Sequence record: NC_100371.1
DNA: 64,000 bases
Strand: one strand, 5' to 3'
From: a phage
Numbering within the stretch: the stretch's first letter is position 1; each line of letters begins with the position of its first letter. The notes below the pieces were generated by a model. It did not search any database. It saw only the letters and a list, made by a program, of their open reading frames with translations, and was not told the origin of the DNA. The position numbers and the translations under genes are program-made. Below are positions 1 to 64,000 of the stretch, piece after piece.

Positions 1-832
1 ACTTGTTAGGGTCGTATTTGTTCTTGAAGGTCTGAACCTCGTTAGCCTGTTTTGTCAAGAAAACCTGCGTATCTGTAAAGATTGCAGGATTTACTCTCGC
101 CTGACGTTGAGGGTACCCTGTCGATTGGTTAAACCACTGATTACAAGAGTAATCTCTCATATAGTCATAATCAGAGTATTTGTTTGCATCTTCGTTCCAA
201 CACATATTTAGGTTGGTACCGCCCATGCACACAATGTATTCTGCGATATACTTATCGCTTCTGGTAGGAATACCTATGAACCATCTATTAACAGGCTCAT
301 CCCAAGCTGTGCGCTCATCTTTAACGCAGATAGCAATCCAGTCATGTGTTCCTGTTTTCTTGCATACATCTCGCTTCATACCGTAGTAGAACTCTTTAGT
401 ATTCGGCTCAGGTGCATTTATCAGGTAACTCCATGCCTGATTTGCATAAGTTCCATTGGTTCGCGGGTCATGATCAAAGGCATACATGATGATCCTTTCC
501 CCACCAAGATGTTCGCCAAGAGTAACTTTGACATTCACATCGCCGTAACCATTGCGAACAACATCCATATTATCAATAGAGATGCCCCTAGGGGTGTAGG
601 CAATTTTCAGAGAGCTATCTTCACTGGTGCCTCCAAGTGTAATCCCTATGTTGTTTGTTGTCCCGTCGGCATATCTTACTGTGGCTTCCCAGCGTATTCC
701 GAAATATCCTGCATCATGGCTGACAATTTTCAGTGTACGAGCACCTGGGTGAGGTTTTCCAGGATCAGGCCAAGGGTCTGGGTGTTCGTGGACAGTCAAC
801 GACGTTCCGTTTTGCTCGTTAACCTGCAACAT
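1..832 (-). CDS. tail fibre-like structural protein, partial (runs off window start)
   Basis: Minus-strand frame has no stop codon from 934 down to 1; ATG at 832-830 preceded by GAGGCGG Shine-Dalgarno. Missing from ORF track because no stop lies inside the window; plus ORF 344..886 is its shadow. Confidence 0.5.
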   Translation of the reverse strand, partial: MLQVNEQNGTSLTVHEHPDPWPDPGKPHPGARTLKIVSHDAGYFGIRWEATVRYADGTTNNIGITLGGTSEDSSLKIAYTPRGISIDNMDVVRNGYGDVNVKVTLGEHLGGERIIMYAFDHDPRTNGTYANQAWSYLINAPEPNTKEFYYGMKRDVCKKTGTHDWIAICVKDERTAWDEPVNRWFIGIPTRSDKYIAEYIVCMGGTNLNMCWNEDANKYSDYDYMRDYSCNQWFNQSTGYPQRQARVNPAIFTDTQVFLTKQANEVQTFKNKYDPNK

Positions 833-934
833 TTTACCGCCTCTGCCGTTAGGGTTGAACTCCCATACGGCCTGTGTCTGCACTAAGTTGTTGTAGGTAT
901 TTCGTCTCTGATCATAAATCTCTTGGGTAACATC

Positions 935-2785
935 CTAGGTGACTGATCCAGCATCCATTCTGTGGAGTCGGACCATATACGATGTATCTCCTTCTACCGC
1001 AGGCTGAGTCCCATTCAGCCCGAAGTATACAGTATCGTTAACATGGAACTGCTTGTTTCTACCAACGGTATGCCACTTACCGTCAGAAGGATACGCAGGA
1101 ACTATGGTGTTCCAGTTCAAAGTCCTTGTCGTGTGAGTTCTTCCTGTGCCATGTTTGTCATGATAGGTTATTTTTACAGAGTACAGGCCACGTCTGTTAA
1201 CATTCCTGTTATACTGAGTAACAACAACTTCGTTGGCCCCGCCGTGGTTCCAGTTGGTGGAGAATTGGTAATTTGCATCTGTAACAACCGTACCCGCAGC
1301 ATTTACCAGTTCAATCTTGTCAATAATGAACGTAGCCCCCTCTGGCTGAGGCTTCAATTTCATCTTGACCGTGTCACCAATGTAAATATTGCTAACACTG
1401 CTAACACCGTTAACGTCAAAAATATCATCAACACCCCAACTGTCTACTGGGACATTTTTATACCAATTCTCAGGAACCTCTGTGAACCCCTGACTATTAA
1501 GTCTTCCGCCAAACAGGTTGTTAGAGCCTGCAAAACTTCCCCTTGGGATGCCTGACCACCAAAGTTTACCATTAACAACAGTAAAGGTACCTAAAAAACC
1601 TTCTCTGTGAATGCCCTGGAAATAAACACTCTCTGTCCAGCTAACTGGGAGGCGTTGCTCAACGTATTTGGCTGTGGCAAGAGCTTGATAGTGGATAAAA
1701 TTGGCCCTAGGGTTATTGTTTGCAGATTGTGCGCCAATATCATTACATAAGTTGCGAGAGAATCCGCGATACTGCTTAGTGCCATTATTGAAGAAAATGC
1801 CACTTGTTCCGTACCCACGAGCCATTATTACTTCATGGGTGTAGGTAATATTTAAGGAACGCCATGTATCATCTCCCCAGACATCTTGCCCGTAGAATAC
1901 GTTAACAAGCTGCTGATCATTAGGCTTGTGCATCCTCTGCGTTGCAATTATCGCCCCGTTCGGACCACACATGAATCCTTTCCACTCCTCATCTGCAGGA
2001 ATGCCTTTCAAATCGTTGCGAGTAATCTGAGCAGGGGGCCAAACAAGGTCGTTTCTACTGTTGTTTCTCAGAAAGTCGTATCCAGCAATCCAAAAACCTC
2101 TGGGCCCACCGAAAATAACAGAGTTGTCATGCACCTCGCAGTTGATACTTGGGTTTTTCCAAGGGCCTGTTTCAGGATTTTCCGATGTTTCACCAATCTT
2201 TACAGGGGTTGCATGCTGGTTCTTATCTACATGTAAAGATCCGTAGGTGTTGTTACCAGACCCGTACAGGTGTAAAATGCCGTCACCCTCAGCCTCTGCC
2301 ATAACCCAAACAGTGTTGTTAATACCGCCCATTACCTCGATAAGGCGCTCTGGGTGGGTGTCAAGGTGCAATCCTTGAACAATCTGTTCCGGAAGAGGTG
2401 TCCACTCGTTTACGCAAACATCGTTACCACCTGCCGCAGTGGATCCGATAAGACCTGCAGTGCAGCCGATGTAGAAAAACTGGTTATCAAAAGTCCGGAT
2501 CACAAACGCACGGTCTGCTCTCCACACATGATCAACATTCCAGGCCGTCTCGCTCGGGTAGTTTATAGGGTTACGATCCCCAGTGCGACACTCCCCGAAC
2601 TTGTTATAGCCAGTAATATTAAGCTGACCATCGTCAAAAAGTATAGCTAAGCTATTTACATAAGCTACTGTAGTGCTTGTACCGTCACTGTTGTCTATTG
2701 GGTATGACAGAACAGCAAGTTCCTTAACTCCACCCCTCTTATCGAGGAAATGACGACCAAGTTTTAGCAAAGGGATTGGAAGCAT
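935..2785 (-). CDS. tail fibre or tailspike-like protein (616 aa)
   Basis: Long ORF with GGAG RBS upstream; Gly/Asn/Thr/Trp-rich beta-type composition; sits in a run of fibre-like genes. Function from context only. Confidence 0.4.
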   Translation of the reverse strand: MLPIPLLKLGRHFLDKRGGVKELAVLSYPIDNSDGTSTTVAYVNSLAILFDDGQLNITGYNKFGECRTGDRNPINYPSETAWNVDHVWRADRAFVIRTFDNQFFYIGCTAGLIGSTAAGGNDVCVNEWTPLPEQIVQGLHLDTHPERLIEVMGGINNTVWVMAEAEGDGILHLYGSGNNTYGSLHVDKNQHATPVKIGETSENPETGPWKNPSINCEVHDNSVIFGGPRGFWIAGYDFLRNNSRNDLVWPPAQITRNDLKGIPADEEWKGFMCGPNGAIIATQRMHKPNDQQLVNVFYGQDVWGDDTWRSLNITYTHEVIMARGYGTSGIFFNNGTKQYRGFSRNLCNDIGAQSANNNPRANFIHYQALATAKYVEQRLPVSWTESVYFQGIHREGFLGTFTVVNGKLWWSGIPRGSFAGSNNLFGGRLNSQGFTEVPENWYKNVPVDSWGVDDIFDVNGVSSVSNIYIGDTVKMKLKPQPEGATFIIDKIELVNAAGTVVTDANYQFSTNWNHGGANEVVVTQYNRNVNRRGLYSVKITYHDKHGTGRTHTTRTLNWNTIVPAYPSDGKWHTVGRNKQFHVNDTVYFGLNGTQPAVEGDTSYMVRLHRMDAGSVT

Positions 2786-2796
2786 TGTGTTCTCCA

Positions 2797-2824
2797 GATA
2801 AGAAAACCGCCCCGTCAGGAGCGG
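2797..2824 (-). terminator. intrinsic terminator-like hairpin (minus strand)
   Basis: On minus strand CCGCUCC-UGAC-GGGGCGG (7 bp stem incl. one G-U) followed by UUUUCUUAUCU; lies between stop of 2834..4579 and start of 935..2785. Confidence 0.5.
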
Positions 2825-2833
2825 TCAGATATA

Positions 2834-4579
2834 TTAACGTTGTGCAATAACCACATCCACAATATCACCAACACCACAATATGTCAATTGTAGCAAGGTG
2901 ACACTGTTGGCTTTGTTGTTAATAACAGGAGTAGCCGACAGTATGGCATATTTATCGTGTAAAGTCACGTTGTGGCCTACAGCATCCTGAATGACATAGA
3001 TGATTGCAGTGAACGGGTAAGGTTTATCTTCAGCCGATGTTCCAGGCCATTGCCCTATTGTAAAATCCCCTTTCGCGTGGACAACATACATATTGGCCTG
3101 CCCGTTAGGTGTCCATGTCCCACTAGATGCGTCAGCCTCCTCTAAGTCAAACTCCACCTTCCCTGCATGGAAAGCAGGGGCAGTAATAGTTTTACCAGCT
3201 TCAATTTCTTGAGAGGTGGTTATCTTGCCACTAGAGTTAATGCCATTACAGACAAAGTTGACATTAGAGAAGTCTGGCAGCCACCCAGTCACTGTACCTG
3301 ATATTTCAAGGTTGTGAAGGTGGGTGGTGCCAGTCCCTGCTGCGTTTAAACTAACATCTCCATTTACCTGCAAGTTTCTGGTAACGTTGCAGTTTTCAGA
3401 GTTTGCAGTTGTTGCAGTTAAAGTGGTGGTTGTCAGCTCGGTAATTACACCTTTGTTGGCTGTAAGTCCTTCTCCTTCAAAAGTGGCACGCTCATTCACC
3501 CTCAGAGTATTTAAAGATATGTTCTGGACAGATGCTGTGCCACGAATGACTATAGATCCTCCAACCTCTAAATCTCCATTGATCAGTGCATCTCCCGTGC
3601 TTTCAATATAGCTAGGGTAGATCATGGTGCCATCTACAGAGTAGGTTATCCCTGTAACGGTGCCTGTCACCTCAAGGTTCTTAACCCTAGTGGTCCCATC
3701 AACCTGCAATGTCGGTTCGGTGGCTGCCTTCATGGCATTACCGCGAATGTACACGTAGTCAAAAAAGTTATTACCTAGACCATCAAAATGCACATCGTTG
3801 TTATTAGCCACTGGTTTCCCAGAAGTTATAGTGTCAGCTATAACTCTGTGAGTTGATACTTCATGAGGTTGCAGCTCTGTGCTCCTCCAGTCTGCATGCT
3901 TAGGATCGCTCCACGCAAAAGTCAGTGTAGAAGTATTTGCCGTAAGGATTAGGTTCCTGAAGCGTGCAGTAGAATCTGCTCCATTAACAGGTCCGTGTAA
4001 GGTAAGGGTACCCCCAACTATAGTGTTAGCAAGTTCTGTAAGACCTTTTACCACCAAAGATCCTACAGTAACTTTCATCCCCTCCATGGCTTTAAATATG
4101 CTATCCACATAGTCAACAACAAACTCTGTGTTTGCTATAGACTCGGACTTATCATCCATTGGAGGTGTAGGTACTCTCGGGTCACCTTCGAACCTTGGGC
4201 TGTTAAGTTTTGCGTAGTATTTTGCCATTACTGCAGAGTCGGTGTATAATCTCCAGTTCGGAGATTGTGAAGGATCTGCTGGCATCCTAACCGGGTTAGA
4301 TTTTGACGCTGCTGGAGCGTACCACCACTGAGGGCCTGTATCTCCTTTAAACTCATACAGCTGGTTAAAAACTGTTGTGGATGCACCATACGCCCAAGGG
4401 ATCGGTGGCGTTTTAAAATAAAGGTTGTCAAGCATGGCTTTTCGTACCGTAGGGATAGTGGTCCCATCCTCTACGACAACTTCATCCACAGCGTTACCGT
4501 TGACAACCAAGTGCAAACGTTCAGAATCAACAATTACTTGATCTACCGCCTGCTCGAAGCTTGTCATGTCTTGCGCCAT
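2834..4579 (-). CDS. tail fibre protein with repetitive beta-helix-like segments (581 aa)
   Basis: ORF; repeated V-x-G-x-V/T-G type segments typical of fibre/spike proteins; position in fibre module. Confidence 0.4.
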   Translation of the reverse strand: MAQDMTSFEQAVDQVIVDSERLHLVVNGNAVDEVVVEDGTTIPTVRKAMLDNLYFKTPPIPWAYGASTTVFNQLYEFKGDTGPQWWYAPAASKSNPVRMPADPSQSPNWRLYTDSAVMAKYYAKLNSPRFEGDPRVPTPPMDDKSESIANTEFVVDYVDSIFKAMEGMKVTVGSLVVKGLTELANTIVGGTLTLHGPVNGADSTARFRNLILTANTSTLTFAWSDPKHADWRSTELQPHEVSTHRVIADTITSGKPVANNNDVHFDGLGNNFFDYVYIRGNAMKAATEPTLQVDGTTRVKNLEVTGTVTGITYSVDGTMIYPSYIESTGDALINGDLEVGGSIVIRGTASVQNISLNTLRVNERATFEGEGLTANKGVITELTTTTLTATTANSENCNVTRNLQVNGDVSLNAAGTGTTHLHNLEISGTVTGWLPDFSNVNFVCNGINSSGKITTSQEIEAGKTITAPAFHAGKVEFDLEEADASSGTWTPNGQANMYVVHAKGDFTIGQWPGTSAEDKPYPFTAIIYVIQDAVGHNVTLHDKYAILSATPVINNKANSVTLLQLTYCGVGDIVDVVIAQR

Positions 4580-4588
4580 GATTTCTCC

Positions 4589-4780
4589 TTAAGCTTTTTG
4601 CTCTTCGTTTTTAACGTGGTCAGGGTGCTGGCAACCCCACCGGAGCGAGATGAATTTGCTAATAAGCTGGGGGCAGGCTACTGAAGGTGCGTATATCCAC
4701 GCATACCATTCAGGAAGCGTATCATTGTACCCCATATGAATAAACACCCCAGTCATCACTGCCATGCCTATGTAGACCAT
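4589..4780 (-). CDS. hypothetical small protein (63 aa), possible fibre accessory
   Basis: Short ORF directly downstream of fibre gene 4864..5910; no motif recognised. Confidence 0.25.
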   Translation of the reverse strand: MVYIGMAVMTGVFIHMGYNDTLPEWYAWIYAPSVACPQLISKFISLRWGCQHPDHVKNEEQKA

Positions 4781-4863
4781 AGCTTAGATTGGGACACTTT
4801 CGTAGGGTCATCCGATGCCGCAACCAACCCCCATAAAAACTGAGTTAATTTCATTTACCCTCT

Positions 4864-5910
4864 TTAAGCATAAGATATAGTGATCCATTGACCGTTTACA
4901 AATTTTTGAATGGCACCAGTCCAATAGTCGCCTTGATACGGGTGTTTATAGGCGTAATTGCCGGAGCACATTACATGCCCAGGGTATACTCTTGATTCTC
5001 TGTAGGTGGTTCTGAAACGGTTTGCTATCCTTACATCTTCAACACCCCTACTAGGCATAGGAATAGTAAGGTTACCACTGCTATCTGCGCTACTACCATT
5101 TACCCTGCGGACCACGTTTCTCCCACCAACTGTTGCATATTGACCCCTGGCGGTGTTATCGTTACAATCCACTCTTCCACCTATTTGAGCGCTGCCGCAG
5201 GATTGTTGTCCATTAACAGTGGCTCTTGGTATCGTTACCGCATTAGCATTTGCAGAGGAGCTTTTTGCATCATTGCATTCAAGATTCCCTTGGATAGCCA
5301 GTCTTGCACGGTTGGCAGTTATAGCATTAAGCTTCATAGCCGAAAACACAGGCTGCCCACCAGAAGGTTGAAATCTCCAACGGAAACCGTCTATTTGGTG
5401 AGAAGGATCATCAAGGTCTGTGCCGTCAGCGCCGCCGATGTTGTCCATAATCCAGAAATCCATCATCGTTTTGTCTGGAGTTATGGTGGTGTATATCGCT
5501 GCATTGTCTGTTGACGCGGATGCAAACTCGATTCTTTGAAGACCCAAAGTTTGAGTCTGGGTCATTGTGTCTCCAGTCTTGTCAACATACAGGTCATCCA
5601 TTTCTTCAGGCGAGTATACATTGAGGACTTTACGTGCAGCAGCTTTGTCTGGAACGTCTGCCAGATTATTAGTGACCCTTAAGAATCTATTATCCCATCC
5701 AGGGACAACATCTTCTGTTAAATGCTTTAGCCACGCAGAGAGCATGTGGAGTTCAAAGTTAACAACTTCACATGCTATCCTTTGTGTCATATCCCAACCT
5801 TTCAATCTCTCTTCTTTGTTCGGTTGAGACTTGTTCAACTCTCCTGTATTTTCAAGCACAACATCCTGATTGGCCCAAATATCGAGAGGGATAACTGGTT
5901 TAGTCATCAC
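4864..5910 (-). CDS. tail fibre protein, paralog A (348 aa)
   Basis: N-terminal (PLDIWA...KGWD) and C-terminal (KFVNGQWITISYA) segments shared with 6923..7963; contains VDKTGDTMTQ. Confidence 0.5.
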   Translation of the reverse strand: MMTKPVIPLDIWANQDVVLENTGELNKSQPNKEERLKGWDMTQRIACEVVNFELHMLSAWLKHLTEDVVPGWDNRFLRVTNNLADVPDKAAARKVLNVYSPEEMDDLYVDKTGDTMTQTQTLGLQRIEFASASTDNAAIYTTITPDKTMMDFWIMDNIGGADGTDLDDPSHQIDGFRWRFQPSGGQPVFSAMKLNAITANRARLAIQGNLECNDAKSSSANANAVTIPRATVNGQQSCGSAQIGGRVDCNDNTARGQYATVGGRNVVRRVNGSSADSSGNLTIPMPSRGVEDVRIANRFRTTYRESRVYPGHVMCSGNYAYKHPYQGDYWTGAIQKFVNGQWITISYA

Positions 5911-5997
5911 ATTCTCCTGAGAAAATTCCTTAAGGACTATTTTAACACTTTAGAGAACAAAATGCAAGAACGGCATCCTTACCGTTCTTACCTTTGT

Positions 5998-6312
5998 TTA
6001 CCTTTTACTATGCTCTACAAGCATGTGCAAAATCTTTTGTACATCAGCTCGGATACCGGAGACATCTGTCCTGACATCTTGCTTAAGGTCGTTAATATCG
6101 GCCTCTAGCTTACTTAACCGGGTCTCGATAATGGAATCAAGTCTATCTTTTGTAACCATGCTATTTTTCACTAAAATGAGGTCTTTCTCCAGCTCATCCA
6201 ACCTCTTGGAAATGCCTTTCCATTTGGTGTGCCACTGGTTGAAAGCCCATACACAGATCGGGACAACGGTACCCATGCAGATACCGTACAATGCCGCCAA
6301 ATCCAACTCCAC
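5998..6312 (-). CDS. small membrane protein with N-terminal TM helix and coiled coil (104 aa)
   Basis: Hydrophobic segment ALYGICMGTVVPICVWAF followed by heptad-like charged region (LDELEKDLILVKN...LSKLEADINDLKQDV). Confidence 0.4.
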   Translation of the reverse strand: MELDLAALYGICMGTVVPICVWAFNQWHTKWKGISKRLDELEKDLILVKNSMVTKDRLDSIIETRLSKLEADINDLKQDVRTDVSGIRADVQKILHMLVEHSKR

Positions 6313-6323
6313 AACACCTCCTC

Positions 6324-6908
6324 TTAGAGGGTAGGTCGTTCCGGGAAGAAAATGTCAGGGGCTTTAGATGTATCTATTTCAAGAAGTTTTACCCTGTACA
6401 TTTTCAAATCTCTGATGTTGCGTTTTTGGTCATCAGTAAGATCGTATTCAAGGTCAATCATGTCTTGATAGGCACCAATTCTAGCAGTAGCCCAAGCAAG
6501 TTCTGTCTCTATGACACCCTCTGCCTGTTGAACAAAGAATTCATTGTCTGTGACAAATTCATCACCAACTAAACGCAAAGCGTCGTGGTGGAGCATAATG
6601 TTTTCTGGTACCTCTTCTTTTTTGGCGATAACCACACGAAGACCTGGAGCAGGCCACAAGGCATCAGGTTCTTCTGTAGATGTCTTAAGAATACCCTTCT
6701 CGTCAACAAGTAAGAAGATACAGCCGGGATTTTCTTGTCGCAGTGTTCGTGATTGCACATACCAATCGCCATCATCATTACGTAAAAAATATCCAGTGTA
6801 TGCTGTGTAATCCTCAACCTCCTGAGGAGTCAGCTCCTTGGTCTCCTTGTTGGTGTAGTATTCGCCAGATCCCGGTTGGTAAAGTTTAAACTCTTGAAGT
6901 ATTTTCAT
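6324..6908 (-). CDS. hypothetical protein (194 aa), possible fibre assembly/accessory
   Basis: ORF immediately downstream of fibre paralog B; acidic; no motif recognised. Confidence 0.3.
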   Translation of the reverse strand: MKILQEFKLYQPGSGEYYTNKETKELTPQEVEDYTAYTGYFLRNDDGDWYVQSRTLRQENPGCIFLLVDEKGILKTSTEEPDALWPAPGLRVVIAKKEEVPENIMLHHDALRLVGDEFVTDNEFFVQQAEGVIETELAWATARIGAYQDMIDLEYDLTDDQKRNIRDLKMYRVKLLEIDTSKAPDIFFPERPTL

Positions 6909-6922
6909 GCTAGTCCTCCGAT

Positions 6923-7963
6923 CTACGCATAATTAACAGTGATCCATTGACCATTTACAAGTTTTTGTAAAGGTCCTGCCCAGTAGGTTGAACCACGCAT
7001 CTCTTTTTTATCACCAAAATGCCAACCTGTGACAACGTAGCCGTTGCGAACTGGAGATTCAGAAACACCATCAACAAGTCTTGCACCGATTCTGATATCC
7101 TGTACCCCTGTCTGCGGGATGGTGATCGTTACATCTCCGTTACCGTTAGCCGTCACTCCATTCACAGAGCGCACCACATTTCTGTTACCGACAACACAAT
7201 GCTGGCTTCTTACAACCATACTGTCACAACTTGCACCGCCATTAACATATACGGACCCAGCGGTCAACTGACTAGCCACATTACAGTTGGTGAATGTTGC
7301 TGTGCTGCTGATGGTAAGGTTGTTACACCGCATGTTATCGACAACTTCAACATTACCTACCACTTTCAACAGCGCACGGTTAGCCGTGATCGCGTTCAGG
7401 TACATCAAAGTGAACTCTGGATTAATGTCTGGCTGAGTTGGCTGGAATCTCCAACGAAACGCATCTACTGTAGATGTGCCACCATCATCAAACGCCCCAG
7501 TGTTATCACTTAACCCAAAGTCGAGAGTTGTCTTATCTGGACCAATAGTTGTCTCTATCCAAGCCTTATCTGTCTCGGCAGCTTTAAAGTTGATACGCTG
7601 CAAACCTAAGGGGCCTGTCATTGTATCGCCTGTAACTTTTACATACCTGGCGTCTGCCTCTTCCTTAGTGATAATCCCAAGGTTTCTACGGGCAACAGGA
7701 ATGTTCAAAAGATCGCTCAGGTTATTATCACGTACCAGATAACGGCCCTCTTGGGCAGGGATCTGCTCGTCAGCAATATATTTTGCCCAAGTCCCGAGCA
7801 TATTGAAAATATAGTTAAGTTCTTCACATGACGGCTTTTGACCAAGATCCCAACCTTTTCTCCACAAATCATCAATCGGGCGTAGCCTGTTCTGTCTGTG
7901 GGTGTTAGGCAGAACCTGATCCTCCTCTGCCCAAATCTCTAATGGAAAACTAGGTTTTGACAT
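6923..7963 (-). CDS. tail fibre protein, paralog B (346 aa)
   Basis: Shares N-terminal (PLEIWA...KGWD) and C-terminal (KLVNGQWITVNYA) segments and VKVTGDTMTG with 4864..5910; central region divergent. Confidence 0.5.
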   Translation of the reverse strand: MSKPSFPLEIWAEEDQVLPNTHRQNRLRPIDDLWRKGWDLGQKPSCEELNYIFNMLGTWAKYIADEQIPAQEGRYLVRDNNLSDLLNIPVARRNLGIITKEEADARYVKVTGDTMTGPLGLQRINFKAAETDKAWIETTIGPDKTTLDFGLSDNTGAFDDGGTSTVDAFRWRFQPTQPDINPEFTLMYLNAITANRALLKVVGNVEVVDNMRCNNLTISSTATFTNCNVASQLTAGSVYVNGGASCDSMVVRSQHCVVGNRNVVRSVNGVTANGNGDVTITIPQTGVQDIRIGARLVDGVSESPVRNGYVVTGWHFGDKKEMRGSTYWAGPLQKLVNGQWITVNYA

Positions 7964-7975
7964 TTTATCTCCTGA

Positions 7976-10048
7976 TTATGAGAAGTCTGGCGGAACAACA
8001 TCTTCTACATACCCTTTCAGAGCAACCTGCCCCATATGCAGAACAGTAGAATCTCTGGCGGTAACAGTGATGCTGTCAGACATTACTTGCGGGTATGCCC
8101 ACACATACTGTTTTACCTCAGGGTATCTATACTCTATGGTTGCCATGTTTCCGCAAATACATCTCCATAAAAATTCTTGGTAATTCCTGGTTGGGTCGTA
8201 GCCATATACCGGAGCAAGCTCTTTGCTAGGAACGAACCCTGCAAGGTATTGTATTTCAGACGGTTTCCAACCTAACTTAACGATAGGTATGTTTACAGAC
8301 TCTTTTGCCTTTTCAATACCTCCCTGCATCACCCAATCGTAGCACTCAGTGCAGAAGAAATCAAGAGCACCTGCTTCCTTTTTATATTGGTCAGCAAGGT
8401 TCAGTTTTTGCGTAAGCTCGGTTTCCATAATAGTGGGGAAAAACAGTAAAGCTGTCATCTGAGCCGATGCAGCGTGTGCTTTTATTGCCTTTGAAATGGC
8501 TGCAATACGAGCGCCAAGCTTACCACGACAAAATGCTACATACTTGTCATAAACACCGCCAGTTTTAGGATCGTCAATAGTCCCAATGTCTAGTGCATAT
8601 TCACCAGTCTCATCATAAAACGCCTGCTTTGTAGGGTAGTCATAAATACAAGGCTTACGAGTATCGGTATTGAACCACCACCACGGTTCACCAATCTGCA
8701 TAATCACTGGCAGGTTGTTTCTCATAGCGGCTGATGCAAAATTCTTAAATACTGCAGTAAGGAAATTCATGCCCTCTTCAATGGTTGGAGACAGGAGGTA
8801 ACTACAAGGCGTATAGCCTGTTTTAGCATAGTTATCGTTCCAGTCTCTCTGGGTCCATTCCAACGGACAGGCATCGCTATAAAGCTCAAAGCTTACAGAC
8901 TGCATAACGTCGAAGTCATGTCGTTTGGCATTGTACATAAAATCATCATGCCATTTATAAGCTGCAGCGTTTAGAGCTCCTGTTTTGTTTATAGACCATT
9001 GGGTTCCTGACCATGTGTAGTCATAATAATGGCTCATACCAACATAATGGTTTATGGTTCCTGTATAGCCCAGACGCTTGATATTGCTCAACACCCTTAA
9101 AGGGGATACGTTCCACATATCGTCATATGCTGTGCAGATCCCAACATCGTGTTCTTTCACCTGAATATTGTTAAGTTGCATCATTTTCCAGCCTGTGTCC
9201 GGCTGAAGAAGATCTAGACGCAACTCACACTCTACATTTTCCGTTCTCGGGTCTGTGCTATTACCTACCCAATCTTTAGGCATAAGTGGTATTAGAATCC
9301 TTCTCACCTGCCGAGGATCAACACCCATCATGTTGTTGTTCTGGTCCATCCCGACGCAGTCCTCGAAATCAATATGAATTTCTGCAACATTCTTATCCTC
9401 TGAGATGCTGACAGCATATTGAGCTAAAGGAACATAGATGATTGTACCATCAACAAGGTCTACAGTCATAATCATCTTTTCAGGGGTGGAGAAGTTGCTG
9501 GCATTGGTTATTGACATTCTGAACCAAAGCTTGGTGTTTCTCATCTCGTAGTGATCATCAAATCCAATGCCGAAATGGTCATACTTGTCAACTGTTTCCC
9601 AAATGCACCCAGCCATGCCCCCATATGTTCTTGACACTAAACGGTTAATACAGCAGTTATTATCCGCAACAATACAGGTGCTTTCAGTCTGCTGTGTGGT
9701 TGTAACCCAGTATCTTGGGTGAAACATTCTCTCCTCAACTGTATCCCAAGATATTCTGTCAAGATTCTCATCTGAAACTATTGTACATTTCGCTCTTTGT
9801 GTTCCAATCATAACCCCTTGGGAGTTTGATGAAAACTCCATAAAGAAGCTCCTTGGCAACCTGTTTGGCAATTTGTCAACAATTTCTACAGGGATCTCGA
9901 TACTGGTTGCCCCAACCGGGATAGTTACATCGCCCTCAACATGATCATAATCCCTACCCGGAACTGCAGTATCCTGAACTGTGCGGTAATGAAACCGTGC
10001 AGCCATTGTAGAGTAATCACGGTAAGGTTTAAAAACAGCTGTTGCCAT
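7976..10048 (-). CDS. large tail-associated protein, possible carbohydrate-active enzyme (690 aa)
   Basis: Long ORF rich in Trp/Tyr/Asp, embedded in fibre module; enzymatic role is a guess from composition only. Confidence 0.3.
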   Translation of the reverse strand: MATAVFKPYRDYSTMAARFHYRTVQDTAVPGRDYDHVEGDVTIPVGATSIEIPVEIVDKLPNRLPRSFFMEFSSNSQGVMIGTQRAKCTIVSDENLDRISWDTVEERMFHPRYWVTTTQQTESTCIVADNNCCINRLVSRTYGGMAGCIWETVDKYDHFGIGFDDHYEMRNTKLWFRMSITNASNFSTPEKMIMTVDLVDGTIIYVPLAQYAVSISEDKNVAEIHIDFEDCVGMDQNNNMMGVDPRQVRRILIPLMPKDWVGNSTDPRTENVECELRLDLLQPDTGWKMMQLNNIQVKEHDVGICTAYDDMWNVSPLRVLSNIKRLGYTGTINHYVGMSHYYDYTWSGTQWSINKTGALNAAAYKWHDDFMYNAKRHDFDVMQSVSFELYSDACPLEWTQRDWNDNYAKTGYTPCSYLLSPTIEEGMNFLTAVFKNFASAAMRNNLPVIMQIGEPWWWFNTDTRKPCIYDYPTKQAFYDETGEYALDIGTIDDPKTGGVYDKYVAFCRGKLGARIAAISKAIKAHAASAQMTALLFFPTIMETELTQKLNLADQYKKEAGALDFFCTECYDWVMQGGIEKAKESVNIPIVKLGWKPSEIQYLAGFVPSKELAPVYGYDPTRNYQEFLWRCICGNMATIEYRYPEVKQYVWAYPQVMSDSITVTARDSTVLHMGQVALKGYVEDVVPPDFS

Positions 10049-10734
10049 TAACCCTCCTGTCTAGTTGCGTTTACTGTAATACTTTCACAATAAATGGTTG
10101 TAGTGTCCCAATCAAGTCTTACGTCAGGAACATATAACAAAGTAGCCAGCCCACCAACCCCGAACTGATTTTCTTCCCACACTGATCCAAAGCCGAGAGC
10201 TGTAGAGTCCCCTTCAAAACCAAAAGCTTGTCCTTGCGACTCCGTAAGACGCAAATGACAAGGCAATGGCAGCATATCTAAGATTTGGTCGATAGACTGC
10301 AATATGTCAAAGCAAGTTTTTCTAATGTTTATGTCAAACCTGAAATTGTCACCTTTCCACGTATCGAAATTATCTCTTCCGAACAACTGTCGTAAGGTGG
10401 AGATGACATCTTCGCGAGTACCACCTCTTGATGATGCTGCCTGCTGAATAATCAGCGTAGCACGAAAATCCGCGTCTGAAAGACCATTCCTAAGAATACC
10501 AAGTTGATTACCAACTTCGTCAAGGTATCTCCCGCTGGCATTGTTAAGCAATCTTCCTTCAGCCAAGCCTACCAGCATTTTATCAACATTCTCCAACCTT
10601 TTAAGGTACACGGTTAAGAATGTGACTAAATTAACCTTCTCAGCCAGAAAATCCCCAGAGAGGTAATCAAGACCTCCCTGAACAAAATCTGGCAGAGTGT
10701 GGATGTGGTTGACATCCGACTTAATCTCTGCCAT
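10048..10734 (-). CDS. hypothetical structural protein (228 aa)
   Basis: ORF with start overlapping stop of upstream gene (translational coupling) within tail module. Confidence 0.3.
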   Translation of the reverse strand: MAEIKSDVNHIHTLPDFVQGGLDYLSGDFLAEKVNLVTFLTVYLKRLENVDKMLVGLAEGRLLNNASGRYLDEVGNQLGILRNGLSDADFRATLIIQQAASSRGGTREDVISTLRQLFGRDNFDTWKGDNFRFDINIRKTCFDILQSIDQILDMLPLPCHLRLTESQGQAFGFEGDSTALGFGSVWEENQFGVGGLATLLYVPDVRLDWDTTTIYCESITVNATRQEG

Positions 10735-10745
10735 ATCTCACCGCC

Positions 10746-12236
10746 TTAAATAGTTTGTTGGAAAGTTATATTACTTTCGTCTAGATCAAACACCTCAGTC
10801 ATGTTTGCAACAATATCGTTTGTGGTGTAAGCTTCATCAGAGGCCCCCACAGGTTTGACTTGAATTACAAGTCTGTTAAATCTGCCTATTGACACAGCAG
10901 CCGATGCAGCACCAACCAATTGGATATTGTACAATGTATCTGCAACATCCAGTCCGTTAACAACCTGCAAAAGAGCCTCTACAATGGCATCTTTTTCGGT
11001 TGTAGAAAGCGCAGCACCTGAGTAGGTAATTCTTACATCTAGGCGGTAGGTATTTGCCTTGGAGTAATAAATCCTTTCAGTCTGACCGTCTGATGTGGTA
11101 ATATCGTAGAAGATATTCCCATAAGTTCTGTTTGTGCAAGCTATGGTTTGATACAGCGCCTGACAGATATCCTCTGTTGCACCACCAAACACCACCACTT
11201 GAAACTTATAAGGTGGTATACCTTTCGCATCCGTTTTATCGGTGTTGTTAGAGAACACTCTTACTTTCTCAACACCCTTCACCTCGCTTACAGCGCTAAG
11301 GATTGCAGGACGGGTAGCTTTAGATGTCAACTGTTTAGTGCTGGAAGCTCTTAGGCGATACTCAGAGTCTTTCTCAACATCCCTGCCCTCATTGAATCTT
11401 TCTCGGTTGGTAAGCTTGATAAATCCACTGGGAGTAGGTGACATTGTTGTCACGGTTTCTGCCTCTCTTGACAGCTCACCCGCCTCGTTAGCGATAACAT
11501 CTAGGGTGATAGTTCTTTCCCCTACAATCGGGGATACTCTGAAATCTACCCTGCTATTAAGTCCAACTTGATCAAGATTCGAATTGTACCCTATCCACAA
11601 CGTCCCTGTCAACATATCTATCTGAATTAAATCATCATTCAGCAGGGTTGTATTATCGACAATGAATTGCTTAATCTCGCCGTAAAAGCTTGGCAAATCA
11701 GAAGAGTCCAGAGCCTTATCTGTTAAAACCAGACTTTTTGTTTTGATACTTCCGTCTGTCTGGTTGGTAATTTGAAAGTTGTATTTCCCAATTCTTAGGT
11801 CTGGAGCGTTTATTCTGTGAGCAATAAGATTTCCCGCCACCTGCACATCGTTGCTAAGAACAAAGTTGCCACTGTCCAGCGTATAAGTTTTGGAATCATA
11901 AATCATATTGTACGGCACAGTTGTATTGATTGTCAACTGGCAGGTACCTGATGATTTAGAACGGCCTCTTCGGTAAATACCCTGTCTTCCAAGAAGCTCA
12001 TCCAGGTAAATACCTTCTGCCCCATATAGCGTCTGTGATGCGTATACAGATGCTGCCATAAGAATAAGTTGATATTCTCGCTCGTTGAAAATAGTGGTCA
12101 GCTTATCTGCAACTGAGTTACTTTGTACGTTGAAGTTTTCGCCAAAAGCACGGATCAGGCTTTGCTTAGTTTCAACGATTAGGTCATTTAGGGTTGGTAT
12201 AACGAAACCAGCCTCTGTCAATCCATACTTAGCCAC
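10746..12236 (-). CDS. hypothetical tail/fibre-associated protein (496 aa)
   Basis: ORF downstream of J-like gene; Thr/Ser/Asn-rich. Confidence 0.3.
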   Translation of the reverse strand: MAKYGLTEAGFVIPTLNDLIVETKQSLIRAFGENFNVQSNSVADKLTTIFNEREYQLILMAASVYASQTLYGAEGIYLDELLGRQGIYRRGRSKSSGTCQLTINTTVPYNMIYDSKTYTLDSGNFVLSNDVQVAGNLIAHRINAPDLRIGKYNFQITNQTDGSIKTKSLVLTDKALDSSDLPSFYGEIKQFIVDNTTLLNDDLIQIDMLTGTLWIGYNSNLDQVGLNSRVDFRVSPIVGERTITLDVIANEAGELSREAETVTTMSPTPSGFIKLTNRERFNEGRDVEKDSEYRLRASSTKQLTSKATRPAILSAVSEVKGVEKVRVFSNNTDKTDAKGIPPYKFQVVVFGGATEDICQALYQTIACTNRTYGNIFYDITTSDGQTERIYYSKANTYRLDVRITYSGAALSTTEKDAIVEALLQVVNGLDVADTLYNIQLVGAASAAVSIGRFNRLVIQVKPVGASDEAYTTNDIVANMTEVFDLDESNITFQQTI

Positions 12237-12305
12237 GTCACTCCTCCGGTATGAAAATCTCTACAAGGTATTTTACCAAATTTTGTAACAATAGTCAATC
12301 TGAGC

Positions 12306-12334
12306 ATAAAAATAAACCCCGCCGAAGCGGGGCT
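12306..12334 (-). terminator. intrinsic terminator (minus strand) after J-like gene
   Basis: CCCCGC-UUCG-GCGGGG hairpin followed by UUUAUUUUUAU on minus strand. Confidence 0.6.
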
Positions 12335-12341
12335 TTAAAGG

Positions 12342-15300
12342 TTAGTCGTGAGACTCGTTCCAAGGTCCCTGGAAGCTTGAGTTAGAACGACTAACGATCA
12401 CAGTGGGACAGGAGATTGTGACACCTGTCACGCTAGACGTTGACCACGGTGTGTAAATCTCGATAACAATGTCTATAGTTTGTTCACCCAGACCTGTTAT
12501 CCCTACCGCACACATGCCGTTGTTGTCGTTAAAATACTTCTTGCCAGCAAGGATCTGATGACCAGCTATCCATGCATTCAGCTGGGAGCTGGCAAGAGTA
12601 CCATTCAGTTTAAAGAAGAATGTTACGTTCTTACCCTGACCTGAAACGTTATCTACGTATCTCCACCTCCAACGGCAAACCCTTTGCTGGGAGTTATATA
12701 CTGGAGCACAATCTCCGTAAGTCCTGTGTGCAACGATTGCACCTTCGAACTGGTTAGCACGGATAACGGAAGCTTCTACACGTCCACGGAATGTACCTCC
12801 TGTTGCATCTATGGTCCCTCTAAAGCTACCGTTGTTGGCATAAACATCCCCACGGAAGGTACCACTGGTGGCGTTAACTGCCCCTGTGAAGTTACCTGCA
12901 CTAGCGTTAATGTTACCTTTCACCCACACATCCATAAACTGGGCGTGCCCGTTCTTGTTAATATACCAACCGTATTTGTGGTACCCATTGCCATCGTAGT
13001 TGTTTGACGAAATTTCTTGCGCGATCTTGGCAGAAGAGATCGTGCCGTTCTCTATAAAAGCGTCTTTCAAGAACGCTTGGTTGTTCTTGATTGCGAAAGC
13101 AAGGGTTGCTGTCCCATTGCCCGGGTTGTATACCGCAAAGTTGTTTGCGCTAACCATGAAATATGACTGAACTTGGCCTCCAGAGCCTTCCATGCCTAAC
13201 TGGATACCTGCCACATACTTATTCCCTGCGGAGTCTACCTGTATTTTTGTGCCCCATTGAGCATTTACTTTGCCCTCTAAGTCGGTCACAGCCTTAGATG
13301 TTGTAGCCACTGCAGCTCTGAGCTCTGACACATCCCCAACATCATCAATGATCTCCTGCTTAGCAACAGCAAGTTCTTGACGAATAGCTGACGCTGTGCC
13401 GTTAATAAGATCCACGGTTGCTTTGTTGGTATCGGAAATTGTAGCATCCAGAGCTGTCTTTGTGGAGGTCAGTTTACCATCTAAATCCTTAATCGCCTGT
13501 TTGTTGGTAGAAATCTCCCCACGTGCAGAGGTTATCTGCTCTGACAGTGCAGAGGTTTTCTGATTCAACAAATCGGTGGTGGCCTTGTTGGTATTGGCAA
13601 TCAAGGTATTGAGATCAGTTTTTGCGGTAGTTATCTTACCATCAAGGGTGGTATAGTTTTTAGATACCGTCGCGTTTGTCTGACTAATCTTTTGATCCAG
13701 GGTCTCAGAGGTCTTGTTCAAAAGATCCACTGTCGCTTTGTTGGTGCTCAGGATGCTTGCATCAAGTTCCGTTCTCTGGGTGTTGATCTTGCCATCCAGA
13801 GTTTTATCTCCGGCAAGGTATCCGCTCTCCACACCATCTATTTGTTCTACCAACTCCCCTTTGGCTGCAACCAATTTCTCGTCTAAAGCCTCTGTCTTTT
13901 TGTTCAGAAGATCAGTGGTTGCTTTATTGGTTGTCTCGATCAGGGATGCCAGTCTTCCACTTTCAGTGTTCAGATCGTTGGTGAACTTGTTCTGTGCAGC
14001 AACAAGTTTCCTATCCAGAGCTGTGATATTTCCATTGACATCCTCAAACTTCTGAGTTGTCTCTGTAACTACCGCACCTATCCTATCTCCAAGTTGTTGG
14101 AATGCCTCATCTACCCTTCCGTCCATGTACTTGTTAAGCTCTGTGACACGATTTTCAACCTCCTCGATAGAGGAATCTAAAGTGCTCATCAACTCTTTAT
14201 AAGTTTCTGTCTTTTTAAATTCAGCATCTATCTGAGGCATCAAATCTTCAATAGAGGTGTAGCAGCGTGCAGCGCATTCTACAAACTGAGAACTACCAAA
14301 AGCGTTTGTGGTTCGAATATACCAATAATAAATCTTATCGTTCTGCAGACCTTCAGATGTCCAAGTTGAACCAACACCCATACGGGTGGCTTTTGAAGTA
14401 ACGGTTGCATCACTTGTGTCCGGCAACCTTGTCATACCAGATGTCCAAAAATCATACTGGGTGCTTACACTTGCTAAGTCCCTGCTGTGCGGAATCAAGG
14501 TGATAGCAAAGTATCCCTGCTTAACTTCTACAGAAACAGGAGCTTCAGGTGCTTGAATGTTGAACTCGCAGTAGGCTTCTGGAGATACACCACCTTTATA
14601 AGATGTTGCAACCACGGTTGCTGTGTATGACCCTTTGGTCAATCCTTCTACGCGGACAAACTGCTCGACTGTTTGTGCTGTCCAAATAATCTCTCCGTTC
14701 TTTCTTACCTGCACAATATTTTGAGCATAAGTTCCAACGTTGTCCCAAGCCAAAACACCATGAGTTACTTCCCCAGCTTGAAGAACAGAGTATCTGAAGT
14801 TTTGCGGTTGAGCTACGCCGGACGGGGATATCGGAATATCCACATCTCCAGAATCCGGAAGTTGCCCTGTGGCATCATTCCACTCTTTAGCATCTTGACG
14901 GAGTTTTACCTTGACACCGCCCTTTTTGGTGAACTCCCATTCAAGAACCCTCATTTCTTGGCCCACTATACCAATACTTGGAAGGTCCATCGTAACGTAA
15001 CGCCCAGGCTTAAATTTAAAACCCCGCATATTGCAGGTTACTTCAATAATCCTGCCAGCTCTGGCACGTCTTAAGAATATTGCGGAAACACGCTGAGCCT
15101 GATAAGGACTGGTAACAAAACGATAATCTATATCAATTATCTTTCTTTCTCCGTCCTTCTCTACCCATTCAGGTACGAACACCGACGGGAAGTCTGTTTC
15201 AGAATACCCTTTGGTTGGACTGGTGAATCTTCCGGTTATTGTGTTTGATCTTTTGTCGAAGGAGGCTTCAGGATAGATCTTAACCTCACCGCAAACACAG

Positions 15301-16181
15301 TCCTCACTCAGTGTCATTGTTGCCGGGCCATAGTATGCACCTACCAGTAGACCATATTTGCCAGCCACATAGCTAAGGTCTGCACCACAAGCCTTCAGCA
15401 TCTCTGCCATAATACTTGCTGGTGCTTCGTCCATGTCGAACTCGCCATTAATGGTGTAACGGCGCTCACTGGTTCCGTCCGCGTTTTTTACAGCCTCGTC
15501 GCATATGTTGGCAGCTTCCTTGAAGGACTCCCAGTTGATGGTTTCGTCAGGACATTTAAGGTACGTTCTTAGATAGTCCAGAATCACCAAGGCAGCGTTA
15601 TTGGTATACATCTCTTTACTGATACGAGGATCATAACATTTTTTACCAACCTTGACAAGTGTAACGTTTGGCAACCCAAAAGGAAACTTGTTAGGGTCAA
15701 ACTTAAAGCTGGCACGTAGCCAACTGATACCTCTACCTATCATGTCTGGTGACCACGAAGGGCAGTGTGTTCCCATGAAAGGATCAGAGGTTTTCCTGTC
15801 GTTATGTAACTCCCACGATACCAAATCCCCATACGAGGAAATAGGATTACCGTCGATAAGTATATCTTCTATACCTTCCAAGGGATGATTGGCAAGAACA
15901 ATAGCACAATGAAGGGTTCTGTCCCTGTCCTGCTCCAAAAACGCAAGCAACCCAGATGTGCGTGTCTTCCCATACACTACAGAGCAAGGTGCAGCAGAAG
16001 ATCTGAGAAGTTTTTGTCTATCTTGCTGACTCCTGTAAGATTTGTTTCCTTCGAAAATCTTATCCAGGGTTCTGGTGGTAACAGTGTTCAGGCTGTCAGC
16101 CAGAGCTGCCTTGGATGCGTTCCAGTCATAGCTCGAAGATCTTGCAGAAGCAACGATGTTATCAATCATTGCAATTGGCAT
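12342..16181 (-). CDS. central tail fibre / host specificity protein, lambda J-like (1279 aa)
   Basis: Segments KQGYFAITLIPH, YYWYIRTTNAFGSSQFVE and VAGIQLGMEG...FMVSANNFAVYNPGNG resemble the fibronectin-type region and C-terminal part of lambda gpJ as I recall it; size fits. Confidence 0.55.
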   Translation of the reverse strand: MPIAMIDNIVASARSSSYDWNASKAALADSLNTVTTRTLDKIFEGNKSYRSQQDRQKLLRSSAAPCSVVYGKTRTSGLLAFLEQDRDRTLHCAIVLANHPLEGIEDILIDGNPISSYGDLVSWELHNDRKTSDPFMGTHCPSWSPDMIGRGISWLRASFKFDPNKFPFGLPNVTLVKVGKKCYDPRISKEMYTNNAALVILDYLRTYLKCPDETINWESFKEAANICDEAVKNADGTSERRYTINGEFDMDEAPASIMAEMLKACGADLSYVAGKYGLLVGAYYGPATMTLSEDCVCGEVKIYPEASFDKRSNTITGRFTSPTKGYSETDFPSVFVPEWVEKDGERKIIDIDYRFVTSPYQAQRVSAIFLRRARAGRIIEVTCNMRGFKFKPGRYVTMDLPSIGIVGQEMRVLEWEFTKKGGVKVKLRQDAKEWNDATGQLPDSGDVDIPISPSGVAQPQNFRYSVLQAGEVTHGVLAWDNVGTYAQNIVQVRKNGEIIWTAQTVEQFVRVEGLTKGSYTATVVATSYKGGVSPEAYCEFNIQAPEAPVSVEVKQGYFAITLIPHSRDLASVSTQYDFWTSGMTRLPDTSDATVTSKATRMGVGSTWTSEGLQNDKIYYWYIRTTNAFGSSQFVECAARCYTSIEDLMPQIDAEFKKTETYKELMSTLDSSIEEVENRVTELNKYMDGRVDEAFQQLGDRIGAVVTETTQKFEDVNGNITALDRKLVAAQNKFTNDLNTESGRLASLIETTNKATTDLLNKKTEALDEKLVAAKGELVEQIDGVESGYLAGDKTLDGKINTQRTELDASILSTNKATVDLLNKTSETLDQKISQTNATVSKNYTTLDGKITTAKTDLNTLIANTNKATTDLLNQKTSALSEQITSARGEISTNKQAIKDLDGKLTSTKTALDATISDTNKATVDLINGTASAIRQELAVAKQEIIDDVGDVSELRAAVATTSKAVTDLEGKVNAQWGTKIQVDSAGNKYVAGIQLGMEGSGGQVQSYFMVSANNFAVYNPGNGTATLAFAIKNNQAFLKDAFIENGTISSAKIAQEISSNNYDGNGYHKYGWYINKNGHAQFMDVWVKGNINASAGNFTGAVNATSGTFRGDVYANNGSFRGTIDATGGTFRGRVEASVIRANQFEGAIVAHRTYGDCAPVYNSQQRVCRWRWRYVDNVSGQGKNVTFFFKLNGTLASSQLNAWIAGHQILAGKKYFNDNNGMCAVGITGLGEQTIDIVIEIYTPWSTSSVTGVTISCPTVIVSRSNSSFQGPWNESHD

Positions 16182-16618
16182 TAATACCTCCAGACATCAA
16201 CAACGATAGAATCTTTCATGTCGAACATAAAGATCCCTTTATCACCTTTCGCCCAAATCTGGTTGTTCCAGAACACACCAGCGGTTAGCCCGTTCAGACC
16301 TTTGAAAATAACAATATCACCACGCTGAACCTGTTTAGGAGTATCCAGTCGAGTCAAAAAGAGATCAAAAATAGTAGGCAGGTGTGTGGTTTTGAAACGA
16401 AGCATGCACCATCTCTTGCTTTCCAACTCTGTTTTATATGTTCCTTCAAAGTTAGAAATAAAATCTGTTCCGTATTGGGCATCAACACACTTAGCCGCAA
16501 AGGTGCAGCAATCGTGGAATCCCCATTCAAACGGGACGGTGGCTTCTTCGTCAAACACTTTCCACAATCTTTCTTGCCAGTCTACTAAACGAGGGTGTGT
16601 GCTCATTAAACCTCCCAA
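16181..16618 (-). CDS. tail tip assembly protein (145 aa), possible Cys/His peptidase-like
   Basis: Start overlaps J-like gene start region; contains FHDCCTF; placement like lambda I/K. Confidence 0.3.
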   Translation of the reverse strand: MGGLMSTHPRLVDWQERLWKVFDEEATVPFEWGFHDCCTFAAKCVDAQYGTDFISNFEGTYKTELESKRWCMLRFKTTHLPTIFDLFLTRLDTPKQVQRGDIVIFKGLNGLTAGVFWNNQIWAKGDKGIFMFDMKDSIVVDVWRY

Positions 16619-17172
16619 ATGATCGGGCGGCTTGCCACCTGATCCACATATTTAAAAAATCTGTCATTATCGTTTCTTGAGCTATGGCTTTCCTCTGTGT
16701 ATCGATAAGGAAAACCTCTTAACCAGCTGTTGAAGATGGAAGAGATGGATATAGACAAAGCACTATTCTCCCCTGTCTGAATAGCCATGTCTGTTATAAG
16801 GCCGTCAAACAAGCCATTAGTTGTAACAGGTAAACCATTCTCCATAGCGGTGATATATAACGTGGCACGGCAACCAGAATACTCCGTCTTCAGCAGATCA
16901 CCTACATACTTGGGATCAAACCCGTTCAATGTTGCTACCACAGATCCGAAGTTGGTGGCATCTTTCTCAGACACAGCAGTCAATGTTGCTGATCCACCTA
17001 TTCCTATAAAATGTTGCCCCTCAATCACCACAACACCAGTGCCTGAGCACACCCTGACAGTTCCTGTTGGCAGCTCTAGCTTTGCAGCAATTAAGATCTC
17101 AACACTATCAAGCTCTAGCTTTTCAAGAAATAAATTATCTAATGGCGCTCTTATCATCTTAGAAATCCTCAA
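16606..17172 (-). CDS. tail tip protein (188 aa)
   Basis: ORF overlapping neighbours in an M-L-K-I-J-like run; no motif recognised. Confidence 0.3.
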   Translation of the reverse strand: MRISKMIRAPLDNLFLEKLELDSVEILIAAKLELPTGTVRVCSGTGVVVIEGQHFIGIGGSATLTAVSEKDATNFGSVVATLNGFDPKYVGDLLKTEYSGCRATLYITAMENGLPVTTNGLFDGLITDMAIQTGENSALSISISSIFNSWLRGFPYRYTEESHSSRNDNDRFFKYVDQVASRPIIWEV

Positions 17173-17749
17173 AGAAGTTGATAACTATATTGTCACCTTT
17201 CTGCATAGCATCAACCTTTTGCTTAATCTTATAGAGATCCCTGATATGAAATCTACCCTTCGGAGATTGAGTTATTATCTTCATAGTATCTCCTGCGGCA
17301 ATAGGTTTCCTAAGTCTTGGTGATATGTTTATAACAGCTGCCCCCACACCATCACTTCGCACTGAGGATGTTACAACTTTCAACTCATCATTGACAGATA
17401 TTTTATCCCCAGCCCTGACTATATCTCTGTTCGGTTCCCAACCAACCGTCTTCAAAAAATCGTCATTACCAGTTGGTCCTAGAGCGATTGGCTCATTGGA
17501 AGTAACTGAATGACCATAGGCCTTGATAAGAAAAATGTTTCCATCTTTGTAAACCTGATCAACAAAACTTTTAAGCTCCAATAGCTGGGACTCACTTATA
17601 TTGGAAACCGTCAAAGTTCCTTTCCAGTTGGGCGTGGCATAGGTTACTTTTTGCGTCTTACCTGTAAACGGGCTTTTAAACGTAACAATATCTGCCAGCA
17701 ACTCCAATCTAATATCTGGAAGATATCTAGGTCTTTCCCATAAAAACAT
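17159..17749 (-). CDS. minor tail protein (196 aa)
   Basis: ORF in tail-tip run; size resembles lambda gpL-class proteins; weak. Confidence 0.3.
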   Translation of the reverse strand: MFLWERPRYLPDIRLELLADIVTFKSPFTGKTQKVTYATPNWKGTLTVSNISESQLLELKSFVDQVYKDGNIFLIKAYGHSVTSNEPIALGPTGNDDFLKTVGWEPNRDIVRAGDKISVNDELKVVTSSVRSDGVGAAVINISPRLRKPIAAGDTMKIITQSPKGRFHIRDLYKIKQKVDAMQKGDNIVINFFEDF

Positions 17750-17810
17750 TATGCCTCCAGGTTAAACAATTATGATAGTTATTTTACCAGATTTTAAGTT
17801 AATACGCAAT

Positions 17811-17841
17811 ACAAACAAAAAGCCCTCGCCGAAGCGAGGGC
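17811..17841 (-). terminator. intrinsic terminator (minus strand)
   Basis: GCCCUCGC-UUCG-GCGAGGGC hairpin followed by UUUUUGUUUG on minus strand, just downstream of 17855..18187. Confidence 0.6.
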
Positions 17842-17854
17842 AATACTTTATACT

Positions 17855-18187
17855 TTAAAGTGCTTCCAAGGTAGATACTGATGGGTCGAACATGTTCAAC
17901 CTTATCGGATCTACAATTTTTCCGCTTTTAGAGATGATATTTTCTGCATCTTCGTCCAGAGCCAGAACGTTGACATAAAACAATTTACTTTTCTCGCAAA
18001 CTGGGTAGACAACCATGTTGCCAAACTCATCCTCGGCCTCATAAGTGTCTTCAGTTTCTGTGTAAATGAACCCGACAACCTCTACAAGAAGGGTGTTTTG
18101 CAACACCTCATTCTCGTAAAAGCCGATTTCGTCCATGAAACCGTTAAAATCCTCCCTACCAGTAAACCCAAGGGTAAAAGTATTCAT
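17855..18187 (-). CDS. minor tail protein (110 aa)
   Basis: Small acidic ORF overlapping stop of the 1479-aa gene; size like lambda gpM. Confidence 0.3.
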   Translation of the reverse strand: MNTFTLGFTGREDFNGFMDEIGFYENEVLQNTLLVEVVGFIYTETEDTYEAEDEFGNMVVYPVCEKSKLFYVNVLALDEDAENIISKSGKIVDPIRLNMFDPSVSTLEAL

Positions 18188-21100
18188 TATTCAACACTCT
18201 CCATCATAAGCTGGGTGTCGGTCAATGCAGAGTTCCAAACTCTTACATCTTTAATATGACCAAACAAATGTCTTTCACCTGTCGCCGTTTGACCTCCGAG
18301 ACGGATGAGAGCGCCTCCTGCCAGGAATTCCCAAGAAGATTGCGTTTCCGTACTCACCAATCCGTTAGCAAAAGAGCAGGTTTTACCGTCATCTTTTATC
18401 CTGAACCCAATTTTCAATTTACGTGTTTTAGCCATCTCATAGACACGTCTGTTTGAACCGCCAATATCACAATATGGATAACCATCTTCTGCAATATTTG
18501 CTGCAGAGCCAAATCCCATGATAAATGCAGCACCGTATTGGTGGCCCTCTGTATCAATAACTCTAGGAGCTGCGTTAGGAGCTTTTCCCCAACCTCTCCA
18601 GTTGGCATCCACCGTAGCGGCGATGGTGAACGGTCTAGGTGCTAAATTATCAGTCATTGGGAATTTACAAAGGTCTGCTGCCCTAGTCACTGGTGAAGAC
18701 CCTGTAGGGATAAACGAGGACTCACAAGATCCTAACTCGAACTGAGGTATTGCGACGTCAACCCAATCCCCTACGGCATGTTGAGAACCATCCGGTGGGG
18801 CAATCTGGAACTGGCACCCAATATTCATGTCAGAGTCCACTGCCTCAAACGTAGCAACAACTCTTATCCAAGCAGGTCCGGCTGTTTGCCATCTCTCAGC
18901 TTTTACTTTAATTCTCCCAGCTGCAACACCTGTTGTTTTAACTTCAAGTGTTGACAGGTTAACATAGGCATCACCTTGGAATACTGTGGTGGATCCGTTA
19001 TACATGTCAAATCTTACACGCAGTCTCTGGTGAGCTTTACCACCTCTTGCAATAATAGACCCAGTACAAAATTTCTCAGCACCTGTTACATCTGCACCAC
19101 GGGTGGCTGGAACTGTAGCCAGGTTTAACGCTGTTGTTTCTACACCGGATACGTTGCTTACTGTAAATCTTGCACCTTTTGTGCCGTTGGTGTTTGTTAC
19201 AGTGTTACCGACCGTAATCTGTGACTGGGCTCCCCATTTGCTCGGATCTTCACTGTTAAGCATCAGATTTGTCCTTTGACCTTCAATGAGCAGACCATCT
19301 CTTTCGAAACGTGGTTGGTTTGCCTGTGCAACAGCCATGACACCGCGCTTAGTGAAATAGGTTGCGGTAGAAGGTCTGGAGAAGATCATCTCCCCCTCAC
19401 CTAACACAGGTTTCAGGTTAGAGGTTAAAGGTAGCCACAGATCTGGCATAACTGGGGCAGTTGTACTTTCTGGGAAGCTAGTTCTCTTCCAAGGGCTCCA
19501 GTTCATTCCACTGCCAGTGTTATTATAATACCTTTCCCACGTTCCACCAAGATACATTTTATATATCTGGACACACCCTGTACCCTCGTTGGCAGAGTTT
19601 CTAAGCACGATAAGCGTACCAGCCATCTGCTGTCCTGGTGGGTAGTGTCTCTCCGCTGTGGCGTTGGCATTTGCCTCTTGATGGTAAATACCTTCGCGAT
19701 CCGCTTTGTAATCGTTAAGGTCGCTAGTTCCCAACCCTTGTCCACGGTGCTGAATAACTTTGTTCCACGCTCTGTGGTTACCCTGCTCTATGGAACGGGT
19801 GTACAGCTGATCTAAACGACCTGCCATCTGGAAAGCATAGTTTCCAGAAAATGCCACAGACAACCCACCAACAACCATTGAACCTTCAGGCCCGTTGACG
19901 TTGCCAGCCAGTATTTTGGACGGATTATTATTTCCGAACTGGTTGTTCCAGTCTGCACCTGTGTGGCATACAAAACCACCTGGGGCCGAGAAAGTACCGT
20001 CTTTGTTGAAATTGTAGAATCTGTGAGCTGTGCCAACAACATCGCGAACAATAACTTGACCCGCTTCTGGAGTAGATCTGAACTCTGCCTGACCTTTGAG
20101 ACCAGCACCATTGCCGCATTTAGAGGTAAATGTGCCGTTAGTCAGATCCTCTGTCCCATCTGATGCACACTGGAATCCTGCATTAGAGAATAACGCCTTT
20201 CTAGGACTGCTGTAGCACAAATAGTCAATACCGTCTGCCCATAGCTCGACTTTCGGCATGTTCATTTTGCTCATCACTGCATAGCGTTCAGCAGTGCCTA
20301 TATAGTGCCACTGTGTGCCGCCGCCAGTGTAGAACCCAGAAGTACCTTTGAAGTCAACAATAGGTCTGGTGTTTGTATTGTTATCTCCAAGAACAGCAAG
20401 ATTCAAGTCTGCCGACTGGAGAGGTGAAACGAACTTAACACCGTCCTGATTGTTTGTTACAGAGCCGACCTGATAATCTTGCTCTCTGGTAAACACTTCG
20501 ACAACATTTCTACTTGCGTATATGCTAACAGGGAAAGCACGAGCCTCTACATAGAAAGCAACATACTCTTGTTTACCCCTTGTTGGAGCAACCATCCCAA
20601 GAATTGCTTTTTCATTCTGGTAGAAATTTACTACCCCGTAGAAAGAGTCTCCTCTGTCTGTCCAACCACCAGTTCTATAGTGACACTGCAAGGTGGCGCA
20701 GTTCATAGGGTCACCGCCAGATGAAGATCTGGTAACTATGGTAATATCAGTGCCAGTTGCTGGAGCATAGTACGGATCTGTTCTGACGATGATCGGGTAG
20801 TATTTCCCATCTTCCATTCCTGCGGTTCTTGGCAGTGTTAAGAAGTCTTTTACACCTGCTGCTATAGGAACTTTGAACAGATTCTGAGCATCTGCTAAAG
20901 TTGTAGCCCCAGTGCCGCCTGCGGCTTGAGGTAAAGGTTCCCACTTGGCCTTCCGGTTGTTATACACACCCCATTCCAGAGTGCCGTTACCGGATTCATC
21001 CATCCCTCCATCCCAAACGACCATTTTTGCGGCTTTCTTGGATCCCCAGAACCCTCTTTCTGCTCCTGAACTACGGATCCATTCCCCAAGTCCCCAGTTT

Positions 21101-22626
21101 GTCAGCTGACCAGTGAGATCCCCAACCTGCATGTATTTAGGACAATCTAATACGCCATCCTCACGGAATCCTAAATATCTATGAGTTTCAGATCCTTTTG
21201 CACCTTTGTGGAGGTGAATTGTTAACCAAGCCTTATTATCGTTTCTTACCTCGGAGTAGATCCTATACCCATGCTCAAGAACACCGTCGGTGTCATATTT
21301 ATCCCCATGGAGAATACCTGAAGCAGATTTAACATCTCCTGAGTATTGAGCCAAGTAAAGGTGCCCGAAAGCAGGGGAGTTGTTTTTACCAAGGCCGATA
21401 TGAGATCTGAAGGTGTCATCATTCCGAGGTCTGACCATCGGCTGCCATGCAGTCCACTGGTTTGTGTTGGCCTGATAGGTTCTCAAATACCAAACATCTA
21501 CGTTAGAGAATGGATAGTATTCCTGACGACAGCCAGTGCCACCGTTAGCATTGTTCTGCCAAACAATCAGGTGACCAGCACCAGAACCTGCAGGGTAACC
21601 ATTTGCCTCAGTTGCATTAGCGGTTATCGGCTGGTAGTATATGCCGTCCTGATTACCAGTCAAGTTATTGATATTGAAATTTGCCTCAAGGGCTGCACGT
21701 TGCTTATAGAAAGCACCGATATTGATACGGACTCCAGCGGCATCTCTAGCTCCTGTACCGCCTTGCTCTATAGCAAGAGGTTGCCACGAGGCTGTTTGTT
21801 GGTTCCACATGCCCCAACGGCCTGCTGCATCAAGCTGCAAATACCCTGCCGTGTTTAAATCATCTCCGGCACGGATAACTGTTCTTGTTGGGTTGTTTGC
21901 CTCTAGGCGTTTAAATTCATCACGAAGTGCTATTCTTTTTGTTGTTGCCACACCGTTGGTCACTGCAATGGTGTACATGGCTCCGGAGGTAGCGCCACGG
22001 AAAATACCATCAACAGTTGTAGTATCACGACGAGATACCACACCGTTCAGAAATTTTTCACCAGCTGCTTCAGAAGGGTAGTTAGTAGTTCTTCCCTCTT
22101 CAATAACTGCAGGACCCACAAAGTTGACAAGGTGAATAACATCGCCTACAGTATGCACTGTACCAAAATCTACCCGCTGTGCAAGTGCTTTAGCATCGTT
22201 GGCTGTCTGAACAGTAACATCCATTACATCCTGGACAGACTGCCCTTCGGCTGTCATGATCATAGATGCGCCAATGGTAGATTCCAGCTCCTCCCTTAAG
22301 GACGGATCTGTATATACCATCCATGCAGCGTCAGTAATCCCCCCGTCGGAGTACGGTGAAGACAGTGCAGGAACAGTGTGTGGAAATTCGCCTTTCCAAC
22401 GCAGGTAGAGGTCTTCCTCTTCGAAGTAGGCAAAATCCATTGGGCCGTTTAACTTACCACCTTCCTTAAAGGAGATTACATGAGAAACAGTCCCATCCAC
22501 ATGGACAACATCGCCAATTTTTACACGACGGGTCAGGTCTGGTTGTTGAACAACCAGGTAATCATCCTCTGTCACTGCGGTAGTGGCAGGAAGAGATTCA
22601 ATTCTGACAACTTTAATATCAGCCAT
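18187..22626 (-). CDS. giant tail fibre protein (1479 aa) with internal duplication
   Basis: N-terminal ~100 aa homologous to N-terminus of 25263..25931; duplicated segments (ANATEANGYPAGSGAGHLIVWQNNANGGTGC vs ANANATAERHYPPGQQMAGTLIVLRNSANEGTGC; WQPLAIEQGGTGARDAAG vs WEPLPQAAGGTGATTLADA). Confidence 0.5.
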   Translation of the reverse strand: MADIKVVRIESLPATTAVTEDDYLVVQQPDLTRRVKIGDVVHVDGTVSHVISFKEGGKLNGPMDFAYFEEEDLYLRWKGEFPHTVPALSSPYSDGGITDAAWMVYTDPSLREELESTIGASMIMTAEGQSVQDVMDVTVQTANDAKALAQRVDFGTVHTVGDVIHLVNFVGPAVIEEGRTTNYPSEAAGEKFLNGVVSRRDTTTVDGIFRGATSGAMYTIAVTNGVATTKRIALRDEFKRLEANNPTRTVIRAGDDLNTAGYLQLDAAGRWGMWNQQTASWQPLAIEQGGTGARDAAGVRINIGAFYKQRAALEANFNINNLTGNQDGIYYQPITANATEANGYPAGSGAGHLIVWQNNANGGTGCRQEYYPFSNVDVWYLRTYQANTNQWTAWQPMVRPRNDDTFRSHIGLGKNNSPAFGHLYLAQYSGDVKSASGILHGDKYDTDGVLEHGYRIYSEVRNDNKAWLTIHLHKGAKGSETHRYLGFREDGVLDCPKYMQVGDLTGQLTNWGLGEWIRSSGAERGFWGSKKAAKMVVWDGGMDESGNGTLEWGVYNNRKAKWEPLPQAAGGTGATTLADAQNLFKVPIAAGVKDFLTLPRTAGMEDGKYYPIIVRTDPYYAPATGTDITIVTRSSSGGDPMNCATLQCHYRTGGWTDRGDSFYGVVNFYQNEKAILGMVAPTRGKQEYVAFYVEARAFPVSIYASRNVVEVFTREQDYQVGSVTNNQDGVKFVSPLQSADLNLAVLGDNNTNTRPIVDFKGTSGFYTGGGTQWHYIGTAERYAVMSKMNMPKVELWADGIDYLCYSSPRKALFSNAGFQCASDGTEDLTNGTFTSKCGNGAGLKGQAEFRSTPEAGQVIVRDVVGTAHRFYNFNKDGTFSAPGGFVCHTGADWNNQFGNNNPSKILAGNVNGPEGSMVVGGLSVAFSGNYAFQMAGRLDQLYTRSIEQGNHRAWNKVIQHRGQGLGTSDLNDYKADREGIYHQEANANATAERHYPPGQQMAGTLIVLRNSANEGTGCVQIYKMYLGGTWERYYNNTGSGMNWSPWKRTSFPESTTAPVMPDLWLPLTSNLKPVLGEGEMIFSRPSTATYFTKRGVMAVAQANQPRFERDGLLIEGQRTNLMLNSEDPSKWGAQSQITVGNTVTNTNGTKGARFTVSNVSGVETTALNLATVPATRGADVTGAEKFCTGSIIARGGKAHQRLRVRFDMYNGSTTVFQGDAYVNLSTLEVKTTGVAAGRIKVKAERWQTAGPAWIRVVATFEAVDSDMNIGCQFQIAPPDGSQHAVGDWVDVAIPQFELGSCESSFIPTGSSPVTRAADLCKFPMTDNLAPRPFTIAATVDANWRGWGKAPNAAPRVIDTEGHQYGAAFIMGFGSAANIAEDGYPYCDIGGSNRRVYEMAKTRKLKIGFRIKDDGKTCSFANGLVSTETQSSWEFLAGGALIRLGGQTATGERHLFGHIKDVRVWNSALTDTQLMMESVE

Positions 22627-22640
22627 TCTTTCTCCTGAAA

Positions 22641-22657
22641 GGGGGCAAACAGCCCCC
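22641..22657 (-). terminator. hairpin (attenuator-like) immediately upstream of RBS of 1479-aa fibre gene
   Basis: GGGGGC-UGUUU-GCCCCC on minus strand followed by UUUCAGGAGAAAGAAUG (RBS and start of 18187..22626). Confidence 0.4.
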
Positions 22658-22663
22658 TATATG

Positions 22664-25261
22664 TTAAAGGTACAATCCACGGTATTGAGCATAAAGACCC
22701 AGACCGCGAAGGATTTCGCCAGAGTGATAGCCAACCGGATCAGAAACTGCCCAGCAGCCGTTTAAAATATTATCCCCGTTAATGAAGTGGTGCTTTTGCA
22801 GTAACTTCACACAGGCCTCTACAACAATATCTATTTGAGGTATTGTCTCTGAATACCCGCAAAGACCTAGCCAGCAGCAACCTGCAAGCCATTCACCTAC
22901 CACCCACATCCTGTCACCTCTGTCTTGATAAGAGTATCCACCAGAGGTGTTAAAGTCTGTAGGCAAATTTCCTGAATGGGATGACTGGAATCTGTTGAGG
23001 AACCATGCCCATTTCTGGCAGAACAGGAATAGTCTTTCATCAACAGGCTCTTTATGTTTCTTGAGCTCATATATTGTGCGGCACGCAGCAACAAAAGATC
23101 TTGACTGGAGTTTAGAGTTATCTACCATCTCCCACCAACCAGTCAACCCTTCATTACCTCTCTGCCATACATAACGTGAGGCAACTGGACCCTCTGTCTT
23201 AAATGTATTGTTATACCAGACTTGAGAGTCATACAGAAAGCCTATTGTATTTGACAATCTATGGCGGTCTATGTTTTCTGCGCCCATGCAGTAGACTGCT
23301 GGGTATTGCATACCAGGGTAGGGCCAATTTGGCCTTTCCTCTAAGAGATAATTTTCCTTATCTATCACCTTTCCGGCAGGGAACACACCCGGCGTGTGCC
23401 TGTATGCACCTTGCTTGTAGTTTCTGACATAACAATCGCCAACCTTAGCGGTCGATTCTGTCTTGCTTGCCATCCATACACTAAACCAAATTAGGTAAGC
23501 ATCTCTATCTGCAACATAAAATTGCGGTAGCGTGTTGACGCAATACAGATCAAACAAGCCATTGCCTATCTGCCTGTCGCTCAGACTGAAATCTACAGAG
23601 GTGATCCCCTTGGTGTTAGCAAAGAAAGGTTTAATCTCCTCTTCGGTGTGATGAGGTTGTGTAGGGTCTAGTTTAAAATCTCCCAGAGTAAGAGTTTCTG
23701 TTATCCATTGTCCATTAGTGGCATATAGATCAGCATACCATAACCAACGGTCTTTGTCAAGAAATTTGACCCTTACCATCTCATCATCTGATCGATAAGT
23801 CACTGAGTTTAAAGAAATCTCTCTTCCAAAATTGAAAGTTACTTTGCCTTTTACTATATTGCAACGGGTGAAGTTGTCAGAGTGGTTGTAAATGTCGGTA
23901 TCATACTGCATACTAACACTAGCGCCACCGCTTACGGCAATGTTTTCCTCTTTTGGCAAGAGATATGGGTTACCGTCTTTACCAACCACCTCTACAAAAT
24001 CAGTAACCTTGGCAACTGTTTCTGTTACCTCTGCCCCTCCAAAAGGGACACCTATTCTGTACTGTTTTTTGTTATTGTTGCCATCATTAAGGATGAAATG
24101 TGGCTGGAACAGAACCCCTTCTCCTCCGAAATTCATAACAATTTCAGCATCTCTGCCTATTTTGTATGTAGTCCCTTTTTGGATTATTTCGCAAGGCTGG
24201 CGTGCGTTCATTCTAAAATTGATATATCCGTCACTATCCCTACTTATGACAGGTACTGTTCCTGCAACTAGACAAGTGCCATCTGTGAACGGGGCCTTAA
24301 TCAACGTGGTCTTTCTGAACAGCTTGTCGTAGGCATTTATATCACTAAAATTAAGCAACTTATTGTAAGACTGCTTAAACGCGGTGTAATACTTTTCCTC
24401 ACCTGTCAGGGTGTAGAGTTGATAACAAGCGTCACACCACATCTCTTCCCCATCTAACTCTGGGGCTTGATTGTCTGCAACCACGTTTATAGGATTTACA
24501 ATTACAGGGGATCCAGCAGGTATCACCGATCCGCCCTGCTCTTGAGGCAATCTCACACAATAGGTAACCTTGTGGTTGCCTGTAACACCCTTATCTTGCA
24601 GTTGGATTGTGCCGAACTCTGCAGACGTATGACCACTGTCGGCTATGCTACCGTTGGCCCAATAGCGGTTACCATCCCATGCTATATACCACTCAACCCA
24701 CCAACTTAATCCGGAAGTTGTCCAATTAGGATTAGCATCTGTGCCGCCGTAAACATCAGAGTCTACAGTGTTTCTTCCTAAAACACCGTTATACGCCTGA
24801 AAAGCCTTGTCCAAGTATTCTCCCCATGTCGGGGATCCTGCTGGTATTTTTCCTCTACCTTTGTTAAAAGACACAACCACATCTTTAAACCCACCATGTG
24901 ATGGAACTCCATCTGTGGATAACGGGTAGTGGGACAATCTTTGCATTTTACTTTCTACTGCATATACGCCCAGAAGATGACTGTTGTAGGCTTCCCAAGC
25001 CTCTTTGGCCCTGTCTAGATAAAAATCGCTTTTTGATGCCCTGTATGCCTCAATGTATCCCAGAATCAACACAGCTTGGGACTCATGCATTGCCCAATCA
25101 TTATTTATCTTACTCCCTGACCAACCTGACGCTATAAGTCCATCCTGGTTTACCAGTTTGTTCTGTGTAGGGAGATTGGTAATACCTGTGTTGTTATCGA
25201 GGCACTTCCTGTGCCCCTCGATCATCTGAAATACGTTATCAATGTTGTGTTGAATACGCAT
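22664..25261 (-). CDS. large tail-associated protein, possible glycan-degrading receptor-binding protein (865 aa)
   Basis: Long Trp/Tyr/Asn-rich ORF between baseplate-like genes and giant fibre; enzymatic role is a guess. Confidence 0.3.
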   Translation of the reverse strand: MRIQHNIDNVFQMIEGHRKCLDNNTGITNLPTQNKLVNQDGLIASGWSGSKINNDWAMHESQAVLILGYIEAYRASKSDFYLDRAKEAWEAYNSHLLGVYAVESKMQRLSHYPLSTDGVPSHGGFKDVVVSFNKGRGKIPAGSPTWGEYLDKAFQAYNGVLGRNTVDSDVYGGTDANPNWTTSGLSWWVEWYIAWDGNRYWANGSIADSGHTSAEFGTIQLQDKGVTGNHKVTYCVRLPQEQGGSVIPAGSPVIVNPINVVADNQAPELDGEEMWCDACYQLYTLTGEEKYYTAFKQSYNKLLNFSDINAYDKLFRKTTLIKAPFTDGTCLVAGTVPVISRDSDGYINFRMNARQPCEIIQKGTTYKIGRDAEIVMNFGGEGVLFQPHFILNDGNNNKKQYRIGVPFGGAEVTETVAKVTDFVEVVGKDGNPYLLPKEENIAVSGGASVSMQYDTDIYNHSDNFTRCNIVKGKVTFNFGREISLNSVTYRSDDEMVRVKFLDKDRWLWYADLYATNGQWITETLTLGDFKLDPTQPHHTEEEIKPFFANTKGITSVDFSLSDRQIGNGLFDLYCVNTLPQFYVADRDAYLIWFSVWMASKTESTAKVGDCYVRNYKQGAYRHTPGVFPAGKVIDKENYLLEERPNWPYPGMQYPAVYCMGAENIDRHRLSNTIGFLYDSQVWYNNTFKTEGPVASRYVWQRGNEGLTGWWEMVDNSKLQSRSFVAACRTIYELKKHKEPVDERLFLFCQKWAWFLNRFQSSHSGNLPTDFNTSGGYSYQDRGDRMWVVGEWLAGCCWLGLCGYSETIPQIDIVVEACVKLLQKHHFINGDNILNGCWAVSDPVGYHSGEILRGLGLYAQYRGLYL

Positions 25262-25262
25262 C

Positions 25263-25931
25263 TTAGATAGCTCCTGCGATGATCAGTGCCCCGTACCAAG
25301 TTAGTCCATTATCATATGTTTCCAACTTGAAAATGTCTGTTGCACCAGCTGTAAATGTTAGGATAGGATCTCTTCCGTAGGCCCATTTAACATTGTCAGG
25401 CCAATAAACTTTGTTACCACCAGAGGTCTGCGTTATGCATACAGTTATAGTTCTTGCCACTCCGTCGAGCCCTTCTGTTTGATTTTCAAAAGAGATTGTG
25501 GTGTTTGAAGTGAGCCGAACTTTAAACGTGTCTGCAACGTCAAGATCCATGTCAAGTTGACCACCAATAGAGCCGTAATCAACTATCCTACCTGAAGAAG
25601 TTGCAGCAAGCTCTCCAAAAACAGACCATGCTTTTGCAGACACACCTCCGGCACCCTCTACAGTGGAATCTGGGAGGATTATTTTAGGATAATCTCCATT
25701 CCATGTGTAGTAGCGCTTAGTTTCCGGATCATAAGCAAAATCCTTCTTGCTCTTAAGATAACCGCCCTCTGTGAAATAAACTATTTTAGTAATGCTAAGA
25801 TCATTGACAACATCATCAATCTTAGCCTTTCTTGTCCCGTCAGTCTGGTTGACAACCAAGAAGTCATCACTCAAGACTGTTTCTGCATCTTCAAGATCTG
25901 GGATTGGTATTGTAGGATAAGCTACAGCCAT
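25263..25931 (-). CDS. tail protein sharing N-terminal anchor domain with giant fibre (222 aa)
   Basis: Residues ~10-110 align with N-terminus of 18187..22626 (FLVVNQTDGTRKAKIDDVV vs YLVVQQPDLTRRVKIGDVV; FTEGGYLKSKKDFAY vs FKEGGKLNGPMDFAY). Confidence 0.45.
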   Translation of the reverse strand: MAVAYPTIPIPDLEDAETVLSDDFLVVNQTDGTRKAKIDDVVNDLSITKIVYFTEGGYLKSKKDFAYDPETKRYYTWNGDYPKIILPDSTVEGAGGVSAKAWSVFGELAATSSGRIVDYGSIGGQLDMDLDVADTFKVRLTSNTTISFENQTEGLDGVARTITVCITQTSGGNKVYWPDNVKWAYGRDPILTFTAGATDIFKLETYDNGLTWYGALIIAGAI

Positions 25932-25940
25932 GATTTCTCC

Positions 25941-26657
25941 TTAGTTAACATCAATAGCACGACCAGACTGGTTGGCAATAGCCTCATCATTAGAGGTAGC
26001 AATAACACCAGAATATTCGCGCTCATCTGGAGCAAGCGTCCAGGTATTGCGGTTAATGGTTTGTTCTGCATCAGTCATCAGCAGATCTTTATCCTGAGTC
26101 AACAGAGAACCTACAGGGATCGGGTTTTCCATCTCAGGACCAGCATACTGGTTCCACCACGTAGCATCCCCAGTTCTAGGCAATCTGAAATTGATCAGGT
26201 AGTACAGTTTATTAGCCCACTTAATCCAACCTTCATCATCACAAAGAGAGGTTGCCCCGTCATCAGGCTGTGGGTAGGTAAACTGATCAAGACCTACGAA
26301 AGCCAGCCTTACAATCTCGTTCTCCTTGGTAACAACCTCAAAGAACGCTTGGTATGTTCTCGATCTTCGATCCATAGTAGACTGGAAGTTTATGATGTTT
26401 AGCACATCTGGCTCTTGTCTTGCCACTTCCATAATCTTGTTATCAAGAACAGTCTTCATGACCTTCTTACTGAGAAAGTCCATATAAGGGAAACCAAACA
26501 ACTCATCAAAGTACCAGCTCCCCTTCCATGTATTAAACCTCATCCACAGGCGCTGGCGCAGACTTACTTGGTTTGAATCTATCAACTCAAGACCTTTGTC
26601 TATCGCCAAATCACCTGTCTGTGGGTCCATCAATATATCACTATAAAGCGTAGCCAT
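25941..26657 (-). CDS. baseplate-like protein (238 aa)
   Basis: Position just downstream of spike-like gene; no motif recognised. Confidence 0.3.
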   Translation of the reverse strand: MATLYSDILMDPQTGDLAIDKGLELIDSNQVSLRQRLWMRFNTWKGSWYFDELFGFPYMDFLSKKVMKTVLDNKIMEVARQEPDVLNIINFQSTMDRRSRTYQAFFEVVTKENEIVRLAFVGLDQFTYPQPDDGATSLCDDEGWIKWANKLYYLINFRLPRTGDATWWNQYAGPEMENPIPVGSLLTQDKDLLMTDAEQTINRNTWTLAPDEREYSGVIATSNDEAIANQSGRAIDVN

Positions 26658-26669
26658 TCAAGCCCTCTA

Positions 26670-27347
26670 TTAGTGCGGTCCACTTGTCTCGCCATCAGGG
26701 CAAGAGTGGGTATGACCTTTATATTCTGCATAGAATGAGTCCAAATCCACACCAGCAGCCGTTATAATTCTACCTGATGGGTCTATTGTGGCACCATTCA
26801 TTCTGATATTTCCATCCACAGCAGCTCGTAAATTGGCAGCCCCGTTGGTGAAAGAAAACTCCCCGCTACTGTCGCACCGTAATGTTCCACCAGGTGTTTG
26901 AAGCTCAAAATCACCAGAAGGTGTCAGCTTAAAATAAACCCTATCATTCCATAACTCCACATTATCAGGATCGATCTGTAAAGCGTTAGAGTCTGAATGA
27001 ACAGAGGTTATTGCCCACCCTGGAAACAGGCCGTGAGTTTGTTGATCATCATTATTGTTTTCATTTCTCTCTGAAAACTGCAATCCTACAACATCACCAG
27101 CCTTAATAGGAAGTGTTAACCTTGCCTTCCCGCTGTTTGCAGACATCACCTGGATTGGCACATCATAGATAAGAGGGTATCTCTCAACATCCCCGTCATC
27201 AAACGTGGTTTCAGCTATTGGCTGCACTGCTGCGGAGGGGATACTGTAATCTACACTGACAACTCTGGCCCTGATACTGGTGTGGTAGTCCCTCATTATT
27301 TTTTCTATAAAGGATCTTACAGCAGCATCTTTCCTATTAATTGCCAT
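26670..27347 (-). CDS. baseplate central spike-like protein (225 aa)
   Basis: Size and position like gpV/gp5-type spikes; C-terminus YKGHTHSCPDGETSGPH has an HxH motif as found at spike tips. Confidence 0.4.
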   Translation of the reverse strand: MAINRKDAAVRSFIEKIMRDYHTSIRARVVSVDYSIPSAAVQPIAETTFDDGDVERYPLIYDVPIQVMSANSGKARLTLPIKAGDVVGLQFSERNENNNDDQQTHGLFPGWAITSVHSDSNALQIDPDNVELWNDRVYFKLTPSGDFELQTPGGTLRCDSSGEFSFTNGAANLRAAVDGNIRMNGATIDPSGRIITAAGVDLDSFYAEYKGHTHSCPDGETSGPH

Positions 27348-28348
27348 TATACCTCCTCAGTTTTGTCAACAACTCCACCCACTGTTTCCCCAAGGCCAAG
27401 CTCTGTAGTGTAATCACCACCTTCTATGGTGCCCTTATGATGGACTGTGATCACCTTATAGAAGCCTGTGTATTGCCTACTTTTAAGATAAATGGTGGAC
27501 TCTGGGAGGATAGCCCCGTTAAGACATGTGGTTACAGTAAGACCAACATCCTCTCTCGGGTTTTTCTTTTTCTTCTTACTTGTGCCACCTTTCGCAGCAG
27601 CTTTAGCTTTTCGTTTTTTAGCAGGTTCTGGGTTTTTAGGTGTGGGTGAACCGTGCATCCCAGACTCTGCACTTATTTCAAACACAGAGTCCTTGAACCT
27701 TTTTCCAACCTTGGTCCAATATAAAGCCCCGTCCTGAACGCTAAATGTTGAGTTTGTCAGCCTTGCAAACCTGCGCAGGTTCTCTGCGGTGTTTCCGGAG
27801 AAAGCCATAGAGTATTGCAAAGTTTGGTTTCCAAAACCAACAACCCTCCCTTTTGGCAAGTTCATATCCTTCAGCAGGTCATTAAGCACAGAGTTCAGAG
27901 GTGTACCTTTCTGATAAGATCTTGTGCTTTGGCACTTAATGATGTTCTCAGTGCCATCCCCAAAGATGAACTTAGTTTTTCTGGTAGGGCCTTCCCATCT
28001 GTCCTCAACAAACTCTACAGTTCCGGAGAATATCAACTGGTTCTCATTATCATAGCCAGCCTCAAACATAACTGCAAGAGCATCAGCTTGATGCATATCT
28101 AGATAGTTAACTGTATCGTCAGACAGGTTGTAAACTGTCACATAGCCTTTGTTTGGCTCTTTGGTATTGTCCTTTTGTATGTCAAACTCTATATTGGCAG
28201 CACCAGTGTCCGAGCTAATCTCATAAACTCCGGAATCACTTTCTCCTTTCTTTTCAACAGATTTCGGGATATTGGTTTTTGATTTACCACCATGCTCTAC
28301 AGGGCGACCAAATAACAATCGCCATGTTCTACGTCTGTACTCTGCCAT
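27347..28348 (-). CDS. baseplate hub-like protein (333 aa) with Lys-rich linker
   Basis: ORF with PAKKRKAKAAAKGGTSKKKKKNP segment; position after tape measure as in P2/Mu-type baseplates. Confidence 0.3.
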   Translation of the reverse strand: MAEYRRRTWRLLFGRPVEHGGKSKTNIPKSVEKKGESDSGVYEISSDTGAANIEFDIQKDNTKEPNKGYVTVYNLSDDTVNYLDMHQADALAVMFEAGYDNENQLIFSGTVEFVEDRWEGPTRKTKFIFGDGTENIIKCQSTRSYQKGTPLNSVLNDLLKDMNLPKGRVVGFGNQTLQYSMAFSGNTAENLRRFARLTNSTFSVQDGALYWTKVGKRFKDSVFEISAESGMHGSPTPKNPEPAKKRKAKAAAKGGTSKKKKKNPREDVGLTVTTCLNGAILPESTIYLKSRQYTGFYKVITVHHKGTIEGGDYTTELGLGETVGGVVDKTEEV

Positions 28349-28728
28349 TATTCTAACCCTTGCTGTTCCTTGTAAAGATCAACTGGAGTACCGTATACAA
28401 GTTGCAACTCAGATCTTGCTCCAAGGTTGTATCTTCCAACTCTCCCCCAATATTGATCGTCTTTAAACGACAGCGCCATCAATCTACCTTTCGGTAAATC
28501 GTCTCTGTAATGCAGTCCGTCTAGAATATCTTGACAAGCTGTTACTTTTCTGGTTACTAAAGGGCTGTCACCTACCGGACCAAGAGATAACCACCAGGAC
28601 TCATCCCTCTCATTCCATTGCATACGCATTTCATACGTCTCATTGTCTAAAACAACACGCATGGTTTGATCAGGAAAGCCGTCAATGTCCCACACAAAGG
28701 TGATTATGCACCAATCTTTAAGCTCCAT
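28348..28728 (-). CDS. baseplate/tail assembly protein (126 aa)
   Basis: Small Trp-rich ORF with start overlapping stop of downstream gene. Confidence 0.3.
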   Translation of the reverse strand: MELKDWCIITFVWDIDGFPDQTMRVVLDNETYEMRMQWNERDESWWLSLGPVGDSPLVTRKVTACQDILDGLHYRDDLPKGRLMALSFKDDQYWGRVGRYNLGARSELQLVYGTPVDLYKEQQGLE

Positions 28729-28739
28729 TGCACGCCCCC

Positions 28740-29651
28740 TTATTTTCCGTTAACTTTGTTGTAGTTTCCCTGCTCAGATGGGACTATGGTAGAAGGTCTT
28801 CCATATTCCTGATAGTACCAATCCGCAGCAGATTGGGTGACACCGTTTTCATCTGTCCACATCATAGATTTGTATGGCTGCCACTCTTCTGCGGCATTTG
28901 TGGATGCAGTGTCTGCAAATGCCCCTGTGTCCCTCTTGTTACCTACGTTACTGCCATTCTTACAGTCGTTGACAGCACCTTTTTGCTGGGTCTTGCCTAC
29001 TTTCTTAGGGTTGCTGTATACAGTTGCATTAACAACCTTGTTCAAGTAGAATGTGCGGAACTCTGTAAGTTCTACATCAAACACCATCGCAGCACCTTCA
29101 CCAACAGACTTGTTGGCAGAAAGGCTGGTTATGATGTAGTTCTCAAGGAGTCTTTCCTCGGTAACCAAAGAAACCAACTGGCGCTTATTAATGATCTCAG
29201 TCAAAGCCTCCAGTGCAGCGCCTGGTCGCATAGATGCTGCAGGATTTTTAGAGTCAGTATTCCTGTCAATGTAGTTTTGCTCATAGATTATATGTGGTGA
29301 TGTATTTACCCTACCAGTAAAAGAAAATACACCATCTTTAATTACAGCGTGGTCTGACAGAGTAGATTTATCTTCCACCGCAAACCCAGTTTTATCAACA
29401 GAATGTTTGAAAGAGTAGTTCTCAACCTGATCGAAGATAATGGCAAGATCGTTAGTAAAGTTTTTACCCTTCATCTCCATATTGCGACCACCATAGTTAA
29501 GACCGCTGACAAACATAGTGTACTTTACATCGCTTTCAGTTTGCTGCTCTGCCTTTTCAGCCTTTGGAGATTTAACCTCTTGAGGCTTGTACAGGTCTTT
29601 TTCATCAACTATATTGCTTGGCATAACCTCTCCAGGACACTCCGATACCAT
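28740..29651 (-). CDS. tail protein downstream of tape measure (303 aa)
   Basis: ORF immediately after tape measure gene; function from position only. Confidence 0.3.
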   Translation of the reverse strand: MVSECPGEVMPSNIVDEKDLYKPQEVKSPKAEKAEQQTESDVKYTMFVSGLNYGGRNMEMKGKNFTNDLAIIFDQVENYSFKHSVDKTGFAVEDKSTLSDHAVIKDGVFSFTGRVNTSPHIIYEQNYIDRNTDSKNPAASMRPGAALEALTEIINKRQLVSLVTEERLLENYIITSLSANKSVGEGAAMVFDVELTEFRTFYLNKVVNATVYSNPKKVGKTQQKGAVNDCKNGSNVGNKRDTGAFADTASTNAAEEWQPYKSMMWTDENGVTQSAADWYYQEYGRPSTIVPSEQGNYNKVNGK

Positions 29652-29692
29652 CTAGATATTGTATCATAAAATAGCCGTTTTTACAACACCGA

Positions 29693-29717
29693 TAAAATAA
29701 AGGGGGCCGGAGCCCCC
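29693..29717 (-). terminator. intrinsic terminator (minus strand) after tape measure gene
   Basis: GGGGGC-UCCG-GCCCCC hairpin followed by UUUAUUUUAU on minus strand. Confidence 0.6.
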
Positions 29718-29730
29718 TATGTGCCGTTTA

Positions 29731-32067
29731 TTACCAAAGATCTGTTGACATAAAGTTAATATCTTTGTTGTTCTCCCACTCAAGTTTTGCATCAATTATT
29801 TTGTTAAACTCGCCCTCATTTATTGAAATAGTGATTTTCCCATCACTGATCTCTAAAGGTAGCATTTCCATAGTTCTTAATTGAGAAGCAAAACCAGGGC
29901 CACCTGGCAACGGAAGAGTACCGCCAAGTAAGGTGTCCAAAGGATCAACAAACCCGTTACCTCCCGATATGATATCTTTGCGAATCATATCGCTGATAGT
30001 ATCCAGTTGCTGATTTCTCTCACTCAGTGGGTTGAAACGGTCATTAAATAACTCTCCGGCGCTCAATATTGTACCGATAATACCCAGCTTACCAAGCAGG
30101 CCAACTTTACCACCAGGTGTCTTGAGGCCACCTCCACCTTTTCCTGCCGCGCCACCACCACCAGATCCTTCTGCAGTAGCTGCACCTGCTGCTCCAGCTG
30201 CGCCTCTTATAGAGCTAAGGAATTTAAAGGTTTTTACAAGCATAGATGCCATGACAAAACCTTTTGTTAGGGCGTTGACGACCAGCATGATGGCAGCAGC
30301 AAAACCTGCCCATTTAGCATAACTAAAGGTGTCATGAAGCTCTTCAGAATATTCCTTCGTCTTAGCTGTTATGAATCCCCATTTAATCCCCCATTCAAGG
30401 AAAAACAGGCGGATCTTGACTATGGTATTGTTTAGTTCACCAACTACCCAGTTGAGGCCTCTCACAAACCCGCTAACAAAATCACCAGAGGCATCCCACA
30501 CAAATTGCAAAGTCTCACCAGTGCGAATCAGTGTATAATAGAACTCTGTTAGTTCGTCAGCCCAACGGGTGAACAGTTTCTGACGGGACAGTTCGATGAA
30601 GGTTTTCAGCCTGTTTTCTGCCAACACGTTAGACTTCTGCATTCTCTCATAACCAGCTGCAGATGCCTCGTTCATGTACTTAGCCACATACTTCATGATC
30701 TTGGCTGTTTTAACCTCGCCTTTCTTCATCATGTCCATGAACTGATCCATGGAGAGTTCAGAAAGACCAAAAGCCTCTTTGGTGGCCTTGATAAAAGGTT
30801 CATATGCCCCAGGTAACGCTTCAGCAAGCTGTTGCTTAAGTTCTTCGGACATTACCTGCCCTTTACCGAGCATTTGCTGGATTGCCATAATACCGCGCTG
30901 GTATTTTACCTCATCAGCACCATAAGCAGCAGCATACTGGGAGTATGCAGAGAATAGCTCATGGACCTCTTGGTTTGTCATCTGGTTTTTGGCGTTTACC
31001 GCCATCTGGGCGTAACCTTGAAGACCAGATTTGAGATCAAAACCAAGACGCATAGCCTCTTGCTGGACAAACGCAACCTCACTGTTGGCTTTGTTTGGAT
31101 CTCCAGTAACAGCAGTAAGAGCAGCACTTGCCCCCTCCATCATGTGACCAGATCTGTTCACAGCAGTAAATCCAGAGAAAGCCGTATACGCAGCTGTTGC
31201 ATTAATAACAGATCTACGTAAGTCTCTCATGGCATCGCCTAGTGTAAGCGTTTGGCTGGTGGCGCTTTTAAATCCAGACTGCAGCGCTGACAGGTGGGCG
31301 TTAAAGGTTGACTTTTTCATCTCTCCGCGAGCAAACCTAGACTCTAACTCTGAGTATCCAGGCAAGCTTCCACGGAATCCGGCTCCATACTTGGCAGAAA
31401 GTCTTATTGCAGAGTTGTAGAGGTGGGTTCTCCTTGCCTCACGATCCGACATAAGCCTATTATCCATACCAGCTTTACTGTCCCTTCTTAGCTGTCTATG
31501 ATAACGATTCATAGCTGCTGTCTGAGCTTTCACAAGGTTAGGGTCGGAAGCCACACCACCCATATTAGGGTTACCGGGGATATACTTGAAAGATTTGGCA
31601 TTAGCCAAAACTCTTGCCTTAGGTGCCTTATAACCGCCGTAAGACACTGGTGCAGATTTGGCAACCTTTTTGGCCTCTTTAGCTTGCTGCTGGTAGAACT
31701 TACGCATCCTAGCCATTTCTGGATTTTTAGCGGTAAGATTACCTACAGCTTGTTTACGTCTCGCGTTCTCCCTACGTTCTATTGCAGCCCTTACTGCAGC
31801 CTCTTTCTTGGCTTGTGTTACGCTCTCCCTGTGCAGTTTAGCATTTGCCTGAGATTGCTGTCTGGCAACCCGCTGCATTGTTTGCTGGGTTTTAACAGCC
31901 ACTGCCTGCCATCTACTCATTGGGTTGGCTGAGTTAAAATCCTCGCCCAGTTTCCTGAACTCCCTCCCAATACTGCGAATTTTCTCTACAGCTTTTTTGT
32001 AGGAGGAGTTCTCTATCTCAAAGCCAATCTTGTTGACTGTTGTGGCAACTATTTTGTTTGTAGCCAT
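29731..32067 (-). CDS. tail tape measure protein (778 aa)
   Basis: Alpha-helical Ala/Gln/Lys-rich N-terminal half, hydrophobic segments, Gly-rich tract (GAAGAAGAATAEGSGGGGAAGKGGGG); preceded by chaperone pair. Confidence 0.7.
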   Translation of the reverse strand: MATNKIVATTVNKIGFEIENSSYKKAVEKIRSIGREFRKLGEDFNSANPMSRWQAVAVKTQQTMQRVARQQSQANAKLHRESVTQAKKEAAVRAAIERRENARRKQAVGNLTAKNPEMARMRKFYQQQAKEAKKVAKSAPVSYGGYKAPKARVLANAKSFKYIPGNPNMGGVASDPNLVKAQTAAMNRYHRQLRRDSKAGMDNRLMSDREARRTHLYNSAIRLSAKYGAGFRGSLPGYSELESRFARGEMKKSTFNAHLSALQSGFKSATSQTLTLGDAMRDLRRSVINATAAYTAFSGFTAVNRSGHMMEGASAALTAVTGDPNKANSEVAFVQQEAMRLGFDLKSGLQGYAQMAVNAKNQMTNQEVHELFSAYSQYAAAYGADEVKYQRGIMAIQQMLGKGQVMSEELKQQLAEALPGAYEPFIKATKEAFGLSELSMDQFMDMMKKGEVKTAKIMKYVAKYMNEASAAGYERMQKSNVLAENRLKTFIELSRQKLFTRWADELTEFYYTLIRTGETLQFVWDASGDFVSGFVRGLNWVVGELNNTIVKIRLFFLEWGIKWGFITAKTKEYSEELHDTFSYAKWAGFAAAIMLVVNALTKGFVMASMLVKTFKFLSSIRGAAGAAGAATAEGSGGGGAAGKGGGGLKTPGGKVGLLGKLGIIGTILSAGELFNDRFNPLSERNQQLDTISDMIRKDIISGGNGFVDPLDTLLGGTLPLPGGPGFASQLRTMEMLPLEISDGKITISINEGEFNKIIDAKLEWENNKDINFMSTDLW

Positions 32068-32085
32068 GCTTTCCTCATAATAAAA

Positions 32086-32117
32086 AGGGCCAGATCCCAG
32101 AAAAGGAATCCGGCCCT
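32086..32117 (-). terminator. hairpin/attenuator between chaperone genes and tape measure gene
   Basis: AGGGCC...GGCCCU stem with 20-nt loop followed by UUUUAUUAUGAGGAAAGC-AUG (tape measure RBS/start) on minus strand. Confidence 0.4.
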
Positions 32118-32121
32118 TAGA

Positions 32122-32370
32122 TTATCCTCTCCTGCGCTTAGCTTTCGCAGCAGCTGCGGCAGCCTTCTGCTCCCGCTCCATTTCCCTGTTTTGGACGGTA
32201 TCTAGGAATTCTTCGATATCAAGATACTCACAGAGCTTCAGGAAATACGCCATATCTGCAAGATTTAGCGATTCAAAATTTTCCCCTTTGAAATTCTTGA
32301 GCACCCTGCACCAAAGAAAGTCGAACCAGTTAAGTGAACTGTTCTTGGCTGCCCACTCACTGGCCCTCAC
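32122..32370 (-). CDS. tail assembly chaperone, -1 frame extension (T-like part of a G/GT pair)
   Basis: ORF in -1 frame relative to 32382..32855; its frame stays open upstream across the slippery site near 32481-32490; C-terminus Ala/Lys/Arg-rich. Confidence 0.5.
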   Translation of the reverse strand: MRASEWAAKNSSLNWFDFLWCRVLKNFKGENFESLNLADMAYFLKLCEYLDIEEFLDTVQNREMEREQKAAAAAAKAKRRRG

Positions 32371-32381
32371 AACAACCTTGC

Positions 32382-32855
32382 TTATTCCTGCTCTTCCGGA
32401 GTCTGATCCAGATTGTTCACCTGCTGGATCATACCCATCTGCTGTAACATCTCCAGAAGGCTTCCTAAACCGTCTTGTGTGAAAAAACAGCCGTAGTTAA
32501 CCTCCAGAACCTTACCTGCCAGCTTAATCATCTCCAGCAGATGCCCTGCAAACACAACATCAGGGTTAAGCTTATCCACACCATCCACGGTAATATCTTC
32601 GAACAAGATTTTAAATAACTCTTCAATAGAGTTATCATCAAGTTCTTGGAACAGGTAAGCCAGGGCTGTAGGAAGGACCTCTGCCATATTCTGACCGCCT
32701 GAGAGAATAGATCCACCGATAGCACCTAGTGGGACAGCCACAATCTTACCGATTTTAGGCATGTTTTTCATTGCTTTCATCGGTCCCCAGTGAGTGATCA
32801 CAAAGTTGTGCCCTGCTAAATCAATCTCTGTTGTAGGTCTAAAGTTTATAGCCAT
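32382..32855 (-). CDS. tail assembly chaperone (G-like, 157 aa)
   Basis: Acidic ORF between tube-like gene and tape measure gene; contains slippery UUUUUUC near its 3' end. Confidence 0.55.
   Translation of the reverse strand: MAINFRPTTEIDLAGHNFVITHWGPMKAMKNMPKIGKIVAVPLGAIGGSILSGGQNMAEVLPTALAYLFQELDDNSIEELFKILFEDITVDGVDKLNPDVVFAGHLLEMIKLAGKVLEVNYGCFFTQDGLGSLLEMLQQMGMIQQVNNLDQTPEEQE
32481..32490 (-). promoter_or_regulatory. candidate -1 programmed ribosomal frameshift site (U UUU UUC)
   Basis: Minus strand reads GGC UGU UUU UUC ACA in frame of 32382..32855; the -1 frame is open from here into 32122..32370. Confidence 0.45.
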
Positions 32856-33018
32856 TTTATAGCATCCTTATTAGTCATGTTGTGCACCATATTTGTGTAT
32901 TTTACCATGATTATAATGCATTGTCAATTTAACCTTTCAAGCAATCCAAAAATGGTGTGTCAAAACCATAAAAGCAAAAAGCCCCACCCGAAGGTGAGGC
33001 TTATACTAAAGTGTGCCC

Positions 33019-33492
33019 TTAGATAATGCCTGCAAGACCTGCGAGGCCAGTGAGAGCACCAGTGATGTTGTCACGGTTGAGCCATGCATCCAGAATACCG
33101 ATATCCCAGTCCAGCTGACCTACTTCGGTTCCGTAAGTGAGGTCAGGCTGTTTTTGGATCCAACCGATTGTAGCAATACCAGGACCCTGGCTACCTTCCA
33201 GCAGAACCGGGAAGAATACCAGACCAGTAATAGATGCCTGTTTCTGCCAGTCAGAAAGGTAAGCGTTCCATACAGAAGTGTTCTGCAAAGACACAGTCAT
33301 AACACCGGATTGGTTACGAGACAGGGCCGCAGACATTTCGCCATCCACACCAACATGAGGGTAGATGTTGTCTTCGTTTCTTGAAACAACGATCTTGGTG
33401 TCAGCAGCGAAGCCAGTGACACGCTGCTGCATCAGGTACAGTTTGACCTTTTTAGGGTCATAAGCATAAGGAGTTAAAATTTGAGTTTCCAT
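33019..33492 (-). CDS. tail tube-like protein (157 aa)
   Basis: Small ORF directly downstream of sheath-like gene and upstream of chaperones/tape measure; size typical of tube proteins. Confidence 0.45.
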   Translation of the reverse strand: METQILTPYAYDPKKVKLYLMQQRVTGFAADTKIVVSRNEDNIYPHVGVDGEMSAALSRNQSGVMTVSLQNTSVWNAYLSDWQKQASITGLVFFPVLLEGSQGPGIATIGWIQKQPDLTYGTEVGQLDWDIGILDAWLNRDNITGALTGLAGLAGII

Positions 33493-33502
33493 CTAGTCTT
33501 CC

Positions 33503-34879
33503 TTATTCAGTCATTGCAACAGCATTGGTGGATTTAGAACCAACTTTGTCCAGAAGGACGTTGATCCGGATACGAACGAAGTGCAGGGCGTTGTTATACA
33601 CCAGTTCTACTTTCACACCTTCCAGAACACGAGCAGCCAACTGATTGGTTGGGATCTCTGCACGTTTAGGAACTGTGATAATCGGGTCGTAGAACACATT
33701 GTTGTCTTCGTCAAAACCTGTCAGGATCGCGCCATTCTTAATGCCAGTATTGATCGGGTTGTTCATCAGAACAGACTTGATAACCGGAAGATCATCATCA
33801 GACATCTTCATGCTTAAACCCATATTGGAGCGGCGATGCATGTACCCAAACATGGATTCTTCAGATCTGAACTTGATCCAGTGTGCAAAACGAATAGCGT
33901 CTGCATACTGACCTGAAGCACACTTACCTTCCCAGAAAGCGCCAACACCGTTAATCATTCTGTAGAAGTTAACGTGGTTTTCCCAAATCGCCATACGCTG
34001 AGTTAAAGTCAGAGATGGTGCAATCACACCCGGCATCTGTTTTAAGTGCAAGCTGTCACCGTAGGACGGATCGTTGGATGCCATAGCACCTATGATACCA
34101 CCCTCCGGGAAGTCCTTATCTGCACGAGGATCGTACATGCCAACACTGTCATATTGTGCAGCTTTCAGTTTGGTAGCGATGTTGCTATCTTTGCCAGTCA
34201 CATCTTCTGCAGTAGAGTAGACGTGCAGCTTGTAGTTGGCCTGAGCCCACTTAGCACATGCTTCAATGTCGGTGTGGTCTTCATGGCACAGGAAGTACCA
34301 ATTGTCCCGCTCAGCATTGATCTTATCAACTACTGTAGAAGGTTTTTCAGAATTGGCGATATTCTTGATTGTATAGTTACCAGTATGATAACCAACAGTG
34401 CAGTTACCAGTGATGGTGATAACACCTTCTTCAGCCTCTACAGTGATACCGTCCAAATTATCATCTGCTTCGATTTTAGTCTTCATTGACTCTGCAATCT
34501 GAGTTGCACCTGTTCCACCAGAGATAGGCACTATCAGAGAGGTATTGTAGCCACCTTTTGCAATAGTCATTACGACATCGGTATCGGCTGCGGCAGCAAT
34601 ACCTTTAAAGTCTACAGTGGTTTTTTCTTTGGCCTGTCTGCCGATCATAACATATTGTGGAGGGAATACACCACCAAAAGCTTTTGCTGCAAACTCATAC
34701 GCTGCAGAGCCTTGTGCGAAACCATCTTCCACCATCTGATCCAGCTCCGCATATACGCGAGCTCGCTCAGTAAAGTTGTTGTGGATAGCGATGAACAGGG
34801 GAGTTTCGAAACCTACAGTGTCAATAGGTTGGGTTCCGAGGTTAACTGTAACATCTACCACTTTATCTAAATATGGCAT
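33503..34879 (-). CDS. tail sheath-like protein (458 aa)
   Basis: Size and position (neck genes, then this, then tube-like gene, chaperones, tape measure) match contractile-tail gene order; no motif confirmation. Confidence 0.45.
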   Translation of the reverse strand: MPYLDKVVDVTVNLGTQPIDTVGFETPLFIAIHNNFTERARVYAELDQMVEDGFAQGSAAYEFAAKAFGGVFPPQYVMIGRQAKEKTTVDFKGIAAAADTDVVMTIAKGGYNTSLIVPISGGTGATQIAESMKTKIEADDNLDGITVEAEEGVITITGNCTVGYHTGNYTIKNIANSEKPSTVVDKINAERDNWYFLCHEDHTDIEACAKWAQANYKLHVYSTAEDVTGKDSNIATKLKAAQYDSVGMYDPRADKDFPEGGIIGAMASNDPSYGDSLHLKQMPGVIAPSLTLTQRMAIWENHVNFYRMINGVGAFWEGKCASGQYADAIRFAHWIKFRSEESMFGYMHRRSNMGLSMKMSDDDLPVIKSVLMNNPINTGIKNGAILTGFDEDNNVFYDPIITVPKRAEIPTNQLAARVLEGVKVELVYNNALHFVRIRINVLLDKVGSKSTNAVAMTE

Positions 34880-34951
34880 TTGTTTCCTCTTAATATCTGT
34901 GCACGGATATCAAACACGCAGTGTAATCATTACACTACACAATTATAACGA

Positions 34952-35503
34952 TTACTGACCACTGTCTGTAACCGCTTTACCAGAATTGGGTGAAGGGAAG
35001 TGTGTGGTTATTTCAGCCTTAATTCCCTGAAGATCCTCAAAAGCCCCAATGTCTGTCTCAACAAACCTTACGTTAAATGTCAGCATTACGGTGGCTCTAT
35101 TTTCATACGTCTGCTTATTCAACGGCACCCTTTGAGGTGAAATTGTTGAATTGTTAGAGTAGGCAAAGCACGATCCCAGAGGGAAATACTTGTCATAAAA
35201 CATTGGAAGGTTTATTGCTTGCAATACTCTGCTAAGTGCAGCATATGCCCTGCCGCGATAAGCTGTTAACAGATAAGAAACAGTGTAACTGTGGGTGACG
35301 TAAGCATTACCCTCCGCATCTTGAAACTCATTATCTTCCCAAGTGGTGGGATTGATCGCCAGGGTTTGCAAAAGTACAAACTCACCTTCCGGCTTCGGTA
35401 TGGTAGAGCTTTCTGCCAGAACTACAGTTCTTCCTGTGGCAACCTTGACAAGCTTAGCGATGGTTGTTTCAAGATCAGAAAAAACTTTTTCGAAAGCTTC
35501 CAT
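34952..35503 (-). CDS. neck / tail completion protein (183 aa)
   Basis: ORF between head and tail modules. Confidence 0.3.
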   Translation of the reverse strand: MEAFEKVFSDLETTIAKLVKVATGRTVVLAESSTIPKPEGEFVLLQTLAINPTTWEDNEFQDAEGNAYVTHSYTVSYLLTAYRGRAYAALSRVLQAINLPMFYDKYFPLGSCFAYSNNSTISPQRVPLNKQTYENRATVMLTFNVRFVETDIGAFEDLQGIKAEITTHFPSPNSGKAVTDSGQ

Positions 35504-35928
35504 CAGTTTTCTCCTTCAGGCTCTTCTACCACAAAAAATCTATATCTTCCACCACCAGACGTGACATAAGCATCACATTTTAAAACGGTAAACCACTTCA
35601 GGTCACCACGGATGTCAGGCAGTTGAATTTGATCAGCCATTGCATATGTTCCTTCGTCTGGACTATACAACCTGGTTGAGGAGTAAACTGTAAAAGCCTC
35701 GTACTGTCTGTCACCCTCAGGATTTATTTGAGAGGAGTAATCTTTAGCTGCCCTTCCTGTCAACGGCTGCACAACACATTCTAAGACATCAAACTCTTCA
35801 TACTCAAGTTCTAACCCCTCGTTAGCAAAAGGACCACCAACTGTTTTGTTATACACTCTGTGGCGACCTTTGAATGTTTTGCGAGGTATTAGCCTGTTCT
35901 TTCCTATCAGCTTATAACCTGCTGCCAC
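35503..35928 (-). CDS. neck / head-tail joining protein (141 aa)
   Basis: ORF with overlapping start/stop with neighbour, between head and tail modules. Confidence 0.3.
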   Translation of the reverse strand: MAAGYKLIGKNRLIPRKTFKGRHRVYNKTVGGPFANEGLELEYEEFDVLECVVQPLTGRAAKDYSSQINPEGDRQYEAFTVYSSTRLYSPDEGTYAMADQIQLPDIRGDLKWFTVLKCDAYVTSGGGRYRFFVVEEPEGEN

Positions 35929-35943
35929 TCAACCCCCTTATTT

Positions 35944-36414
35944 TTACTGTCCAATTTTAAAGGTTGCAGATTCAAGCAGCACATCGTAATGCCGCATAGC
36001 CTCGTTGAAGCCCTTCTCTTGTGCCCACTGCTCACTAACAGTGGGGTTACTAAACTGACCAGCCTCAATAACAAACTGGATAGCTTTGGCCCCTGTATCC
36101 CCCATCTGCCTAAGAACAGCCTCTGCACTTGATCCTCTAGCCATAGCTCTCAACAATTTTTCTGTTAAGGTCTGCAGTTGCGTGCTGTGAAATGCAAAGG
36201 CCGTCTCCATGAAATTGCGAACAGGCAGCCCGTTCCAACCGAAGTTGTGAATAGCTGCCAATGTTGCCATATTTAAGCCTGACGGGTGAGGTTCATCATA
36301 AAAGCCGTAGGTTATTGTTTTGCTTTCAAGTTTCACAAGGTCTTTATAAAAGCGATCTAAACGCTTTAGGTTGAACCTTGTTTGACATTTAACCTTTAGC
36401 ATTATATTCCTCAC
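35944..36414 (-). CDS. head completion / neck protein (156 aa)
   Basis: ORF between head and tail modules. Confidence 0.3.
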   Translation of the reverse strand: MRNIMLKVKCQTRFNLKRLDRFYKDLVKLESKTITYGFYDEPHPSGLNMATLAAIHNFGWNGLPVRNFMETAFAFHSTQLQTLTEKLLRAMARGSSAEAVLRQMGDTGAKAIQFVIEAGQFSNPTVSEQWAQEKGFNEAMRHYDVLLESATFKIGQ

Positions 36415-36455
36415 TAATGTATTTTACCACAAAGATACATCAAAAGCAACAATTT

Positions 36456-37133
36456 TTAAAAACTGCGTTTGCGTCTTGGGTGGCGAGGAGGTTGATTATT
36501 TAGACCACTGATAGGTGTAATCCCTTGAACATCGAACGGGCCGTTACTGTTTTCATTAAATTTAACCCGAATTCCCTCGTCTACACGAACACCGCCGATG
36601 ATAATCATTCTGCTATAAGCATCTAGCTCAGAGTCTACATAATCTGGGTGTGCCAGCAGCCAATCAAGAAAATCTTTCCACTGGGCGTAGGAAGATCCAC
36701 CACGAATCTCTATGGTCTCATCACCTATTTTTTCCAGACGAGAAGTTATACTTGCATTACCACTAGAAACTTCCTGCATCATCAGCCACCGCACAAGCTG
36801 CACAAGCACATTGTACTTAAGCAGGGGTAGCTTATCGGGGTCTGCCGGATAGTTTAGTTTCAGCTTCTCCATGTCAAGGAATGTTTTAATTACCTCATCA
36901 GGGAGTGTTTCCTCATCAACATTGCCAAGCAATAACCTCATAATATCGATAAGAGGTTGGTCTGGATCAGGTTCCGGAGGCACAGGATCTTCTTTTGGTG
37001 GTTCTTCTGGGGTATCGACTACACCATCATGGTTAGGCGGTGACGGGATAATCTCTTCATCTTCATACCATGCCATTTGAAAATACCTCGTAAAAATAAA
37101 GCCCCATTCCTGATTTGGAAGGGGCCTTAACAA
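36456..37133 (-). CDS. hypothetical head-associated protein (225 aa)
   Basis: Acidic Pro-rich ORF downstream of capsid gene. Confidence 0.3.
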   Translation of the reverse strand: MLRPLPNQEWGFIFTRYFQMAWYEDEEIIPSPPNHDGVVDTPEEPPKEDPVPPEPDPDQPLIDIMRLLLGNVDEETLPDEVIKTFLDMEKLKLNYPADPDKLPLLKYNVLVQLVRWLMMQEVSSGNASITSRLEKIGDETIEIRGGSSYAQWKDFLDWLLAHPDYVDSELDAYSRMIIIGGVRVDEGIRVKFNENSNGPFDVQGITPISGLNNQPPRHPRRKRSF

Positions 37134-37135
37134 AA

Positions 37136-37990
37136 TTATGCCAGTGCAGCCTCAAAATCTTTCATCATATTTTGGAAAGTTTTTGCCTTACTTAAGGTAA
37201 CACCGTGCTCTTTAGCGAAGGTTTGGAGTGCATCTTTCGAACCACTCTTGTCATCTTCGTTGTTAAGAGCTGCGGCTTGCTGCAGTATGGCATCAACATC
37301 GCCGTGAGAAGATCTTGATTCTTGTGCCTGTTCAGGATCCTGCTCAGTACCTTCCGTACCCTCCGGTGCGGTCGGACCCGGTGATTCCTCACTGCCACCA
37401 CCAGGTTCAGTAGGGCCTACAGGTGGCTCCGGCTCTGGTTCAGGTTCTGGGGCTACTGTAGAAGTCAGACCAAGATTTACAACCTGAGAACGTTTCTTAG
37501 GCCACTCAATGGTGAAAGTCTGGGTATCTTCTGCATAAGCAACATCGCATTGCTCATCGTTTATGGTCACTTTTTTGGGCATCCCTTCAGGGTCCCACAG
37601 ATGACCTTCTGCCACTGAAACTTTGAAAGCGGCATCTACCTCTTTAAACACTGACGGGGTGAGTGTGATATTGACATCACCGCTTTGCAGTGTTAAAGTG
37701 CTTTCATCAAGGTTCTCTGTGAAGAACAGAAGAATAACACCCATACGGATAGTTGAGATACCAGTATCAATTGGCAGGCCTGTGTGTTTTGCAATCTTCT
37801 CGAAGAAGTCTACAATCGTTCTGCACGGATAGTGAACACTGCCAATAACGAATTCTGTTGGTGGCAGCAGGGCTGATAAACCAACATTGATTTCTGGATT
37901 GTATTGTGCTAAAAATTGATAAAAACTTAACTGATTGTTGAAAACTCTTAATAGAGGATCATACTCGACTGGATATACGGCTCTCTTCAC
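37136..37990 (-). CDS. hypothetical head-associated protein with PEPEPEPEP linker (284 aa)
   Basis: ORF downstream of major capsid gene; low-complexity Pro/Glu linker and acidic tail. Confidence 0.3.
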   Translation of the reverse strand: MKRAVYPVEYDPLLRVFNNQLSFYQFLAQYNPEINVGLSALLPPTEFVIGSVHYPCRTIVDFFEKIAKHTGLPIDTGISTIRMGVILLFFTENLDESTLTLQSGDVNITLTPSVFKEVDAAFKVSVAEGHLWDPEGMPKKVTINDEQCDVAYAEDTQTFTIEWPKKRSQVVNLGLTSTVAPEPEPEPEPPVGPTEPGGGSEESPGPTAPEGTEGTEQDPEQAQESRSSHGDVDAILQQAAALNNEDDKSGSKDALQTFAKEHGVTLSKAKTFQNMMKDFEAALA

Positions 37991-38016
37991 GGGACACTCC
38001 TGTTAAACCCTAATAA

Positions 38017-38046
38017 GTAAAAAGGGGAGGGGAGAACCCCCTCCCC
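38017..38046 (-). terminator. strong intrinsic terminator (minus strand) after major capsid gene
   Basis: GGGGAGGGG-AGAA-CCCCCUCCCC hairpin (written as on plus strand) followed on minus strand by UUUUUACUU. Confidence 0.65.
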
Positions 38047-38070
38047 ATATGGGATGAATCACATTAGTGA

Positions 38071-39093
38071 TTATTCACTTTTCAGAGTTACTTTAACAAC
38101 CAGCTCTGGGCGGGTGTTAACTGCCAGCATGGAAGTTTCAGATTCGATTTTCTGTTCTCTCAGGTAGGCAGAGTGTTTATACCACATATACAGCTCTTGA
38201 GCTGGGGTATTTGCATCTTCCAGAGTGTCAGCCGGAGCAAAGTGCAGCTGGAACATCTGATCGATACCCATAGGCATCAGACGAGCCTCACCGTCCGGAA
38301 TGTTGCCAGAGATGTCTTCGATGAAGGTCATACCCTTGTGTTCAAACACACGGTAAATGCTCTGTTCACCACCTGCACCCAGACGACGACGCAGCGGTTC
38401 CTGAGAAGAGCTGTAGTAGGTGTAAGCCAGCTCTACCAGCGGGTGATGAACCAGTGCTGAGAAGAATTTCGGAGAGCACAGCGCGATGATGTTGTAAGCA
38501 CCAGCGTTGTCACCAGCCTGCAGAGCAATGTGCAGACGTGCATCTTCGATTACTTCCATCGGGTCCTGTGCTGCATTTTTAGGATCGATTTCGATAGATT
38601 TCTGGGAAACGCCCCACAGTTTGTAATAGTCATACTGACAGGTGGTGTCGCCAGGGGCATATGATTTACCCAGAACTGCAGCAAACAGTGCTTTTTCACG
38701 CAGAGTTTCGTGGGTCAGACGGATACGACGAACCACACGGGTAACTACGTCCTGAACAGTTTTCGGTGCATCAGGGGTGAAGTAGCGACGGAAGTTCTGA
38801 ACATCCGCAGCGGTGATGCCTTTATCCAGCGGGAAGAACGGGATGTTCAGGTTTTTGATCTGAGCACGTTCGCTACCAACGTAGTTACGTTCACCACCAC
38901 GGCGACGTGCAGCAATATCACCAACCACTTCATCTACACGTTCAATCTGTGCGATTGTTGAGGTGCCTAGATGAGTTTCAAACAGATCCATACCAGTGAT
39001 CAGTCGGAATTGGCGCGGAACCAGTTCAAGAGTAGCACCTAAATCAACAATACCAAAATCATCTTTACGGGTGTTAGCCATTATTTTCTCCAA
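38071..39093 (-). CDS. major capsid protein (340 aa)
   Basis: Order scaffold-decoration-this gene as in lambda Nu3-D-E; size like HK97-fold capsid proteins; strong terminator follows. Confidence 0.6.
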   Translation of the reverse strand: MEKIMANTRKDDFGIVDLGATLELVPRQFRLITGMDLFETHLGTSTIAQIERVDEVVGDIAARRRGGERNYVGSERAQIKNLNIPFFPLDKGITAADVQNFRRYFTPDAPKTVQDVVTRVVRRIRLTHETLREKALFAAVLGKSYAPGDTTCQYDYYKLWGVSQKSIEIDPKNAAQDPMEVIEDARLHIALQAGDNAGAYNIIALCSPKFFSALVHHPLVELAYTYYSSSQEPLRRRLGAGGEQSIYRVFEHKGMTFIEDISGNIPDGEARLMPMGIDQMFQLHFAPADTLEDANTPAQELYMWYKHSAYLREQKIESETSMLAVNTRPELVVKVTLKSE

Positions 39094-39127
39094 ATAACTT
39101 TAAAATTTATTTCCCAAAGATCTAGGA

Positions 39128-39502
39128 TTATTCCTGAACTTTGTTGCCTTTGGCTTCAAGCTCTGCCAGAACTGCTTCAGCTGCCGCTGTGCCGCCAGCA
39201 ACTTTCAAATGAGCTTTAGCGAAGGTTACACCGCGAACAGCAACAACCAGCTTGTACTTCTCGCCAACTTTCAGCGGTTCTGCAAGATTTACACGACCAG
39301 CAGAGTCGGGCAGAAGCGCACGGTCAACCAGCACACCAAAGGTGTCTGAACCATCTTGATTAGCCAGAGTACCGGTTTTGGTAACTACTGCGCCAGCAAC
39401 GTGATCAGCAGTGAGAGTGATTTCAATTTCTTTAAAGTTGAAACCTGCATCGCTAGAATCAACTTTGCCGAGCACGATATCAGAATATTGAGTGGTGATC
39501 AT
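39128..39502 (-). CDS. head decoration protein-like (124 aa)
   Basis: Small Gly/Ala/Val-rich ORF between scaffold and capsid genes. Confidence 0.45.
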   Translation of the reverse strand: MITTQYSDIVLGKVDSSDAGFNFKEIEITLTADHVAGAVVTKTGTLANQDGSDTFGVLVDRALLPDSAGRVNLAEPLKVGEKYKLVVAVRGVTFAKAHLKVAGGTAAAEAVLAELEAKGNKVQE

Positions 39503-39523
39503 TATTTTCCCCTATTAAACAAA

Positions 39524-40504
39524 TTATTTATTGGATTCTTTACGTGCGCGAGCCAGAGCTTTAGCGACGTTTTCAGCAATAATGTCTTCAGCAGATTTAG
39601 CAATGTCGTCCACCACGACATCACCATCTTTACCTTGCTCTGTGGTTGCGAACTCTTCTTTAGCTTTTTCAACTTTAGCTTCCAGTTCAGCAATACGAGC
39701 TTGAGCTTTTTCCAGCAATTCAACAACAGGGGCGTTAGCTTTATCCAGCATGAATTCGACCAGAGATGCGTGGTCTTCTTCAGTGGTGAAGCTTAACGCC
39801 TGAGCTTTTTCCAGCATTTTAGCTTTTTCAACTTCTACCTGAGCCTTGATGATTTCTTCAGCTTTTTCATTGGTAGCTTTCAGTTCTTCGAACTGTTTCA
39901 GCAGGTCCAGGTACTCTTGAGACTTGGTTACGTCTTCCACCGGATTCTCCTCGGTATTTGCGGATTTATCAACATTGTCCACAGCGTCTGTAACAACTTC
40001 TTCTGTGGTTTCCTGTGCCGCTTTAATAAGTTTCCCTTCTTCATCGAAGAGATCAGCGGTCATCTGCTCAAAAACTTGTTGGGTTTTCAGCAGAGTGTAT
40101 TGGTCAACAATACTTAAATCTTTACCTTCTTTAGCAGCTTTGTGAATGGTTACGTTATCACAACGTTCTTCTAACCACTGCACACAAGCCTCTGCATCAG
40201 CCTGTGCCCACTCCCAATCTGGGTGTTCTTTTGCCCAAGCTTCTTCCTCAATCTCGAACCCAAGCAGGTGAGCCAGTGCCTTAGCATCGTCATACCACAT
40301 ATCGAAAAAACGACGCAGGTATTCTTCAAAGCTAAGTTCAACAGTAACTTGGCGAAGAGCCTTAACGATATCCTCTGTTAACTGCTCAGGCTTAAGATCG
40401 CTCTTCATTAAAAGAGATACAGGTCTGTTGTTAGCGCTATAACCTTGCGCCTTATGGCACAGGGCAATCCCCTTCTCTTTAATAGTGATTGTTTTTTCAG
40501 ACAT
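39524..40504 (-). CDS. capsid scaffolding protein (326 aa)
   Basis: Highly acidic, heptad-rich Glu/Lys/Ala C-terminal half (ELEAKVEKAKEEF...); position between portal-side genes and capsid gene. Confidence 0.55.
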   Translation of the reverse strand: MSEKTITIKEKGIALCHKAQGYSANNRPVSLLMKSDLKPEQLTEDIVKALRQVTVELSFEEYLRRFFDMWYDDAKALAHLLGFEIEEEAWAKEHPDWEWAQADAEACVQWLEERCDNVTIHKAAKEGKDLSIVDQYTLLKTQQVFEQMTADLFDEEGKLIKAAQETTEEVVTDAVDNVDKSANTEENPVEDVTKSQEYLDLLKQFEELKATNEKAEEIIKAQVEVEKAKMLEKAQALSFTTEEDHASLVEFMLDKANAPVVELLEKAQARIAELEAKVEKAKEEFATTEQGKDGDVVVDDIAKSAEDIIAENVAKALARARKESNK

Positions 40505-40923
40505 TATTCATTGCCCTCTTCTACAACACTGATCCCGAAATTTACGTTGGTAATTTCGCCCGTCTCTTCATCAACATTGCCTGTTGCCTGAATGCTTAGG
40601 CCACCAACAATGCCAGCCTTCTTAGCTTCCCATAATTCAGGATTATTGTATTTAACTTTAGCAACCCAAGAGCCAGCCTTGATGACCTGCTCAGTACCAA
40701 TTACTACAACATCAAACTCTTCTTGAATCCACGTCTTTTCAATAGTGAAAGCATCTGTAGAGGTCAAGTGGAAAAGGTTTTCAGAAACTAGGCCTGCGGC
40801 GTATGCTGCGTCCCAATTATCTTTAGCCTTTTTGATGGTGTCTTTACTCATCCACTCACCGTGAGCGTCTTTAGTGTCCGGTTCGTAGATGATTTCGTAG
40901 GAAATCATTTCTTCCTGTGGCAT
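40504..40923 (-). CDS. head morphogenesis protein, possible prohead protease (start uncertain)
   Basis: ORF track start at 41076 overlaps portal; internal ATGs at 40935/40923/40905 have better RBS (GGGGA, AGGAAG). No protease motif seen. Confidence 0.3.
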   Translation of the reverse strand: MPQEEMISYEIIYEPDTKDAHGEWMSKDTIKKAKDNWDAAYAAGLVSENLFHLTSTDAFTIEKTWIQEEFDVVVIGTEQVIKAGSWVAKVKYNNPELWEAKKAGIVGGLSIQATGNVDEETGEITNVNFGISVVEEGNE

Positions 40924-40990
40924 CTTATTCCCCATGTGGATTATTTTATCACGCCAAAGGAGGTTTTGCAACCCCCTGTGTTGATAATTT

Positions 40991-42547
40991 TTAATTTTCC
41001 ATGTTGGATATGGAATTATCTCTGGTTGATGACATCTTAGAAGTGCCGTTGCCAGTGGATCCTGCAGCCATTCCATCGCCAGCTCTACTGATGTCCTGGC
41101 CCAAGAGCTTCATTAGCTCTTCCTGATCCATGTCCTCGTCAAATCTTTCATCAAACCCACCTACTTCAAGAATCTTATTAATTACTGCAGGAGTTTTTGG
41201 CAAGTAACCTACAGCACCGATCCTCTGGACAAACTTGGAGAAGCTCTCCATGTCCACCTCTTCAATCAGGCCAGGTTTCAGTTTAGGCATATCATCATCT
41301 TCAAGGATGATACCATTCAATGCCAGAAGCTGTGGAATAAGATCTTTATTGAAGGCCTCAGTGATAATATCTATATCACGCTGAACAAAATGACCATGGA
41401 TAGACTGTTTTGACTCAGACAGAGAGAAGGATCCAACGTTATCGTTACCGAGGTTAATAAAGCCAGCACCGAAACGGTCAAGAATCGCCTTCTTACGGGC
41501 ATCAATCAAATCTTTAGTGGAATACTGCTTACCCATACCGTCAACCCCCTTCAGGGTCATGGAGTAAAGCTCTTTACCAGACTTATCTCTATCAGACGGA
41601 AGTATAAAGAAACTTTGCTCCCCACTATGGGCGTTTGCTGCGTCCAACATAAGATCTGCAACCATTCTCCCTTCCATCGAATTCGGGTCAATGCTGGCCT
41701 TGTTCAAAATATTGGAAGGAATTTTCAGCTCAAGCACACCACCAAGGTCTTTGGAGCAGCCAACAACCTCAAGGTTTTCAATCAAAACTTTCTCACGGAA
41801 AGATCTGTAGCAACCTATCATCGGTGACACACCTGCAGGATTAGATTCTGTTCCTGACAGAGTCATGAGCATAAGCTTTTTAGCAGGGATGAAAATTTCA
41901 GGCTCATTAAAGCCTTTTGAAGGCATTGCAGCGAGAGGTCCAGCCCAGCGTGCATTCTGAGTGTTTAGAAATGCATTAGGTGACTGATAAATACCTGTCA
42001 GTGTTCTGCTATTCTTGTCAAAGACAAACGGCTCTGATCTGGACAAACTGGCCTGTGGTCGGAATGCAATTTTATCAATAAGAAGCATCCCGGCATATTT
42101 ACCTTCTTTCTCTCTGCGGTATACTTTCTCAAACAGTGAAAAACCATACTCGTTAAAGGTAGCTGCGCTTCTTGCAATATCTCGAAGAGTTTGTTGGTTT
42201 GCCAAATTACGCAAAGAATACTCTATAAGCTCGGCGGCTTTCTTAGAGTCTTCACTTTTAACATTATAAAGGATCTTAAAATCATTGAATGCTTTCGTGA
42301 TGAAAACATATTTTGTATCTAAGGCAGTAGCAACTGTGGAATCACATTTCATAGTCTCCACTGTGGCAATCAGCTGAGGCCAACGCAATTCCTCAACCAT
42401 CATAGATTGTGATTCTGCCATAATTTGGGAAAGTGCGCCAGAACCGATCTCACTCATACGAACATTATGAGTTGGTGCGCCTGCGTTCCCAGATTTATTC
42501 ACAGTTTTGGCTGTGGCGTTGTGTTTCCTGCGGTTCTTTTTGGACAC
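40991..42547 (-). CDS. portal protein (518 aa, GTG start)
   Basis: Large ORF immediately downstream of terminase large subunit; GAGGGG RBS 9 nt upstream of GTG. Confidence 0.55.
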   Translation of the reverse strand: MSKKNRRKHNATAKTVNKSGNAGAPTHNVRMSEIGSGALSQIMAESQSMMVEELRWPQLIATVETMKCDSTVATALDTKYVFITKAFNDFKILYNVKSEDSKKAAELIEYSLRNLANQQTLRDIARSAATFNEYGFSLFEKVYRREKEGKYAGMLLIDKIAFRPQASLSRSEPFVFDKNSRTLTGIYQSPNAFLNTQNARWAGPLAAMPSKGFNEPEIFIPAKKLMLMTLSGTESNPAGVSPMIGCYRSFREKVLIENLEVVGCSKDLGGVLELKIPSNILNKASIDPNSMEGRMVADLMLDAANAHSGEQSFFILPSDRDKSGKELYSMTLKGVDGMGKQYSTKDLIDARKKAILDRFGAGFINLGNDNVGSFSLSESKQSIHGHFVQRDIDIITEAFNKDLIPQLLALNGIILEDDDMPKLKPGLIEEVDMESFSKFVQRIGAVGYLPKTPAVINKILEVGGFDERFDEDMDQEELMKLLGQDISRAGDGMAAGSTGNGTSKMSSTRDNSISNMEN

Positions 42548-42564
42548 AAGCTTTACCCCTCAAA

Positions 42565-42599
42565 ACAGTATAACAAAATAGCCCTCGTGTCAGAGGGCT
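42565..42599 (-). terminator. hairpin between terL and portal gene (terminator/attenuator-like)
   Basis: AGCCCUC-UGACAC-GAGGGCU on minus strand followed by AUUUUGUUAUACUGUUUUG. Confidence 0.4.
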
Positions 42600-42649
42600 A
42601 GTATCTCCGATTACTCTATTCTACCACATCTAATTAAGATTGGCAACAC

Positions 42650-43741
42650 TTAGATAAAACGCTTGAACATAGAAGGTGATGAGATTGATGGAATCACACA
42701 AGGCAGCGCTACCTCCTCTTTCTCCAGGAAATTAATCGCAGAAGCTACACAGTCGGCCCAGTCGTCTTTTCTGTTAAATGTTGATCTTTCCCCGTTGAAC
42801 TTTTCAAGTTCAGTCAGAAATGCTTCCAGAGTGTCAGGATGGAAACTGGATTTTACAATCCTCACCATTCCTTGTTGGGCAAGATTGGCAAAAGGTGAGA
42901 ACCTTGTCAGTTTAGATTTGTTGGAAGGCATTGGATCTTCTTCAACCCTGAACCCTTCGGCGAGCAAGGATCTGGACGAGGTTAAGAATTCACTCTTACC
43001 TGCCTGACCGGGGTCCACAGAAAATACGATTATGCAATCATCTCCATCAAACTGCGCCTGTTTCCTGATGATCACATCTCGTTCCCCAGCCTTTTTACAG
43101 AACTTACCTTCCAGACCTGTGGAATACCTACCGTCATCCACGTTCTCAGGACAATAATCTCCGGACAGGTAATAAAAGCCGTCGCTATCTTTACTTACCT
43201 TAACACTGGCGGTAAAGTCAGGAAATTTATTACCGGAAGTTCTCTCGGTTCCTGCTTTATCCCATGCCCTGCAAGATACTGATCCAAGAGGTACTCTATC
43301 GGCATCACGAAGGAAAGATCTTTGGAAATAGTTTGCACCCTCAGGTTTGGCAAACCAGTTGCCATGAAGAAGCTGGGCTTTTTCAAGCTCTGGCAGACCT
43401 TCAAGGAAAGCAAGGTATTCTGGGTTGTCTCTCAAGCAGACAGGGTTATCGAAAATTGTTGCTCCTATAAACGAGAATGACAACGGTCTTGGCTTGATCT
43501 CCACACCCAGTCCGTTAACCGTGGTGTATTTCTCTATTAACTCTTCTTTAGAGTCTCCCCAAATAAATTCACCGTCGCGTCGGATAAAATATCTTTTCTT
43601 ACCACATTTCTCCGGATCTGGATACCCTTCATCGTCCAACCACCACCTGACCAGTTTGGCAAGCATGTGTTCTGAGTCGGGGTTACAACTGATAACCATT
43701 CTTGATGGATACTTTGACTGAGATCGCAGACGAGACATCAA
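42650..43741 (-). CDS. terL: terminase large subunit, exon 2 (C-terminal part; 5' boundary approximate)
   Basis: Begins near SRMVISCNPD (motif III-like) and continues through a nuclease-type region; reading frame is open upstream into the intron, exact 3' splice site not determined. Confidence 0.65.
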   Translation of the reverse strand: MMSRLRSQSKYPSRMVISCNPDSEHMLAKLVRWWLDDEGYPDPEKCGKKRYFIRRDGEFIWGDSKEELIEKYTTVNGLGVEIKPRPLSFSFIGATIFDNPVCLRDNPEYLAFLEGLPELEKAQLLHGNWFAKPEGANYFQRSFLRDADRVPLGSVSCRAWDKAGTERTSGNKFPDFTASVKVSKDSDGFYYLSGDYCPENVDDGRYSTGLEGKFCKKAGERDVIIRKQAQFDGDDCIIVFSVDPGQAGKSEFLTSSRSLLAEGFRVEEDPMPSNKSKLTRFSPFANLAQQGMVRIVKSSFHPDTLEAFLTELEKFNGERSTFNRKDDWADCVASAINFLEKEEVALPCVIPSISSPSMFKRFI

Positions 43742-44654
43742 ATAGTCTATCTGCTCCCATTCGAATTGCGTCGTTTATGTTCGGGCAAGGTCGCTAGTCT
43801 TGCCCCGCCATTTTCAGGCAGCTGCATGTCTCCATGCAGACCAGACTATATCTTATGAATGTGCAAATACTCTGCTGCTCTAAGAATGGTTTCCTCATCC
43901 TCTTGGAAGAAACCTAAAGCTCTGTTGCATTTATCACAAAGCAACCCTCTTACAGCACCAGTTTTATGGTCATGATCAACACAAAAGAAATCTCTGTACC
44001 CTTGCGTCCTATACTCATCAAGAGATATTCTACAAATGGCACACTTATGATCTTGATCTGAGAGTAAGCGATAGTATTCATCTTTTGTTATGTGAAATTT
44101 CTTCTCAATCTGATAAAACTTTTCACACATCTTACACCTGTTCGTAACCAGATACACTTTACCATAGTCACGTTTTGTGTAAAAACTATCAGCAAGCATA
44201 CTTTCATGACAAGATTTACATTCAAAAAGCTCACCTTTCTTCAGTAAGTCTTGAATAAAAGATGCTGCATCATCTCTCTTAACCATATTTTTGTTTCTAC
44301 GAGATCCATTCTTCCTGTAGTACATATAGCATTCCTTGCATGTACCGGAGTATCCATCCTTGCTCTTAGATGATAAAAAGAAATCATCAAGAGGTAGAAC
44401 TCTTTGGCAATCCATACATTTTTTAGTATTACACATTCACCCTCCCGTTTCGAATCGCTTGATTCTACGTCTTTCGACTAGTCGTTGAACGTTCATCCTT
44501 TCGGATGCTTCGCTGCGGATTATCTAAATTAACACACTGTTACCATACCTTCGATCTCTCTTCGAAGCCTCTATCATGTTACCATGACAGGTTGGTGGTG
44601 TCAATAATAAAGATTTCCCCGCAATTAGGGAGGTTTTACGAGAGCTACAAATTA
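43742..44654 (-). mobile_element. group I intron (td-like) in terL, carrying HNH homing endonuclease ORF
   Basis: Minus strand begins UAAUUUGU... right after exon codon GGU (in-frame UAA); contains P-like AAUUGCGGGGAAA, Q-like AAUCCGCAGC, R-like GUUCAACGACUAGUC and S-like AAGAUAUAGUCU in canonical order. Confidence 0.7.
43846..44436 (-). CDS. HNH homing endonuclease (intron-encoded, 196 aa)
   Basis: Own GGGAGGG RBS; several CxxC zinc-finger pairs and HNH/EndoVII-type motif CVDHDHKTGAVRGLLCDKCNRALG; stop codon UAG lies inside the S element. Confidence 0.7.
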   Translation of the reverse strand: MCNTKKCMDCQRVLPLDDFFLSSKSKDGYSGTCKECYMYYRKNGSRRNKNMVKRDDAASFIQDLLKKGELFECKSCHESMLADSFYTKRDYGKVYLVTNRCKMCEKFYQIEKKFHITKDEYYRLLSDQDHKCAICRISLDEYRTQGYRDFFCVDHDHKTGAVRGLLCDKCNRALGFFQEDEETILRAAEYLHIHKI

Positions 44655-45080
44655 ACCCTCATCGAAGCAAACCATGGTGTACTCAAGTCCTTGATGGTTA
44701 AGCTTATCTTGGACATACTCCATGTGGCAGTATTTTACAACAGCTCCTTTTTTGCTCCTGTCCCACTTGCCAGTGCTCGGATCAAACCGTGGAAAAATAA
44801 ACTTATGATCCTTCTCTCTGAACTTTGGTTTAATGTTTTCAGGCAGATCACTGTAAATAGCTACTGCTTTAGGCCATAGCCCACCCTCACCTTCCAACTG
44901 TGGAGTTGTTCTTCGGAACATAACCACAGAGCTGTGTGGGTCATCAATAATTTTAAGCGGCATCAACTGCAGGAGGAACGACTTACCTGACCCAGCCGCA
45001 CCACCAATGACAAGAATGTCTGCATCGTTTTCCAGGATCATCTTCTGCTTTTCAGAACACGGTCCGTAAATCTTAGACAT
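44652..45080 (-). CDS. terL: terminase large subunit, exon 1 (N-terminal ATPase part)
   Basis: Walker A ILVIGGAAGSGKSF and Walker B MVCFDEG; ORF ends at TAA directly after DEG, which I read as the first intron codon. Confidence 0.7.
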   Translation of the reverse strand: MSKIYGPCSEKQKMILENDADILVIGGAAGSGKSFLLQLMPLKIIDDPHSSVVMFRRTTPQLEGEGGLWPKAVAIYSDLPENIKPKFREKDHKFIFPRFDPSTGKWDRSKKGAVVKYCHMEYVQDKLNHQGLEYTMVCFDEG

Positions 45081-45367
45081 TAACCTCTCTCCTTTGGAAA
45101 CAGTGTTCTAATATAGTCTTGCAAAATGATCAATTTAGCCCTATCATTACTGCAAGACAGGTTATTATCCCTCATAATGCCAGAATTCACCGCATCAGGC
45201 GCACCTTTCTTTAAAGGTATAGCTTTAGCAGGAGGCTTCATAGCACCCTCGGGAGGTTTAACAATCAACCTTCCTACATCCGGAGGGTCAATCTTGTATT
45301 CTCTCTCAACGCTGGTTGCACACCCACACAATAACAAGCACAAAACAACCAGTGCAGTAACTCTCAT
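45080..45367 (-). CDS. o-spanin-like outer-membrane lipoprotein (95 aa)
   Basis: Signal peptide with Cys-containing lipobox-like LLLCGC; Pro-rich (PPDVGRLIVKPPEGAMKPPAKAIP); overlaps i-spanin stop by 4 nt. Confidence 0.5.
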   Translation of the reverse strand: MRVTALVVLCLLLCGCATSVEREYKIDPPDVGRLIVKPPEGAMKPPAKAIPLKKGAPDAVNSGIMRDNNLSCSNDRAKLIILQDYIRTLFPKERG

Positions 45368-45762
45368 CGAACCTCCTGATTGATACTCTCATTATAAATA
45401 TCTATTAGCTGATCAGGAAGTGTTGACTTCTTACCTTCAGGAGATTGGAGGTAGATAATCTGCTTTTCTTTGCCTGCCTTCTCAGCCATATTTAATTTAT
45501 CCTGTAGATCAGAAAGAGATTTTTCAAGGTTTTTAACCTCCTCTGCGTGGCCCATTTTAATTTTGTCGGCCTGCTTTTGTTGTTGGTCAAGGATCCGTTC
45601 CCACTTTAACTCTGTTGCTGACACACCTTCTTGATAAGCATCATTGAGCTTAGAGTTAAACCAATACACGGCCCCAAGATAAGCCATACCTATAGCCGCT
45701 GCAAAAACTAAACCTTTTATGATCCCTCTGTGTTTACTCATCAATGTTAAAACTGAAATCAT
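45364..45762 (-). CDS. i-spanin-like protein (132 aa)
   Basis: N-terminal TM helix (GIIKGLVFAAAIGMAYLGAVYWF) followed by coiled-coil region; GGAG RBS. Confidence 0.5.
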   Translation of the reverse strand: MISVLTLMSKHRGIIKGLVFAAAIGMAYLGAVYWFNSKLNDAYQEGVSATELKWERILDQQQKQADKIKMGHAEEVKNLEKSLSDLQDKLNMAEKAGKEKQIIYLQSPEGKKSTLPDQLIDIYNESINQEVR

Positions 45763-45781
45763 TTTTAAGGCTCCAGAAACG

Positions 45782-45812
45782 AAAAAACCCCGCAGCTATA
45801 CAGCTAACGGGG
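45782..45812 (-). terminator. intrinsic terminator (minus strand) downstream of tRNA cluster
   Basis: CCCCG...CGGGG stem with inner AGCU/AGCU pairing followed by UUUUUUCG on minus strand. Confidence 0.55.
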
Positions 45813-45868
45813 CGGGTTAAAATTGAGTAACCTAAATAGATCGAAACTAACTAAAAGGAGACTAATAC

Positions 45869-46138
45869 TTATCGAGGCACTCGGTGGATGATTCTGACAG
45901 TAACCGCATTCTCATTCATCAAGTAAGCATCCACATCTCTGTAAATATAAAACTTCTGCTCGCTATCAACAACACAAGCTACTGCCCCTTCAGAGTTGTC
46001 TTCAAAGAAGACCACAACTGCATCGCAGCTTAGTTCATGATACGACTCTCGAAGATTTACAGCAAGAGGGTTGAAATCGTCACGAAGATCTAAAGTATGG
46101 GTTGGATTTACACGTTCTACAATTTTAAGTGTATACAT
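45869..46138 (-). CDS. hypothetical protein (89 aa)
   Basis: ORF between tRNA cluster and terminator. Confidence 0.35.
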   Translation of the reverse strand: MYTLKIVERVNPTHTLDLRDDFNPLAVNLRESYHELSCDAVVVFFEDNSEGAVACVVDSEQKFYIYRDVDAYLMNENAVTVRIIHRVPR

Positions 46139-46184
46139 TTTAAAGGTTCCTTTTGTGTGTATATATTTAAAGTATAACTAAAGG

Positions 46185-46261
46185 TGGTCTCCACGGAGTG
46201 ATTCGAACACTCGACCTCCTGATCCCAAATCAGGCGCTCTACCAAGCTGAGCTACGCGGAG
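46185..46261 (-). tRNA. tRNA-Pro (anticodon UGG)
   Basis: Manual fold: acceptor CUCCGCG/CGUGGAG, anticodon arm CCUGA-UUUGGGA-UCAGG, T-arm GAGUG-UUCGAAU-CACUC, encoded CCA. Confidence 0.75.
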
Positions 46262-46272
46262 TATTTATTATT

Positions 46273-46347
46273 TGGTGGCCCTGGGTGGAATTGAACCACC
46301 GTCTGGCGATTATGAGTCGCTTGCTTGAACCTTCCAGCTACAGGGCC
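46273..46347 (-). tRNA. tRNA-Met (anticodon CAU; could be Ile-lysidine type)
   Basis: Manual fold: acceptor GGCCCUG/CAGGGCC, anticodon loop CUCAUAA, T-arm GGUGG-UUCAAUU-CCACC, CCA. Confidence 0.7.
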
Positions 46348-46348
46348 A

Positions 46349-46424
46349 TGGTGCTGATGGCAGGACTTGAACCTGCAACCTATTGATTACAAATCAATTG
46401 CACTGCCAATTGTGCTACATCAGC
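46349..46424 (-). tRNA. tRNA-Thr (anticodon UGU)
   Basis: Manual fold: acceptor GCUGAUG/CAUCAGC, anticodon arm AUUGA-UUUGUAA-UCAAU, T-loop UUCAAGU, CCA. Confidence 0.7.
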
Positions 46425-46430
46425 AAAAGG

Positions 46431-46527
46431 TGCTAGGTGATGGAATCGAACCATCTATGTATTCAACGACTACCTCGTCTATTTTCAGGATTAAAAATCC
46501 TCGCCCTTGCCAAAGGGCTTACCTAGC
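46431..46527 (-). tRNA. atypical tRNA-like gene (97 nt; Lys-like UUUUUAA loop; identity unresolved)
   Basis: Perfect 7-bp acceptor GCUAGGU/ACCUAGC, D-arm GCCC-UUUGGCAA-GGGC, T-arm GAUGG-UUCGAUU-CCAUC, but 46 nt between D- and T-arms; no encoded CCA. Confidence 0.4.
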
Positions 46528-46625
46528 TCAGCATGTTGACCATGTTGCTAGTCGGCGATGACGACTGTAACATTTGATAATCCGGTTCTGCTTCCGGCTT
46601 TCGCTTAATTACAAGGTCAACAATA

Positions 46626-46716
46626 TGGCAGAGGATAATGGAATCGAACCATCATCGAGTCATCCTCAACGGGACGGTTTTCAAGACCGCTTGAGCACCA
46701 TTGCTCCCTACCCTCT
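46626..46716 (-). tRNA. tRNA-Ser (anticodon UGA), class II
   Basis: Manual fold: acceptor AGAGGGU/AUCCUCU, anticodon arm GCGGU-CUUGAAA-ACCGU, long variable arm, T-loop UUCGAUU, CCA. Confidence 0.7.
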
Positions 46717-46830
46717 TTTATAAACAATACTGATAATGACACTGATTTTCGAGCAGTTAGTGACTAGTATAAACGACGATAAATATCAATGCCATTATCT
46801 GTATGATTTATGCATTTAAAAATATAAATT

Positions 46831-46918
46831 TGGTGGTGAGTGATGGAGTCGAACCACCCGAATCGCAATGATAACAGATTTACAGTCTGCCCCGCTACCC
46901 CTACGGAATTAACTCACC
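46831..46918 (-). tRNA. tRNA-Tyr (anticodon GUA), class II
   Basis: Manual fold: acceptor GGUGAGU/ACUCACC, anticodon arm GCAGA-CUGUAAA-UCUGU, long variable arm, T-loop UUCGACU, CCA. Confidence 0.7.
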
Positions 46919-47048
46919 TAAATACTAATATTTAAATTCTTTTTAAAATAGCTAGTGTTCTAACCACTAACTATGAGGTATCGGTAAAGTGGTTACCGCC
47001 ACTTGCCGAAGATTTACTCTGCTAAAGTAAGCTACATTAAAAAGAACT

Positions 47049-47123
47049 TGGCACCCCGTACTGGACTCGAACCAGTGTCAACGGCTTAGAAGGCCGCTGC
47101 TTTATCCACTAAGCTAACAGGGC
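47049..47123 (-). tRNA. tRNA-Arg (anticodon UCU)
   Basis: Manual fold: acceptor GCCCUGU/ACGGGGU (two G-U pairs), anticodon arm GCGGC-CUUCUAA-GCCGU, T-arm ACUGG-UUCGAGU-CCAGU, CCA. Confidence 0.65.
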
Positions 47124-47181
47124 ACTGGGTGGCTTTCTTTTACACCTGAGCCGCCAGAAAAGGTGGGAGACCATGTTTATA

Positions 47182-47210
47182 ATATTACACTGTTAGGCAA
47201 AGTTTGTCAA
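47182..47210 (-). promoter_or_regulatory. sigma70-like promoter for tRNA cluster (minus strand)
   Basis: Minus strand TTGACA, 17 nt spacer, TAATAT, about 55 nt upstream of tRNA-Arg 5' end. Confidence 0.5.
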
Positions 47211-47219
47211 GAAAATATT

Positions 47220-47558
47220 TTAACTATTGCCAACAGGCTGTATTTCTGTGGTAAATGGCATAAAAGGTGCTGGTTTTTCAGCCTCTTCCACTACCACCTC
47301 TTCCTCTTCACCAAACATCTCATCATATTCTTCCTGCATTCTGTCTGCCTTATCAAGAACATACTCTGCAATGCTTTGACGAATATTTTGTTTGGTTTTC
47401 GGGTCCAACATCAGCTCTCTTAAAACTTTGTGAGCTTCTGGAACCATCGCTATAAAAGATTCCTTCATATCAAGAATGTTCTTCTCTAGCTGAATGGCGT
47501 TGGACTCCTCTTTCAGAGGTCTGCCTCTACGGCGACGCTTTTTAGTTGTATCCGCCAT
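47220..47558 (-). CDS. hypothetical basic/acidic DNA-binding-like protein (113 aa from internal ATG)
   Basis: Protein starts MADTTKKRRRRGRPLK (AT-hook-like RGRP) and ends with acidic EEEEVVVEEAE; ORF track start at 47678 likely too far upstream. Confidence 0.35.
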   Translation of the reverse strand: MADTTKKRRRRGRPLKEESNAIQLEKNILDMKESFIAMVPEAHKVLRELMLDPKTKQNIRQSIAEYVLDKADRMQEEYDEMFGEEEEVVVEEAEKPAPFMPFTTEIQPVGNS

Positions 47559-47903
47559 GTTTCCTCCATTATCACGTGATAGGTGGATTTTATCACGGCA
47601 AATACTGATTGTCAAGTTCGCCGCAGGGTGGTATTCCCTGCGACTTGCCCAGCGTCCTGGACCAGCAAGACCCAACAAGTGGGTTACCAGATACCCATTA
47701 CCGCGCTCTGGCTCGACCTTATTACAGGTTGGCTGGGGTCACATCGTCATGTGCTGGCTGCCCCTACCATTTTAAGTGTGGTGCACTATCAAGCCCTCTA
47801 AGGGGAACTCAGCCTTCTCCGAACCCTGTTTCAAAGCATCCGGAGATAAAGCCATCAAACTCATCTTTAAATTGGATATTCATCATGATACACGAAAACA
47901 ACC

Positions 47904-48146
47904 TCATTGTAAAGCACAAATAAATAAAACATACTTAATTTGTTTGTTATCAGGCTCAGGGTAGAAGTAGAAGATCTTGCTATCACCGATCTGAACACCA
48001 CCATCCCAACAGCATAACCCATAACCAGTATTCATACAAGCTAAGTCGTTGGCAAAATCTATTGCATCATCTAGTGCACGAAATTCACCTTCATCTTCTA
48101 AATAATCCTCATTCATGGAACGGAAAACGAGCTTAACCTTAAACAT
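47904..48146 (-). CDS. hypothetical protein (80 aa)
   Basis: ORF only. Confidence 0.3.
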   Translation of the reverse strand: MFKVKLVFRSMNEDYLEDEGEFRALDDAIDFANDLACMNTGYGLCCWDGGVQIGDSKIFYFYPEPDNKQIKYVLFICALQ

Positions 48147-48222
48147 AGCATTACCTGTAGACCTCGTAAGTTAAAATTGTATCACATCATATTGCAGATC
48201 TTATCAGGTAACATTATTTTTG

Positions 48223-48411
48223 TCAACAGATTCCGGCCTTATCCCTCCTGTCTGCGTATTCTTTAATCGCAACCTCACCTGCATTGGTAACCAGATCTTC
48301 AAAGTAATTCTCAAGCTCCTCGTCAATGTCCGGTGACCAGCTCTTTTTCCTGTCAGTGTGAATTGCAGACTTGTTGAACTTATTACAATTCTTTGCTACC
48401 GGATTGTTCAT
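48223..48411 (-). CDS. hypothetical protein (62 aa)
   Basis: ORF only. Confidence 0.25.
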   Translation of the reverse strand: MNNPVAKNCNKFNKSAIHTDRKKSWSPDIDEELENYFEDLVTNAGEVAIKEYADRRDKAGIC

Positions 48412-48421
48412 TAAGCTCTCC

Positions 48422-49000
48422 TCAACGTTCGTAGTAAATCTTATTCAACATTACCTCATCGTTTGCAGAAAGGATATCAAGATATGCATCACCAAATCTG
48501 CCTGCAACAACCTCTGCATGATACATCACTTCGTTAACATCGTCAAGAGTGATAACCGGATGACCATATCTTTCTGAATATTGTCTCAGTGTGCGATGTA
48601 ACGAGTCGTCATCATATGCAGACTTTTTAATATCACAAACACGACGAATGGCCTTGATGTCGAAAAAACCTGTGCGATACCACCCAAGAAAAAAGTTCCG
48701 TGTAGTGTCAACATCTACATCAATACCATTAAGAACCTTATCTACAAGATAGCTGTCATCCTTTGGACTAGCGTCCTTAGTGCGAATGTAGTTGCCATCT
48801 TTTCCAGGTGATAGCTCCTTCTCATCACCAACCTGCATGCCATCATTTGGCGGTGTTAGCCACTTATCAGGATGCTTACGATCACGAGCGTTAGAATGAT
48901 TACGCTGGAAACCTGGCTTCCACTTGAAAGTTTTCTCCATCTGTTCTTCATTCTGATAACGTTTTGCAATCTTTTCACTGGCATCTTTGCGTGAACTCAT
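48422..49000 (-). CDS. hypothetical protein (192 aa)
   Basis: ORF with start overlapping upstream ORF stop; no motif recognised. Confidence 0.35.
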   Translation of the reverse strand: MSSRKDASEKIAKRYQNEEQMEKTFKWKPGFQRNHSNARDRKHPDKWLTPPNDGMQVGDEKELSPGKDGNYIRTKDASPKDDSYLVDKVLNGIDVDVDTTRNFFLGWYRTGFFDIKAIRRVCDIKKSAYDDDSLHRTLRQYSERYGHPVITLDDVNEVMYHAEVVAGRFGDAYLDILSANDEVMLNKIYYER

Positions 49001-49140
49001 AGCAGACTCCTCTTCAAGTTATAGAAAAACTCACTGTATCGCTTTGTAACGAGCTTTTCTATCAAACTGGTGCGATTGCCTTACTTGGTATAGTTTATAT
49101 AGCTGTGGAGCGATTTAGGGGCCTTCTTGTCAGTTTCCAC

Positions 49141-49375
49141 ACATAAACTTTATCCGAACTCGCGCGGGAGGCTCTCAACCGACTCCTTCCGGCGCTGGCA
49201 AGCTTTCGTCGGTGGTCCACATTAGTGCTCGGCCTTTGGCCTGCGCTATCGCTTCGCTCCCACACATGTTAACAGTCCTGCATGTATGCACTTCTGTTAT
49301 TGTGTGCACTATGGAGGCCCGGCATCTCGCCCCTCGTAGGCGAGTGCCAATGAAGGGCCGACACTACCCATAATA
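49141..49375. other. GC-rich hairpin-dense island in intergenic region
   Basis: Composition shift versus AT-rich flanks; multiple local dyads (CCGAC...GUCGG, GGCC-UUU-GGCC, CUCGCC-CCUCGUA-GGCGAG); no ORF of 60 aa or more. Confidence 0.3.
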
Positions 49376-49505
49376 AGTAATAAATTTAAAACATGGTACT
49401 TAGGATCTAGTATATTCTACATAAGTTAAGTATATGTACTTTAGTACCATAAGTACTAGATCTTTTATTTTTTATTATTTAGTTATTTTAGTTATATTCT
49501 TTATG

Positions 49506-49587
49506 TGTCCGTATCACGGACAGTTAGTGTCCGTATTACGGGCAGATGTGTCCGCGTGACGGACAGTAGTGTCCGTATCACGGACAG
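49506..49587. repeat. four tandem 21-22 bp iteron/operator-like repeats with internal dyad symmetry
   Basis: TGTCCGTATCACGGACAG at 49506 and 49570 (identical), variants at 49528 (TGTCCGTATTACGGGCAG) and 49549 (TGTCCGCGTGACGGACAG); period 22/21/21 bp; AT-rich tract with inverted repeat AGATCTAGTA at 49402-49462 just upstream. Confidence 0.6.
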
Positions 49588-49661
49588 TTACTAACCTCTG
49601 TTCCAGAGTGAACATAAAACATACAAATCCTTATAGTACAGATGTTTAAGTTTTTACTGGT

Positions 49662-50012
49662 CTAACCAGTTGTTGACATTCGAATAACTTCTTCTGGTGG
49701 CAAAACTTTGGAAAATGTGCATCTTTTACCTCTCCCTTGTGTGGATATTTCAACCACTCCTGCACATTCTAAAGTTTTAACGCACGCTGCTGCTTTTGTT
49801 TTCTTTATCCCAACATCTGCTGCAATTTTCCTGGTGCTGGGTGTGAAGCGTGAATTTTCTCCAAGCTTATACCAGTTGTGCAGGTAGCAGTATACGATCT
49901 TGTCATATAAGTCAAGAACAATAACCTCCCCAGTTGTGCCATTCAAAACTTTTGACATAGACAGTATTTCAAGGGGGACTTTAAGATATAGCAGCTTATC
50001 CCCATCTTTCAT
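49662..50012 (-). CDS. helix-turn-helix DNA-binding protein (116 aa)
   Basis: Segment FTPSTRKIAADVGIKKTKAAACVKTLECAGVV resembles a winged-helix/HTH; adjacent to the repeat array. Confidence 0.4.
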   Translation of the reverse strand: MKDGDKLLYLKVPLEILSMSKVLNGTTGEVIVLDLYDKIVYCYLHNWYKLGENSRFTPSTRKIAADVGIKKTKAAACVKTLECAGVVEISTQGRGKRCTFSKVLPPEEVIRMSTTG

Positions 50013-50059
50013 ATCTCCTGATTCTCCTTGTGTGGCAATTTTCTTTAAAATAGCAGGGA

Positions 50060-50614
50060 TTACTCCCCGCTGTCAATAGCAAGACTCATTGCAATACGGT
50101 ATGCCTCTTCTAATGGTAAGAGTCTCCCCCACACATCCCAACCGACATCAAACTGCCTGCCAAACAACTGCTGTGTGGTTCCGTGAGCATGACCGAACAG
50201 TTGGACTGATCCGTGAGGCTTTCTGTTCCACTTTGCAAACTGGTAATGGCTCATACAGATCAAATTCTTGTTGTGGCGAAGCTCGTAATAATCTACAACC
50301 TCATGACCGAACTCTTTCATAATTCTGACAGTCGTCCTTGTGTCATGGTTACCACGAACAAGAATAATATGTCCGTTCAACATATTTAGAACATCTGGAA
50401 GCAATTTGTTGATATTCTTATCATTAGTGCACGCAATATCCCCCAAGTGAAACACAGTGTCTGCAGGTGACACAACAGAGTTCCACTTGGTGATGATTCC
50501 CGCATTCATACTGTCAAGATTGTGATCATACTGAGATCTGTGTTTTTGACATGAGTCGAACTCCATTACCCGCTGGTGGAGAAAGTGTGTGTCGCTTGTT
50601 ACAAAGTATTTCAT
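50060..50614 (-). CDS. calcineurin-like metallophosphoesterase (184 aa from ATG at 50614)
   Basis: Motifs SDTHF, GDI, GNHD, GHAHG; start with GAGGAA RBS; ORF-track start at 50719 would overlap the kinase. Confidence 0.6.
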   Translation of the reverse strand: MKYFVTSDTHFLHQRVMEFDSCQKHRSQYDHNLDSMNAGIITKWNSVVSPADTVFHLGDIACTNDKNINKLLPDVLNMLNGHIILVRGNHDTRTTVRIMKEFGHEVVDYYELRHNKNLICMSHYQFAKWNRKPHGSVQLFGHAHGTTQQLFGRQFDVGWDVWGRLLPLEEAYRIAMSLAIDSGE

Positions 50615-50621
50615 ACATTCC

Positions 50622-51032
50622 TCATTTAAGTTTAATGCAGTTTTTAAGCTGGCGTTCCATACGATCCACAACCCTGTCTGGAACATCATGAATGCTTTTA
50701 TTACCATGGCGGTTTTCAACCACGATCACGGTATAACTATATCCATGACTGATCGCCATGTCAATATATTCTTGCACATATTTTTCTTTTGTAAACGTAT
50801 TACTTACCACGATACGGTCGTAGCCCATACGCATCATATCTTCTACGTTATCTTTGCACCATTTTGCTGCAAGTGTTACTTTACTTGCATCCCAATTGTA
50901 ATTGCCGTCATCGTCGTACCAGAACATATCGTTCTCAAAATGTGGATACAGACCTTCTAAAGATAGCGCATTTGCCAGTGTTGATTTGCCAGACCCTGGT
51001 AGACCACGCACGATATATAGCATTTTAGACAT
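50622..51032 (-). CDS. P-loop polynucleotide-kinase-like kinase (137 aa from ATG at 51032)
   Basis: Walker A IVRGLPGSGKSTLA near N-terminus; GGAGAG RBS upstream of ATG at 51032. Confidence 0.5.
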   Translation of the reverse strand: MSKMLYIVRGLPGSGKSTLANALSLEGLYPHFENDMFWYDDDGNYNWDASKVTLAAKWCKDNVEDMMRMGYDRIVVSNTFTKEKYVQEYIDMAISHGYSYTVIVVENRHGNKSIHDVPDRVVDRMERQLKNCIKLK

Positions 51033-51150
51033 AGTAACTCTCCGTTTTAATTTTAATGATAGTATACCTAACTGTTTTGTTAATTTCAAGTGTTGACACC
51101 AGGTTATTTGTGTGGCAGAATAAAGGGACAAAATGACAAATGAGGAATGT

Positions 51151-52068
51151 ATGATGAAGTATTTTAATGCAGACGACCTGGTTGACAAAGGTCTTGTAAC
51201 CAGCAGATATTACCCAGATCTTGGATTAAAGATCTACAAATATGCCAGAAAAGTATTCTACAACAATTTATGGCATTTGTCTCCGCGTTTACTAGAGTGC
51301 CGAGGCATTGTTGTCGGTAATGAAGGAAATGTTGTGGCATGGCCCTTCACAAAAGTGTTTAATTTGGGAGAAAACTCCACCAACCTGCCTGACAATAAAC
51401 TTGTGACGGCGGTAGAGAAAAAGAACGGATTCCTTGGTGTGGTATCATCTCATAAAGGTGAACTATTGTTTTCAACAACCGGGTCTCTTGATTCTCCATA
51501 TTGTAACCTTGCAAAGGAAACCATCCAGGAGCAATGTGGTAATTTAGATCTTATCAAGAAGGTTATGGGCCATGAAAACATGACATTCATGTTTGAAATT
51601 TGTCACCCTTCAGATCCGCATATTGTTCAGGAAGATCATGGCGCATATTTGATAGGTTGCAGATATAATGATTCTGGAATAATGCTACCAGAAGCAGCTT
51701 TAGATGGGATTGCCAAATACCTTGGTGCAAAACGTCCTCACACTGTGCGTGAAATTCCGTTCAGCTATGCAAAAGAATTAGCTGCAGAAACAAGGGGTGA
51801 AGGGTATATGATCCGTAAGCCTTACTACCCTTATGACCTGCAACTAAAGATCAAGTCTCCCTACTATCTGGCACGGAAGGCCGTAATGAGGTGTAGAGCT
51901 TGGAAGATTTGGGATGATGATATCTTTAAACGTGTTGACGAAGAGTTTTACGGCATGGTAAACTTCATTCGTAGGAACTACACAGAAGATGTGTGGAATT
52001 GCCTCCTGGAGCAGGAACGCCGTGAGATACTTGACTGCTATTTCCACAACGAGGACTATATGCAATGA
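51151..52068 (+). CDS. RNA ligase-like nucleotidyltransferase
   Basis: Motif I-like VEKKNGFLG (KxNG as in Rnl1/tRNA-ligase type); GAGGAA RBS before ATG 51151; divergent from kinase/phosphatase pair. Confidence 0.5.
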   Translation: MMKYFNADDLVDKGLVTSRYYPDLGLKIYKYARKVFYNNLWHLSPRLLECRGIVVGNEGNVVAWPFTKVFNLGENSTNLPDNKLVTAVEKKNGFLGVVSSHKGELLFSTTGSLDSPYCNLAKETIQEQCGNLDLIKKVMGHENMTFMFEICHPSDPHIVQEDHGAYLIGCRYNDSGIMLPEAALDGIAKYLGAKRPHTVREIPFSYAKELAAETRGEGYMIRKPYYPYDLQLKIKSPYYLARKAVMRCRAWKIWDDDIFKRVDEEFYGMVNFIRRNYTEDVWNCLLEQERREILDCYFHNEDYMQ

Positions 52069-52415
52069 AGAAGTTGATTGTGTGGCTTGATGATTTTAGA
52101 GATCCGTCAGATTATGGACTACCAGACGCTCTGTGGCTGAAGAATTCTTCTGAGTTTATGGATTTTCTTAATGATAAGAGAAAGCTCTACAGACGCGTAT
52201 CTGAGTGGTATTTTGACAATGATCTAGGGGAAGTGCTTGAAGGGTACGACTGCTTCTCTGCGCTAGAGGAGAAACTTGTATTCGGAAAGCCACCACTTAT
52301 TGACAACGTGATTATTTTCGTGCATACTTCTAATCCATCGGCAGCTCGTAAATTTATGCTTGCTGCTGACTCATTCAAGAAGTTTGGAATAGAGATCAAA
52401 CAAAACATCTACTAA
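52065..52415 (+). CDS. hypothetical protein (116 aa), translationally coupled to RNA ligase
   Basis: ATGA start/stop overlap with RNA ligase gene; no motif recognised. Confidence 0.35.
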   Translation: MKKLIVWLDDFRDPSDYGLPDALWLKNSSEFMDFLNDKRKLYRRVSEWYFDNDLGEVLEGYDCFSALEEKLVFGKPPLIDNVIIFVHTSNPSAARKFMLAADSFKKFGIEIKQNIY

Positions 52416-52423
52416 GGACATTT

Positions 52424-53185
52424 ATGCGACGACTTATTGTTATTTCTGGTGCTGGCTTGAGCGCAGAATCTGGGATCCCAACTTTTCGTTCTGGTCAAAC
52501 TGCAATGTGGGAGAATTTCAGCATCGATGAGGTGTGTAACATCCACACCTTTGCCAAGAACTACTATAAGGTGCATGACTTTTACAATGCACGGCGTGTA
52601 GCTCTGGGCAGTGTTGATCCTAACCTTGCACATCTCCGGATCGCTGAGTGGTATTCACGTTGGTCTGGTCGTGTGATCAACCTGACAACCAATGTAGATG
52701 ATTTGCTGGAGCGTGCTGGTGTTAAACATGAAGATATCTTACATGTCCACGGGTATTTGCCTGAAATCACCTACGAAGATGCTGAAGGTAATGATGTAAT
52801 TAAAAATATCGGATACACGGAGGTAGATACAGGCAAGTATACTTGGGTTAAGCCCAATGTGGTGTTCTTCGGTGAGGTTGCTCCTAAGTATACAGACATG
52901 TATGACCTATTGACATCTCTTACCAGCAATGATATGGTGATCCTGGTGGGTTGTTCTAACACAGTTATTAATTTTAACTGGGAATTGTTTCCTGCTACTT
53001 GTAAAGGCACAAAACTACTGATTGTAAACAAGTATGATTCGCAGAGTGCAGATGGAAGCGGCATTTCACGTAGCGACCTTTATCAATATGAGGATCGCGG
53101 GATCCCGGTTTGGTTTAACGGGGCGGTTGATGCTTTCTCTGATAAAACATTCATTGAGACCGTAGAAAACTTTATGGAACTTTAA
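52424..53185 (+). CDS. Sir2 (sirtuin-fold) family protein lacking zinc-ribbon cysteines
   Basis: Motifs GAGLSAESGIPTFR, NLTTNVDDL, catalytic-type HG (LHVHGYL), VGCSNT; no CxxC pairs where the sirtuin Zn module would be. Confidence 0.6.
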   Translation: MRRLIVISGAGLSAESGIPTFRSGQTAMWENFSIDEVCNIHTFAKNYYKVHDFYNARRVALGSVDPNLAHLRIAEWYSRWSGRVINLTTNVDDLLERAGVKHEDILHVHGYLPEITYEDAEGNDVIKNIGYTEVDTGKYTWVKPNVVFFGEVAPKYTDMYDLLTSLTSNDMVILVGCSNTVINFNWELFPATCKGTKLLIVNKYDSQSADGSGISRSDLYQYEDRGIPVWFNGAVDAFSDKTFIETVENFMEL

Positions 53186-53198
53186 AAGGAGACCTTTA

Positions 53199-53912
53199 AT
53201 GCTGAATACCAAATTAATTGACAACCTGGAAAAACTGTCCCAGCCTGAAAACTACCTTTGGTCTGCCAACTGGGTGGAAAACTGGAACCGTGTAGCAGCT
53301 AAAGTGAAAAAATCATACACACCATTCGAACTTCAGCTGAGTTTCATTGAGGAAGAGTTCAATGAGGTTTTGGAAGAGTTGGAGAAAGGTGATGGTGGGG
53401 ATCATCTCCTAAAAGAGGCCTGCGATCTTCATGTTGTCACAAGTTATGCCGCTTATCTTGTTAACGATAACCATGAAAAGTGGTCAAACCTGTTTGATAA
53501 TCCGCGAGGTCTTAAGTTTAAGATCGGTGAATTTTATGATACACTGATCGCTGCGAAAAATACCTCTAAGCAAAGAGCGTCTGCTTACCGCTTAGCAGAG
53601 TTGTCAACAGCTTTGCTGTTCCAGCTTCGCGGTGATGTGTGCGGGATGATGCGGAAGGTTCTAAAATCTAATGACAGCAAGTTTGCACGCGTCAACCATC
53701 TGCGGTATTCACACGGTGCCAGTGCAGATATGCCTGCTGAACAACTCATCGAGTTGGAGATTAAAGATCTTGAGCGACGCTTTGATGGTCGCTATGAAGG
53801 TTTTGTTGCTAAAGAAGAATTCTACAACGGAAATAAAGTTATCATATTCCTTGACAGTAAAGGTAAGATTATGAAGCCTTCAAGCTTCAAAGATGTAACA
53901 GAATATATTTAA
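53199..53912 (+). CDS. MazG-like nucleotide pyrophosphohydrolase domain protein (237 aa)
   Basis: N-terminal EEEFNEVLEELEKGD...EACD matches the MazG/HisE E-x2-E...E-x2-D pattern; C-terminal half unassigned. Confidence 0.4.
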   Translation: MLNTKLIDNLEKLSQPENYLWSANWVENWNRVAAKVKKSYTPFELQLSFIEEEFNEVLEELEKGDGGDHLLKEACDLHVVTSYAAYLVNDNHEKWSNLFDNPRGLKFKIGEFYDTLIAAKNTSKQRASAYRLAELSTALLFQLRGDVCGMMRKVLKSNDSKFARVNHLRYSHGASADMPAEQLIELEIKDLERRFDGRYEGFVAKEEFYNGNKVIIFLDSKGKIMKPSSFKDVTEYI

Positions 53913-53918
53913 TAACAT

Positions 53919-53947
53919 AGCCGGGGCGATCCCGGCTTTACTTGTTT
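53919..53947 (+). terminator. intrinsic terminator (plus strand)
   Basis: AGCCGGG-GCGAU-CCCGGCU hairpin followed by UUACUUGUUU, 7 nt after stop of 53199..53912. Confidence 0.6.
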
Positions 53948-53976
53948 CGGAAAGTATGCAAGTGAGGTAGAAAGTT

Positions 53977-54285
53977 ATGTACAAGCACTCCAGAGATCTT
54001 GAAAACGATGATGTGTTTGGGGATCAGATGAAAGAATTGGTTAAACTTATAGGTAGGATAGAGGATAAGTTTGACACTAAGATCTACATCGACAGTAAAG
54101 TATTCAACCACAAAATATGGACAAATCTGTGTGTTGGACTGCATGGAGATAAAGATGTGGTAAATTTGGTTGTAATTAAGTTCATAGTGTGGCAGAATAA
54201 AACTATAAATTATTACGATCCACACCCACTTGTTTACCCGATAAAAGACCTATTAGAGAAGGAGGACTGCAATGCAGTTATTTAA
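53977..54285 (+). CDS. hypothetical protein (102 aa)
   Basis: ORF only. Confidence 0.3.
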   Translation: MYKHSRDLENDDVFGDQMKELVKLIGRIEDKFDTKIYIDSKVFNHKIWTNLCVGLHGDKDVVNLVVIKFIVWQNKTINYYDPHPLVYPIKDLLEKEDCNAVI

Positions 54286-54541
54286 TCTTGCTAAACCTGT
54301 AGAAGCACACCAGTTTGACGGAAGCTCTTCATCAGTATCTGATCTGCAACGGTGGATTGATACAGGTGTGTTTACACCGTCACCTGTTCGGACCAGAGAT
54401 ATTCTTCGCATGTGTGAGCTTGTCGAGCCGTTTGGTAACCTGGTCTTGTACCAAGGGGATTGGTTAGTTGACTTTATGGGAGACTGGTTGGTAATTAGCA
54501 AAGAAGAGATGTTTAAAATTTTTAAGGAAGAGGCTGAGTAA
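54272..54541 (+). CDS. hypothetical protein (89 aa)
   Basis: ORF with overlapping start/stop with neighbours. Confidence 0.3.
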   Translation: MQLFNLAKPVEAHQFDGSSSSVSDLQRWIDTGVFTPSPVRTRDILRMCELVEPFGNLVLYQGDWLVDFMGDWLVISKEEMFKIFKEEAE

Positions 54542-55824
54542 TGCATCAGATCAAAACAACACTGTACGCACTGAACAAAGATGGCAGCTACCAACAGTGG
54601 AAAGTATTCACGGATGGTGATAAGGTTATCGTAGAGTTTGGCAAGCTTGATGGTAAACTGCAATACAAAGAGACGATCTGCACACCTAAGAACGTGGGTC
54701 GTGCCAATGAAACTACAGCTGAGCAACAGGCTGAGCTGGAAGCGATCAGTAAGTGGGAAAAACAAGTCCGTCTGGGGTATGTTGAAAATATGGAAGATTG
54801 CGAGCAGGGTGTTGACCTTTTACCCATGTTGGTGCATGACTACCTGAAGCGTGGAAAGGCACTTAAATTACCTTGCTGGATTTTGCGTAAGTTAGATGGC
54901 CTTCGTCTACTGGTTGTTTTCCAAAACGGTGAGCCTAAATTTATTTCCCGTGGTAATAAGTCCTACCCTATTCAAGGAAAGCTTCTGGAGCAACTTCGTT
55001 CTTTCCACTTCACCACCGGGATTAAACAGCTCGACGGAGAGATCTATATTCATGGTCTGCCTCTGCAGAAAATAGTGTCTCTTGCTAAACGGTGGCGCAC
55101 ACAGGAAGAGATTCAGGCCGAGATCGATAAAGACTACGAGGCAGATAAAAAACGCCGTCATGCCGCAATTAAGGCAGGCTTATCAACATACAAAAACTTC
55201 AATAAGGTAGATATTCCTGTTGATGTTGAGCCTGTTCGTGATGATTTGCGTTACGGAGGGTACTGTAGCTATGACTTAGAGTATCATATTTTCGACATCC
55301 CTAGTGACAAGGTATGGTGGGATCCAGAAACAGAATCTGGACGATGCAAGGATCTTATGGATGCAGAAGATACCATTACCACCCTGATGCTTGACCATAT
55401 CAAGGTTGTTGACGCAGAGCTTGCGTACACAGTTGATCATTGCGAAGAATCTGTTGGTGTATTCATGTCCGAAGGATATGAAGGTACTATCATGCGTAAC
55501 TTCTGTGGTAAATATGAATATGGTCAGCGAACATCTGAAGCATTGAAATGGAAAAAGTTCAACGATGCTGAGGTGAAAGTTATTGACGTTGAGAAAGATA
55601 AGAATGATGAAGGTGTTCTTATCTGCGTTGACAAGGAAGGTATCGTTGTTAAAATGAAGATGAAAGGCACGCACGAGGAGCGTAGCTATGACAGGATGCA
55701 GGAAATGATCGGCAAGTTTATCACCTTCAAATATCAAGCAAGGACAGAAGACAACAACTACCAATTCCCTGTCGGCATCTGCGTCCGAAATGTTAACCCT
55801 GACACTTGGGAGGTTCTGGAATGA
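54541..55824 (+). CDS. ATP-dependent DNA ligase
   Basis: Motif I KLDGLR (KxDGxR) at about residue 118; size compatible with phage ATP ligases. Confidence 0.55.
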   Translation: MHQIKTTLYALNKDGSYQQWKVFTDGDKVIVEFGKLDGKLQYKETICTPKNVGRANETTAEQQAELEAISKWEKQVRLGYVENMEDCEQGVDLLPMLVHDYLKRGKALKLPCWILRKLDGLRLLVVFQNGEPKFISRGNKSYPIQGKLLEQLRSFHFTTGIKQLDGEIYIHGLPLQKIVSLAKRWRTQEEIQAEIDKDYEADKKRRHAAIKAGLSTYKNFNKVDIPVDVEPVRDDLRYGGYCSYDLEYHIFDIPSDKVWWDPETESGRCKDLMDAEDTITTLMLDHIKVVDAELAYTVDHCEESVGVFMSEGYEGTIMRNFCGKYEYGQRTSEALKWKKFNDAEVKVIDVEKDKNDEGVLICVDKEGIVVKMKMKGTHEERSYDRMQEMIGKFITFKYQARTEDNNYQFPVGICVRNVNPDTWEVLE

Positions 55825-55948
55825 TGTAGGAATGTTTAGTAGATAATGGTAGCCAATTGAATGATGGTTTTTCAATTGGCACCTACATAACCACATTATG
55901 CAGTGTTGTTGATCTGGTTAGTTATGAGTAAACTGGAGAGTATGAAAA

Positions 55949-56419
55949 ATGAAACTTGATAAAAATGTTCAACGAAAAGCTTTCTTGGATATGATCGCAT
56001 ATTCAGAAGGTACAGATAATGGTAGACAACCTACCAAGGATCGGGGCTATGATGTCATAGTCGGTGGCAAGCTGTTTAGCGATTACAGTAAGCATCCAGG
56101 TGTTTACGTTAAGCTAAATGCTAAACTTACCTCCTCTGCTGCTGGGCGTTACCAGATTTTGGAGAAGTTTGCTAAACACTATATGGAACAGTTAGGATTA
56201 CCAGATTTTGGCCCTGCCAGTCAGGACAAGATTGCATTGCAACTGATCCGTGAGTGTAAGGCTCTCACTGACATTGACGAAGGTCGCATCCACGAAGCTA
56301 TCCGCAAATGCCGTTCCCGCTGGGCTTCGTTACCCGGTGCCGGATACGGTCAGCATGAACAGAAGATTGAGAAGTTGATCGAGGTGTTTAAAAAGGCAGG
56401 CGGCATTGTCCTAGATTAA
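55949..56419 (+). CDS. endolysin, lambda R-like lytic transglycosylase
   Basis: Near-identical blocks to lambda R as I recall it: QRKAFLDMIAYSEGTDNGRQ, GYDVIVGG, AGRYQ, WASLPGAGYGQ. Confidence 0.8.
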   Translation: MKLDKNVQRKAFLDMIAYSEGTDNGRQPTKDRGYDVIVGGKLFSDYSKHPGVYVKLNAKLTSSAAGRYQILEKFAKHYMEQLGLPDFGPASQDKIALQLIRECKALTDIDEGRIHEAIRKCRSRWASLPGAGYGQHEQKIEKLIEVFKKAGGIVLD

Positions 56420-56482
56420 TCATTGACATGACCACATGGACGTGGTATTGTTACCTAGTAAAATGTTAAGAAGGGTTTAACC

Positions 56483-56689
56483 ATGAAAGATTTTCTGTTG
56501 GCAATTTTGTTCATGGCAGCATGTCTGGCCTGTGGTGTCGTGTTTGCAGGTGAAACAGCGTATCTTGTCGATGTATATCGGGACAATGGTAAACGTATTT
56601 GCCTTTATGAAACAAGCCAAGGTGAGCTCTACGAGCTTGTTAAACAAGGCGAGGCTGGATCTTGTCCTCGGACTCACTTCTTCGAATAA
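56483..56689 (+). CDS. small membrane protein, candidate holin or lysis accessory (68 aa)
   Basis: Single N-terminal hydrophobic segment FLLAILFMAACLACGVVFA; directly downstream of endolysin. Confidence 0.3.
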   Translation: MKDFLLAILFMAACLACGVVFAGETAYLVDVYRDNGKRICLYETSQGELYELVKQGEAGSCPRTHFFE

Positions 56690-56699
56690 GGTTGGTAGT

Positions 56700-56918
56700 A
56701 TGGCTTTAGAAGGCACTGATTATATTCACGATTACCGTGGGAGTGCAGTGTATGTGGGCGATACTGTTGCAGTATACTACGGTTATGGTTCCCTAGAAAC
56801 AGCGAAGGTCATACAGATCAAGAATGACCGTGCTAAGCTTGAAGTTTATTACTCTAATGGTGAAAGATCGATTTCTAAGTGGAAAGATGGTCATTGTATG
56901 GTCAAATTGGAGGGCTGA
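56700..56918 (+). CDS. hypothetical protein (72 aa)
   Basis: ORF from ATG 56700; ORF-track start at 56532 probably too far upstream. Confidence 0.3.
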   Translation: MALEGTDYIHDYRGSAVYVGDTVAVYYGYGSLETAKVIQIKNDRAKLEVYYSNGERSISKWKDGHCMVKLEG

Positions 56919-57382
56919 TGGAAGACGGACGTTTAATGAAGTCTGAACGCAGGCTTATTGTGCAGCTGATCCCAGAAACAGCTTGGTATAATAATCTCCG
57001 AAACGCTGTGAAGAAGAGTGAGTGGGATAAGATCCGTAAGAAGTGCTACAGAGAAGCCAACTATACTTGTGAGGTGTGCGGCGGTAAAGGCAGCAAACAT
57101 CCGGTGGAGTGTCATGAACTTTACACTTTCGAAGAGGGAGTGATCCGGCTTGTCGGACTGATAGCGTTGTGCCCAGATTGTCACACATCGGTGCATCCTG
57201 GGTTAGCAAATATCCGTGGAAAGTATGCTCAGGCAGTTAATCAGTTGGCTAAGGTGAATAAGATCACCAAGGGTATGGCAGAGGCCTATTACCGAGACTG
57301 CTTTGCAGAATGGCGGGAGCTTAGCAAAGTTCCTGAATGGAGAACTGACTTTTCGTGGATAGAGGGTTACCTTGATGGCTAA
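56918..57382 (+). CDS. HNH-like zinc-finger nuclease family protein
   Basis: CEVCGG...ECHELY...LCPDCHTSVH pattern; GGAGGG RBS; ATGA overlap with upstream ORF. Confidence 0.35.
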   Translation: MEDGRLMKSERRLIVQLIPETAWYNNLRNAVKKSEWDKIRKKCYREANYTCEVCGGKGSKHPVECHELYTFEEGVIRLVGLIALCPDCHTSVHPGLANIRGKYAQAVNQLAKVNKITKGMAEAYYRDCFAEWRELSKVPEWRTDFSWIEGYLDG

Positions 57383-57665
57383 GAAACCTGTAAAAGAGAA
57401 ATTTGATAAGACAGCTTTTGTATTCGATACACCTCTGGACGACATTATTAGAGGTATGCAAGCACTGTATCGAAAGGCTGAATCTGAGCAGTTGTCTGAA
57501 TCAGAACTTTACTGGCTTGGTTGGTGGGAGTTAAACCTGCCTAAAGCTGAAAGTTCTTGTCTGAGAACTGTTAAAACGTGCGCCCAAGAAAACGCCGCAC
57601 TTGGAATCTACCACAAAAGGAAAAGATCAACAAAAAGCTCTCCAAGAAAGACTAAAAAGTCTTGA
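57372..57665 (+). CDS. hypothetical protein (97 aa)
   Basis: ORF only; basic C-terminus. Confidence 0.3.
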   Translation: MMAKKPVKEKFDKTAFVFDTPLDDIIRGMQALYRKAESEQLSESELYWLGWWELNLPKAESSCLRTVKTCAQENAALGIYHKRKRSTKSSPRKTKKS

Positions 57666-57691
57666 CAAAAGTGCTATTAATCTGATATTAT
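57662..57691 (+). promoter_or_regulatory. sigma70-like promoter
   Basis: TTGACA (57662-57667), 18 nt spacer, TATTAT (57686-57691); GGAG RBS and ATG of 57725..58033 follow. Confidence 0.5.
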
Positions 57692-57724
57692 CAGTCAGAT
57701 ATTTATAAACTAGGAGAACTAGAC

Positions 57725-58033
57725 ATGCTTAAAATTTTTATTGTTGAAGATAAAGATATTGTCCAGTTGTATGCAAACGAGAATCATAAAGGTATGATCC
57801 TGAAGAAGGCAAGCAACCTTCATGAAAACACCATTCAACCTGGCGATGTAATTAAGATCTGTGGCTATCTGATACCAGACTCCTTGATGAAAATAACCCA
57901 CCACTGGGGGTCTAATCCGTTCCTTTTTGAAAAATATTGGGATGTTGAGTCGCTTATTGCAGAGAGTGATGATGCATTCCATTACAGCATCCAACCATCT
58001 TGCAGAGTAACTAACAGGAGGGTCTTTGAGTAG
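57725..58033 (+). CDS. hypothetical protein (102 aa)
   Basis: ORF with RBS downstream of promoter-like site. Confidence 0.35.
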   Translation: MLKIFIVEDKDIVQLYANENHKGMILKKASNLHENTIQPGDVIKICGYLIPDSLMKITHHWGSNPFLFEKYWDVESLIAESDDAFHYSIQPSCRVTNRRVFE

Positions 58034-59165
58034 AGAATATCCGCTTATTGAGTCCATAGATTGTCTAGCTGATCTTCTTGAACCTGACGCTATAGTTTAT
58101 TATGACTTCGATCAGGTTGCATACCAAGCTGCAGCAAGCTGTGAAAAAAGGACAATTGAGGTAACACATAAAGCCTCCGGACGTAAGAAGGTGTTTAAAA
58201 CACGAACAGAGTTTTGGGGGAGGCAGAAGAACGCAGTTGGCGGCTGGTTAAAGGCTGAGAACACCAACCGTGAAGCTGCATGTAAAAAAGCTGGCAAGGA
58301 GTTTATTCCGTGGACACGAGAAGATTTCGATGTCTTGGATATCCAAACCCCTGATCCTGTAGAGAACTGCTTGCACACAATTAAGTGTAAAGCTAATGCA
58401 GTCCTTAACTATCTCGGTATTCCTGAAGATCGGTGCGTAGGGGTGCTTGGAGGAACAGGCAATTTCAGACTAGATCTTCCCATGCCGGAACGATATAAAG
58501 CCAACCGTAACAATACTCTTCGACCACTGTTGCTTGAAGATGCAAGACAGTATCTACAAAAGCAATATAACGCTCAAGTGATCAACGGTATTGAAGCTGA
58601 CGACTGGTTAGCTATCCAGCAATTTGAAGGTTGGAACCACTACCAGAAAACAGGAAAGTTCAACAAGTTTATTATCTCTATAGATAAGGACCAGCGAACA
58701 CTTCCTGGGCTTGTATTCGATCCGATGAGGAACGATAAAGGTGATTTTGTAAGAGAGACACCTATGCTCATTGATAACGGTATGGGTAACATATTCATGA
58801 AACCAAACGGCGATGTTGGTGGGTATGGAATGTTGTTCTTCGGTTATCAAATGCTGTGTGGTGACTCGGCTGACAATATTAAGCCTTACCAAGGGCTTAT
58901 TGGTAAAGGAAAGTTTGGAGATGCATCTGCATTCTCCTTACTGTCTCAGTGCAGCACACCGAAAGAGATGTGGTTAGCAATTATTGATCAGTATAAAAAA
59001 TGGTTTCCGAAAGGTGCCGTTAAGTATACTGATTTCAATGGTATCGACCGTAGGATTTCCGTAGGCCAGTGGATGAGTATAATTTTTGACTGTTTGTATA
59101 TGAAGCGAACATTCAATGATCAAACAAAACTTGTTAACGTTCTTAGAAATGTTGGAGCAATTTGA
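58026..59165 (+). CDS. 5'-3' exonuclease / flap endonuclease (T4 RNase H, T5 D15 family), TTG start
   Basis: Motifs INGIEADDWLAIQ and LCGDSADNIKPYQG typical of FEN/5' nuclease family; AGGAGG RBS before TTG. Confidence 0.6.
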   Translation: MSREYPLIESIDCLADLLEPDAIVYYDFDQVAYQAAASCEKRTIEVTHKASGRKKVFKTRTEFWGRQKNAVGGWLKAENTNREAACKKAGKEFIPWTREDFDVLDIQTPDPVENCLHTIKCKANAVLNYLGIPEDRCVGVLGGTGNFRLDLPMPERYKANRNNTLRPLLLEDARQYLQKQYNAQVINGIEADDWLAIQQFEGWNHYQKTGKFNKFIISIDKDQRTLPGLVFDPMRNDKGDFVRETPMLIDNGMGNIFMKPNGDVGGYGMLFFGYQMLCGDSADNIKPYQGLIGKGKFGDASAFSLLSQCSTPKEMWLAIIDQYKKWFPKGAVKYTDFNGIDRRISVGQWMSIIFDCLYMKRTFNDQTKLVNVLRNVGAI

Positions 59166-59488
59166 TGACTAAAAATTCTGTAGATAATGCAATTATGGAA
59201 GCTGTTTTTGAGGATGATCATACAACAGGGACCCTTAAAACAAAAAATACATTTATTGTTGCTACAGGTATGTGGCGGTTGTATGAAGATGACACTATTG
59301 CATACATCCTGTATACTGATGATTACGCAGATGATCGTGTATGGTCTGCTGTTTTAAAAGAAGATTGCGAGCTGATTGAGGGCGAGCGGTTATGCATGTT
59401 TACCAGCGTGGAAACAGACGTTAAGCTTTGCTCTCTTGTGCTATTCAAAGACAAAGCTTATTCTCCAGATGAAGAGGAAACAGCATGA
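59162..59488 (+). CDS. hypothetical protein (108 aa)
   Basis: ORF with overlapping start/stop with neighbours. Confidence 0.3.
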   Translation: MMTKNSVDNAIMEAVFEDDHTTGTLKTKNTFIVATGMWRLYEDDTIAYILYTDDYADDRVWSAVLKEDCELIEGERLCMFTSVETDVKLCSLVLFKDKAYSPDEEETA

Positions 59489-60114
59489 GAGAAAGACTGC
59501 TGTCTATAGACCAGTCTCTTACCCACACAGCCTGTGTTGTATGGGACGATGGTAAGCCTGTTCATAAGATTGTGTTACGCACACAAAGCTCATCTGCAAA
59601 AGAGAAGAAACCAGGGACGGTTTCTTTTGCAACAGCTGCTGAGCGTATTGACTGGATCTGCAAACAGGTTAGATATTATATCCACACGCACGGAGTCGAT
59701 ACTGTGGTTATGGAAGGGCTTTCCTTTGGATCGCGAGGTGATGCCACACGTGAGCTGGCTGGGTTGTTTTACGGTCTTGAAGTTATGCTTTGGGATGCTT
59801 TAGCAGATTGTGAAAATGACGGCCTGTTTAAGGTTCACACAGTGACACCAACAACTGCCAAAAAGTTTGCTCGTAGTCATCTTCCTGAAGAACTTGCTTT
59901 TGAGGAGAAGAAAAAGCTTGACAAAAGGACAGGTAAAGAGCATACTGTGAAGAAACCTGTTACGATGGATAAAAAGTTGATGGTTAAGGCCTGCGAAGTA
60001 TCTGAACCCGGGTTCCTGGATGGGATCAACTTGGTACAAGGTAAGGCCGATCTCGCAGATGCTTATTGGATAGGCAGGGCGCATCTGGAGGGATTATCGC
60101 AAAGCGTAAAATAA
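59485..60114 (+). CDS. RuvC-like Holliday junction resolvase
   Basis: N-terminal LSIDQSLTHTACVVWDD, MEGLSFG and C-terminal DAYWIGRAH acidic-residue pattern consistent with RuvC/RNase H fold resolvases. Confidence 0.45.
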   Translation: MRERLLSIDQSLTHTACVVWDDGKPVHKIVLRTQSSSAKEKKPGTVSFATAAERIDWICKQVRYYIHTHGVDTVVMEGLSFGSRGDATRELAGLFYGLEVMLWDALADCENDGLFKVHTVTPTTAKKFARSHLPEELAFEEKKKLDKRTGKEHTVKKPVTMDKKLMVKACEVSEPGFLDGINLVQGKADLADAYWIGRAHLEGLSQSVK

Positions 60115-60201
60115 GAAAGAAAGCTGTCAAAGCCCCCGTTCATAGCGGGTGGCTAAAAGATTCTAAGGACATAGCTAACTTTCGGAAAGAATTGTCAGAA
60201 G

Positions 60202-60671
60202 AGCAGGATGGTCTTGATCCGATCTTGTGCGAACCACTTCGTAAGCCTTGTTTAGATCATGATCATCTGACTGGTCGTTGCAGGGGTGTTTTGTCCCAAT
60301 GCACTAATACCTTTGAGGGGTATGTGCTTAAATACTGGATGAAATACTGTAACGAGTATACAGATTGCAGTTTATCAGAGGCGTTACGCCGGATGGCTGA
60401 CTATCTGGAGAAAGACTACAGCGACTTCCCGCTCCACAAAAACTACAGAGATGATATGACAAAGTTCTTGAGGAGATGCTCTAAAGCTACGATTATTGCA
60501 CGTGCAGAATCAGATCTCGGTCTTGTCATTAATTCAGAGTATACCAAGCATGAGGCTATTGAGGCCTACATGCAGGAGTTTATAAAGAAAACTGAGGAGA
60601 GAGATTTCTATGGGGACGAAAAAGGTATTCAATCCTTGCGATTCAGTTCTGATCAGGATGAAATACCGTAA
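60202..60671 (+). CDS. endonuclease VII-like (T4 gp49-type) HNH nuclease; start uncertain (TTG 60202 or 60066)
   Basis: CEP...CLDHDHLTGRCRGVLSQCTN matches EndoVII core as I recall it; no in-frame ATG near 5' end. Confidence 0.5.
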
Positions 60672-60831
60672 CTGGAAAGGTGTTGTTGCAGATCGCTGCG
60701 TTACTGAGCCTAATTTATGGTTTGGCTCTACAGAGTATCATAAAGAAGAGCAGTGGTTGATGCATGCATTTGACGTAGATAAGGGCGAATACCGTGACTT
60801 CGCTTTAAAAGACATTCTTCAGTTTTACTAA
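60658..60831 (+). CDS. hypothetical small protein (57 aa)
   Basis: ORF from ATG 60658 overlapping end of EndoVII-like gene. Confidence 0.2.
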   Translation: MKYRNWKGVVADRCVTEPNLWFGSTEYHKEEQWLMHAFDVDKGEYRDFALKDILQFY

Positions 60832-60843
60832 GGAATCTTAACG

Positions 60844-61827
60844 ATGATGACAAAGTTAACTCTTGAGCAAATTTTAACACTAAAGCAACAGGGATACACT
60901 AATAGACAAATTGCTCGTGAATTTTTAGGGCGTGAGTCGCGTGAGAGCTGGATCCGACTACAGCTTAAACGTGCACAAGAGAATATGTCAGAGATTGTAG
61001 GAGAGGCAACGGAGCGCTTCCTTGAAGAACACAAAGGCGCTAAAGTTTGGGTGTATGATACAGAGACATCCCCAACAAACGGCTGGTTCTTTGGGCACTA
61101 TAAGACCAACATTCAAACCTGCGGTATTGAAATTATGCCTTATATGCTAACTTTCGCAGGTAAATGGTTAGACAGCCCTAGTGTGGTCGACTGTGCTCTT
61201 CCTGATTACAAAATGTGGGGCGAGGATATCCACAACGATCTTGAACTGATTCAAGATTTGTGGTATTATCTGGATAAATGTGATGTTGCAGTAGCGCACA
61301 ACTCTGGTTTTGACTGTGGATGGGCCAACCAACGATTTGCATTTCACGGTTTACCACCAACAAGTCCATACAAAGAGGTTGACACCCTCAAGATGATTAA
61401 AAAGGCATTCCGTTTGAATGCAAACACGTTAGAGTATGCATGTAAATACTTCCAACTGGCCCGACAGAAGCTGATTGACCACACATTTGAAATGTGGATC
61501 AAGTGTGTTCATGGTGATCTTGAGGCGTTTAAACAGATGCGGGAGTATAATGTTGGGGACATCTTGTCTCTTGAAGGCCTGTATTTGCTGGCGCGTCCGT
61601 TTGCTAAGCAGCACCCTAACATGTCGTTGTACTACCAAGATGAGGAGTCAAAAGTTCGTTGCCCACGTTGTGGTGGAGAACACCTTCACGAGGAAGAAGC
61701 TTTGGCGTATACTCAGCTGAGTGCATTTAAAACATACCGCTGCGAAGGTTGTGGATCTGTTGTTCGTGATCGTAACAACATCCGTACTAGGGAAGAGATG
61801 AAAAACACCCTTATTCAGATAATCTAA
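60844..61827 (+). CDS. DEDD-type 3'-5' exonuclease with C-terminal Cys4 zinc finger
   Basis: Exo I-like VWVYDTETSP and Exo II-like VAHNSGFD motifs; CPRCGG...CEGCG near C-terminus. Confidence 0.5.
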   Translation: MMTKLTLEQILTLKQQGYTNRQIAREFLGRESRESWIRLQLKRAQENMSEIVGEATERFLEEHKGAKVWVYDTETSPTNGWFFGHYKTNIQTCGIEIMPYMLTFAGKWLDSPSVVDCALPDYKMWGEDIHNDLELIQDLWYYLDKCDVAVAHNSGFDCGWANQRFAFHGLPPTSPYKEVDTLKMIKKAFRLNANTLEYACKYFQLARQKLIDHTFEMWIKCVHGDLEAFKQMREYNVGDILSLEGLYLLARPFAKQHPNMSLYYQDEESKVRCPRCGGEHLHEEEALAYTQLSAFKTYRCEGCGSVVRDRNNIRTREEMKNTLIQII

Positions 61828-61833
61828 CAAATA

Positions 61834-61863
61834 GAGGGAGGCTTGCGCCTCCCTTTTCCTTTT
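61834..61863 (+). terminator. intrinsic terminator (plus strand)
   Basis: GAGGGAGGC-UUGC-GCCUCCCUU hairpin followed by UUCCUUUU; directly after stop of exonuclease gene. Confidence 0.55.
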
Positions 61864-61872
61864 GGAGGCACT

Positions 61873-62679
61873 TTGAGCAAGAAAGAGTCCAACGACAAAT
61901 ATTACACAGACCCCGAGTATGCAGAATATCTTGTTGGTAAAGTAAAAGGTAAGTATGGGAATTGTGCATACGTTGAGCCTTCTGCTGGAAAGGGTTCTTT
62001 TTCAAAACTATTTTCAGAGATACTGTCGTATGATTTGGTACCAGATCCTGAATTTGAAGGCCCAACCCCGTGTATTAAGGCAAACTTCTTAGAGGTGTAC
62101 CCCAAGGCCGATGTATTCATAGGTAATCCTCCATTCGGCAAAAATTCGTCTTTAGCTTGCAAGTTCTTTAACCACTGTGCATCATTGCTAGAGCCTGGTG
62201 GAGCTATAGCCTTCATCTTGCCACGGACTTTTGAAAAAATATTTTTTGCAAACAAACTGGACATGTCGATGCACCTTATTTACAGCGAAAGGTGCCCCAA
62301 GAACTCGTTTTTACTTAACGGCAAACCTTATGACGTGCCATGTGTTTTCCAAATTTGGGAGAAAAAGGTGTGCAATAGGGACCCTGTAGAGATCGGGGAG
62401 AATAAGTTATTTTCTTTTAGCACACCGGACGATTACGACTTCTGTATAAGACGTGTTGGGTATAATGCTGGGAAAGTATTGGGAGAGGATGACCCAAAAT
62501 CTGAAGAATCAACATATTTCATAAAATCTTTAGTTGATGGTGTTGACAGAGTGTTTGCTGAGTGCTATTCTTCTTTTCAAGAAGAAGCAGGTAAGACTGC
62601 TGGAATGAAGAGTATAGGCAAGAAAGAACTACAATACATTTTGGAGACCAGGTATGATCAAAAGTATAGACTTGACTAA
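61873..62679 (+). CDS. DNA N6-adenine methyltransferase (TTG start)
   Basis: Motif I EPSAGKGSF and motif IV FIGNPPFG; GGAGG RBS 4 nt before TTG 61873, downstream of the terminator. Confidence 0.55.
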   Translation: MSKKESNDKYYTDPEYAEYLVGKVKGKYGNCAYVEPSAGKGSFSKLFSEILSYDLVPDPEFEGPTPCIKANFLEVYPKADVFIGNPPFGKNSSLACKFFNHCASLLEPGGAIAFILPRTFEKIFFANKLDMSMHLIYSERCPKNSFLLNGKPYDVPCVFQIWEKKVCNRDPVEIGENKLFSFSTPDDYDFCIRRVGYNAGKVLGEDDPKSEESTYFIKSLVDGVDRVFAECYSSFQEEAGKTAGMKSIGKKELQYILETRYDQKYRLD

Positions 62680-63112
62680 AGAGCTTACTGATGCAAAAGC
62701 TTTTGGTGAGACAGCTGTGCAAAGGGGGCAGGCTATGGGGCTGGCACTACCTTTTGTCTTAAAAGAGCATTTTACAGATTTTCAGCTTATCCGTGGTGAA
62801 AAGGGGATGCTTATTCTGGAGCATAAGCTGAGTAAGAAACGTTATAAAGTTGTTTTTAATTCTAAAGCTCCAACAAAACTTGGATTCAGAACTTACAATC
62901 TCAACCCTTCTTATACTAAGGGTGTTGGAAGAGTGGAACAGCAACATCTCAGTGCTAGAGCTTCTTTAGCCCCTTTGATGCTAAATTTCTCAGGTGTTGC
63001 TTTGGGATACCTGGATAAGAAAAGAGTTCTTCATGTTCGTTTTACAGACTTCGTAACGCTTTTAGCTAACAACGAAGTAGATGAAAAGGGACGTGTAAAA
63101 ACAAACTTCTAA
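62654..63112 (+). CDS. hypothetical protein (152 aa)
   Basis: ORF only. Confidence 0.3.
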   Translation: MIKSIDLTKELTDAKAFGETAVQRGQAMGLALPFVLKEHFTDFQLIRGEKGMLILEHKLSKKRYKVVFNSKAPTKLGFRTYNLNPSYTKGVGRVEQQHLSARASLAPLMLNFSGVALGYLDKKRVLHVRFTDFVTLLANNEVDEKGRVKTNF

Positions 63113-63127
63113 TAACGTGCAGTATGA

Positions 63128-63331
63128 TTGGAGACCGCAATGACACCAGAGTTAACAATTCCAGACAGCTTTTCAGAAAGCTTTATCCCAGAAATGATGA
63201 AGAAGATGCAATCACTGCTTGATCAGATTGAGGAGGCTGTTTGGGAAGACGATGCTGTAGTAGCTAACGAGCTGGTAGATAAGTGTAAAAGTATTATTGA
63301 TGCAATTGAAGAATACCACGGAGGTTTTTAA
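63128..63331 (+). CDS. hypothetical acidic protein (67 aa)
   Basis: ORF only. Confidence 0.3.
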   Translation: METAMTPELTIPDSFSESFIPEMMKKMQSLLDQIEEAVWEDDAVVANELVDKCKSIIDAIEEYHGGF

Positions 63332-63933
63332 TGGATATTATTGTTCTTAATGCTCCACCAAGTTCTGGAAAAGACCATATCGCAGATCTTTTGTTGGAAG
63401 CCATTCCAAACTCGCATCACCGCGAGGTAAAGGAAATGCTATTCAGTGTGGCAATTAAGGCAGCGGGTATTTCACCACAGTTGTGGAATGCACTCTATGA
63501 TCGCCGCTACAAAGAAGAACCGTGCCCGTTCTTAATGATAGACGGCAAGCATGTTTCTCCGCGAGAATGGATGATCCATTGTAGTGAAAATCTGATTAAA
63601 CCTATCTTTGGTGAAGACGCTTTCGGTAAGGCCGCAGTCGCATCCTTGAAGAAAGATTTCCCTGAAGGTAAAGGGGTTGTTGTTTACTCCGATGGTGGCT
63701 TCAAAGAGGAGCTGGCATGCCTTGGCGAGTACGCATACAGCACAGGTGGCGATCTTCTACTGTTCCGTATCCACCGTGCAGGATATGATTGGGGAAATGA
63801 TTCCAGAACTTACCTTAGCCTAGAGAAGAACGGGATAAAAGGTATCGAGTTTGATGTTGTTAACCCTGAGGGGTCTCCTTGGGAGTGCGCATCTGAGATT
63901 GTGTGCAAGTATATTGATGCTAAAGAGGTCTGA
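63331..63933 (+). CDS. P-loop nucleotide kinase, dNMP kinase-like
   Basis: N-terminal IVLNAPPSSGKDHIADL resembles the glycine-rich loop of T4 gp1-type dNMP kinases; weak. Confidence 0.4.
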   Translation: MDIIVLNAPPSSGKDHIADLLLEAIPNSHHREVKEMLFSVAIKAAGISPQLWNALYDRRYKEEPCPFLMIDGKHVSPREWMIHCSENLIKPIFGEDAFGKAAVASLKKDFPEGKGVVVYSDGGFKEELACLGEYAYSTGGDLLLFRIHRAGYDWGNDSRTYLSLEKNGIKGIEFDVVNPEGSPWECASEIVCKYIDAKEV

Positions 63934-64000
63934 GAACAATGCTGATCGGAACTGATGTAGATTTAACACTGGTAGACTCAGGAACAGCATGGTGGGAGTG

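Follow-up and report, generated by a model that had tools for sequence, protein, structure and literature searches.

The fibre and baseplate locus of an rV5-like Vequintavirus carries an amber codon in its largest fibre gene

The DNA analysed, a stretch of 64,000 nucleotides from phage record NC_100371.1 (the window), is identified by its sequence as that of an rV5-like Vequintavirus, a myovirus, with positions 1-25931 forming the baseplate-periphery and tail-fibre block. This rV5-type block is already known and is ordinary for a Vequintavirus, apart from a stop codon in the biggest fibre gene. It is very probably a conserved fibre and baseplate locus that encodes two wedge proteins and differing appendages which are displayed together. 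The gene-by-gene map (Table 1) points to candidate parts for host-range engineering, and the interruption of the biggest appendage gene matters to users of this isolate.

Across positions 1-25000, 131 phage records shared 92-97% nucleotide identity, 96 of them with at least 80% coverage. As a finding, such a copy of a multi-fibre locus that is textbook for rV5- and phi92-like phages carries little weight. Close relatives are Escherichia phage rV5 (Vequintavirus V5), B9-1, HMD-6 and EmilHeitz (Bas49). Gene order and orientation are collinear with rV5 gp27 to gp43 and shared with B9-1 and EmilHeitz, and gene-by-gene protein identity to these three phages was 91-100%. The tRNA set is also that of the rV5-type relatives, tRNA-Tyr(GTA) included. 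Unlike rV5, the phage has TAG and not a Tyr codon at position 617 of its gp27 orthologue, and its gp29 orthologue is frameshifted. Mass spectrometry (MS) of rV5 virions detected gp27, gp30, gp32, gp33, gp34, gp36, gp37, gp41, gp42, gp43 and gp45, while gp28 is absent from that table (PMC3606486); by orthology with the detected proteins, the products of the present locus would be virion components.

Table 1. Features of the fibre and baseplate locus (positions in the window)
Feature	Position	Strand	Evidence or remark
rV5 gp27 orthologue, Ig-like/Big_2, 1878 aa in relatives	1-2785	-	split by in-frame TAG 935-937
581-aa baseplate-attached tail fibre, rV5 gp28 orthologue	2834-4579	-	phiTE long-fibre N-terminus match
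rV5 gp29 orthologue (88-aa small membrane protein)	4589-4854	-	alignment with B9-1, rV5
348-aa short tail fibre paralogue, rV5 gp30	4864-5910	-	PHROG 4465 (tail fibre label)
104-aa ORF, rV5 gp31	5998-6312	-	
194-aa tail-fibre assembly chaperone, rV5 gp32	6324-6908	-	Pfam Caudo_TAP E 1e-11; PHROG 136
346-aa short tail fibre, rV5 gp33	6923-7963	-	phiTE short-fibre N-terminus match
690-aa receptor-binding protein, N4 gp65 type, rV5 gp34 (predicted)	7976-10048	-	Pfam NCTSP domains, GMSHY
228-aa wedge 1	10048-10734	-	9mjn_dh Wedge 1 E 7e-66; phi92 gp146
496-aa wedge 2	10746-12236	-	9cuy_T Wedge 2 E 1e-158; phi92 gp145 E 9e-56; Pfam Baseplate_J
1279-aa lambda-J-like fibre protein, rV5 gp37	12342-16181	-	Pfam Phage_Tail_Tip, Ig_J_second, Ig_J
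145-aa DUF6950 protein	16181-16618	-	within rV5 gp40 to gp37 module
188-aa tail protein	16606-17172	-	within rV5 gp40 to gp37 module
196-aa Dit-like protein, rV5 gp40	17159-17749	-	remote homologues in siphovirus tail modules
110-aa cassette-specific ORF	17855-18187	-	partner of distal part of 1479-aa gene
1479-aa long fibre, allele of rV5 gp41	18187-22626	-	Tail_spike_N, GTA_spike_fiber
865-aa protein, rV5 gp42	22664-25261	-	predicted (alpha/alpha)6 glycosidase-type fold with beta-sandwich insertions
222-aa adaptor-like protein, rV5 gp43	25263-25931	-	Tail_spike_N docking domain, small C-terminal domain
Terminator-like hairpins	17841-17822, 12335-12314, 5991-5964, 2826-2805	-	consensus scan

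An earlier note had read the region as an unusually large receptor-binding repertoire of at least ten fibre- or spike-like genes and a partial one. Its ten ORFs (616, 581, 348, 346, 690, 496, 1279, 1479, 865 and 222 aa) all lie on the minus strand; their sizes and coordinates were right, and they are real genes whose annotated counterparts in B9-1, EmilHeitz and rV5 share 95-100% protein identity with them, and several orthologues were found in virions of rV5 by MS (PMC3606486). The count was nevertheless too high, as nine fibre, receptor-binding or fibre-associated genes were retained, one of them interrupted. Baseplate wedge 2 accounts for the 496-aa ORF, one gp27 orthologue interrupted by the TAG codon yields both the 616-aa ORF and the partial one, and a globular shape is predicted for the 865-aa product. 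The proteins counted as true fibres are the 581-aa protein, the 348-aa and 346-aa paralogues, the lambda-J-like 1279-aa protein, the 1479-aa protein and the adaptor-like 222-aa protein. A repertoire of this size is large against phages generally but the norm for this subfamily. The proposed multi-fibre, multi-receptor apparatus agrees with the published view of the Vequintavirinae, and homology to phiTE and phi92 chains and an N4-gp65-type protein argues for it here. This many-fibred 'nanosized Swiss army knife' has been described from genomics, MS of rV5 (PMC3606486) and cryo-EM of phi92 and phiTE, with short fibres beside three co-expressed lateral fibre sets, and with conserved glycan-active domains (PMC8594841).

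The Wedge 2 match of the 496-aa protein covers residues 3-495, and because of this near full-length homology the ORF was assigned to a wedge protein and not to a fibre. By analogy with the phiTE and phi92 structures, in which fibres attach to wedges (PMC11972413, PMC13450770), wedge 1 and wedge 2 are taken as the platform holding the fibres. Four chains of the baseplate of Pectobacterium phage phiTE (PDB 9CUY/9MJN; PMC11972413) were matched, namely wedge 1, wedge 2 and the N-termini of the short and long fibres. It is thus probable that the phiTE arrangement holds here too, in which the short fibre attaches to wedge 1 and the long fibre to wedge 2A and the sheath initiator. The distal fibre parts differ (581 aa here and 793 aa in phiTE; 346 aa here and 554 aa in phiTE), phiTE is flagellotropic, and for the J-like and N4-gp65-like proteins the structural matches lay outside phiTE. 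The wedge proteins gp145 and gp146 and the short-fibre type of phi92 (cryo-EM, PMC13450770) are likewise homologous to this locus. Phi92 displays three fibre types simultaneously (PMC13450770), and a homologous fibre protein binds the N4 glycan receptor (bioRxiv 10.64898/2026.04.02.716166); phi92 belongs to another genus and carries the endosialidase gp143 and the colanic-acid-degrading gp150.

The N-terminus of the 581-aa fibre matched the phiTE long fibre with an E value of 2e-78; the predicted monomer model was of poor quality. The 348-aa and 346-aa short fibres are paralogues with 43% identity. Residues 1-108 of the 346-aa protein matched the phiTE 'Short tail fiber' (9cuy_c, E 1.5e-19), a similarity by which the protein is assigned an N-terminal wedge-1-binding short-fibre domain, and its C-terminus matched Mu fibre protein S (5yvq). 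For rV5 gp30, HHpred similarity to T4 gp12 and detection in virions by MS were reported (PMC3606486). The gp29 orthologue has lost 1 nt near position 4774, and the resulting frameshift leads to a stop after 28 codons.

The 690-aa protein contains the domains TIM-barrel_NCTSP (PF23845; E 7e-80, 269 bits against a cut-off of 27) and NCTSP_N (PF23844; E 1e-12), matches PDB 9lc0_M and carries the motif GMSHY at residues 337-341. This k-mer was reported to be perfectly conserved among phages binding the N4 glycan receptor (bioRxiv 10.64898/2026.04.02.716166). The N-terminal and TIM-barrel NCTSP domains and GMSHY are shared with gp65 of phage N4 ('non-contractile tail sheath' or N4-glycan-receptor-binding protein), and the 690-aa protein is predicted to bind the N4 glycan receptor and is possibly a deacetylase of it. 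Whereas N4 gp65 is a podovirus tail sheath protein, the 690-aa protein belongs as an appendage to the baseplate of a contractile tail and has an extra N-terminal Calx-beta-like region, which scored under the Pfam cut-off. Its orthologue rV5 gp34 reached a coverage of 10.3% in virion MS (PMC3606486). The N4 glycan receptor serves as a receptor (PMC11990801; bioRxiv 10.64898/2026.04.02.716166). All tested Vequintavirinae needed wecB, now read as N4 glycan receptor, and LPS outer-core glucose (PMC8594841), and dependence on the wecB/ngr N4 glycan receptor genes was demonstrated for BASEL Vequintavirinae (PMC8594841, PMC11990801).

The tail-tip module (12342-17749) corresponds to rV5 gp40 to gp37 and to PHROG 31, 1302 and 2048. 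The 1279-aa protein matched the lambda J structures 8iyk and 8xcj, with Ig_J, Ig_J_second and Phage_Tail_Tip in common, and its Dit-like, tail-protein and DUF6950 neighbours stand in siphovirus order. RefSeq notes for genes of the module cite similarity to siphovirus PY54, and remote homologues of the 196-aa protein were located in tail modules of siphoviruses of 42-60 kb. The NCBIfam model lambda_TipJ scored 149 bits with the 1279-aa protein against a cut-off of 1950 and aligned with residues 497-722 only. Judged by these comparisons, the protein is J-like by its domains, yet it is no lambda J orthologue. Unlike in lambda, the J-like module is encoded here by a myovirus with its own hub and spike.

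In the 1479-aa protein, Tail_spike_N was found at residues 46-103 and a GTA_spike_fiber domain at 1113-1317. Over residues 1-1049 the identity to rV5 gp41 is 91.6%, whereas the rest of the protein and the 110-aa ORF are missing from rV5, the gp41 of which (1272 aa) ends with Peptidase_S74 in place of the lectin- or 'GTA spike fibre'-type distal end present here. EmilHeitz and B9-1 carry the 1479-aa allele too, and the distal cassette with the 110-aa ORF was found in 35 of about 131 relatives. On this comparison of genomes, fibre variation is allelic, by exchange of cassettes between phages, and not a matter of switching inside one genome. The 222-aa protein (Tail_spike_N, E 3e-10) shares 38% identity with the N-terminal part of the 1479-aa protein and showed N-terminal matches to CBA120 tailspike proteins; rV5 gp43 was found in virions (PMC3606486). 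Tail_spike_N, above the Pfam cut-off in both proteins, is shared with the branched tailspike systems of CBA120 and G7C, but neither the 1479-aa nor the 222-aa protein has a beta-helix depolymerase body after this docking domain. We infer by analogy that the two proteins may branch as in CBA120 and G7C.

Of the folds for which the earlier note had suggested a search (beta-helix, GH, lyase), an (alpha/alpha)6 glycosidase-type fold was predicted for the 865-aa protein, while no right-handed beta-helix or endosialidase catalytic domain, as expected of a tailspike depolymerase, was found in the proteins of the locus. The 865-aa model is a six-hairpin toroid like the (alpha/alpha)6-barrel glycoside hydrolases and epimerases of the GH8, GH88, GH105 and GH76 type, with a sequence identity of only 10-13% to its structural matches. 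As the homologue search gave few clusters (6), the alignment behind this model is shallow. The protein is predicted to be enzyme-like and not fibre-shaped, and is probably a fibre-associated glycan-processing enzyme.

The appendages would comprise the two short fibres (348 and 346 aa) with their 194-aa chaperone, the 581-aa long fibre, the 690-aa N4-glycan binder, the J-like fibre with the tip module (196, 188, 145 and 1279 aa), the 1479-aa fibre with its exchangeable cassette and 110-aa partner, the 865-aa (alpha/alpha)6 protein, the 222-aa adaptor-like protein and the giant Ig-like gp27 orthologue. What is known of phi92, phiTE, LL12 and the BASEL phages suggests by analogy that appendages which bind or process glycans would attach to the surface polysaccharide and cross it. 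On E. coli K-12 the N4 glycan receptor would, by the same kind of reasoning, be the primary receptor, the short fibres would next engage the LPS outer core, and the wedge-fibre network would signal to the sheath initiator and bring about tail contraction. Contacts from fibre to wedge to sheath initiator are known in phiTE and phi92 (PMC11972413, PMC13450770). Host-range differences between isolates would stem from allelic cassettes at the fibre tips.

The earlier note had also called the host range switchable, in which case the fibre genes would be alternatives, governed by an invertible segment as with Mu Gin or P1 Cin, by phase variation or by a diversity-generating retroelement. The position of the two short-fibre paralogues on either side of one chaperone and the cassette at the 1479-aa gene's distal end could be read in this way. 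However, inverted repeats of at least 20 nt were absent from positions 1-27000, all genes lie on one strand with every ORF of the locus accounted for, and no ORF of the locus matched recombinase or reverse-transcriptase families. Cassette differences fall between genomes and never within one, and the fibre types of phi92 are present together in cryo-EM (PMC8594841, PMC13450770), so that switching is extremely improbable. Alternatively, most of these proteins might not bind receptors, and adsorption might be set only by the short fibres together with the 690-aa protein. This would agree with the common dependence on wecB (N4 glycan receptor) and LPS outer-core glucose, with the suggestion of Maffei et al. 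of effective monovalency on K-12, where broad recognition does not equal a broad plaquing range (PMC8594841), with the high conservation of most of the locus and with the viability of several isolates that have a disrupted gp27 orthologue. Yet allelic variation of a kind typical for receptor-binding tips is seen in the C-terminal tips of both the gp41 and the gp27 orthologues, the phi92 homologues include a proven endosialidase required on encapsulated hosts (PMC13450770), and a broad lysis host range of the group is documented (PMC8594841). This reading appears unlikely, though it keeps some weight, and a set of appendages displayed together is preferred.

The 616-aa ORF occupies 935-2785, and its open continuation (1-934, 311 codons) leaves the window at the edge; a single frame spans both and is interrupted by one stop only, the TAG at 935-937. 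Codon 617 is TAT or TAC (Tyr617) in B9-1, EmilHeitz and rV5. The match to PHROG 15684 spans residues 1-616 of 1878, and the Big_2/intimin-like domain (residues 1682-1735 of the full-length orthologue) lies past the amber codon. The orthologue is annotated in the BASEL collection as 'lateral tail fiber protein with intimin domain', and three peptides of rV5 gp27 were found by virion MS (PMC3606486). A homologue search with the 616-aa protein gave only 4 clusters. In a non-suppressor host the amber codon allows at most a 616-aa N-terminal fragment; as the gene reads, the phage carries a genetic break in one arm of its adsorption apparatus.

As the amber codon replaces a Tyr codon, the tRNA cluster was examined for a suppressor. 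The anticodon of its tRNA-Tyr (46834-46918) is the usual GTA, CTA occurs in no tRNA, and a phage-encoded amber suppressor was rejected. Recoding of TAG was rejected as well: TAG closes the 346-aa short-fibre gene at the length of its orthologues, and an internal TAG occurs in none of the other ORFs.

If the TAG and the 1-nt deletion in gp29 were sequencing or assembly errors, the repertoire would be full and intact. Both lesions fall inside 4 kb, and no sequence identical to the amber allele is on record: a 41-mer with this phage's amber flanks had zero megablast matches, and no database record was found for the exact 616-aa product. Both contigs recovered by a metagenome scan (2) have Tyr at codon 617, while pattern scans of IMG/VR gave 0 matches for the TAG allele and likewise 0 for the TAY allele and so do not bear on the question. 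Phage magaca, however, was sequenced independently and has TAG at the same codon, with the gene annotated as two CDS. In further isolates the gene is disrupted at other places, which indicates that its loss is biologically tolerated. The remaining ORFs of the 26 kb keep exactly orthologous lengths, which argues against error-prone assembly in general. Errors are thus an unlikely, if not negligible, explanation, and a genuine amber codon is preferred.

Synonymous sites flanking codon 617 differ between magaca and this phage, a 41-mer with the flanks of magaca found magaca alone by megablast, and 694 distinct single-nucleotide changes in the gene would create a stop. Tyr617-to-TAG arose independently in the two phages. 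It is conceivable, but decidedly improbable, that the change represents a selected, site-specific truncation of the giant Ig-like gene, as a recurrent on/off or short/long-form polymorphism in one arm of the multivalent apparatus, and not random decay.

The sole sizeable intergenic gaps of the locus coincide with the four terminator-like hairpins, which set apart five co-oriented units; the hairpins are putative terminators.

The minus-strand open reading frames (ORFs) of 616, 581, 348, 346, 690, 496, 1279, 1479, 865 and 222 aa, from which the earlier note had counted at least ten fibre or spike genes, were all present in the ORF list of the window with the sizes and coordinates claimed. Smaller ORFs of 104, 194, 228, 145, 188, 196 and 110 aa were interspersed. 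The GC content was even (41-47%), and the strand skew was consistent with a single long leftward transcription block. A megablast search with window positions 1-25000 against 50,697 phage records gave 131 matching records with 92-97% identity, of which 96 covered at least 80% of the query. Almost all were Escherichia phages of the genus Vequintavirus, with B9-1 as the top match (97.2%). Eighteen unannotated GenBank records titled 'Campylobacter phage' (MG0656xx; stated host Campylobacter jejuni) were 92-93% identical to the locus, an odd attribution of name and host. The gene order in the annotated regions of EmilHeitz (BASEL Bas49), B9-1 and rV5 was identical to that of the window, and tblastn gave protein identities of 95-100% for all window ORFs, except that in the comparison with rV5 the N-terminal part of gp27 reached 91%. 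The window ORFs therefore correspond one-to-one to rV5 gp27-gp45, and by sequence the minus-strand ORFs of the locus are real genes.

In the Vequintavirinae this locus is mostly highly conserved, with allelic variation in three large genes, and infection requires wecB and the outer-core glucose of LPS (Maffei et al., PMC8594841). The wecB-dependent glycan is now named N4 glycan receptor, NGR (PMC11990801). The NGR-binding protein of Vequintavirus was identified via its homology to N4 gp65, and the k-mer GMSHY is perfectly conserved (bioRxiv 10.64898/2026.04.02.716166). Mass spectrometry of rV5 virions detected the fibres gp30, 32, 33, 41 and 43, the tail proteins gp37, 42 and 49 and the baseplate proteins gp36 and 45; the tables also include gp27 (3.1% coverage), gp34 (10.3%) and gp41 (8.1%) (PMC3606486). 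Cryo-EM structures are available for phi92 (PMC13450770) and the related phiTE (PMC11972413).

The count of ten fibres was nevertheless too high, as the 616-aa and partial ORFs form one gene and the 496-aa protein is a wedge protein. The latter matched phiTE Wedge 2 over its full length (9cuy_T, E 1e-158) as well as phi92 gp145 (E 9e-56) and Pfam Baseplate_J, which ruled it out as a fibre. The 228-aa protein is Wedge 1, the equivalent of phi92 gp146. The 346-aa (gp33) and 348-aa (gp30) proteins are paralogues with 43% identity; the former resembled the short tail fibre of phiTE at its N-terminus (E 1.5e-19) and the Mu S fibre at its C-terminus. The 690-aa protein (gp34) matched Pfam TIM-barrel_NCTSP (E 7e-80) and NCTSP_N, has GMSHY at residues 337-341 and is a predicted N4 gp65-type binder of NGR.

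The 1279-aa protein (gp37) contains Ig_J, Ig_J_second and Phage_Tail_Tip domains and matched lambda J in the PDB, while its score against NCBIfam lambda_TipJ (149 bits) was far below the cut-off of 1950. Upstream are genes for a Dit-like protein of 196 aa, a tail protein of 188 aa and a DUF6950 protein of 145 aa, and according to RefSeq notes all four proteins are related to siphovirus PY54. Remote homologues of the Dit-like protein (27-33% identity) were found within tail modules of siphoviruses of 42-60 kb. Domains, neighbours, PY54 notes and homologues thus identify, at the sequence level, a siphovirus-type tip module embedded in a myovirus fibre locus.

In the 1479-aa protein (gp41), a Tail_spike_N docking domain lies at the N-terminus and residues 1113-1317 form a 'GTA spike fibre' domain. 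The 222-aa protein (gp43) also has a Tail_spike_N domain, which shares 38% identity with the one in the 1479-aa protein, as well as a small C-terminal domain. This suggests that both proteins may dock at a common site, as happens in the branched systems of CBA120 and G7C. The 1479-aa protein and rV5 gp41 have residues 1-1049 in common. In place of the distal ~430 aa, however, rV5 gp41 has an end with Peptidase_S74 (a self-cleaving chaperone), and rV5 lacks a counterpart of the 110-aa ORF. Of about 131 related records, only 35 carried the window's cassette, and in each of them it was accompanied by the small 110-aa ORF, which probably encodes a cassette-specific chaperone or partner. The C-terminal ~127 codons of gp27 also form allele classes. 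To judge from these comparisons, variation in the locus is between genomes. The 'switchable' host range proposed earlier was without support, as inverted repeats of at least 20 nt were absent from positions 1-27000 and the locus encodes neither a recombinase nor a reverse transcriptase.

The multivalent adsorption apparatus claimed in the earlier note was borne out by homology to known parts and by the published view of the Vequintavirinae; the enzymatic roles, otherwise based on size and composition, were weakly right for two proteins, and switching was wrong. The homology concerns the parts, and the order of events would be as follows. Glycan-directed appendages would bind NGR and other surface polysaccharides, and the short fibres would bind the LPS outer core. 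In line with proposals for phi92 and phiTE, the fibre-wedge-sheath-initiator network could then rearrange and lead to contraction. As a finding the adsorption locus is of low interest, since it has been described before and is usual for the genus; the unusual points are genome-specific only, namely an amber codon, its position common with magaca, and a frameshift in gp29.

The amber codon lies in the gp27 orthologue. Translation of this region gave one frame with a single stop, whereas the B9-1 orthologue is uninterrupted (1878 aa), and PHROG 15684 aligned the 616-aa ORF to residues 1-616 of 1878. The stop is a TAG at codon Tyr617, which is TAT in B9-1 and rV5 and TAC in EmilHeitz (all Tyr). 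The sole recognisable domain of the full protein, a Big_2/intimin-like Ig domain (residues 1682-1735), is downstream of the TAG. The N-terminus is probably RCC1-like, based on PHROG 4219 and on PF00415 in distant homologues of the 616-aa part.

Suppression of the TAG by a phage tRNA was rejected, as the tRNA-Tyr has the normal anticodon GTA, and so was recoding, as the 346-aa gene ends on TAG at its orthologous length. The TAG may be a sequencing error; a TAG at exactly the Tyr617 codon also occurs in magaca (MN850612; L004 4095-4097), isolated on MG1655 and annotated with two CDS, and in no record besides these two. The flanks differ at synonymous sites (ACT TAG GAT GTG in magaca, ACC TAG GAT GTT in the window), and codon 617 is TAT in a genome from metagenomic data whose flanks are of the magaca type, so the two T-to-G changes look independent. 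Since 694 single-nucleotide nonsense changes are possible in the gene, recurrence at codon 617 would have a chance of about 1 in 700 under uniform mutation, and coincidence is unlikely. In at least four further cultured Vequintavirus isolates, nomine (L005), Alma (L006), V18 (L007) and APECc02 (NC_041869), gp27 is split or has lost part of its sequence at sites other than codon 617, which suggests that the gene is repeatedly lost in cultured isolates, dispensable in the laboratory and often lost on propagation.

The gp29 orthologue (88-aa membrane protein) has a 1-nt deletion near 4774 compared with B9-1 and rV5, which leaves 28 codons before the stop; a product of ~60 aa could still start at an internal ATG. 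Terminator-like hairpins divide the locus into five units (see table).

Features of the fibre locus and the tRNA cluster
Feature	Position	Strand	Remarks
gp27 orthologue	1-2785	minus
TAG in gp27 orthologue	935-937	minus
gp29 orthologue	4589-4854	minus
194-aa chaperone			between 346-aa and 348-aa genes; Caudo_TAP
Siphovirus-type tail-tip module	12342-17749		196 aa Dit-like, 188 aa tail protein, 145 aa DUF6950, 1279 aa lambda-J-like
Cassette of 1479-aa gene	17855-19480
Terminator-like hairpin	17841-17822	coding	all four in the only sizeable intergenic gaps
Terminator-like hairpin	12335-12314	coding
Terminator-like hairpin	5991-5964	coding
Terminator-like hairpin	2826-2805	coding
Unit			222, 865, 1479 and 110 aa
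Unit			J-like module
Unit			two wedges, 690 aa, 346-aa short fibre, chaperone, 104-aa ORF
Unit			348-aa short fibre, gp29 orthologue, 581-aa long fibre
Unit			gp27 orthologue alone
tRNA-like gene, 99 nt	46429-46527	minus	tRNA cluster; ARAGORN 'tRNA-???', four-base anticodon
tRNA-Tyr(GTA)	46834-46918

The tRNA-Tyr gene was overlooked by the default run of ARAGORN. The tRNA-like gene scored 37.5 bits against Rfam tRNA and has a long extra arm; it was rejected as an amber suppressor, and the six tRNAs reported for rV5 include no counterpart. The stop codons of the 36 minus-strand ORFs between 935 and 43741 were strongly skewed (33 TAA, 2 TAG and 1 TGA), the internal amber codon of the gp27 orthologue being one of the two TAGs.

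Follow-up and report, generated by a model that had tools for sequence, protein, structure and literature searches.

The stretch of DNA analysed here, 64,000 nucleotides in length and referred to below as the window, is 99.7% identical to phage EI-SP-GF and 90–99% identical to 116 Vequintavirus records at the DNA level; its source is an E. coli myophage of the rV5/FV3 type that belongs to Vequintavirus. The locus of interest comprises two short tail fibre genes, here called copy A and copy B, within a run of minus-strand genes whose order (gp34 – gp33 – gp32 (chaperone) – gp31 – gp30 – gp29 – gp28, using the names of their rV5 counterparts) is that of the annotated rV5, FV3, WalterGehring and LL12 loci and also matches the annotated BASEL phages. 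Upstream lies a fibre or baseplate protein of 690 aa (gp34 orthologue, 7976..10048, minus strand) with Pfam matches to TIM-barrel_NCTSP (E 6.7e-80), NCTSP_N and Calx-beta, whose TIM-barrel is of the type found in the N4 non-contractile tail sheath. This is followed by copy A (346 aa, gp33 orthologue, 6923..7963, minus strand), a tail fibre assembly chaperone of the Mu U/lambda Tfa type (194 aa, gp32 orthologue, 6324..6908, minus strand) and a 104-aa protein (gp31 orthologue, 5998..6312, minus strand; phrog_5345, E 1.1e-48) exhibiting an N-terminal hydrophobic segment and then a coiled-coil-like region. A spacer of 87 nt precedes copy B and holds a terminator-like hairpin (5964..5991, minus strand) as well as a late-promoter-like motif (TGTTAAAATA, 5938..5947, minus strand) located 30 nt before the start codon of this copy. 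Copy B itself (347 aa from ATG, gp30 orthologue, 4864..5907, minus strand) precedes a frameshifted homologue of the 88-aa membrane protein gp29 (4589..4854, minus strand) and the next fibre gene (581 aa, gp28 orthologue, 2834..4579, minus strand; phrog_4549, E 4.2e-251), which keeps its synteny with relatives and appears to be transcribed together with copy B.

An earlier note on this DNA had located both fibre ORFs correctly, with protein ends KFVNGQWITISYA and KLVNGQWITVNYA; both lie on the minus strand. The ORF that it gave for copy B (4864..5910) exists, but its start is most likely the ATG at 5907 rather than the GTG at 5910: read from the sequence, an AGGAG box precedes this ATG by 6 nt but the GTG by only 3 nt, and the ATG start is also annotated in rV5 and other relatives. 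The small ORFs reported to follow each copy (194 aa and 63 aa) are likewise present; however, the 104-aa ORF after the chaperone gene had been omitted and the 63-aa ORF (4589–4780; phrog_1322, E 6e-22, profile positions 27–86) is the 3′ remnant of the 88-aa gp29 homologue, in which a 1-nt frameshift found in this window only has turned the TCAAACATA of all relatives into TCTACATA. This frameshift distinguishes the window from the rV5 locus, as does an in-frame stop in its gp27 homologue.

Copy A and copy B align over their full length with 43% amino acid identity and 58% positives (BLASTP, E 8e-95), and both cover the tail-fibre family phrog_4465 completely (positions 1–342 of 342; E 4.5e-171 for copy A and 1.8e-163 for copy B). 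Chance or low-complexity similarity was rejected: the Smith-Waterman score of the pair is 706 as against 37 ± 5 for 300 shuffles (z = 128), whilst the entropy of both proteins in 20-aa windows is normal (2.7–3.9 bits), and the similarity is thus not restricted to low-complexity segments, the outcome that the note had set against its own reading. The description of conserved ends around a divergent centre holds for the extreme N-terminus (50% identity) and the last 13 residues, with a C-terminal segment common to both copies (YW.G..QK.VNGQWIT..YA), but the alignment as a whole is a mosaic: identity peaks centrally at residues 106–150 (60–63%), with secondary blocks at residues 181–225 and 271–300 (~53%) and troughs at residues 46–90 (27–30%), 211–255 (27%) and 301–330 (~30%). 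The nucleotide sequences of the two genes are 52% identical, and only two repeats were detected between them: a 63-nt one (76%) at the 3′ ends and a 28-nt one (79%). The genes can be assigned to the known short tail fibre paralogue pair of rV5, with copy A corresponding to gp33 and copy B to gp30, a pair reported in 2013 (Kropinski et al., PMC3606486) and again in 2021 in the BASEL paper (Maffei et al., PMC8594841, S5 Fig D). With the chaperone gp32 included, the genes and their order are the same as in rV5 and nothing essential differs; the published identity of the Vequintavirus pair (42.3%) is in line with our value. A third fibre paralogue was looked for in the 64-kb window and none was found.

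The chaperone gene (Pfam Caudo_TAP, PF02413, E 1e-11, residues 121–192; phrog_136, E 9.7e-37) stands directly downstream of copy A, whilst the gene downstream of copy B is the gp29 membrane-protein homologue. A search with the chaperone by tblastn returned only itself in the 64-kb window, and a PDB sequence search with it gave nothing meaningful. Homologues of the 104-aa protein occupy the same locus position in genera with a single fibre copy, which marks this gene as an ancestral neighbour outside the duplication, and the remaining small ORFs are also present in these genera. The term cassette duplication does not therefore fit: the fibre gene alone was copied, beside one chaperone gene and ancestral neighbours.

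Comparison with the single-copy genera also reveals what copy B displaced. Avunavirus, Seunavirus, Henunavirus and Klebsiella phage Iguana_ER37, which we take to be Mydovirus-like, possess one fibre gene and, in the slot of copy B, a gene for a 157-aa polytopic membrane protein; this gene is absent from the window, and no relation between it and copy B was found. Copy B thus occupies the slot of the membrane-protein gene of its sister genera, preceded there by what look like its own terminator hairpin and late promoter. The hairpin has a 12-pair stem followed by ATTTTGTTCT, and a near-identical one is found in the copy B spacer of rV5; the spacers of L020 and L023 retain TTGCATTTT, and the sequence preceding it was read by eye, rather than by a scan, as able to pair. 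The promoter-like motif matches the rV5 late motif TggTAaAAtA (PMC3606486) and is conserved in the copy B spacers of rV5, L023 and L020; in the window, TGKTAAAATA occurs 5 times, always on the minus strand, where 0.44 occurrences would be expected.

Between the copies pS is 0.83 and dN 0.53: synonymous sites are saturated, and the duplication is therefore old. With dS at saturation along nearly the whole alignment, a sliding-window dN/dS comparison of the paralogues carries no information, and ortholog omega values and a relative-rate test were used in its place. Comparison inside the genus gave omega values of 0.024 (copy A) and 0.072 (copy B), with only 8 and 26 variable residues for the two copies across the genus sample; copy A is 99% identical to its rV5 and LL12 orthologues and copy B 95–98% identical to its own (96% to the rV5 protein). 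Purifying selection on both copies is thus strong in this genus and the duplication is now stable, in agreement with the published description of a pair without considerable allelic variation (PMC8594841). That copy B might be a pseudogene was ruled out by its low omega and by its conservation in three divergent lineages. Its evolution has nevertheless proceeded at roughly double the rate of copy A, with 70 unique changes as against 33 in Tajima's relative-rate test (p 3e-4).

These data bear directly on the origin of the pair. The earlier note read it as duplication and diversification of a cassette. For a cassette copied recently and still diversifying or being swapped, the tandem orientation of two similar fibre genes and the short stretch alike at the DNA level at their 3′ ends could be cited. 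This reading, which we regard as highly improbable, is already contradicted by the saturation of synonymous sites and by the low omega and few variable residues within the genus; moreover, the chaperone gene is present once instead of being duplicated, flanking inverted repeats are lacking and no invertible segment is indicated. The check for cassette exchange with related phages proposed there found no exchange of either copy inside the genus, and a search for the copy B tip among other groups of phages, where its presence would have pointed to such exchange, showed it to be confined to the genus. A second alternative would have copy B arrive horizontally, as a xenologue inserted from another phage rather than a duplicate made within the lineage. 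It replaces a different gene and brings a hairpin and promoter-like spacer of its own, and copy A is nearer to outgroup fibres (48–51%) than it is to copy B (44%), all of which would suit such an insertion. Against this, 165 of 200 neighbour-joining bootstraps recovered A and B as a monophyletic group (82%, in a tree that the length of the B branch may have distorted), the two have derived motifs in common (GLQRI, FRWRFQP and NAITANRA), the twofold faster rate of copy B explains its excess divergence, and among 50,697 phage records and metagenome hits no closer relative was found outside the two-copy lineages; we thus consider a horizontal origin very unlikely.

The two copies also differ in the N-terminal joint and in the tip. 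Copy A residues 1–108 match the short tail fibre of phage phiTE (9cuy) in a PDB sequence search with an E-value of 1.5e-19, as compared to 2.4e-8 for the copy B N-terminus; residues 1–70 of the copies are homologous to phiTE residues 3–92, which bind the wedge 1 protein. In the window, the wedge proteins correspond to the 496-aa ORF at 10746–12236 and the 228-aa ORF at 10048–10734. Among the 70 residues of the joint, 30 columns are conserved across 26 single-copy homologues; copy B deviates at 13 of them and copy A at only 1, and the near-invariant I-x-D-L-W motif of this joint is lost in copy B. At the other end, copy A residues 286–343 match the Mu fibre S (5yvq; phmmer E 1.4e-6), whilst copy B gave no direct match to Mu S in the PDB sequence search and is linked to it only via its homology to copy A. 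The earlier proposal of a duplicated receptor-binding tail fibre gene is accordingly well founded, given the full-length family match, the phiTE homology of both N-termini and the Mu homology of the copy A C-terminus. AlphaFold2 monomer models were poor (pLDDT 63 and 59), as expected for trimeric fibres, and too weak for domain mapping; their sole useful output was a Foldseek match of the low-confidence copy A model to the Mu fibre (5yvq_A, E 2e-7). Fibres of Rosemountvirus and Justusliebigvirus share 58–60% identity with the copy A tip, while the copy B tip is found at at least 90% identity only in Vequintavirus records and elsewhere at no more than 42%. In the clade of the window, the A and B tips are ~30–45% identical over the last 60 residues, with each tip type conserved. 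Of the two, copy A has stayed conservative, its baseplate joint being canonical and its Mu-S-like tip shared widely, and copy B has evolved fast, with an altered joint motif and a genus-specific tip. In a metagenomic sister clade (L020/L031–L034), on the other hand, the two paralogue tips are ~90% identical, so that keeping two copies does not require two different tips; any hint that the paralogues have exchanged sequence comes from this clade alone.

Several characterised systems resemble parts of this arrangement. In phage Mu (S, gp49; U, TfaMu; 5YVQ) the likeness concerns the tip of copy A, by sequence and fold search, and the Caudo_TAP gene that follows it, and both genomes encode two alternative fibre tips. 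Mu, however, alternates through an invertible G segment with S′/U′, whilst both fibre genes of the window are on the minus strand; in 2700–10200 only short, imperfect inverted repeats were found, none of which flanks the pair, and a search limited to the neighbouring ORFs found no invertase gene. An inversion switch of the Mu type was rejected on the basis of the same-strand genes and the absence of flanking repeats. Unlike the alternatives of Mu, both fibre proteins occur together in rV5 virions (PMC3606486); the window furthermore has one chaperone gene for two fibre genes and an N-terminal adaptor of Vequintavirinae rather than Mu type. The phiTE (Certrevirus) fibre 9CUY is homologous over its N-terminal 80–108 residues, which in phiTE make up the wedge 1-binding joint, but it is a single-copy protein of 554 aa with predicted coiled coil and Ig-like domains from a flagellotropic phage, and its shaft and tip are unrelated to those of copies A and B. 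Full-length homologues with 38–51% identity are the single fibres of Avunavirus, Seunavirus, Henunavirus, the Mydovirus-like Klebsiella phage and phi92-like phages; the single-copy phages share as neighbours the chaperone, the 104-aa protein, the ~88-aa membrane protein and the next fibre, and the single-copy Vequintavirinae genera differ in the 157-aa gene at the copy B position. With T4 gp12 the analogy is functional (irreversible binding of the LPS core): HHpred similarity to it has been reported for rV5 gp30 and gp33 (PMC3606486), but no gp12 chain was among our PDB sequence hits (E up to 1, both copies) or Foldseek hits, and gp12 differs in architecture and in its chaperone (gp57A).

Taken together, we consider it probable that the locus encodes two homotrimeric fibres that share a chaperone but dock differently on the baseplate and recognise different epitopes of the LPS core, the product of an old duplication in which only the fibre gene was copied. 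Each gene would give rise to its own Mu-S-like homotrimer, and the single Mu-U-type chaperone (6324–6908) may fold both via their shared C-terminal segment; for this double service, the shared C-terminus and the lack of a second chaperone gene are the sole basis. Copy A would dock on the canonical baseplate-wedge site, as does the phiTE short tail fibre, and copy B on a different site or partner; if the two tips bind different LPS core epitopes, the phage would have two ways of adsorbing irreversibly to E. coli with differing core types. In rV5, gp30, gp32 and gp33 have all been detected in virions by mass spectrometry and its authors suggested recognition of two LPS chemotypes (PMC3606486), whilst LL12 requires the LPS outer core (PMC7229145). 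A stronger version of this proposal, plausible although we would place it somewhat short of an even chance, holds that, following the duplication, both ends of copy B took on new targets, the altered joint a second baseplate site or another fibre and the genus-specific tip a second LPS-core epitope, while a frozen shared C-terminus kept both fibres dependent on the single chaperone; the sister clade, with its near-identical tips and apparent tip-conversion patches, would then represent an earlier stage.

Two competing explanations concern function. The copies could be redundant, binding the same LPS-core sugar from equivalent baseplate positions so that the second merely adds avidity or robustness: the BASEL authors called the paralogues very similar, and one secondary receptor shared by all tested Vequintavirinae is compatible with their data (PMC8594841), to which the near-identical tips of the L020/L031–L034 clade can be added. 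The strong divergence of the conserved tip types in the clade of the window and the loss of family-invariant residues from the copy B joint speak against this, and redundancy rarely keeps both copies at omega below 0.1 through synonymous saturation; we judge it unlikely. Alternatively, copy B could be attached to fibre A or to another fibre (e.g. the gp28 or gp34 homologue), or A and B could form heterotrimers. The departure of its joint from the family consensus would be in keeping with such a branched or mixed fibre, as would the complex multi-fibre baseplates of phi92 and rV5-like phages and the phiTE long fibre, which is thought to touch the short one. However, the copy B N-terminus is still homologous to the phiTE joint and heterotrimers are improbable at 43% identity with shaft indels, leaving this explanation distinctly unlikely.

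Phages of the rV5 type are used in biocontrol of E. coli O157 and ETEC and in phage products, and their host range rests on a many-fibre baseplate. The notion of a diversifying module is not borne out by the saturated synonymous sites and the low omega values: the short-fibre pair is a fixed, stable scaffold rather than a variable cassette, which is useful to engineers, and it is in the large lateral fibres, not in this pair, that host-range variation of the genus is located. What is added here to a known pair is incremental, namely the replacement of a membrane-protein gene by copy B, its own promoter-like spacer, the near-identical tips of the sister clade and an asymmetric divergence concentrated in the baseplate joint; these points leave the general picture unchanged and supply concrete hypotheses for baseplate cryo-EM and knockouts. 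Should the re-targeting of copy B prove true, the pair would represent a natural before-and-after series for a myophage gaining a second fibre for irreversible adsorption.

The short-fibre locus of this Vequintavirus holds two conserved paralogous tail fibre genes, copy A and copy B, together with one chaperone gene and a distinct spacer ahead of copy B; the two proteins have diverged asymmetrically at the joint (the N-terminal segment homologous to a baseplate joint) and at the tip (the C-terminal part). Every gene in this part of the window lies on the minus strand, and the gene order is that annotated for rV5: the 690-aa gp34 homologue (7976–10048), fibre A (gp33 homologue, 6923–7963), the 194-aa chaperone (gp32 homologue, 6324–6908), the 104-aa gp31 homologue (5998–6312), fibre B (gp30 homologue, 4864–5907), a frameshifted gene for a small membrane protein (gp29 homologue, 4589–4854), the 581-aa fibre gp28 homologue (2834–4579) and the large Ig-like fibre gp27 homologue (2–2785), which carries an in-frame stop.

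Over 4500–8100 the window shares 99.7% DNA identity with Escherichia phage EI-SP-GF, and 116 phage records match this stretch at 90–99% DNA identity, nearly all of them from Vequintavirus (rV5, FV3, LL12, BASEL isolates). Over 1–12700 identity to EI-SP-GF drops to 97.4% and the alignment has 11 gap openings, and thus the flanking fibre genes are more diverged than the short-fibre locus, or mosaic. About 95% identity to this E. coli Vequintavirus locus is also shown by 16 to 21 GenBank records that are named ‘Campylobacter phage’ (MG0656xx) and give C. jejuni as host, an assignment that looks doubtful. The stop in the gp27 homologue lies at 935–937, after codon 616, whilst the full-length homologue is a lateral Ig-like fibre of 1877 aa (rV5/FV3 gp27); beyond the stop the same frame still matches FV3 gp27 for 927 residues (94.6%), as far as the edge of the window. 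Either the large fibre is truncated or the stop is an error of sequencing. Upstream of fibre A, the 690-aa protein exhibits Calx-beta, NCTSP_N and TIM-barrel_NCTSP domains, the N4 gp65-like module that a 2026 preprint ties to NGR glycan binding in Vequintavirus. Far from this locus, the sign of the GC skew, negative up to there, turns positive near 51 kb (about 50000–52000), consistent with a switch of coding strand from the structural module to the next.

The earlier note described both ORFs and their C-terminal peptides accurately. Full-length alignment of the proteins gives 43% identity and 58% positives (E 8e-95), and the local alignment scores 706, shuffled sequence 37 ± 5 (z 128): since local sequence entropy is normal, the similarity is real and not a product of low-complexity segments. 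The description of conserved ends and a divergent centre holds for the first 30 and last 13 residues, but the best block is in fact central, with identity peaking at 60–63% over residues 106–150; residues 181–225 and 271–300 are also well conserved, and residues 46–90, 211–255 and 301–330 only weakly. The genes share 52% DNA identity and no word longer than 15 nt, and the only repeats detected between them are 63 nt (76% identical) at their 3' ends and another stretch of 28 nt. As judged from an AGGAG box 6 nt ahead of it, the ATG at 5907 is probably the start of copy B. The small ORFs reported after each copy, the 194-aa chaperone and a 63-aa ORF, are present, although the list was incomplete: the 104-aa ORF also follows copy A, and the 63-aa ORF corresponds to the 3' part of a conserved gene of 88 aa (rV5 gp29), frameshifted in the window only. 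Near 4772–4778, the sequence is TGGTCAAACATAGG in all relatives, EI-SP-GF among them, and TGGTCTACATAGG, with a base fewer, in the window; the change is either a mutation private to the window or an error of sequencing.

Both copies match tail-fibre family phrog_4465 end to end, with no Pfam model found for either. Their N-terminal 80–108 residues are homologous to the phiTE short tail fibre (PDB 9CUY; E 1.5e-19 for copy A, 2.4e-8 for copy B), in which residues 3–92 form a trimeric joint that binds the baseplate wedge 1 protein (PMC11972413). At its tip, copy A shows homology to fibre protein S of Mu (5YVQ), and in a Foldseek search with a low-confidence model of copy A, 5yvq_A was the sole significant match. 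The 194-aa protein carries a Caudo_TAP domain in its C-terminal part and so fits the layout of modular Tfa chaperones, where fibre binding falls to a variable N-terminal domain and trimerisation to a conserved C-terminal one (PMC9608196).

A neighbour-joining tree unites the copies in 165 of 200 bootstraps and places copy B on the longer branch; against the outgroups they share the derived motifs GLQRI, FRWRFQP and NAITANRA. When Av-05 serves as outgroup, Tajima's relative-rate test assigns 70 unique changes to copy B and 33 to copy A (p 3e-4); with SalP219 the counts are 68 and 40 (p 0.007). Of 89 columns with conservation of 85% or more across 26 further homologues, copy A deviates at 11 and copy B at 23; the excess sits in the N-terminal 70 residues (1/30 for A, 13/30 for B), where copy B has lost the I30-x-D32-L33-W34 motif, and 13 of its 23 deviations recur in a copy B orthologue of 78% identity. 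Fibre tips of Rosemountvirus and Justusliebigvirus share 58–60% identity with the copy A tip; the copy B tip finds identity of at least 90% only in Vequintavirus, and at most 42% elsewhere.

A single fibre gene is present in Avunavirus (Av-05, 18-1-2), Seunavirus (SalP219, GAP31), Henunavirus (Hena1) and Klebsiella phage Iguana_ER37, which we take to be Mydovirus-like. Their order is fibre, chaperone, 104-aa gene, 157-aa polytopic membrane-protein gene, ~88-aa membrane-protein gene and next fibre; the conserved 157-aa gene (6449–6922, 6497–6970 and 5841–6314 in the sister-genus sequences L004, L005 and L015, and in others) has a homologue with the precomputed Pfam label Phage_phiTE_239. It is found nowhere in the window and bears no relation to copy B. 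From this synteny and absence it follows that the fibre gene alone was copied and that the copy stands where the other genera have the 157-aa gene; this member of a trio of small membrane-protein genes among the fibre genes has been lost from Vequintavirus in the strict sense. Within this trio in the tail-fibre operon, the 104-aa protein, whose gene and the ~88-aa gene flank the 157-aa gene, has transmembrane and coiled-coil segments.

The spacer ahead of copy B is 87 nt long, with a terminator-like hairpin at 5991–5964 and the motif TGTTAAAATA at 5947–5938. TGKTAAAATA occurs five times in the window against 0.44 expected, always on the minus (coding) strand (5938–5947, 12269–12278, 17780–17789, 32898–32907, 36420–36429), the first two sites lying just upstream of gene starts, and it resembles the late-promoter-like motif proposed for rV5 (PMC3606486). 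The spacer motif is kept at the same place in rV5 and two divergent metagenomic lineages; at the matching junction of the single-copy phages, an overlap of the 104-aa and 157-aa genes, it is missing. Neither a second chaperone gene nor a third fibre paralogue was found within the 64-kb window, and an inverted-repeat scan gave nothing suggestive of a Mu-like invertible segment.

The arrangement is unchanged in three metagenomic contigs (L023–L025) of ~75% DNA identity to the window, with protein identities of 88% (A), 77.5% (B) and 78% (chaperone) and both tip types conserved. A more distant clade, L020 and the IMG/VR contigs L031–L034 (118–141 kb; 65–70% DNA identity), is also two-copy: here the N-terminus of the second copy is clearly of B type, yet its last 59 residues are ~90% identical to those of its own copy A, which makes an A-type tip the probable starting state of both copies; the B-type tip in the window's clade is derived. 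The tip segments (last 177 nt; 864–1041 and 3078–3254 in L020) share 73–85% nucleotide identity between copies in L020 and L031–L034, with 46–69% at third positions, whilst outside the 3' ends the divergence between the paralogues matches that in the window. B-type residues occur in the tip segment of the L031 copy A, and patches of gene conversion between the tips are suggested in this clade. Two copies are retained without a strict need for different tips.

The earlier note had read the pair as cassette duplication and diversification; a recent diversifying cassette is contradicted by both age and selection: between the copies synonymous sites are saturated (pS 0.83; dN 0.53), and within the genus pooled dN/dS is 0.024 for copy A (9 orthologues, 8 variable residues) and 0.072 for copy B (11 orthologues, 26 variable residues). 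As neither copy has a near-neutral region among these orthologues, this is an old duplication whose two copies are functional and stable in the genus; even the copy B N-terminus is constrained (omega 0.065). We propose that the genes would encode two separate homotrimeric fibres, with the single chaperone acting on both via their common C-terminal segment, copy A presumably occupying the canonical wedge site and copy B another site or partner. Rival explanations are that a second fibre confers redundancy or avidity, that the proteins form a branched or mixed fibre, and that copy B is of horizontal origin.

The pair is a real feature, correctly annotated and published for the genus, and hence already known: rV5 gp30 and gp33 are 42.3% identical, gp30, gp32 and gp33 were detected in virions by mass spectrometry, and recognition of two LPS chemotypes was proposed (Kropinski et al. 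2013, PMC3606486). The paralogues have further been related to Mu GpS/GpU, without considerable allelic variation (Maffei et al., PMC8594841), and the requirement of LL12 for WaaC, WaaF and WaaG indicates the LPS outer core (PMC7229145). In the two-fibre model the tips may recognise different LPS-core epitopes, and the details added here to the published pair are incremental and testable.

Follow-up and report, generated by a model that had tools for sequence, protein, structure and literature searches.

Among described proteins, one that closely resembles the subject of this study is Mu gp25, the 'releasin' (DUF2730, PF10805), a protein of 99 aa that is required for lysis and is oriented N-out/C-in, with four residues in the periplasm and a cytoplasmic domain of 73 aa (Chamblee et al., 2022, PMC9239132). 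Mu gp25 frees a SAR endolysin and is needed for plaque formation and lysis, while not being a holin by itself. XhlA of PBSX (PF10779) is a small, one-TM, membrane-tethered coiled-coil lysis protein encoded beside the two-TM holin XhlB, and has its TM helix at the C-terminus. The T protein of T4 adopts an N-in/C-out topology with a large periplasmic domain. Tail-fibre assembly, for its part, is assisted by the small or trimeric soluble coiled coils T4 gp57A and fibritin; the known fibre chaperones are soluble, and we know of none that is membrane-anchored. Members of the DUF1640 family carry a head at the N-terminus and their anchor at the C-terminus. These are membrane-anchored representatives of the alpha/beta coiled coils, in which the coil is interrupted by a beta-layer with the consensus [aliphatic]-A-T-K-[polar]-[DE] (the MATKDD type), and in MPN010, where V-T-K is also found in the beta-layer, hendecads follow downstream (Hartmann et al., PMC4786415).

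Here we compare these systems with a gene of a virulent Vequintavirus, encoded on the minus strand (5998-6312) of a 64,000-nt DNA sequence (NC_100371.1), the whole of which is referred to below as the window. The 104-aa product is the orthologue of rV5 gp31 and matches the phrog_5345 HMM over residues 1-104 of 104 (E 1.1e-48). The protein has been annotated as a membrane protein since 2013, with one TMD predicted for rV5 gp31 by both TMHMM and Phobius ('membrane protein, 1 TMD, 104 aa'; Kropinski 2013, Table S3). We find that gp31 is a bitopic membrane protein that most likely functions in host lysis or, failing that, in tail-fibre assembly; a holin-like or lysis role and a role as an assembly factor, both raised in the initial annotation of the locus, are the two leading models.

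The open reading frame named in that annotation is a genuine gene, located on the minus strand; neither the strand nor the existing rV5 gp31 annotation had been recognised there. It starts with GTG (6312-6310), ends with TAA (6000-5998), and is preceded, 4 nt before the GTG, by the strong Shine-Dalgarno sequence GAGGAGG (6317-6323, minus strand), which abuts the stop codon of the upstream gene (TAA, 6326-6324), a tight spacing that looks coupling-like. The GGAGG is kept in L001, L002, L003, L012 and L014, and the combination of GTG, GGAGG and the 12 residues ahead of the first internal methionine persists in lineages whose aa identity is as low as 52%, so that the 92-aa gp31 called for FV3 in RefSeq is a truncation; in other genera members of the family start with ATG. 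Comparison with an 86%-identical relative gave 45 synonymous and 22 non-synonymous differences, and the dN/dS of 0.03-0.07 indicates strong purifying selection. An antisense reading frame of 103 aa on the plus strand (6023-6334) carries three stops in diverged relatives and was discarded as not conserved. The gp31 gene belongs to the late genes, is translated and is tightly constrained.

It is also the final cistron of a transcription unit that contains the genes for short tail fibre 1 (STF1, rV5 gp33; 6923-7963, minus strand; phrog_4465, E 4.5e-171, and the annotation of BASEL phages) and the tail fibre assembly protein Tfa (rV5 gp32; 6324-6908, minus strand; Pfam Caudo_TAP, E 1e-11, and phrog_136). 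Tfa is the invariable upstream neighbour of gp31, and PF02413 (Caudo_TAP) is matched by the Tfa gene only and not by gp31. A pattern scan located a terminator-like hairpin of 12 pairs with the tail ATTTTGTT 7 nt past the gp31 stop codon (5964-5991, minus strand); its predicted RNA fold has a dG of -22 kcal/mol (z -6.0), and the stem is maintained by differing sequences in L012 and L014. It is followed by a late-promoter-like motif (5923-5960, minus strand) with the core GTGTTAAAATA at 5938-5948, equivalent to 'P030' among the putative late promoters of rV5 (rV5 Table S4). This motif, GTGyTAAAATA, is conserved in L001, L012 and L014 and stands before the gene for short tail fibre 2 (STF2, rV5 gp30; 4864-5910, minus strand; phrog_4465, E 1.8e-163). 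Behind STF2 lies a gene for a membrane protein of the gp29 family with two predicted TM segments (4589-4854, minus strand; phrog_1322, E 6e-22), which in the window is broken by a frameshift resulting from a 1-nt deletion near 4771. The placement of gp31 inside the fibre module, between STF1 with Tfa and STF2, is therefore as first described.

The N-terminus of gp31 forms a single hydrophobic TM helix spanning residues 5-24 (6241-6300, minus strand), with a 19-residue Kyte-Doolittle maximum of 1.91 at residues 5-23. An equivalent helix is present in all of the approximately 85 family members scanned (1.85-2.46), and this, together with the 1-TMD annotation of rV5 gp31, bears out both the single N-terminal helix and the membrane targeting suggested previously. 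Only M-E-L-D precedes the helix, of which D4 is invariant across the family, and in all members the flanking charges are distributed asymmetrically, with no K/R before the TM and 3-5 K/R after it (four in residues 25-39 of the window protein). The K/R-rich flank would place the C-terminal domain of approximately 80 residues in the cytoplasm, so that gp31 is probably oriented N-out/C-in, and MELD would be the only residues to face the periplasm. Applying the same charge rule to the phage's own i-spanin as a control returned the opposite, and correct, polarity. This prediction of topology from the charge distribution is new in this analysis. The C-terminal domain is itself helical, amphipathic and highly charged, with 16 K/R and 14 D/E in 80 residues, and the small size, single TMD, charged hydrophilic C-terminus and predicted late operon of gp31 together constitute a holin-type build.

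The 'long heptad region' previously attributed to gp31 holds as far as the presence of a coiled coil is concerned, but heptads are confined to residues 31-51 (6160-6222, minus strand), with a/d positions at 31, 34, 38, 41, 45 and 48. Across the family the a/d columns of this segment are hydrophobic at frequencies of 0.42-1.0, compared with 0.11 for non-core columns. There follows the motif that the family conserves most strongly, M-V-T-K-D-R-L-D at residues 52-59 (6136-6159, minus strand; family consensus M-V-T-K-D/E-x-(I/L)-D), in which V53 (67/72 sequences), K55 (67/72) and D59 are invariant or nearly so and T54 is found in 60 of the 72. The motif departs from the beta-layer definition in having valine for alanine and, at the sixth position, mostly S, K or R rather than D/E. 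The register break typical of a six-residue element, abcdefg / bbb / efg / a, fits gp31 (L45=a, V48=d, S51=g / MVT / KDR=efg / L58=a, I61=d), and without it K55 and D59 would occupy core positions. A search of the PDB with the family profile matched 6h9l (E 2.9e-4) as well as 5apx and 5apw, which are GCN4-MATKDD fusions, pairing the MVTKD of gp31 with MATKD or MATKE.

Residues 58-101 (6010-6141, minus strand) form a hendecad-like coiled coil with a/e/h positions at 58, 62, 69, 73, 76, 80, 84, 87, 91, 95 and 98, at which the mean hydrophobic frequency is 0.79, against 0.20 for non-core columns. The power spectrum of residues 58-104 has a period of 3.65 residues, with the observed power reached by 35 of 5000 shuffled sequences, and a 7-residue indel between genera agrees with a coil in two parts. 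An AF2 monomer model, entirely helical with a break at 55-58, is likewise consistent with this division; with a low-confidence mean pLDDT of 66 it informs on little besides where the helix breaks, and it gave no matches in a Foldseek search of the PDB. We infer that the C-terminal domain is a parallel coil in which three heptads lead into a beta-layer-type element, with about four hendecads behind it. Because this design is known only from trimers gp31 is likely to be trimeric, and the protein is probably a membrane-tethered stalk approximately 10 nm long. In register and downstream hendecads, and partly in motif, gp31 would resemble the beta-layer coils, with hendecads placed as in MPN010, and like DUF1640 proteins it would be membrane-anchored; it differs in having an N-terminal anchor and no head domain, and in that both its beta-layer and its trimeric state are deduced. 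The heptad, beta-layer-type motif and hendecad layout, with the trimer it implies, is new in this analysis, and an N-terminally anchored beta-layer coil, as predicted here, would be a compact new example for structural work on coiled coils.

The gp31 family is narrow. An HMM search of 1.84 billion representative sequences returned 13 matches at E<=1e-3, essentially the family itself plus repetitive coiled coils, and scans against Pfam assigned no family, with no hit to PF10805 at E<=0.1 for gp31 or for 72 family members. Sub-threshold coiled-coil matches in the Pfam, NCBIfam and PADLOC libraries (Gp58, Baculo_PEP_C, XhlA, DUF1664, apolipoprotein, JetC and LmuB) were rejected as compositional. 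Comparison with the T4 proteins T, gp57A and fibritin gave no significant similarity, the matches to fibritin (E 0.003-0.065) amounting to coiled-coil noise. The cryo-EM papers on phiTE and phi92 make no mention of a gp31-type protein.

Within this narrow range the gene is a fixture. It occupies the same position in all of the approximately 220 related phage records, and both in Vequintavirinae and in Aeromonas Plateaulakevirus it always comes directly behind the genes for the short tail fibre and Tfa; the Seunavirus and Certrevirus homologues likewise match phrog_5345. In most related genera gp31 heads a cluster of three membrane-protein genes, with the order gp31-like, phrog_7451, phrog_1322 kept in Seunavirus, Certrevirus, Avunavirus, Mydovirus, unclassified Vequintavirinae and Aeromonas Plateaulakevirus; the gp31-like and phrog_7451 genes overlap by 4 nt in several of them. 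In Vequintavirus the slot of the multi-TM phrog_7451 gene is filled by STF2, no phrog_7451 homologue was found in the 64-kb window, and the otherwise near-invariant TM residues K10, W13, F18 and G22 of gp31 are replaced. Between GAP31 and Mydo, Tfa is 24% and STF 50% identical, while the values for gp31, gp29 and the baseplate are 88%, 79% and 77%, respectively; the sequence of gp31 therefore tracks the membrane genes and the baseplate rather than the often-swapped Tfa. Both the three-gene cluster and this co-variation are new in the present analysis.

Transposon-insertion data are available for Bas54 (MaxBurger), whose bas54_0037 is identical to the window protein at 102 of 104 positions (98%). 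In the HIDEN-SEQ preprint, where plaque formation was on E. coli K-12, bas54_0037 was scored 'Essential', with one of 20 TA sites hit (HIDEN-SEQ, preprint). The 20 sites are spread along the gene, one of them within the stop codon. The authors of the screen, whose transposon carries no terminator, argue that polar effects are not widespread; a polar explanation is in any case unlikely for this gene because a terminator-like hairpin and a dedicated late promoter separate gp31 from the next gene. The gp29-family orthologue bas54_0039 (0/19 TA sites hit), STF1, Tfa, STF2, the endolysin and both spanins are also essential in Bas54, in which 15 of 44 essential genes have no annotation (HIDEN-SEQ). 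Mass spectrometry data give no indication of gp31 in virions: the rV5 virion table contains no gp31 peptides, and CB7_33-35 are absent from the 26 proteins of the CB7 virion, among which the fibre proteins on either side, 31 and 36, do appear. The rV5-like phages find wide use in biocontrol and therapy work on E. coli and Salmonella, and their fibre operon contains two small, essential, non-virion membrane proteins, gp31 and gp29.

The phage has no single lysis locus. Its endolysin (55949-56419; N-terminus MKLDKNVQRKAFLDMIAYSEG) lacks a hydrophobic or SAR segment at the N-terminus and has no TM, and the overlapping i-spanin (45364-45762) and o-spanin (45080-45367; lipobox LLCGC) genes, a pair also recognised in LL12, CB7 and Bas54, lie apart from it. 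A soluble endolysin of this kind requires a canonical holin, yet according to the LL12 paper the holin of this phage group 'could not be positively identified', and the only published candidate, rV5 gp129, corresponds to bas54_0115, which tolerates insertions (mean count 430) and is dispensable. Few holin candidates remain, and gp31 and gp29 are the essential small membrane proteins left in the fibre region.

We tentatively propose, with a little less than even confidence, that gp31 is a component of the holin/lysis module and works with the gp29-family protein, which is both its candidate partner and a holin candidate. According to this model gp31 would act in the inner membrane together with the two-TM, class-II-holin-like gp29 family (phrog_1322), joined in most genera by the polytopic phrog_7451 protein. 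The gp29 protein would make the lesion that releases the soluble endolysin, and gp31 would serve as a membrane-tethered cytoplasmic cofactor that organises or licenses this lesion, or as one of its subunits. Functionally gp31 would be an analogue, rather than a homologue, of Mu gp25 or of PBSX XhlA. Beyond its essentiality and the dispensability of gp129, the proposal draws on the conserved order of the gp31-like, phrog_7451 and phrog_1322 genes, on the tracking of gp31 with membrane and backbone genes, and on precedents elsewhere. The Mu-like Pseudomonas phage Bise has a phrog_1322 homologue (tblastn E 4e-4; phrog_1322 HMM E 1.2e-19) between its endolysin and Rz/Rz1, that is, in the holin slot, and its lysis cassette ends with a TM plus coiled-coil protein of approximately 92 aa, the TM being N-terminal. 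In T4 the annotation table places the holin gene t directly after the tail-fibre gene 38, so that lysis genes can sit in a late fibre operon, as gp31 does.

The architectural precedent is Mu gp25, with which gp31 shares a length of approximately 100 aa, an N-terminal TM helix with four residues outside, the predicted N-out/C-in orientation, a helical cytoplasmic domain of approximately 75-80 residues, late expression and a requirement for plaque formation. The two differ, however, in that Mu gp25 has no V-T-K beta-layer motif, that DUF2730 genes lie within five genes of the endolysin in transposable phages whereas gp31 is approximately 50 kb from the endolysin in the fibre operon of a virulent myovirus, and that the window endolysin, unlike that freed by Mu gp25, has no SAR domain. 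Profiles of Mu gp25 relatives, of the Bise-type phrog_462 and of the phAPEC8 gp089 family were compared with gp31 using hhalign, with reversed sequences as controls. DUF2730 membership was rejected, the probability of 2% being equal to that of the reversed control and PF10805 giving no match (Mu gp25 itself, 2.5e-13), as was a relationship with phrog_462 (1%, control 19%). XhlA, like gp31, is a small coiled-coil protein held in the membrane by one TM, with a two-TM holin-type protein encoded beside it, but its TM is C-terminal and that of gp31 N-terminal; the match of gp31 to Pfam XhlA was far below threshold (E 0.014; 16 bits, where the cut-off is 34.7), and a link through the XhlA-like metagenomic P0018 (hhalign 55% to the gp31 profile) was dropped as P0018 is not a member of Pfam XhlA.

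Several further observations weigh against a lysis role. The closest conserved linkage of gp31 is to STF and Tfa, not to phrog_1322, and in Vequintavirus gp31 and gp29 are kept apart by another fibre gene, which has a promoter to itself. Trimeric beta-layer coils are typical of fibre proteins and not of known lysis proteins, and holin systems usually evolve fast, unlike gp31 with its high conservation within genera. The assignment of phrog_1322 as a holin derives from gene position in one phage group and a weak match, and the essentiality score comes from a preprint. If the lysis model is correct, the holin system that is missing for an entire phage subfamily would have been located, and the membrane-tethered cytoplasmic lysis cofactor, so far described from Mu, would extend beyond transposable phages.

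The main alternative is that gp31 is a membrane-anchored factor for short-tail-fibre assembly, a possible role but one we judge to be rather unlikely. Here the trimeric alpha/beta coil, on the cytoplasmic side of the inner membrane, would be the template or platform on which the conserved N-terminal or shaft part of the T4-gp12-like STFs begins to trimerise, or from which the STFs are docked to nascent baseplates. The C-terminal receptor-binding part would be left to Tfa, and gp31 would be functionally comparable to T4 gp57A or fibritin. This would account for the position of gp31 immediately behind STF and Tfa in every lineage examined and for the abutting Tfa stop codon and Shine-Dalgarno sequence with which gp31 closes the STF1/Tfa transcription unit. 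Like STF1, Tfa and STF2 gp31 is essential, and like Tfa it is a non-virion protein; beta-layers, moreover, are common in phage fibres, which are trimers (PMC4786415).

Further support comes from phAPEC8 (Stephanstirmvirinae), whose gp089 (phrog_15210, mis-annotated as a 'lipoprotein') fills the same slot after STF and Tfa. This 111-aa protein has an N-terminal hydrophobic helix and a coiled coil with a central Y-A-T-K-A-E-L, containing the canonical beta-layer Y-A-T-K-A-E. In contrast to the arrangement around gp31, the phAPEC8 phrog_1322 gene is not adjacent to gp089 but lies approximately 4 kb upstream, which counts against the lysis model. The HMM matches between gp089 and gp31 are reciprocal but weak. 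With hhalign the gp089 family reached a probability of 30-52% against gp31 (E 1e-4 to 5e-4), a marginal similarity given reversed controls of 3.5% for the 30% result and of up to 19% overall, so that the link stands barely above noise. The same family reached 28% against phrog_462 (control 0.4%), and both similarities are only suggestive.

The assembly model is also at odds with the failure of gp31 to co-vary with Tfa or STF, and it leaves unexplained the downstream pair of membrane proteins and the change of TM residues where phrog_7451 is lacking. That gp31 should be a membrane-anchored trimeric template, by which assembly of the STF or baseplate is tied to the inner membrane on its cytoplasmic side, seems to us doubtful. 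Were it so, gp31 would represent a new kind of phage morphogenetic factor, conserved after STF and Tfa and spanning the rV5-like, phAPEC8-like and Plateaulake-like myoviruses, and a membrane-bound step in tail-fibre assembly would have been revealed.

It is distinctly unlikely, in our estimation, that gp31 serves some other essential inner-membrane function, such as forming a site for tail or baseplate assembly or taking over the host membrane, perhaps together with phrog_7451 and phrog_1322. An essential, membrane-bound, non-virion late protein would suit such a role, and none of the three cluster families has a functional annotation. This is, however, a residual category that nothing specific favours, and the phage would still need a holin, for which few candidates are left.

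The suggestion in the initial annotation of superinfection exclusion has fared badly. A small membrane protein within a fibre module might be an immunity moron beside receptor-binding genes, in the manner of T5 Llp or phi80/T1 Cor, and PHROGs files phrog_1322 under 'moron, auxiliary metabolic gene and host takeover'. Against this, the Bas54 orthologue is essential on a laboratory host, and gp31, a syntenic backbone gene present throughout, is held under strong purifying selection and is not patchy in its distribution. The predicted topology leaves four residues outside the cytoplasm, and a PADLOC scan gave nothing beyond coiled-coil noise. This role can be considered largely refuted and is very improbable. 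Finally, although an N-terminal TM with a coiled coil is superficially like an Rz-type i-spanin, and the phAPEC8 look-alike weakly matches the Rz-like phrog_739 (E 1.2e-3), this identity is effectively refuted, as no lipobox ORF or lipoprotein partner is found in or beside gp31, a true overlapping spanin pair is encoded elsewhere in the window, and the charge polarity of gp31 is the opposite of that of the phage's own i-spanin.

The 104-aa open reading frame on the minus strand from 6312 down to 5998 is a genuine gene, as the initial annotation had supposed. It corresponds to gene 31 of the Vequintavirus rV5, whose product was listed as 'membrane protein, 104 aa, 1 TMD' by TMHMM and Phobius (Kropinski et al., 2013), and both the ORF and its transmembrane (TM) helix were therefore annotated before this analysis; the protein, here gp31, falls in phrog_5345, function unknown. 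More than 100 Vequintavirus genomes, among them rV5, FV3 and BASEL phages Bas48-54, match the surrounding 3.5 kb at 95-99.7% identity. The start codon is GTG, with GAGGAGG on its 5' side directly after the TAA stop of the tail fibre assembly gene (Tfa). Because the GTG, the GGAGG and the 12 residues preceding the first internal Met are retained in lineages at 86% and 52% protein identity, and other genera have ATG at the start position, the 92-aa FV3 RefSeq model of gp31 is truncated. A relative at 86% identity differs by 45 synonymous and 22 non-synonymous changes, and several pairs give dN/dS values of 0.03-0.07. The antisense frame at 6023-6334 (plus strand, 103 aa) is open only in the window and close relatives and has three stops in the lineages at 86% and 52% identity; we reject it as a gene and regard it as a by-product of the codon composition of a coiled-coil gene. 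Public records give this one 104-aa protein five different names, namely 'tail fiber protein', 'ATP synthase subunit b protein', 'very large surface anchored protein', 'DNA polymerase exonuclease subunit' and 'septal ring factor EnvC'; each stems from coiled-coil similarity or from a mis-assigned feature and is an artefact.

The single N-terminal TM helix proposed initially is borne out by a hydropathy maximum of 1.91 at residues 5-23, and the same helix is present in every family member scanned. It is preceded by four residues only (M-x-x-D, with D4 invariant and no K/R) and followed, within 15 residues, by three to five K/R in all members, so that the positive-inside rule predicts an N-out/C-in orientation and hence a cytoplasmic coiled coil. 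The same count on the window's i-spanin (45364-45762) returned the opposite, expected N-in/C-out polarity. The C-terminal 75 residues form an amphipathic helix, and the coiled coil originally described as a long heptad region is real but not uniform: residues 31-51 follow heptads, while residues 58-104 have a hendecad period of 3.65, reached by only 35 of 5000 shuffles. The a/e/h columns are hydrophobic across the family, and a one-heptad indel distinguishes genera.

Between these two segments lies the most conserved stretch of the family, M52-V53-T54-K55-D56-x-L58-D59. When the family profile was compared with all PDB sequences, the first match was 6h9l (E 2.9e-4), which forms trimers and has MATKEDIEAL repeats, followed by the GCN4 fusions 5apx and 5apw with their MATKDD insert; in all three, MVTKD of gp31 aligns to MATKD/E. 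Six- or nine-residue elements of this kind break coiled-coil helices to give a three-residue beta-layer with the consensus [aliphatic]-A-T-K-[polar]-[DE], past which the register resumes at e, and all constructs examined were trimeric (Hartmann et al., 2016; PMC4786415). The register of gp31 agrees (L45=a, V48=d, S51=g; MVT at the expected layer; KDR=efg; L58=a, I61=d), with hendecads after the layer as in the MPN010 example of that study, whereas a continuous heptad frame would place the invariant K55 and D59 on core positions. The motif differs from the consensus in having Val for Ala and a sixth position that is usually non-acidic. A low-confidence AF2 monomer model is helical except for a break at 55-58. 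From motif, register, profile matches and this break we infer a trimeric, membrane-tethered alpha/beta coiled coil; the predicted topology and the putative beta-layer/trimer signature are both new readings of the protein.

The family is narrow: it comprises about 220 phage records, none outside the Vequintavirinae and their close relatives, and forms 87 clusters among 5.8 billion proteins, with 13 representatives recovered by an exhaustive search; scans of Pfam, NCBIfam and PADLOC returned no family. Among the records are 16 GenBank 'Campylobacter phage' entries (MG0656xx, host C. jejuni) that match rV5-like phages of E. coli at about 95% identity over this region and carry a 97%-identical gp31, so that their host label looks doubtful, perhaps through contamination or mislabelling. 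The metagenomic protein P0011 (207 aa) joins an unrelated N-terminal region of about 135 residues to a TM-less Seunavirus-type gp31 coiled coil (residues 137-205), probably as a chimera created by gene calling or assembly.

In Seunavirus, Certrevirus, Avunavirus, Mydovirus, unclassified members and the Aeromonas Plateaulakevirus the gene order is constant: short tail fibre (STF), Tfa, the gp31-like gene (104-112 aa), phrog_7451 (a polytopic membrane protein of 130-157 aa, often overlapping gp31 by 4 nt), phrog_1322 (the two-TM rV5 gp29 family, 84-91 aa) and long fibre. Vequintavirus is the exception, its phrog_7451 slot being filled by a second STF gene with its own late-promoter motif; no phrog_7451 homologue was found within the 64-kb window. 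Annotated relatives in this genus read lateral fibre (690 aa), STF1, Tfa, 104-aa hypothetical, STF2, 88-aa hypothetical/membrane protein and lateral fibre (581 aa), which places gp31 inside the fibre module, as first noted. The gp31 stop is followed, after 7 nt, by a terminator-like hairpin (5991-5964; dG -22 kcal/mol, z -6) whose stem is preserved by differing sequences in diverged lineages; gp31 thus closes the STF1-Tfa late unit. When GAP31 is set against Mydo, identity is 88% for gp31, 79% for gp29 and 77% for the baseplate protein, but 24% for Tfa and 50% for STF; judged by these identities, gp31 evolves with gp29 and the baseplate and not with Tfa. Near-invariant TM residues of gp31 are replaced precisely in Vequintavirus, the genus without phrog_7451 in this slot, a pattern that may point to contacts between TM helices. 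The conserved three-gene membrane cluster and the decoupling of gp31 from Tfa are likewise new. In the Aeromonas phages 4L372D (locus L050, 3020-3460) and 4L372XY (locus L051, 1762-2202) a 146-aa polytopic membrane ORF, unannotated in both GenBank records, was assigned to the phrog_7451 slot by position and architecture. The gp31 homologue of 4L372XY (L051, 1420-1740) has the TM helix, most of which is missing from that of 4L372D (L050, 2717-2998), probably through an indel or start-site problem.

Peptides of gp31 are absent from the rV5 virion mass spectrometry table. In the Certrevirus CB7, 26 virion proteins were detected, including fibre proteins on both sides of the membrane cluster; Tfa (CB7_32) and the products of the membrane-protein trio (CB7_33-35, mapped by gene order) were undetected. 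HIDEN-SEQ transposon mapping of Bas54 (preprint) scored as 'Essential' the orthologues of gp31 (bas54_0037, 1 of 20 TA sites hit) and gp29 (bas54_0039, 0 of 19), along with both short fibres, Tfa, the endolysin and both spanins. The product of bas54_0037 is identical to gp31 at 102 of 104 positions, and its TA sites are distributed along the gene, one of them within the stop codon. The transposon lacks a terminator, and its authors argue against widespread polarity; with a terminator and a promoter downstream of gp31, a polar effect on gene 30 is unlikely.

A possible connection of gp31 to a missing holin is also a new reading. The window's endolysin (55949-56419, plus strand, 156 aa, AYSEGT motif) lacks a hydrophobic, signal or SAR segment at its N-terminus, and the phage thus needs a canonical holin. 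None has been positively identified in rV5-like phages (LL12 paper), and the published candidate, rV5 gp129, tolerates insertions in Bas54 (bas54_0115, 'putative holin') and is dispensable there. The essential small membrane proteins seen in the gp31 region are gp31 and gp29. A phrog_1322 homologue occupies the holin slot of the Mu-like Pseudomonas phage Bise (locus L009, 3468-3710), flanked by a soluble M15 endolysin and an embedded Rz/Rz1 pair, which, with the endolysin type and the dispensability of gp129, makes gp29 a holin candidate. The Bise cassette ends, after Rz/Rz1 and before the small terminase, with a 92-aa N-terminal-TM and coiled-coil protein (4201-4479; phrog_462, labelled 'lipoprotein'), the positional equivalent of Mu gp25 (locus L016, 2219-2518); it has no Pfam DUF2730 match, and its profile reaches only 7% probability against that family. 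Mu gp25, the 'releasin' required for lysis, is an N-out/C-in protein of 99 aa, four of them in the periplasm and 73 forming the cytoplasmic domain (Chamblee et al., 2022; PMC9239132), an architecture that gp31, on its predicted topology, shares exactly. Pfam scans and profile comparison reject gp31 as a DUF2730 member, and its sequence places it in no described family; by analogy it is best seen as a variant of the membrane-tethered cytoplasmic late proteins of which Mu gp25 is the example.

Taken with the essentiality of both genes and their co-evolution, these observations lead us tentatively to favour a lysis module in which gp29 would act as the holin proper, gp31 as a membrane-tethered cytoplasmic cofactor or subunit and phrog_7451 as a dispensable regulator, with function, interaction and topology all features that we infer. 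In the window the gp29-family gene (4589-4854, minus strand; 88 aa in relatives) has a 1-nt deletion near 4771 (ATGGTC-TAC, against ATGGTCAAAC in WalterGehring, FV3 and the comparison locus L012), which divides the frame in two, an N-terminal piece of 28 codons and an ORF of 63 aa that begins at an internal ATG. Since the orthologue is essential in Bas54, this break is either a sequencing or assembly error or yields a viable N-terminally truncated product.

The main rival, also raised initially and in our judgement somewhat less likely, is that gp31 would be a membrane-anchored assembly factor for T4-gp12-like short fibres. Its linkage to STF and Tfa is the tightest of all, beta-layers and trimers are hallmarks of fibres (PMC4786415), and in phAPEC8 a 111-aa TM and coiled-coil protein of marginal homology to gp31, with a canonical Y-A-T-K-A-E motif, follows STF and Tfa, with phrog_1322 4 kb away. 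However, gp31 does not co-vary with Tfa or STF, and fibre assembly leaves its conserved membrane-protein neighbours unexplained. We know of no membrane-anchored precedent among fibre chaperones. Most of the remaining probability goes to some other essential membrane role. Though not surprising in kind, gp31 is an essential protein of a therapeutically used phage group. The suggested role as a superinfection-exclusion factor is very unlikely, since the gene is scored essential in Bas54 and is universal, and its product is predicted to be almost entirely cytoplasmic.

gp31 is not an i-spanin either, as a canonical overlapping pair lies elsewhere, beside the terminase. On the minus strand, the genes of a 132-aa TM i-spanin (45364-45762) and of a 95-aa o-spanin lipoprotein (45080-45367; MRVTALVVLCLLLCGC, lipobox LLCGC) share 4 nt, and the pair is annotated as such in LL12, CB7 and Bas54. 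Directly downstream lie a terminase large-subunit fragment (44652-45080) and then an HNH endonuclease ORF (43846-44436), an arrangement consistent with the intron-split terminase reported for rV5.
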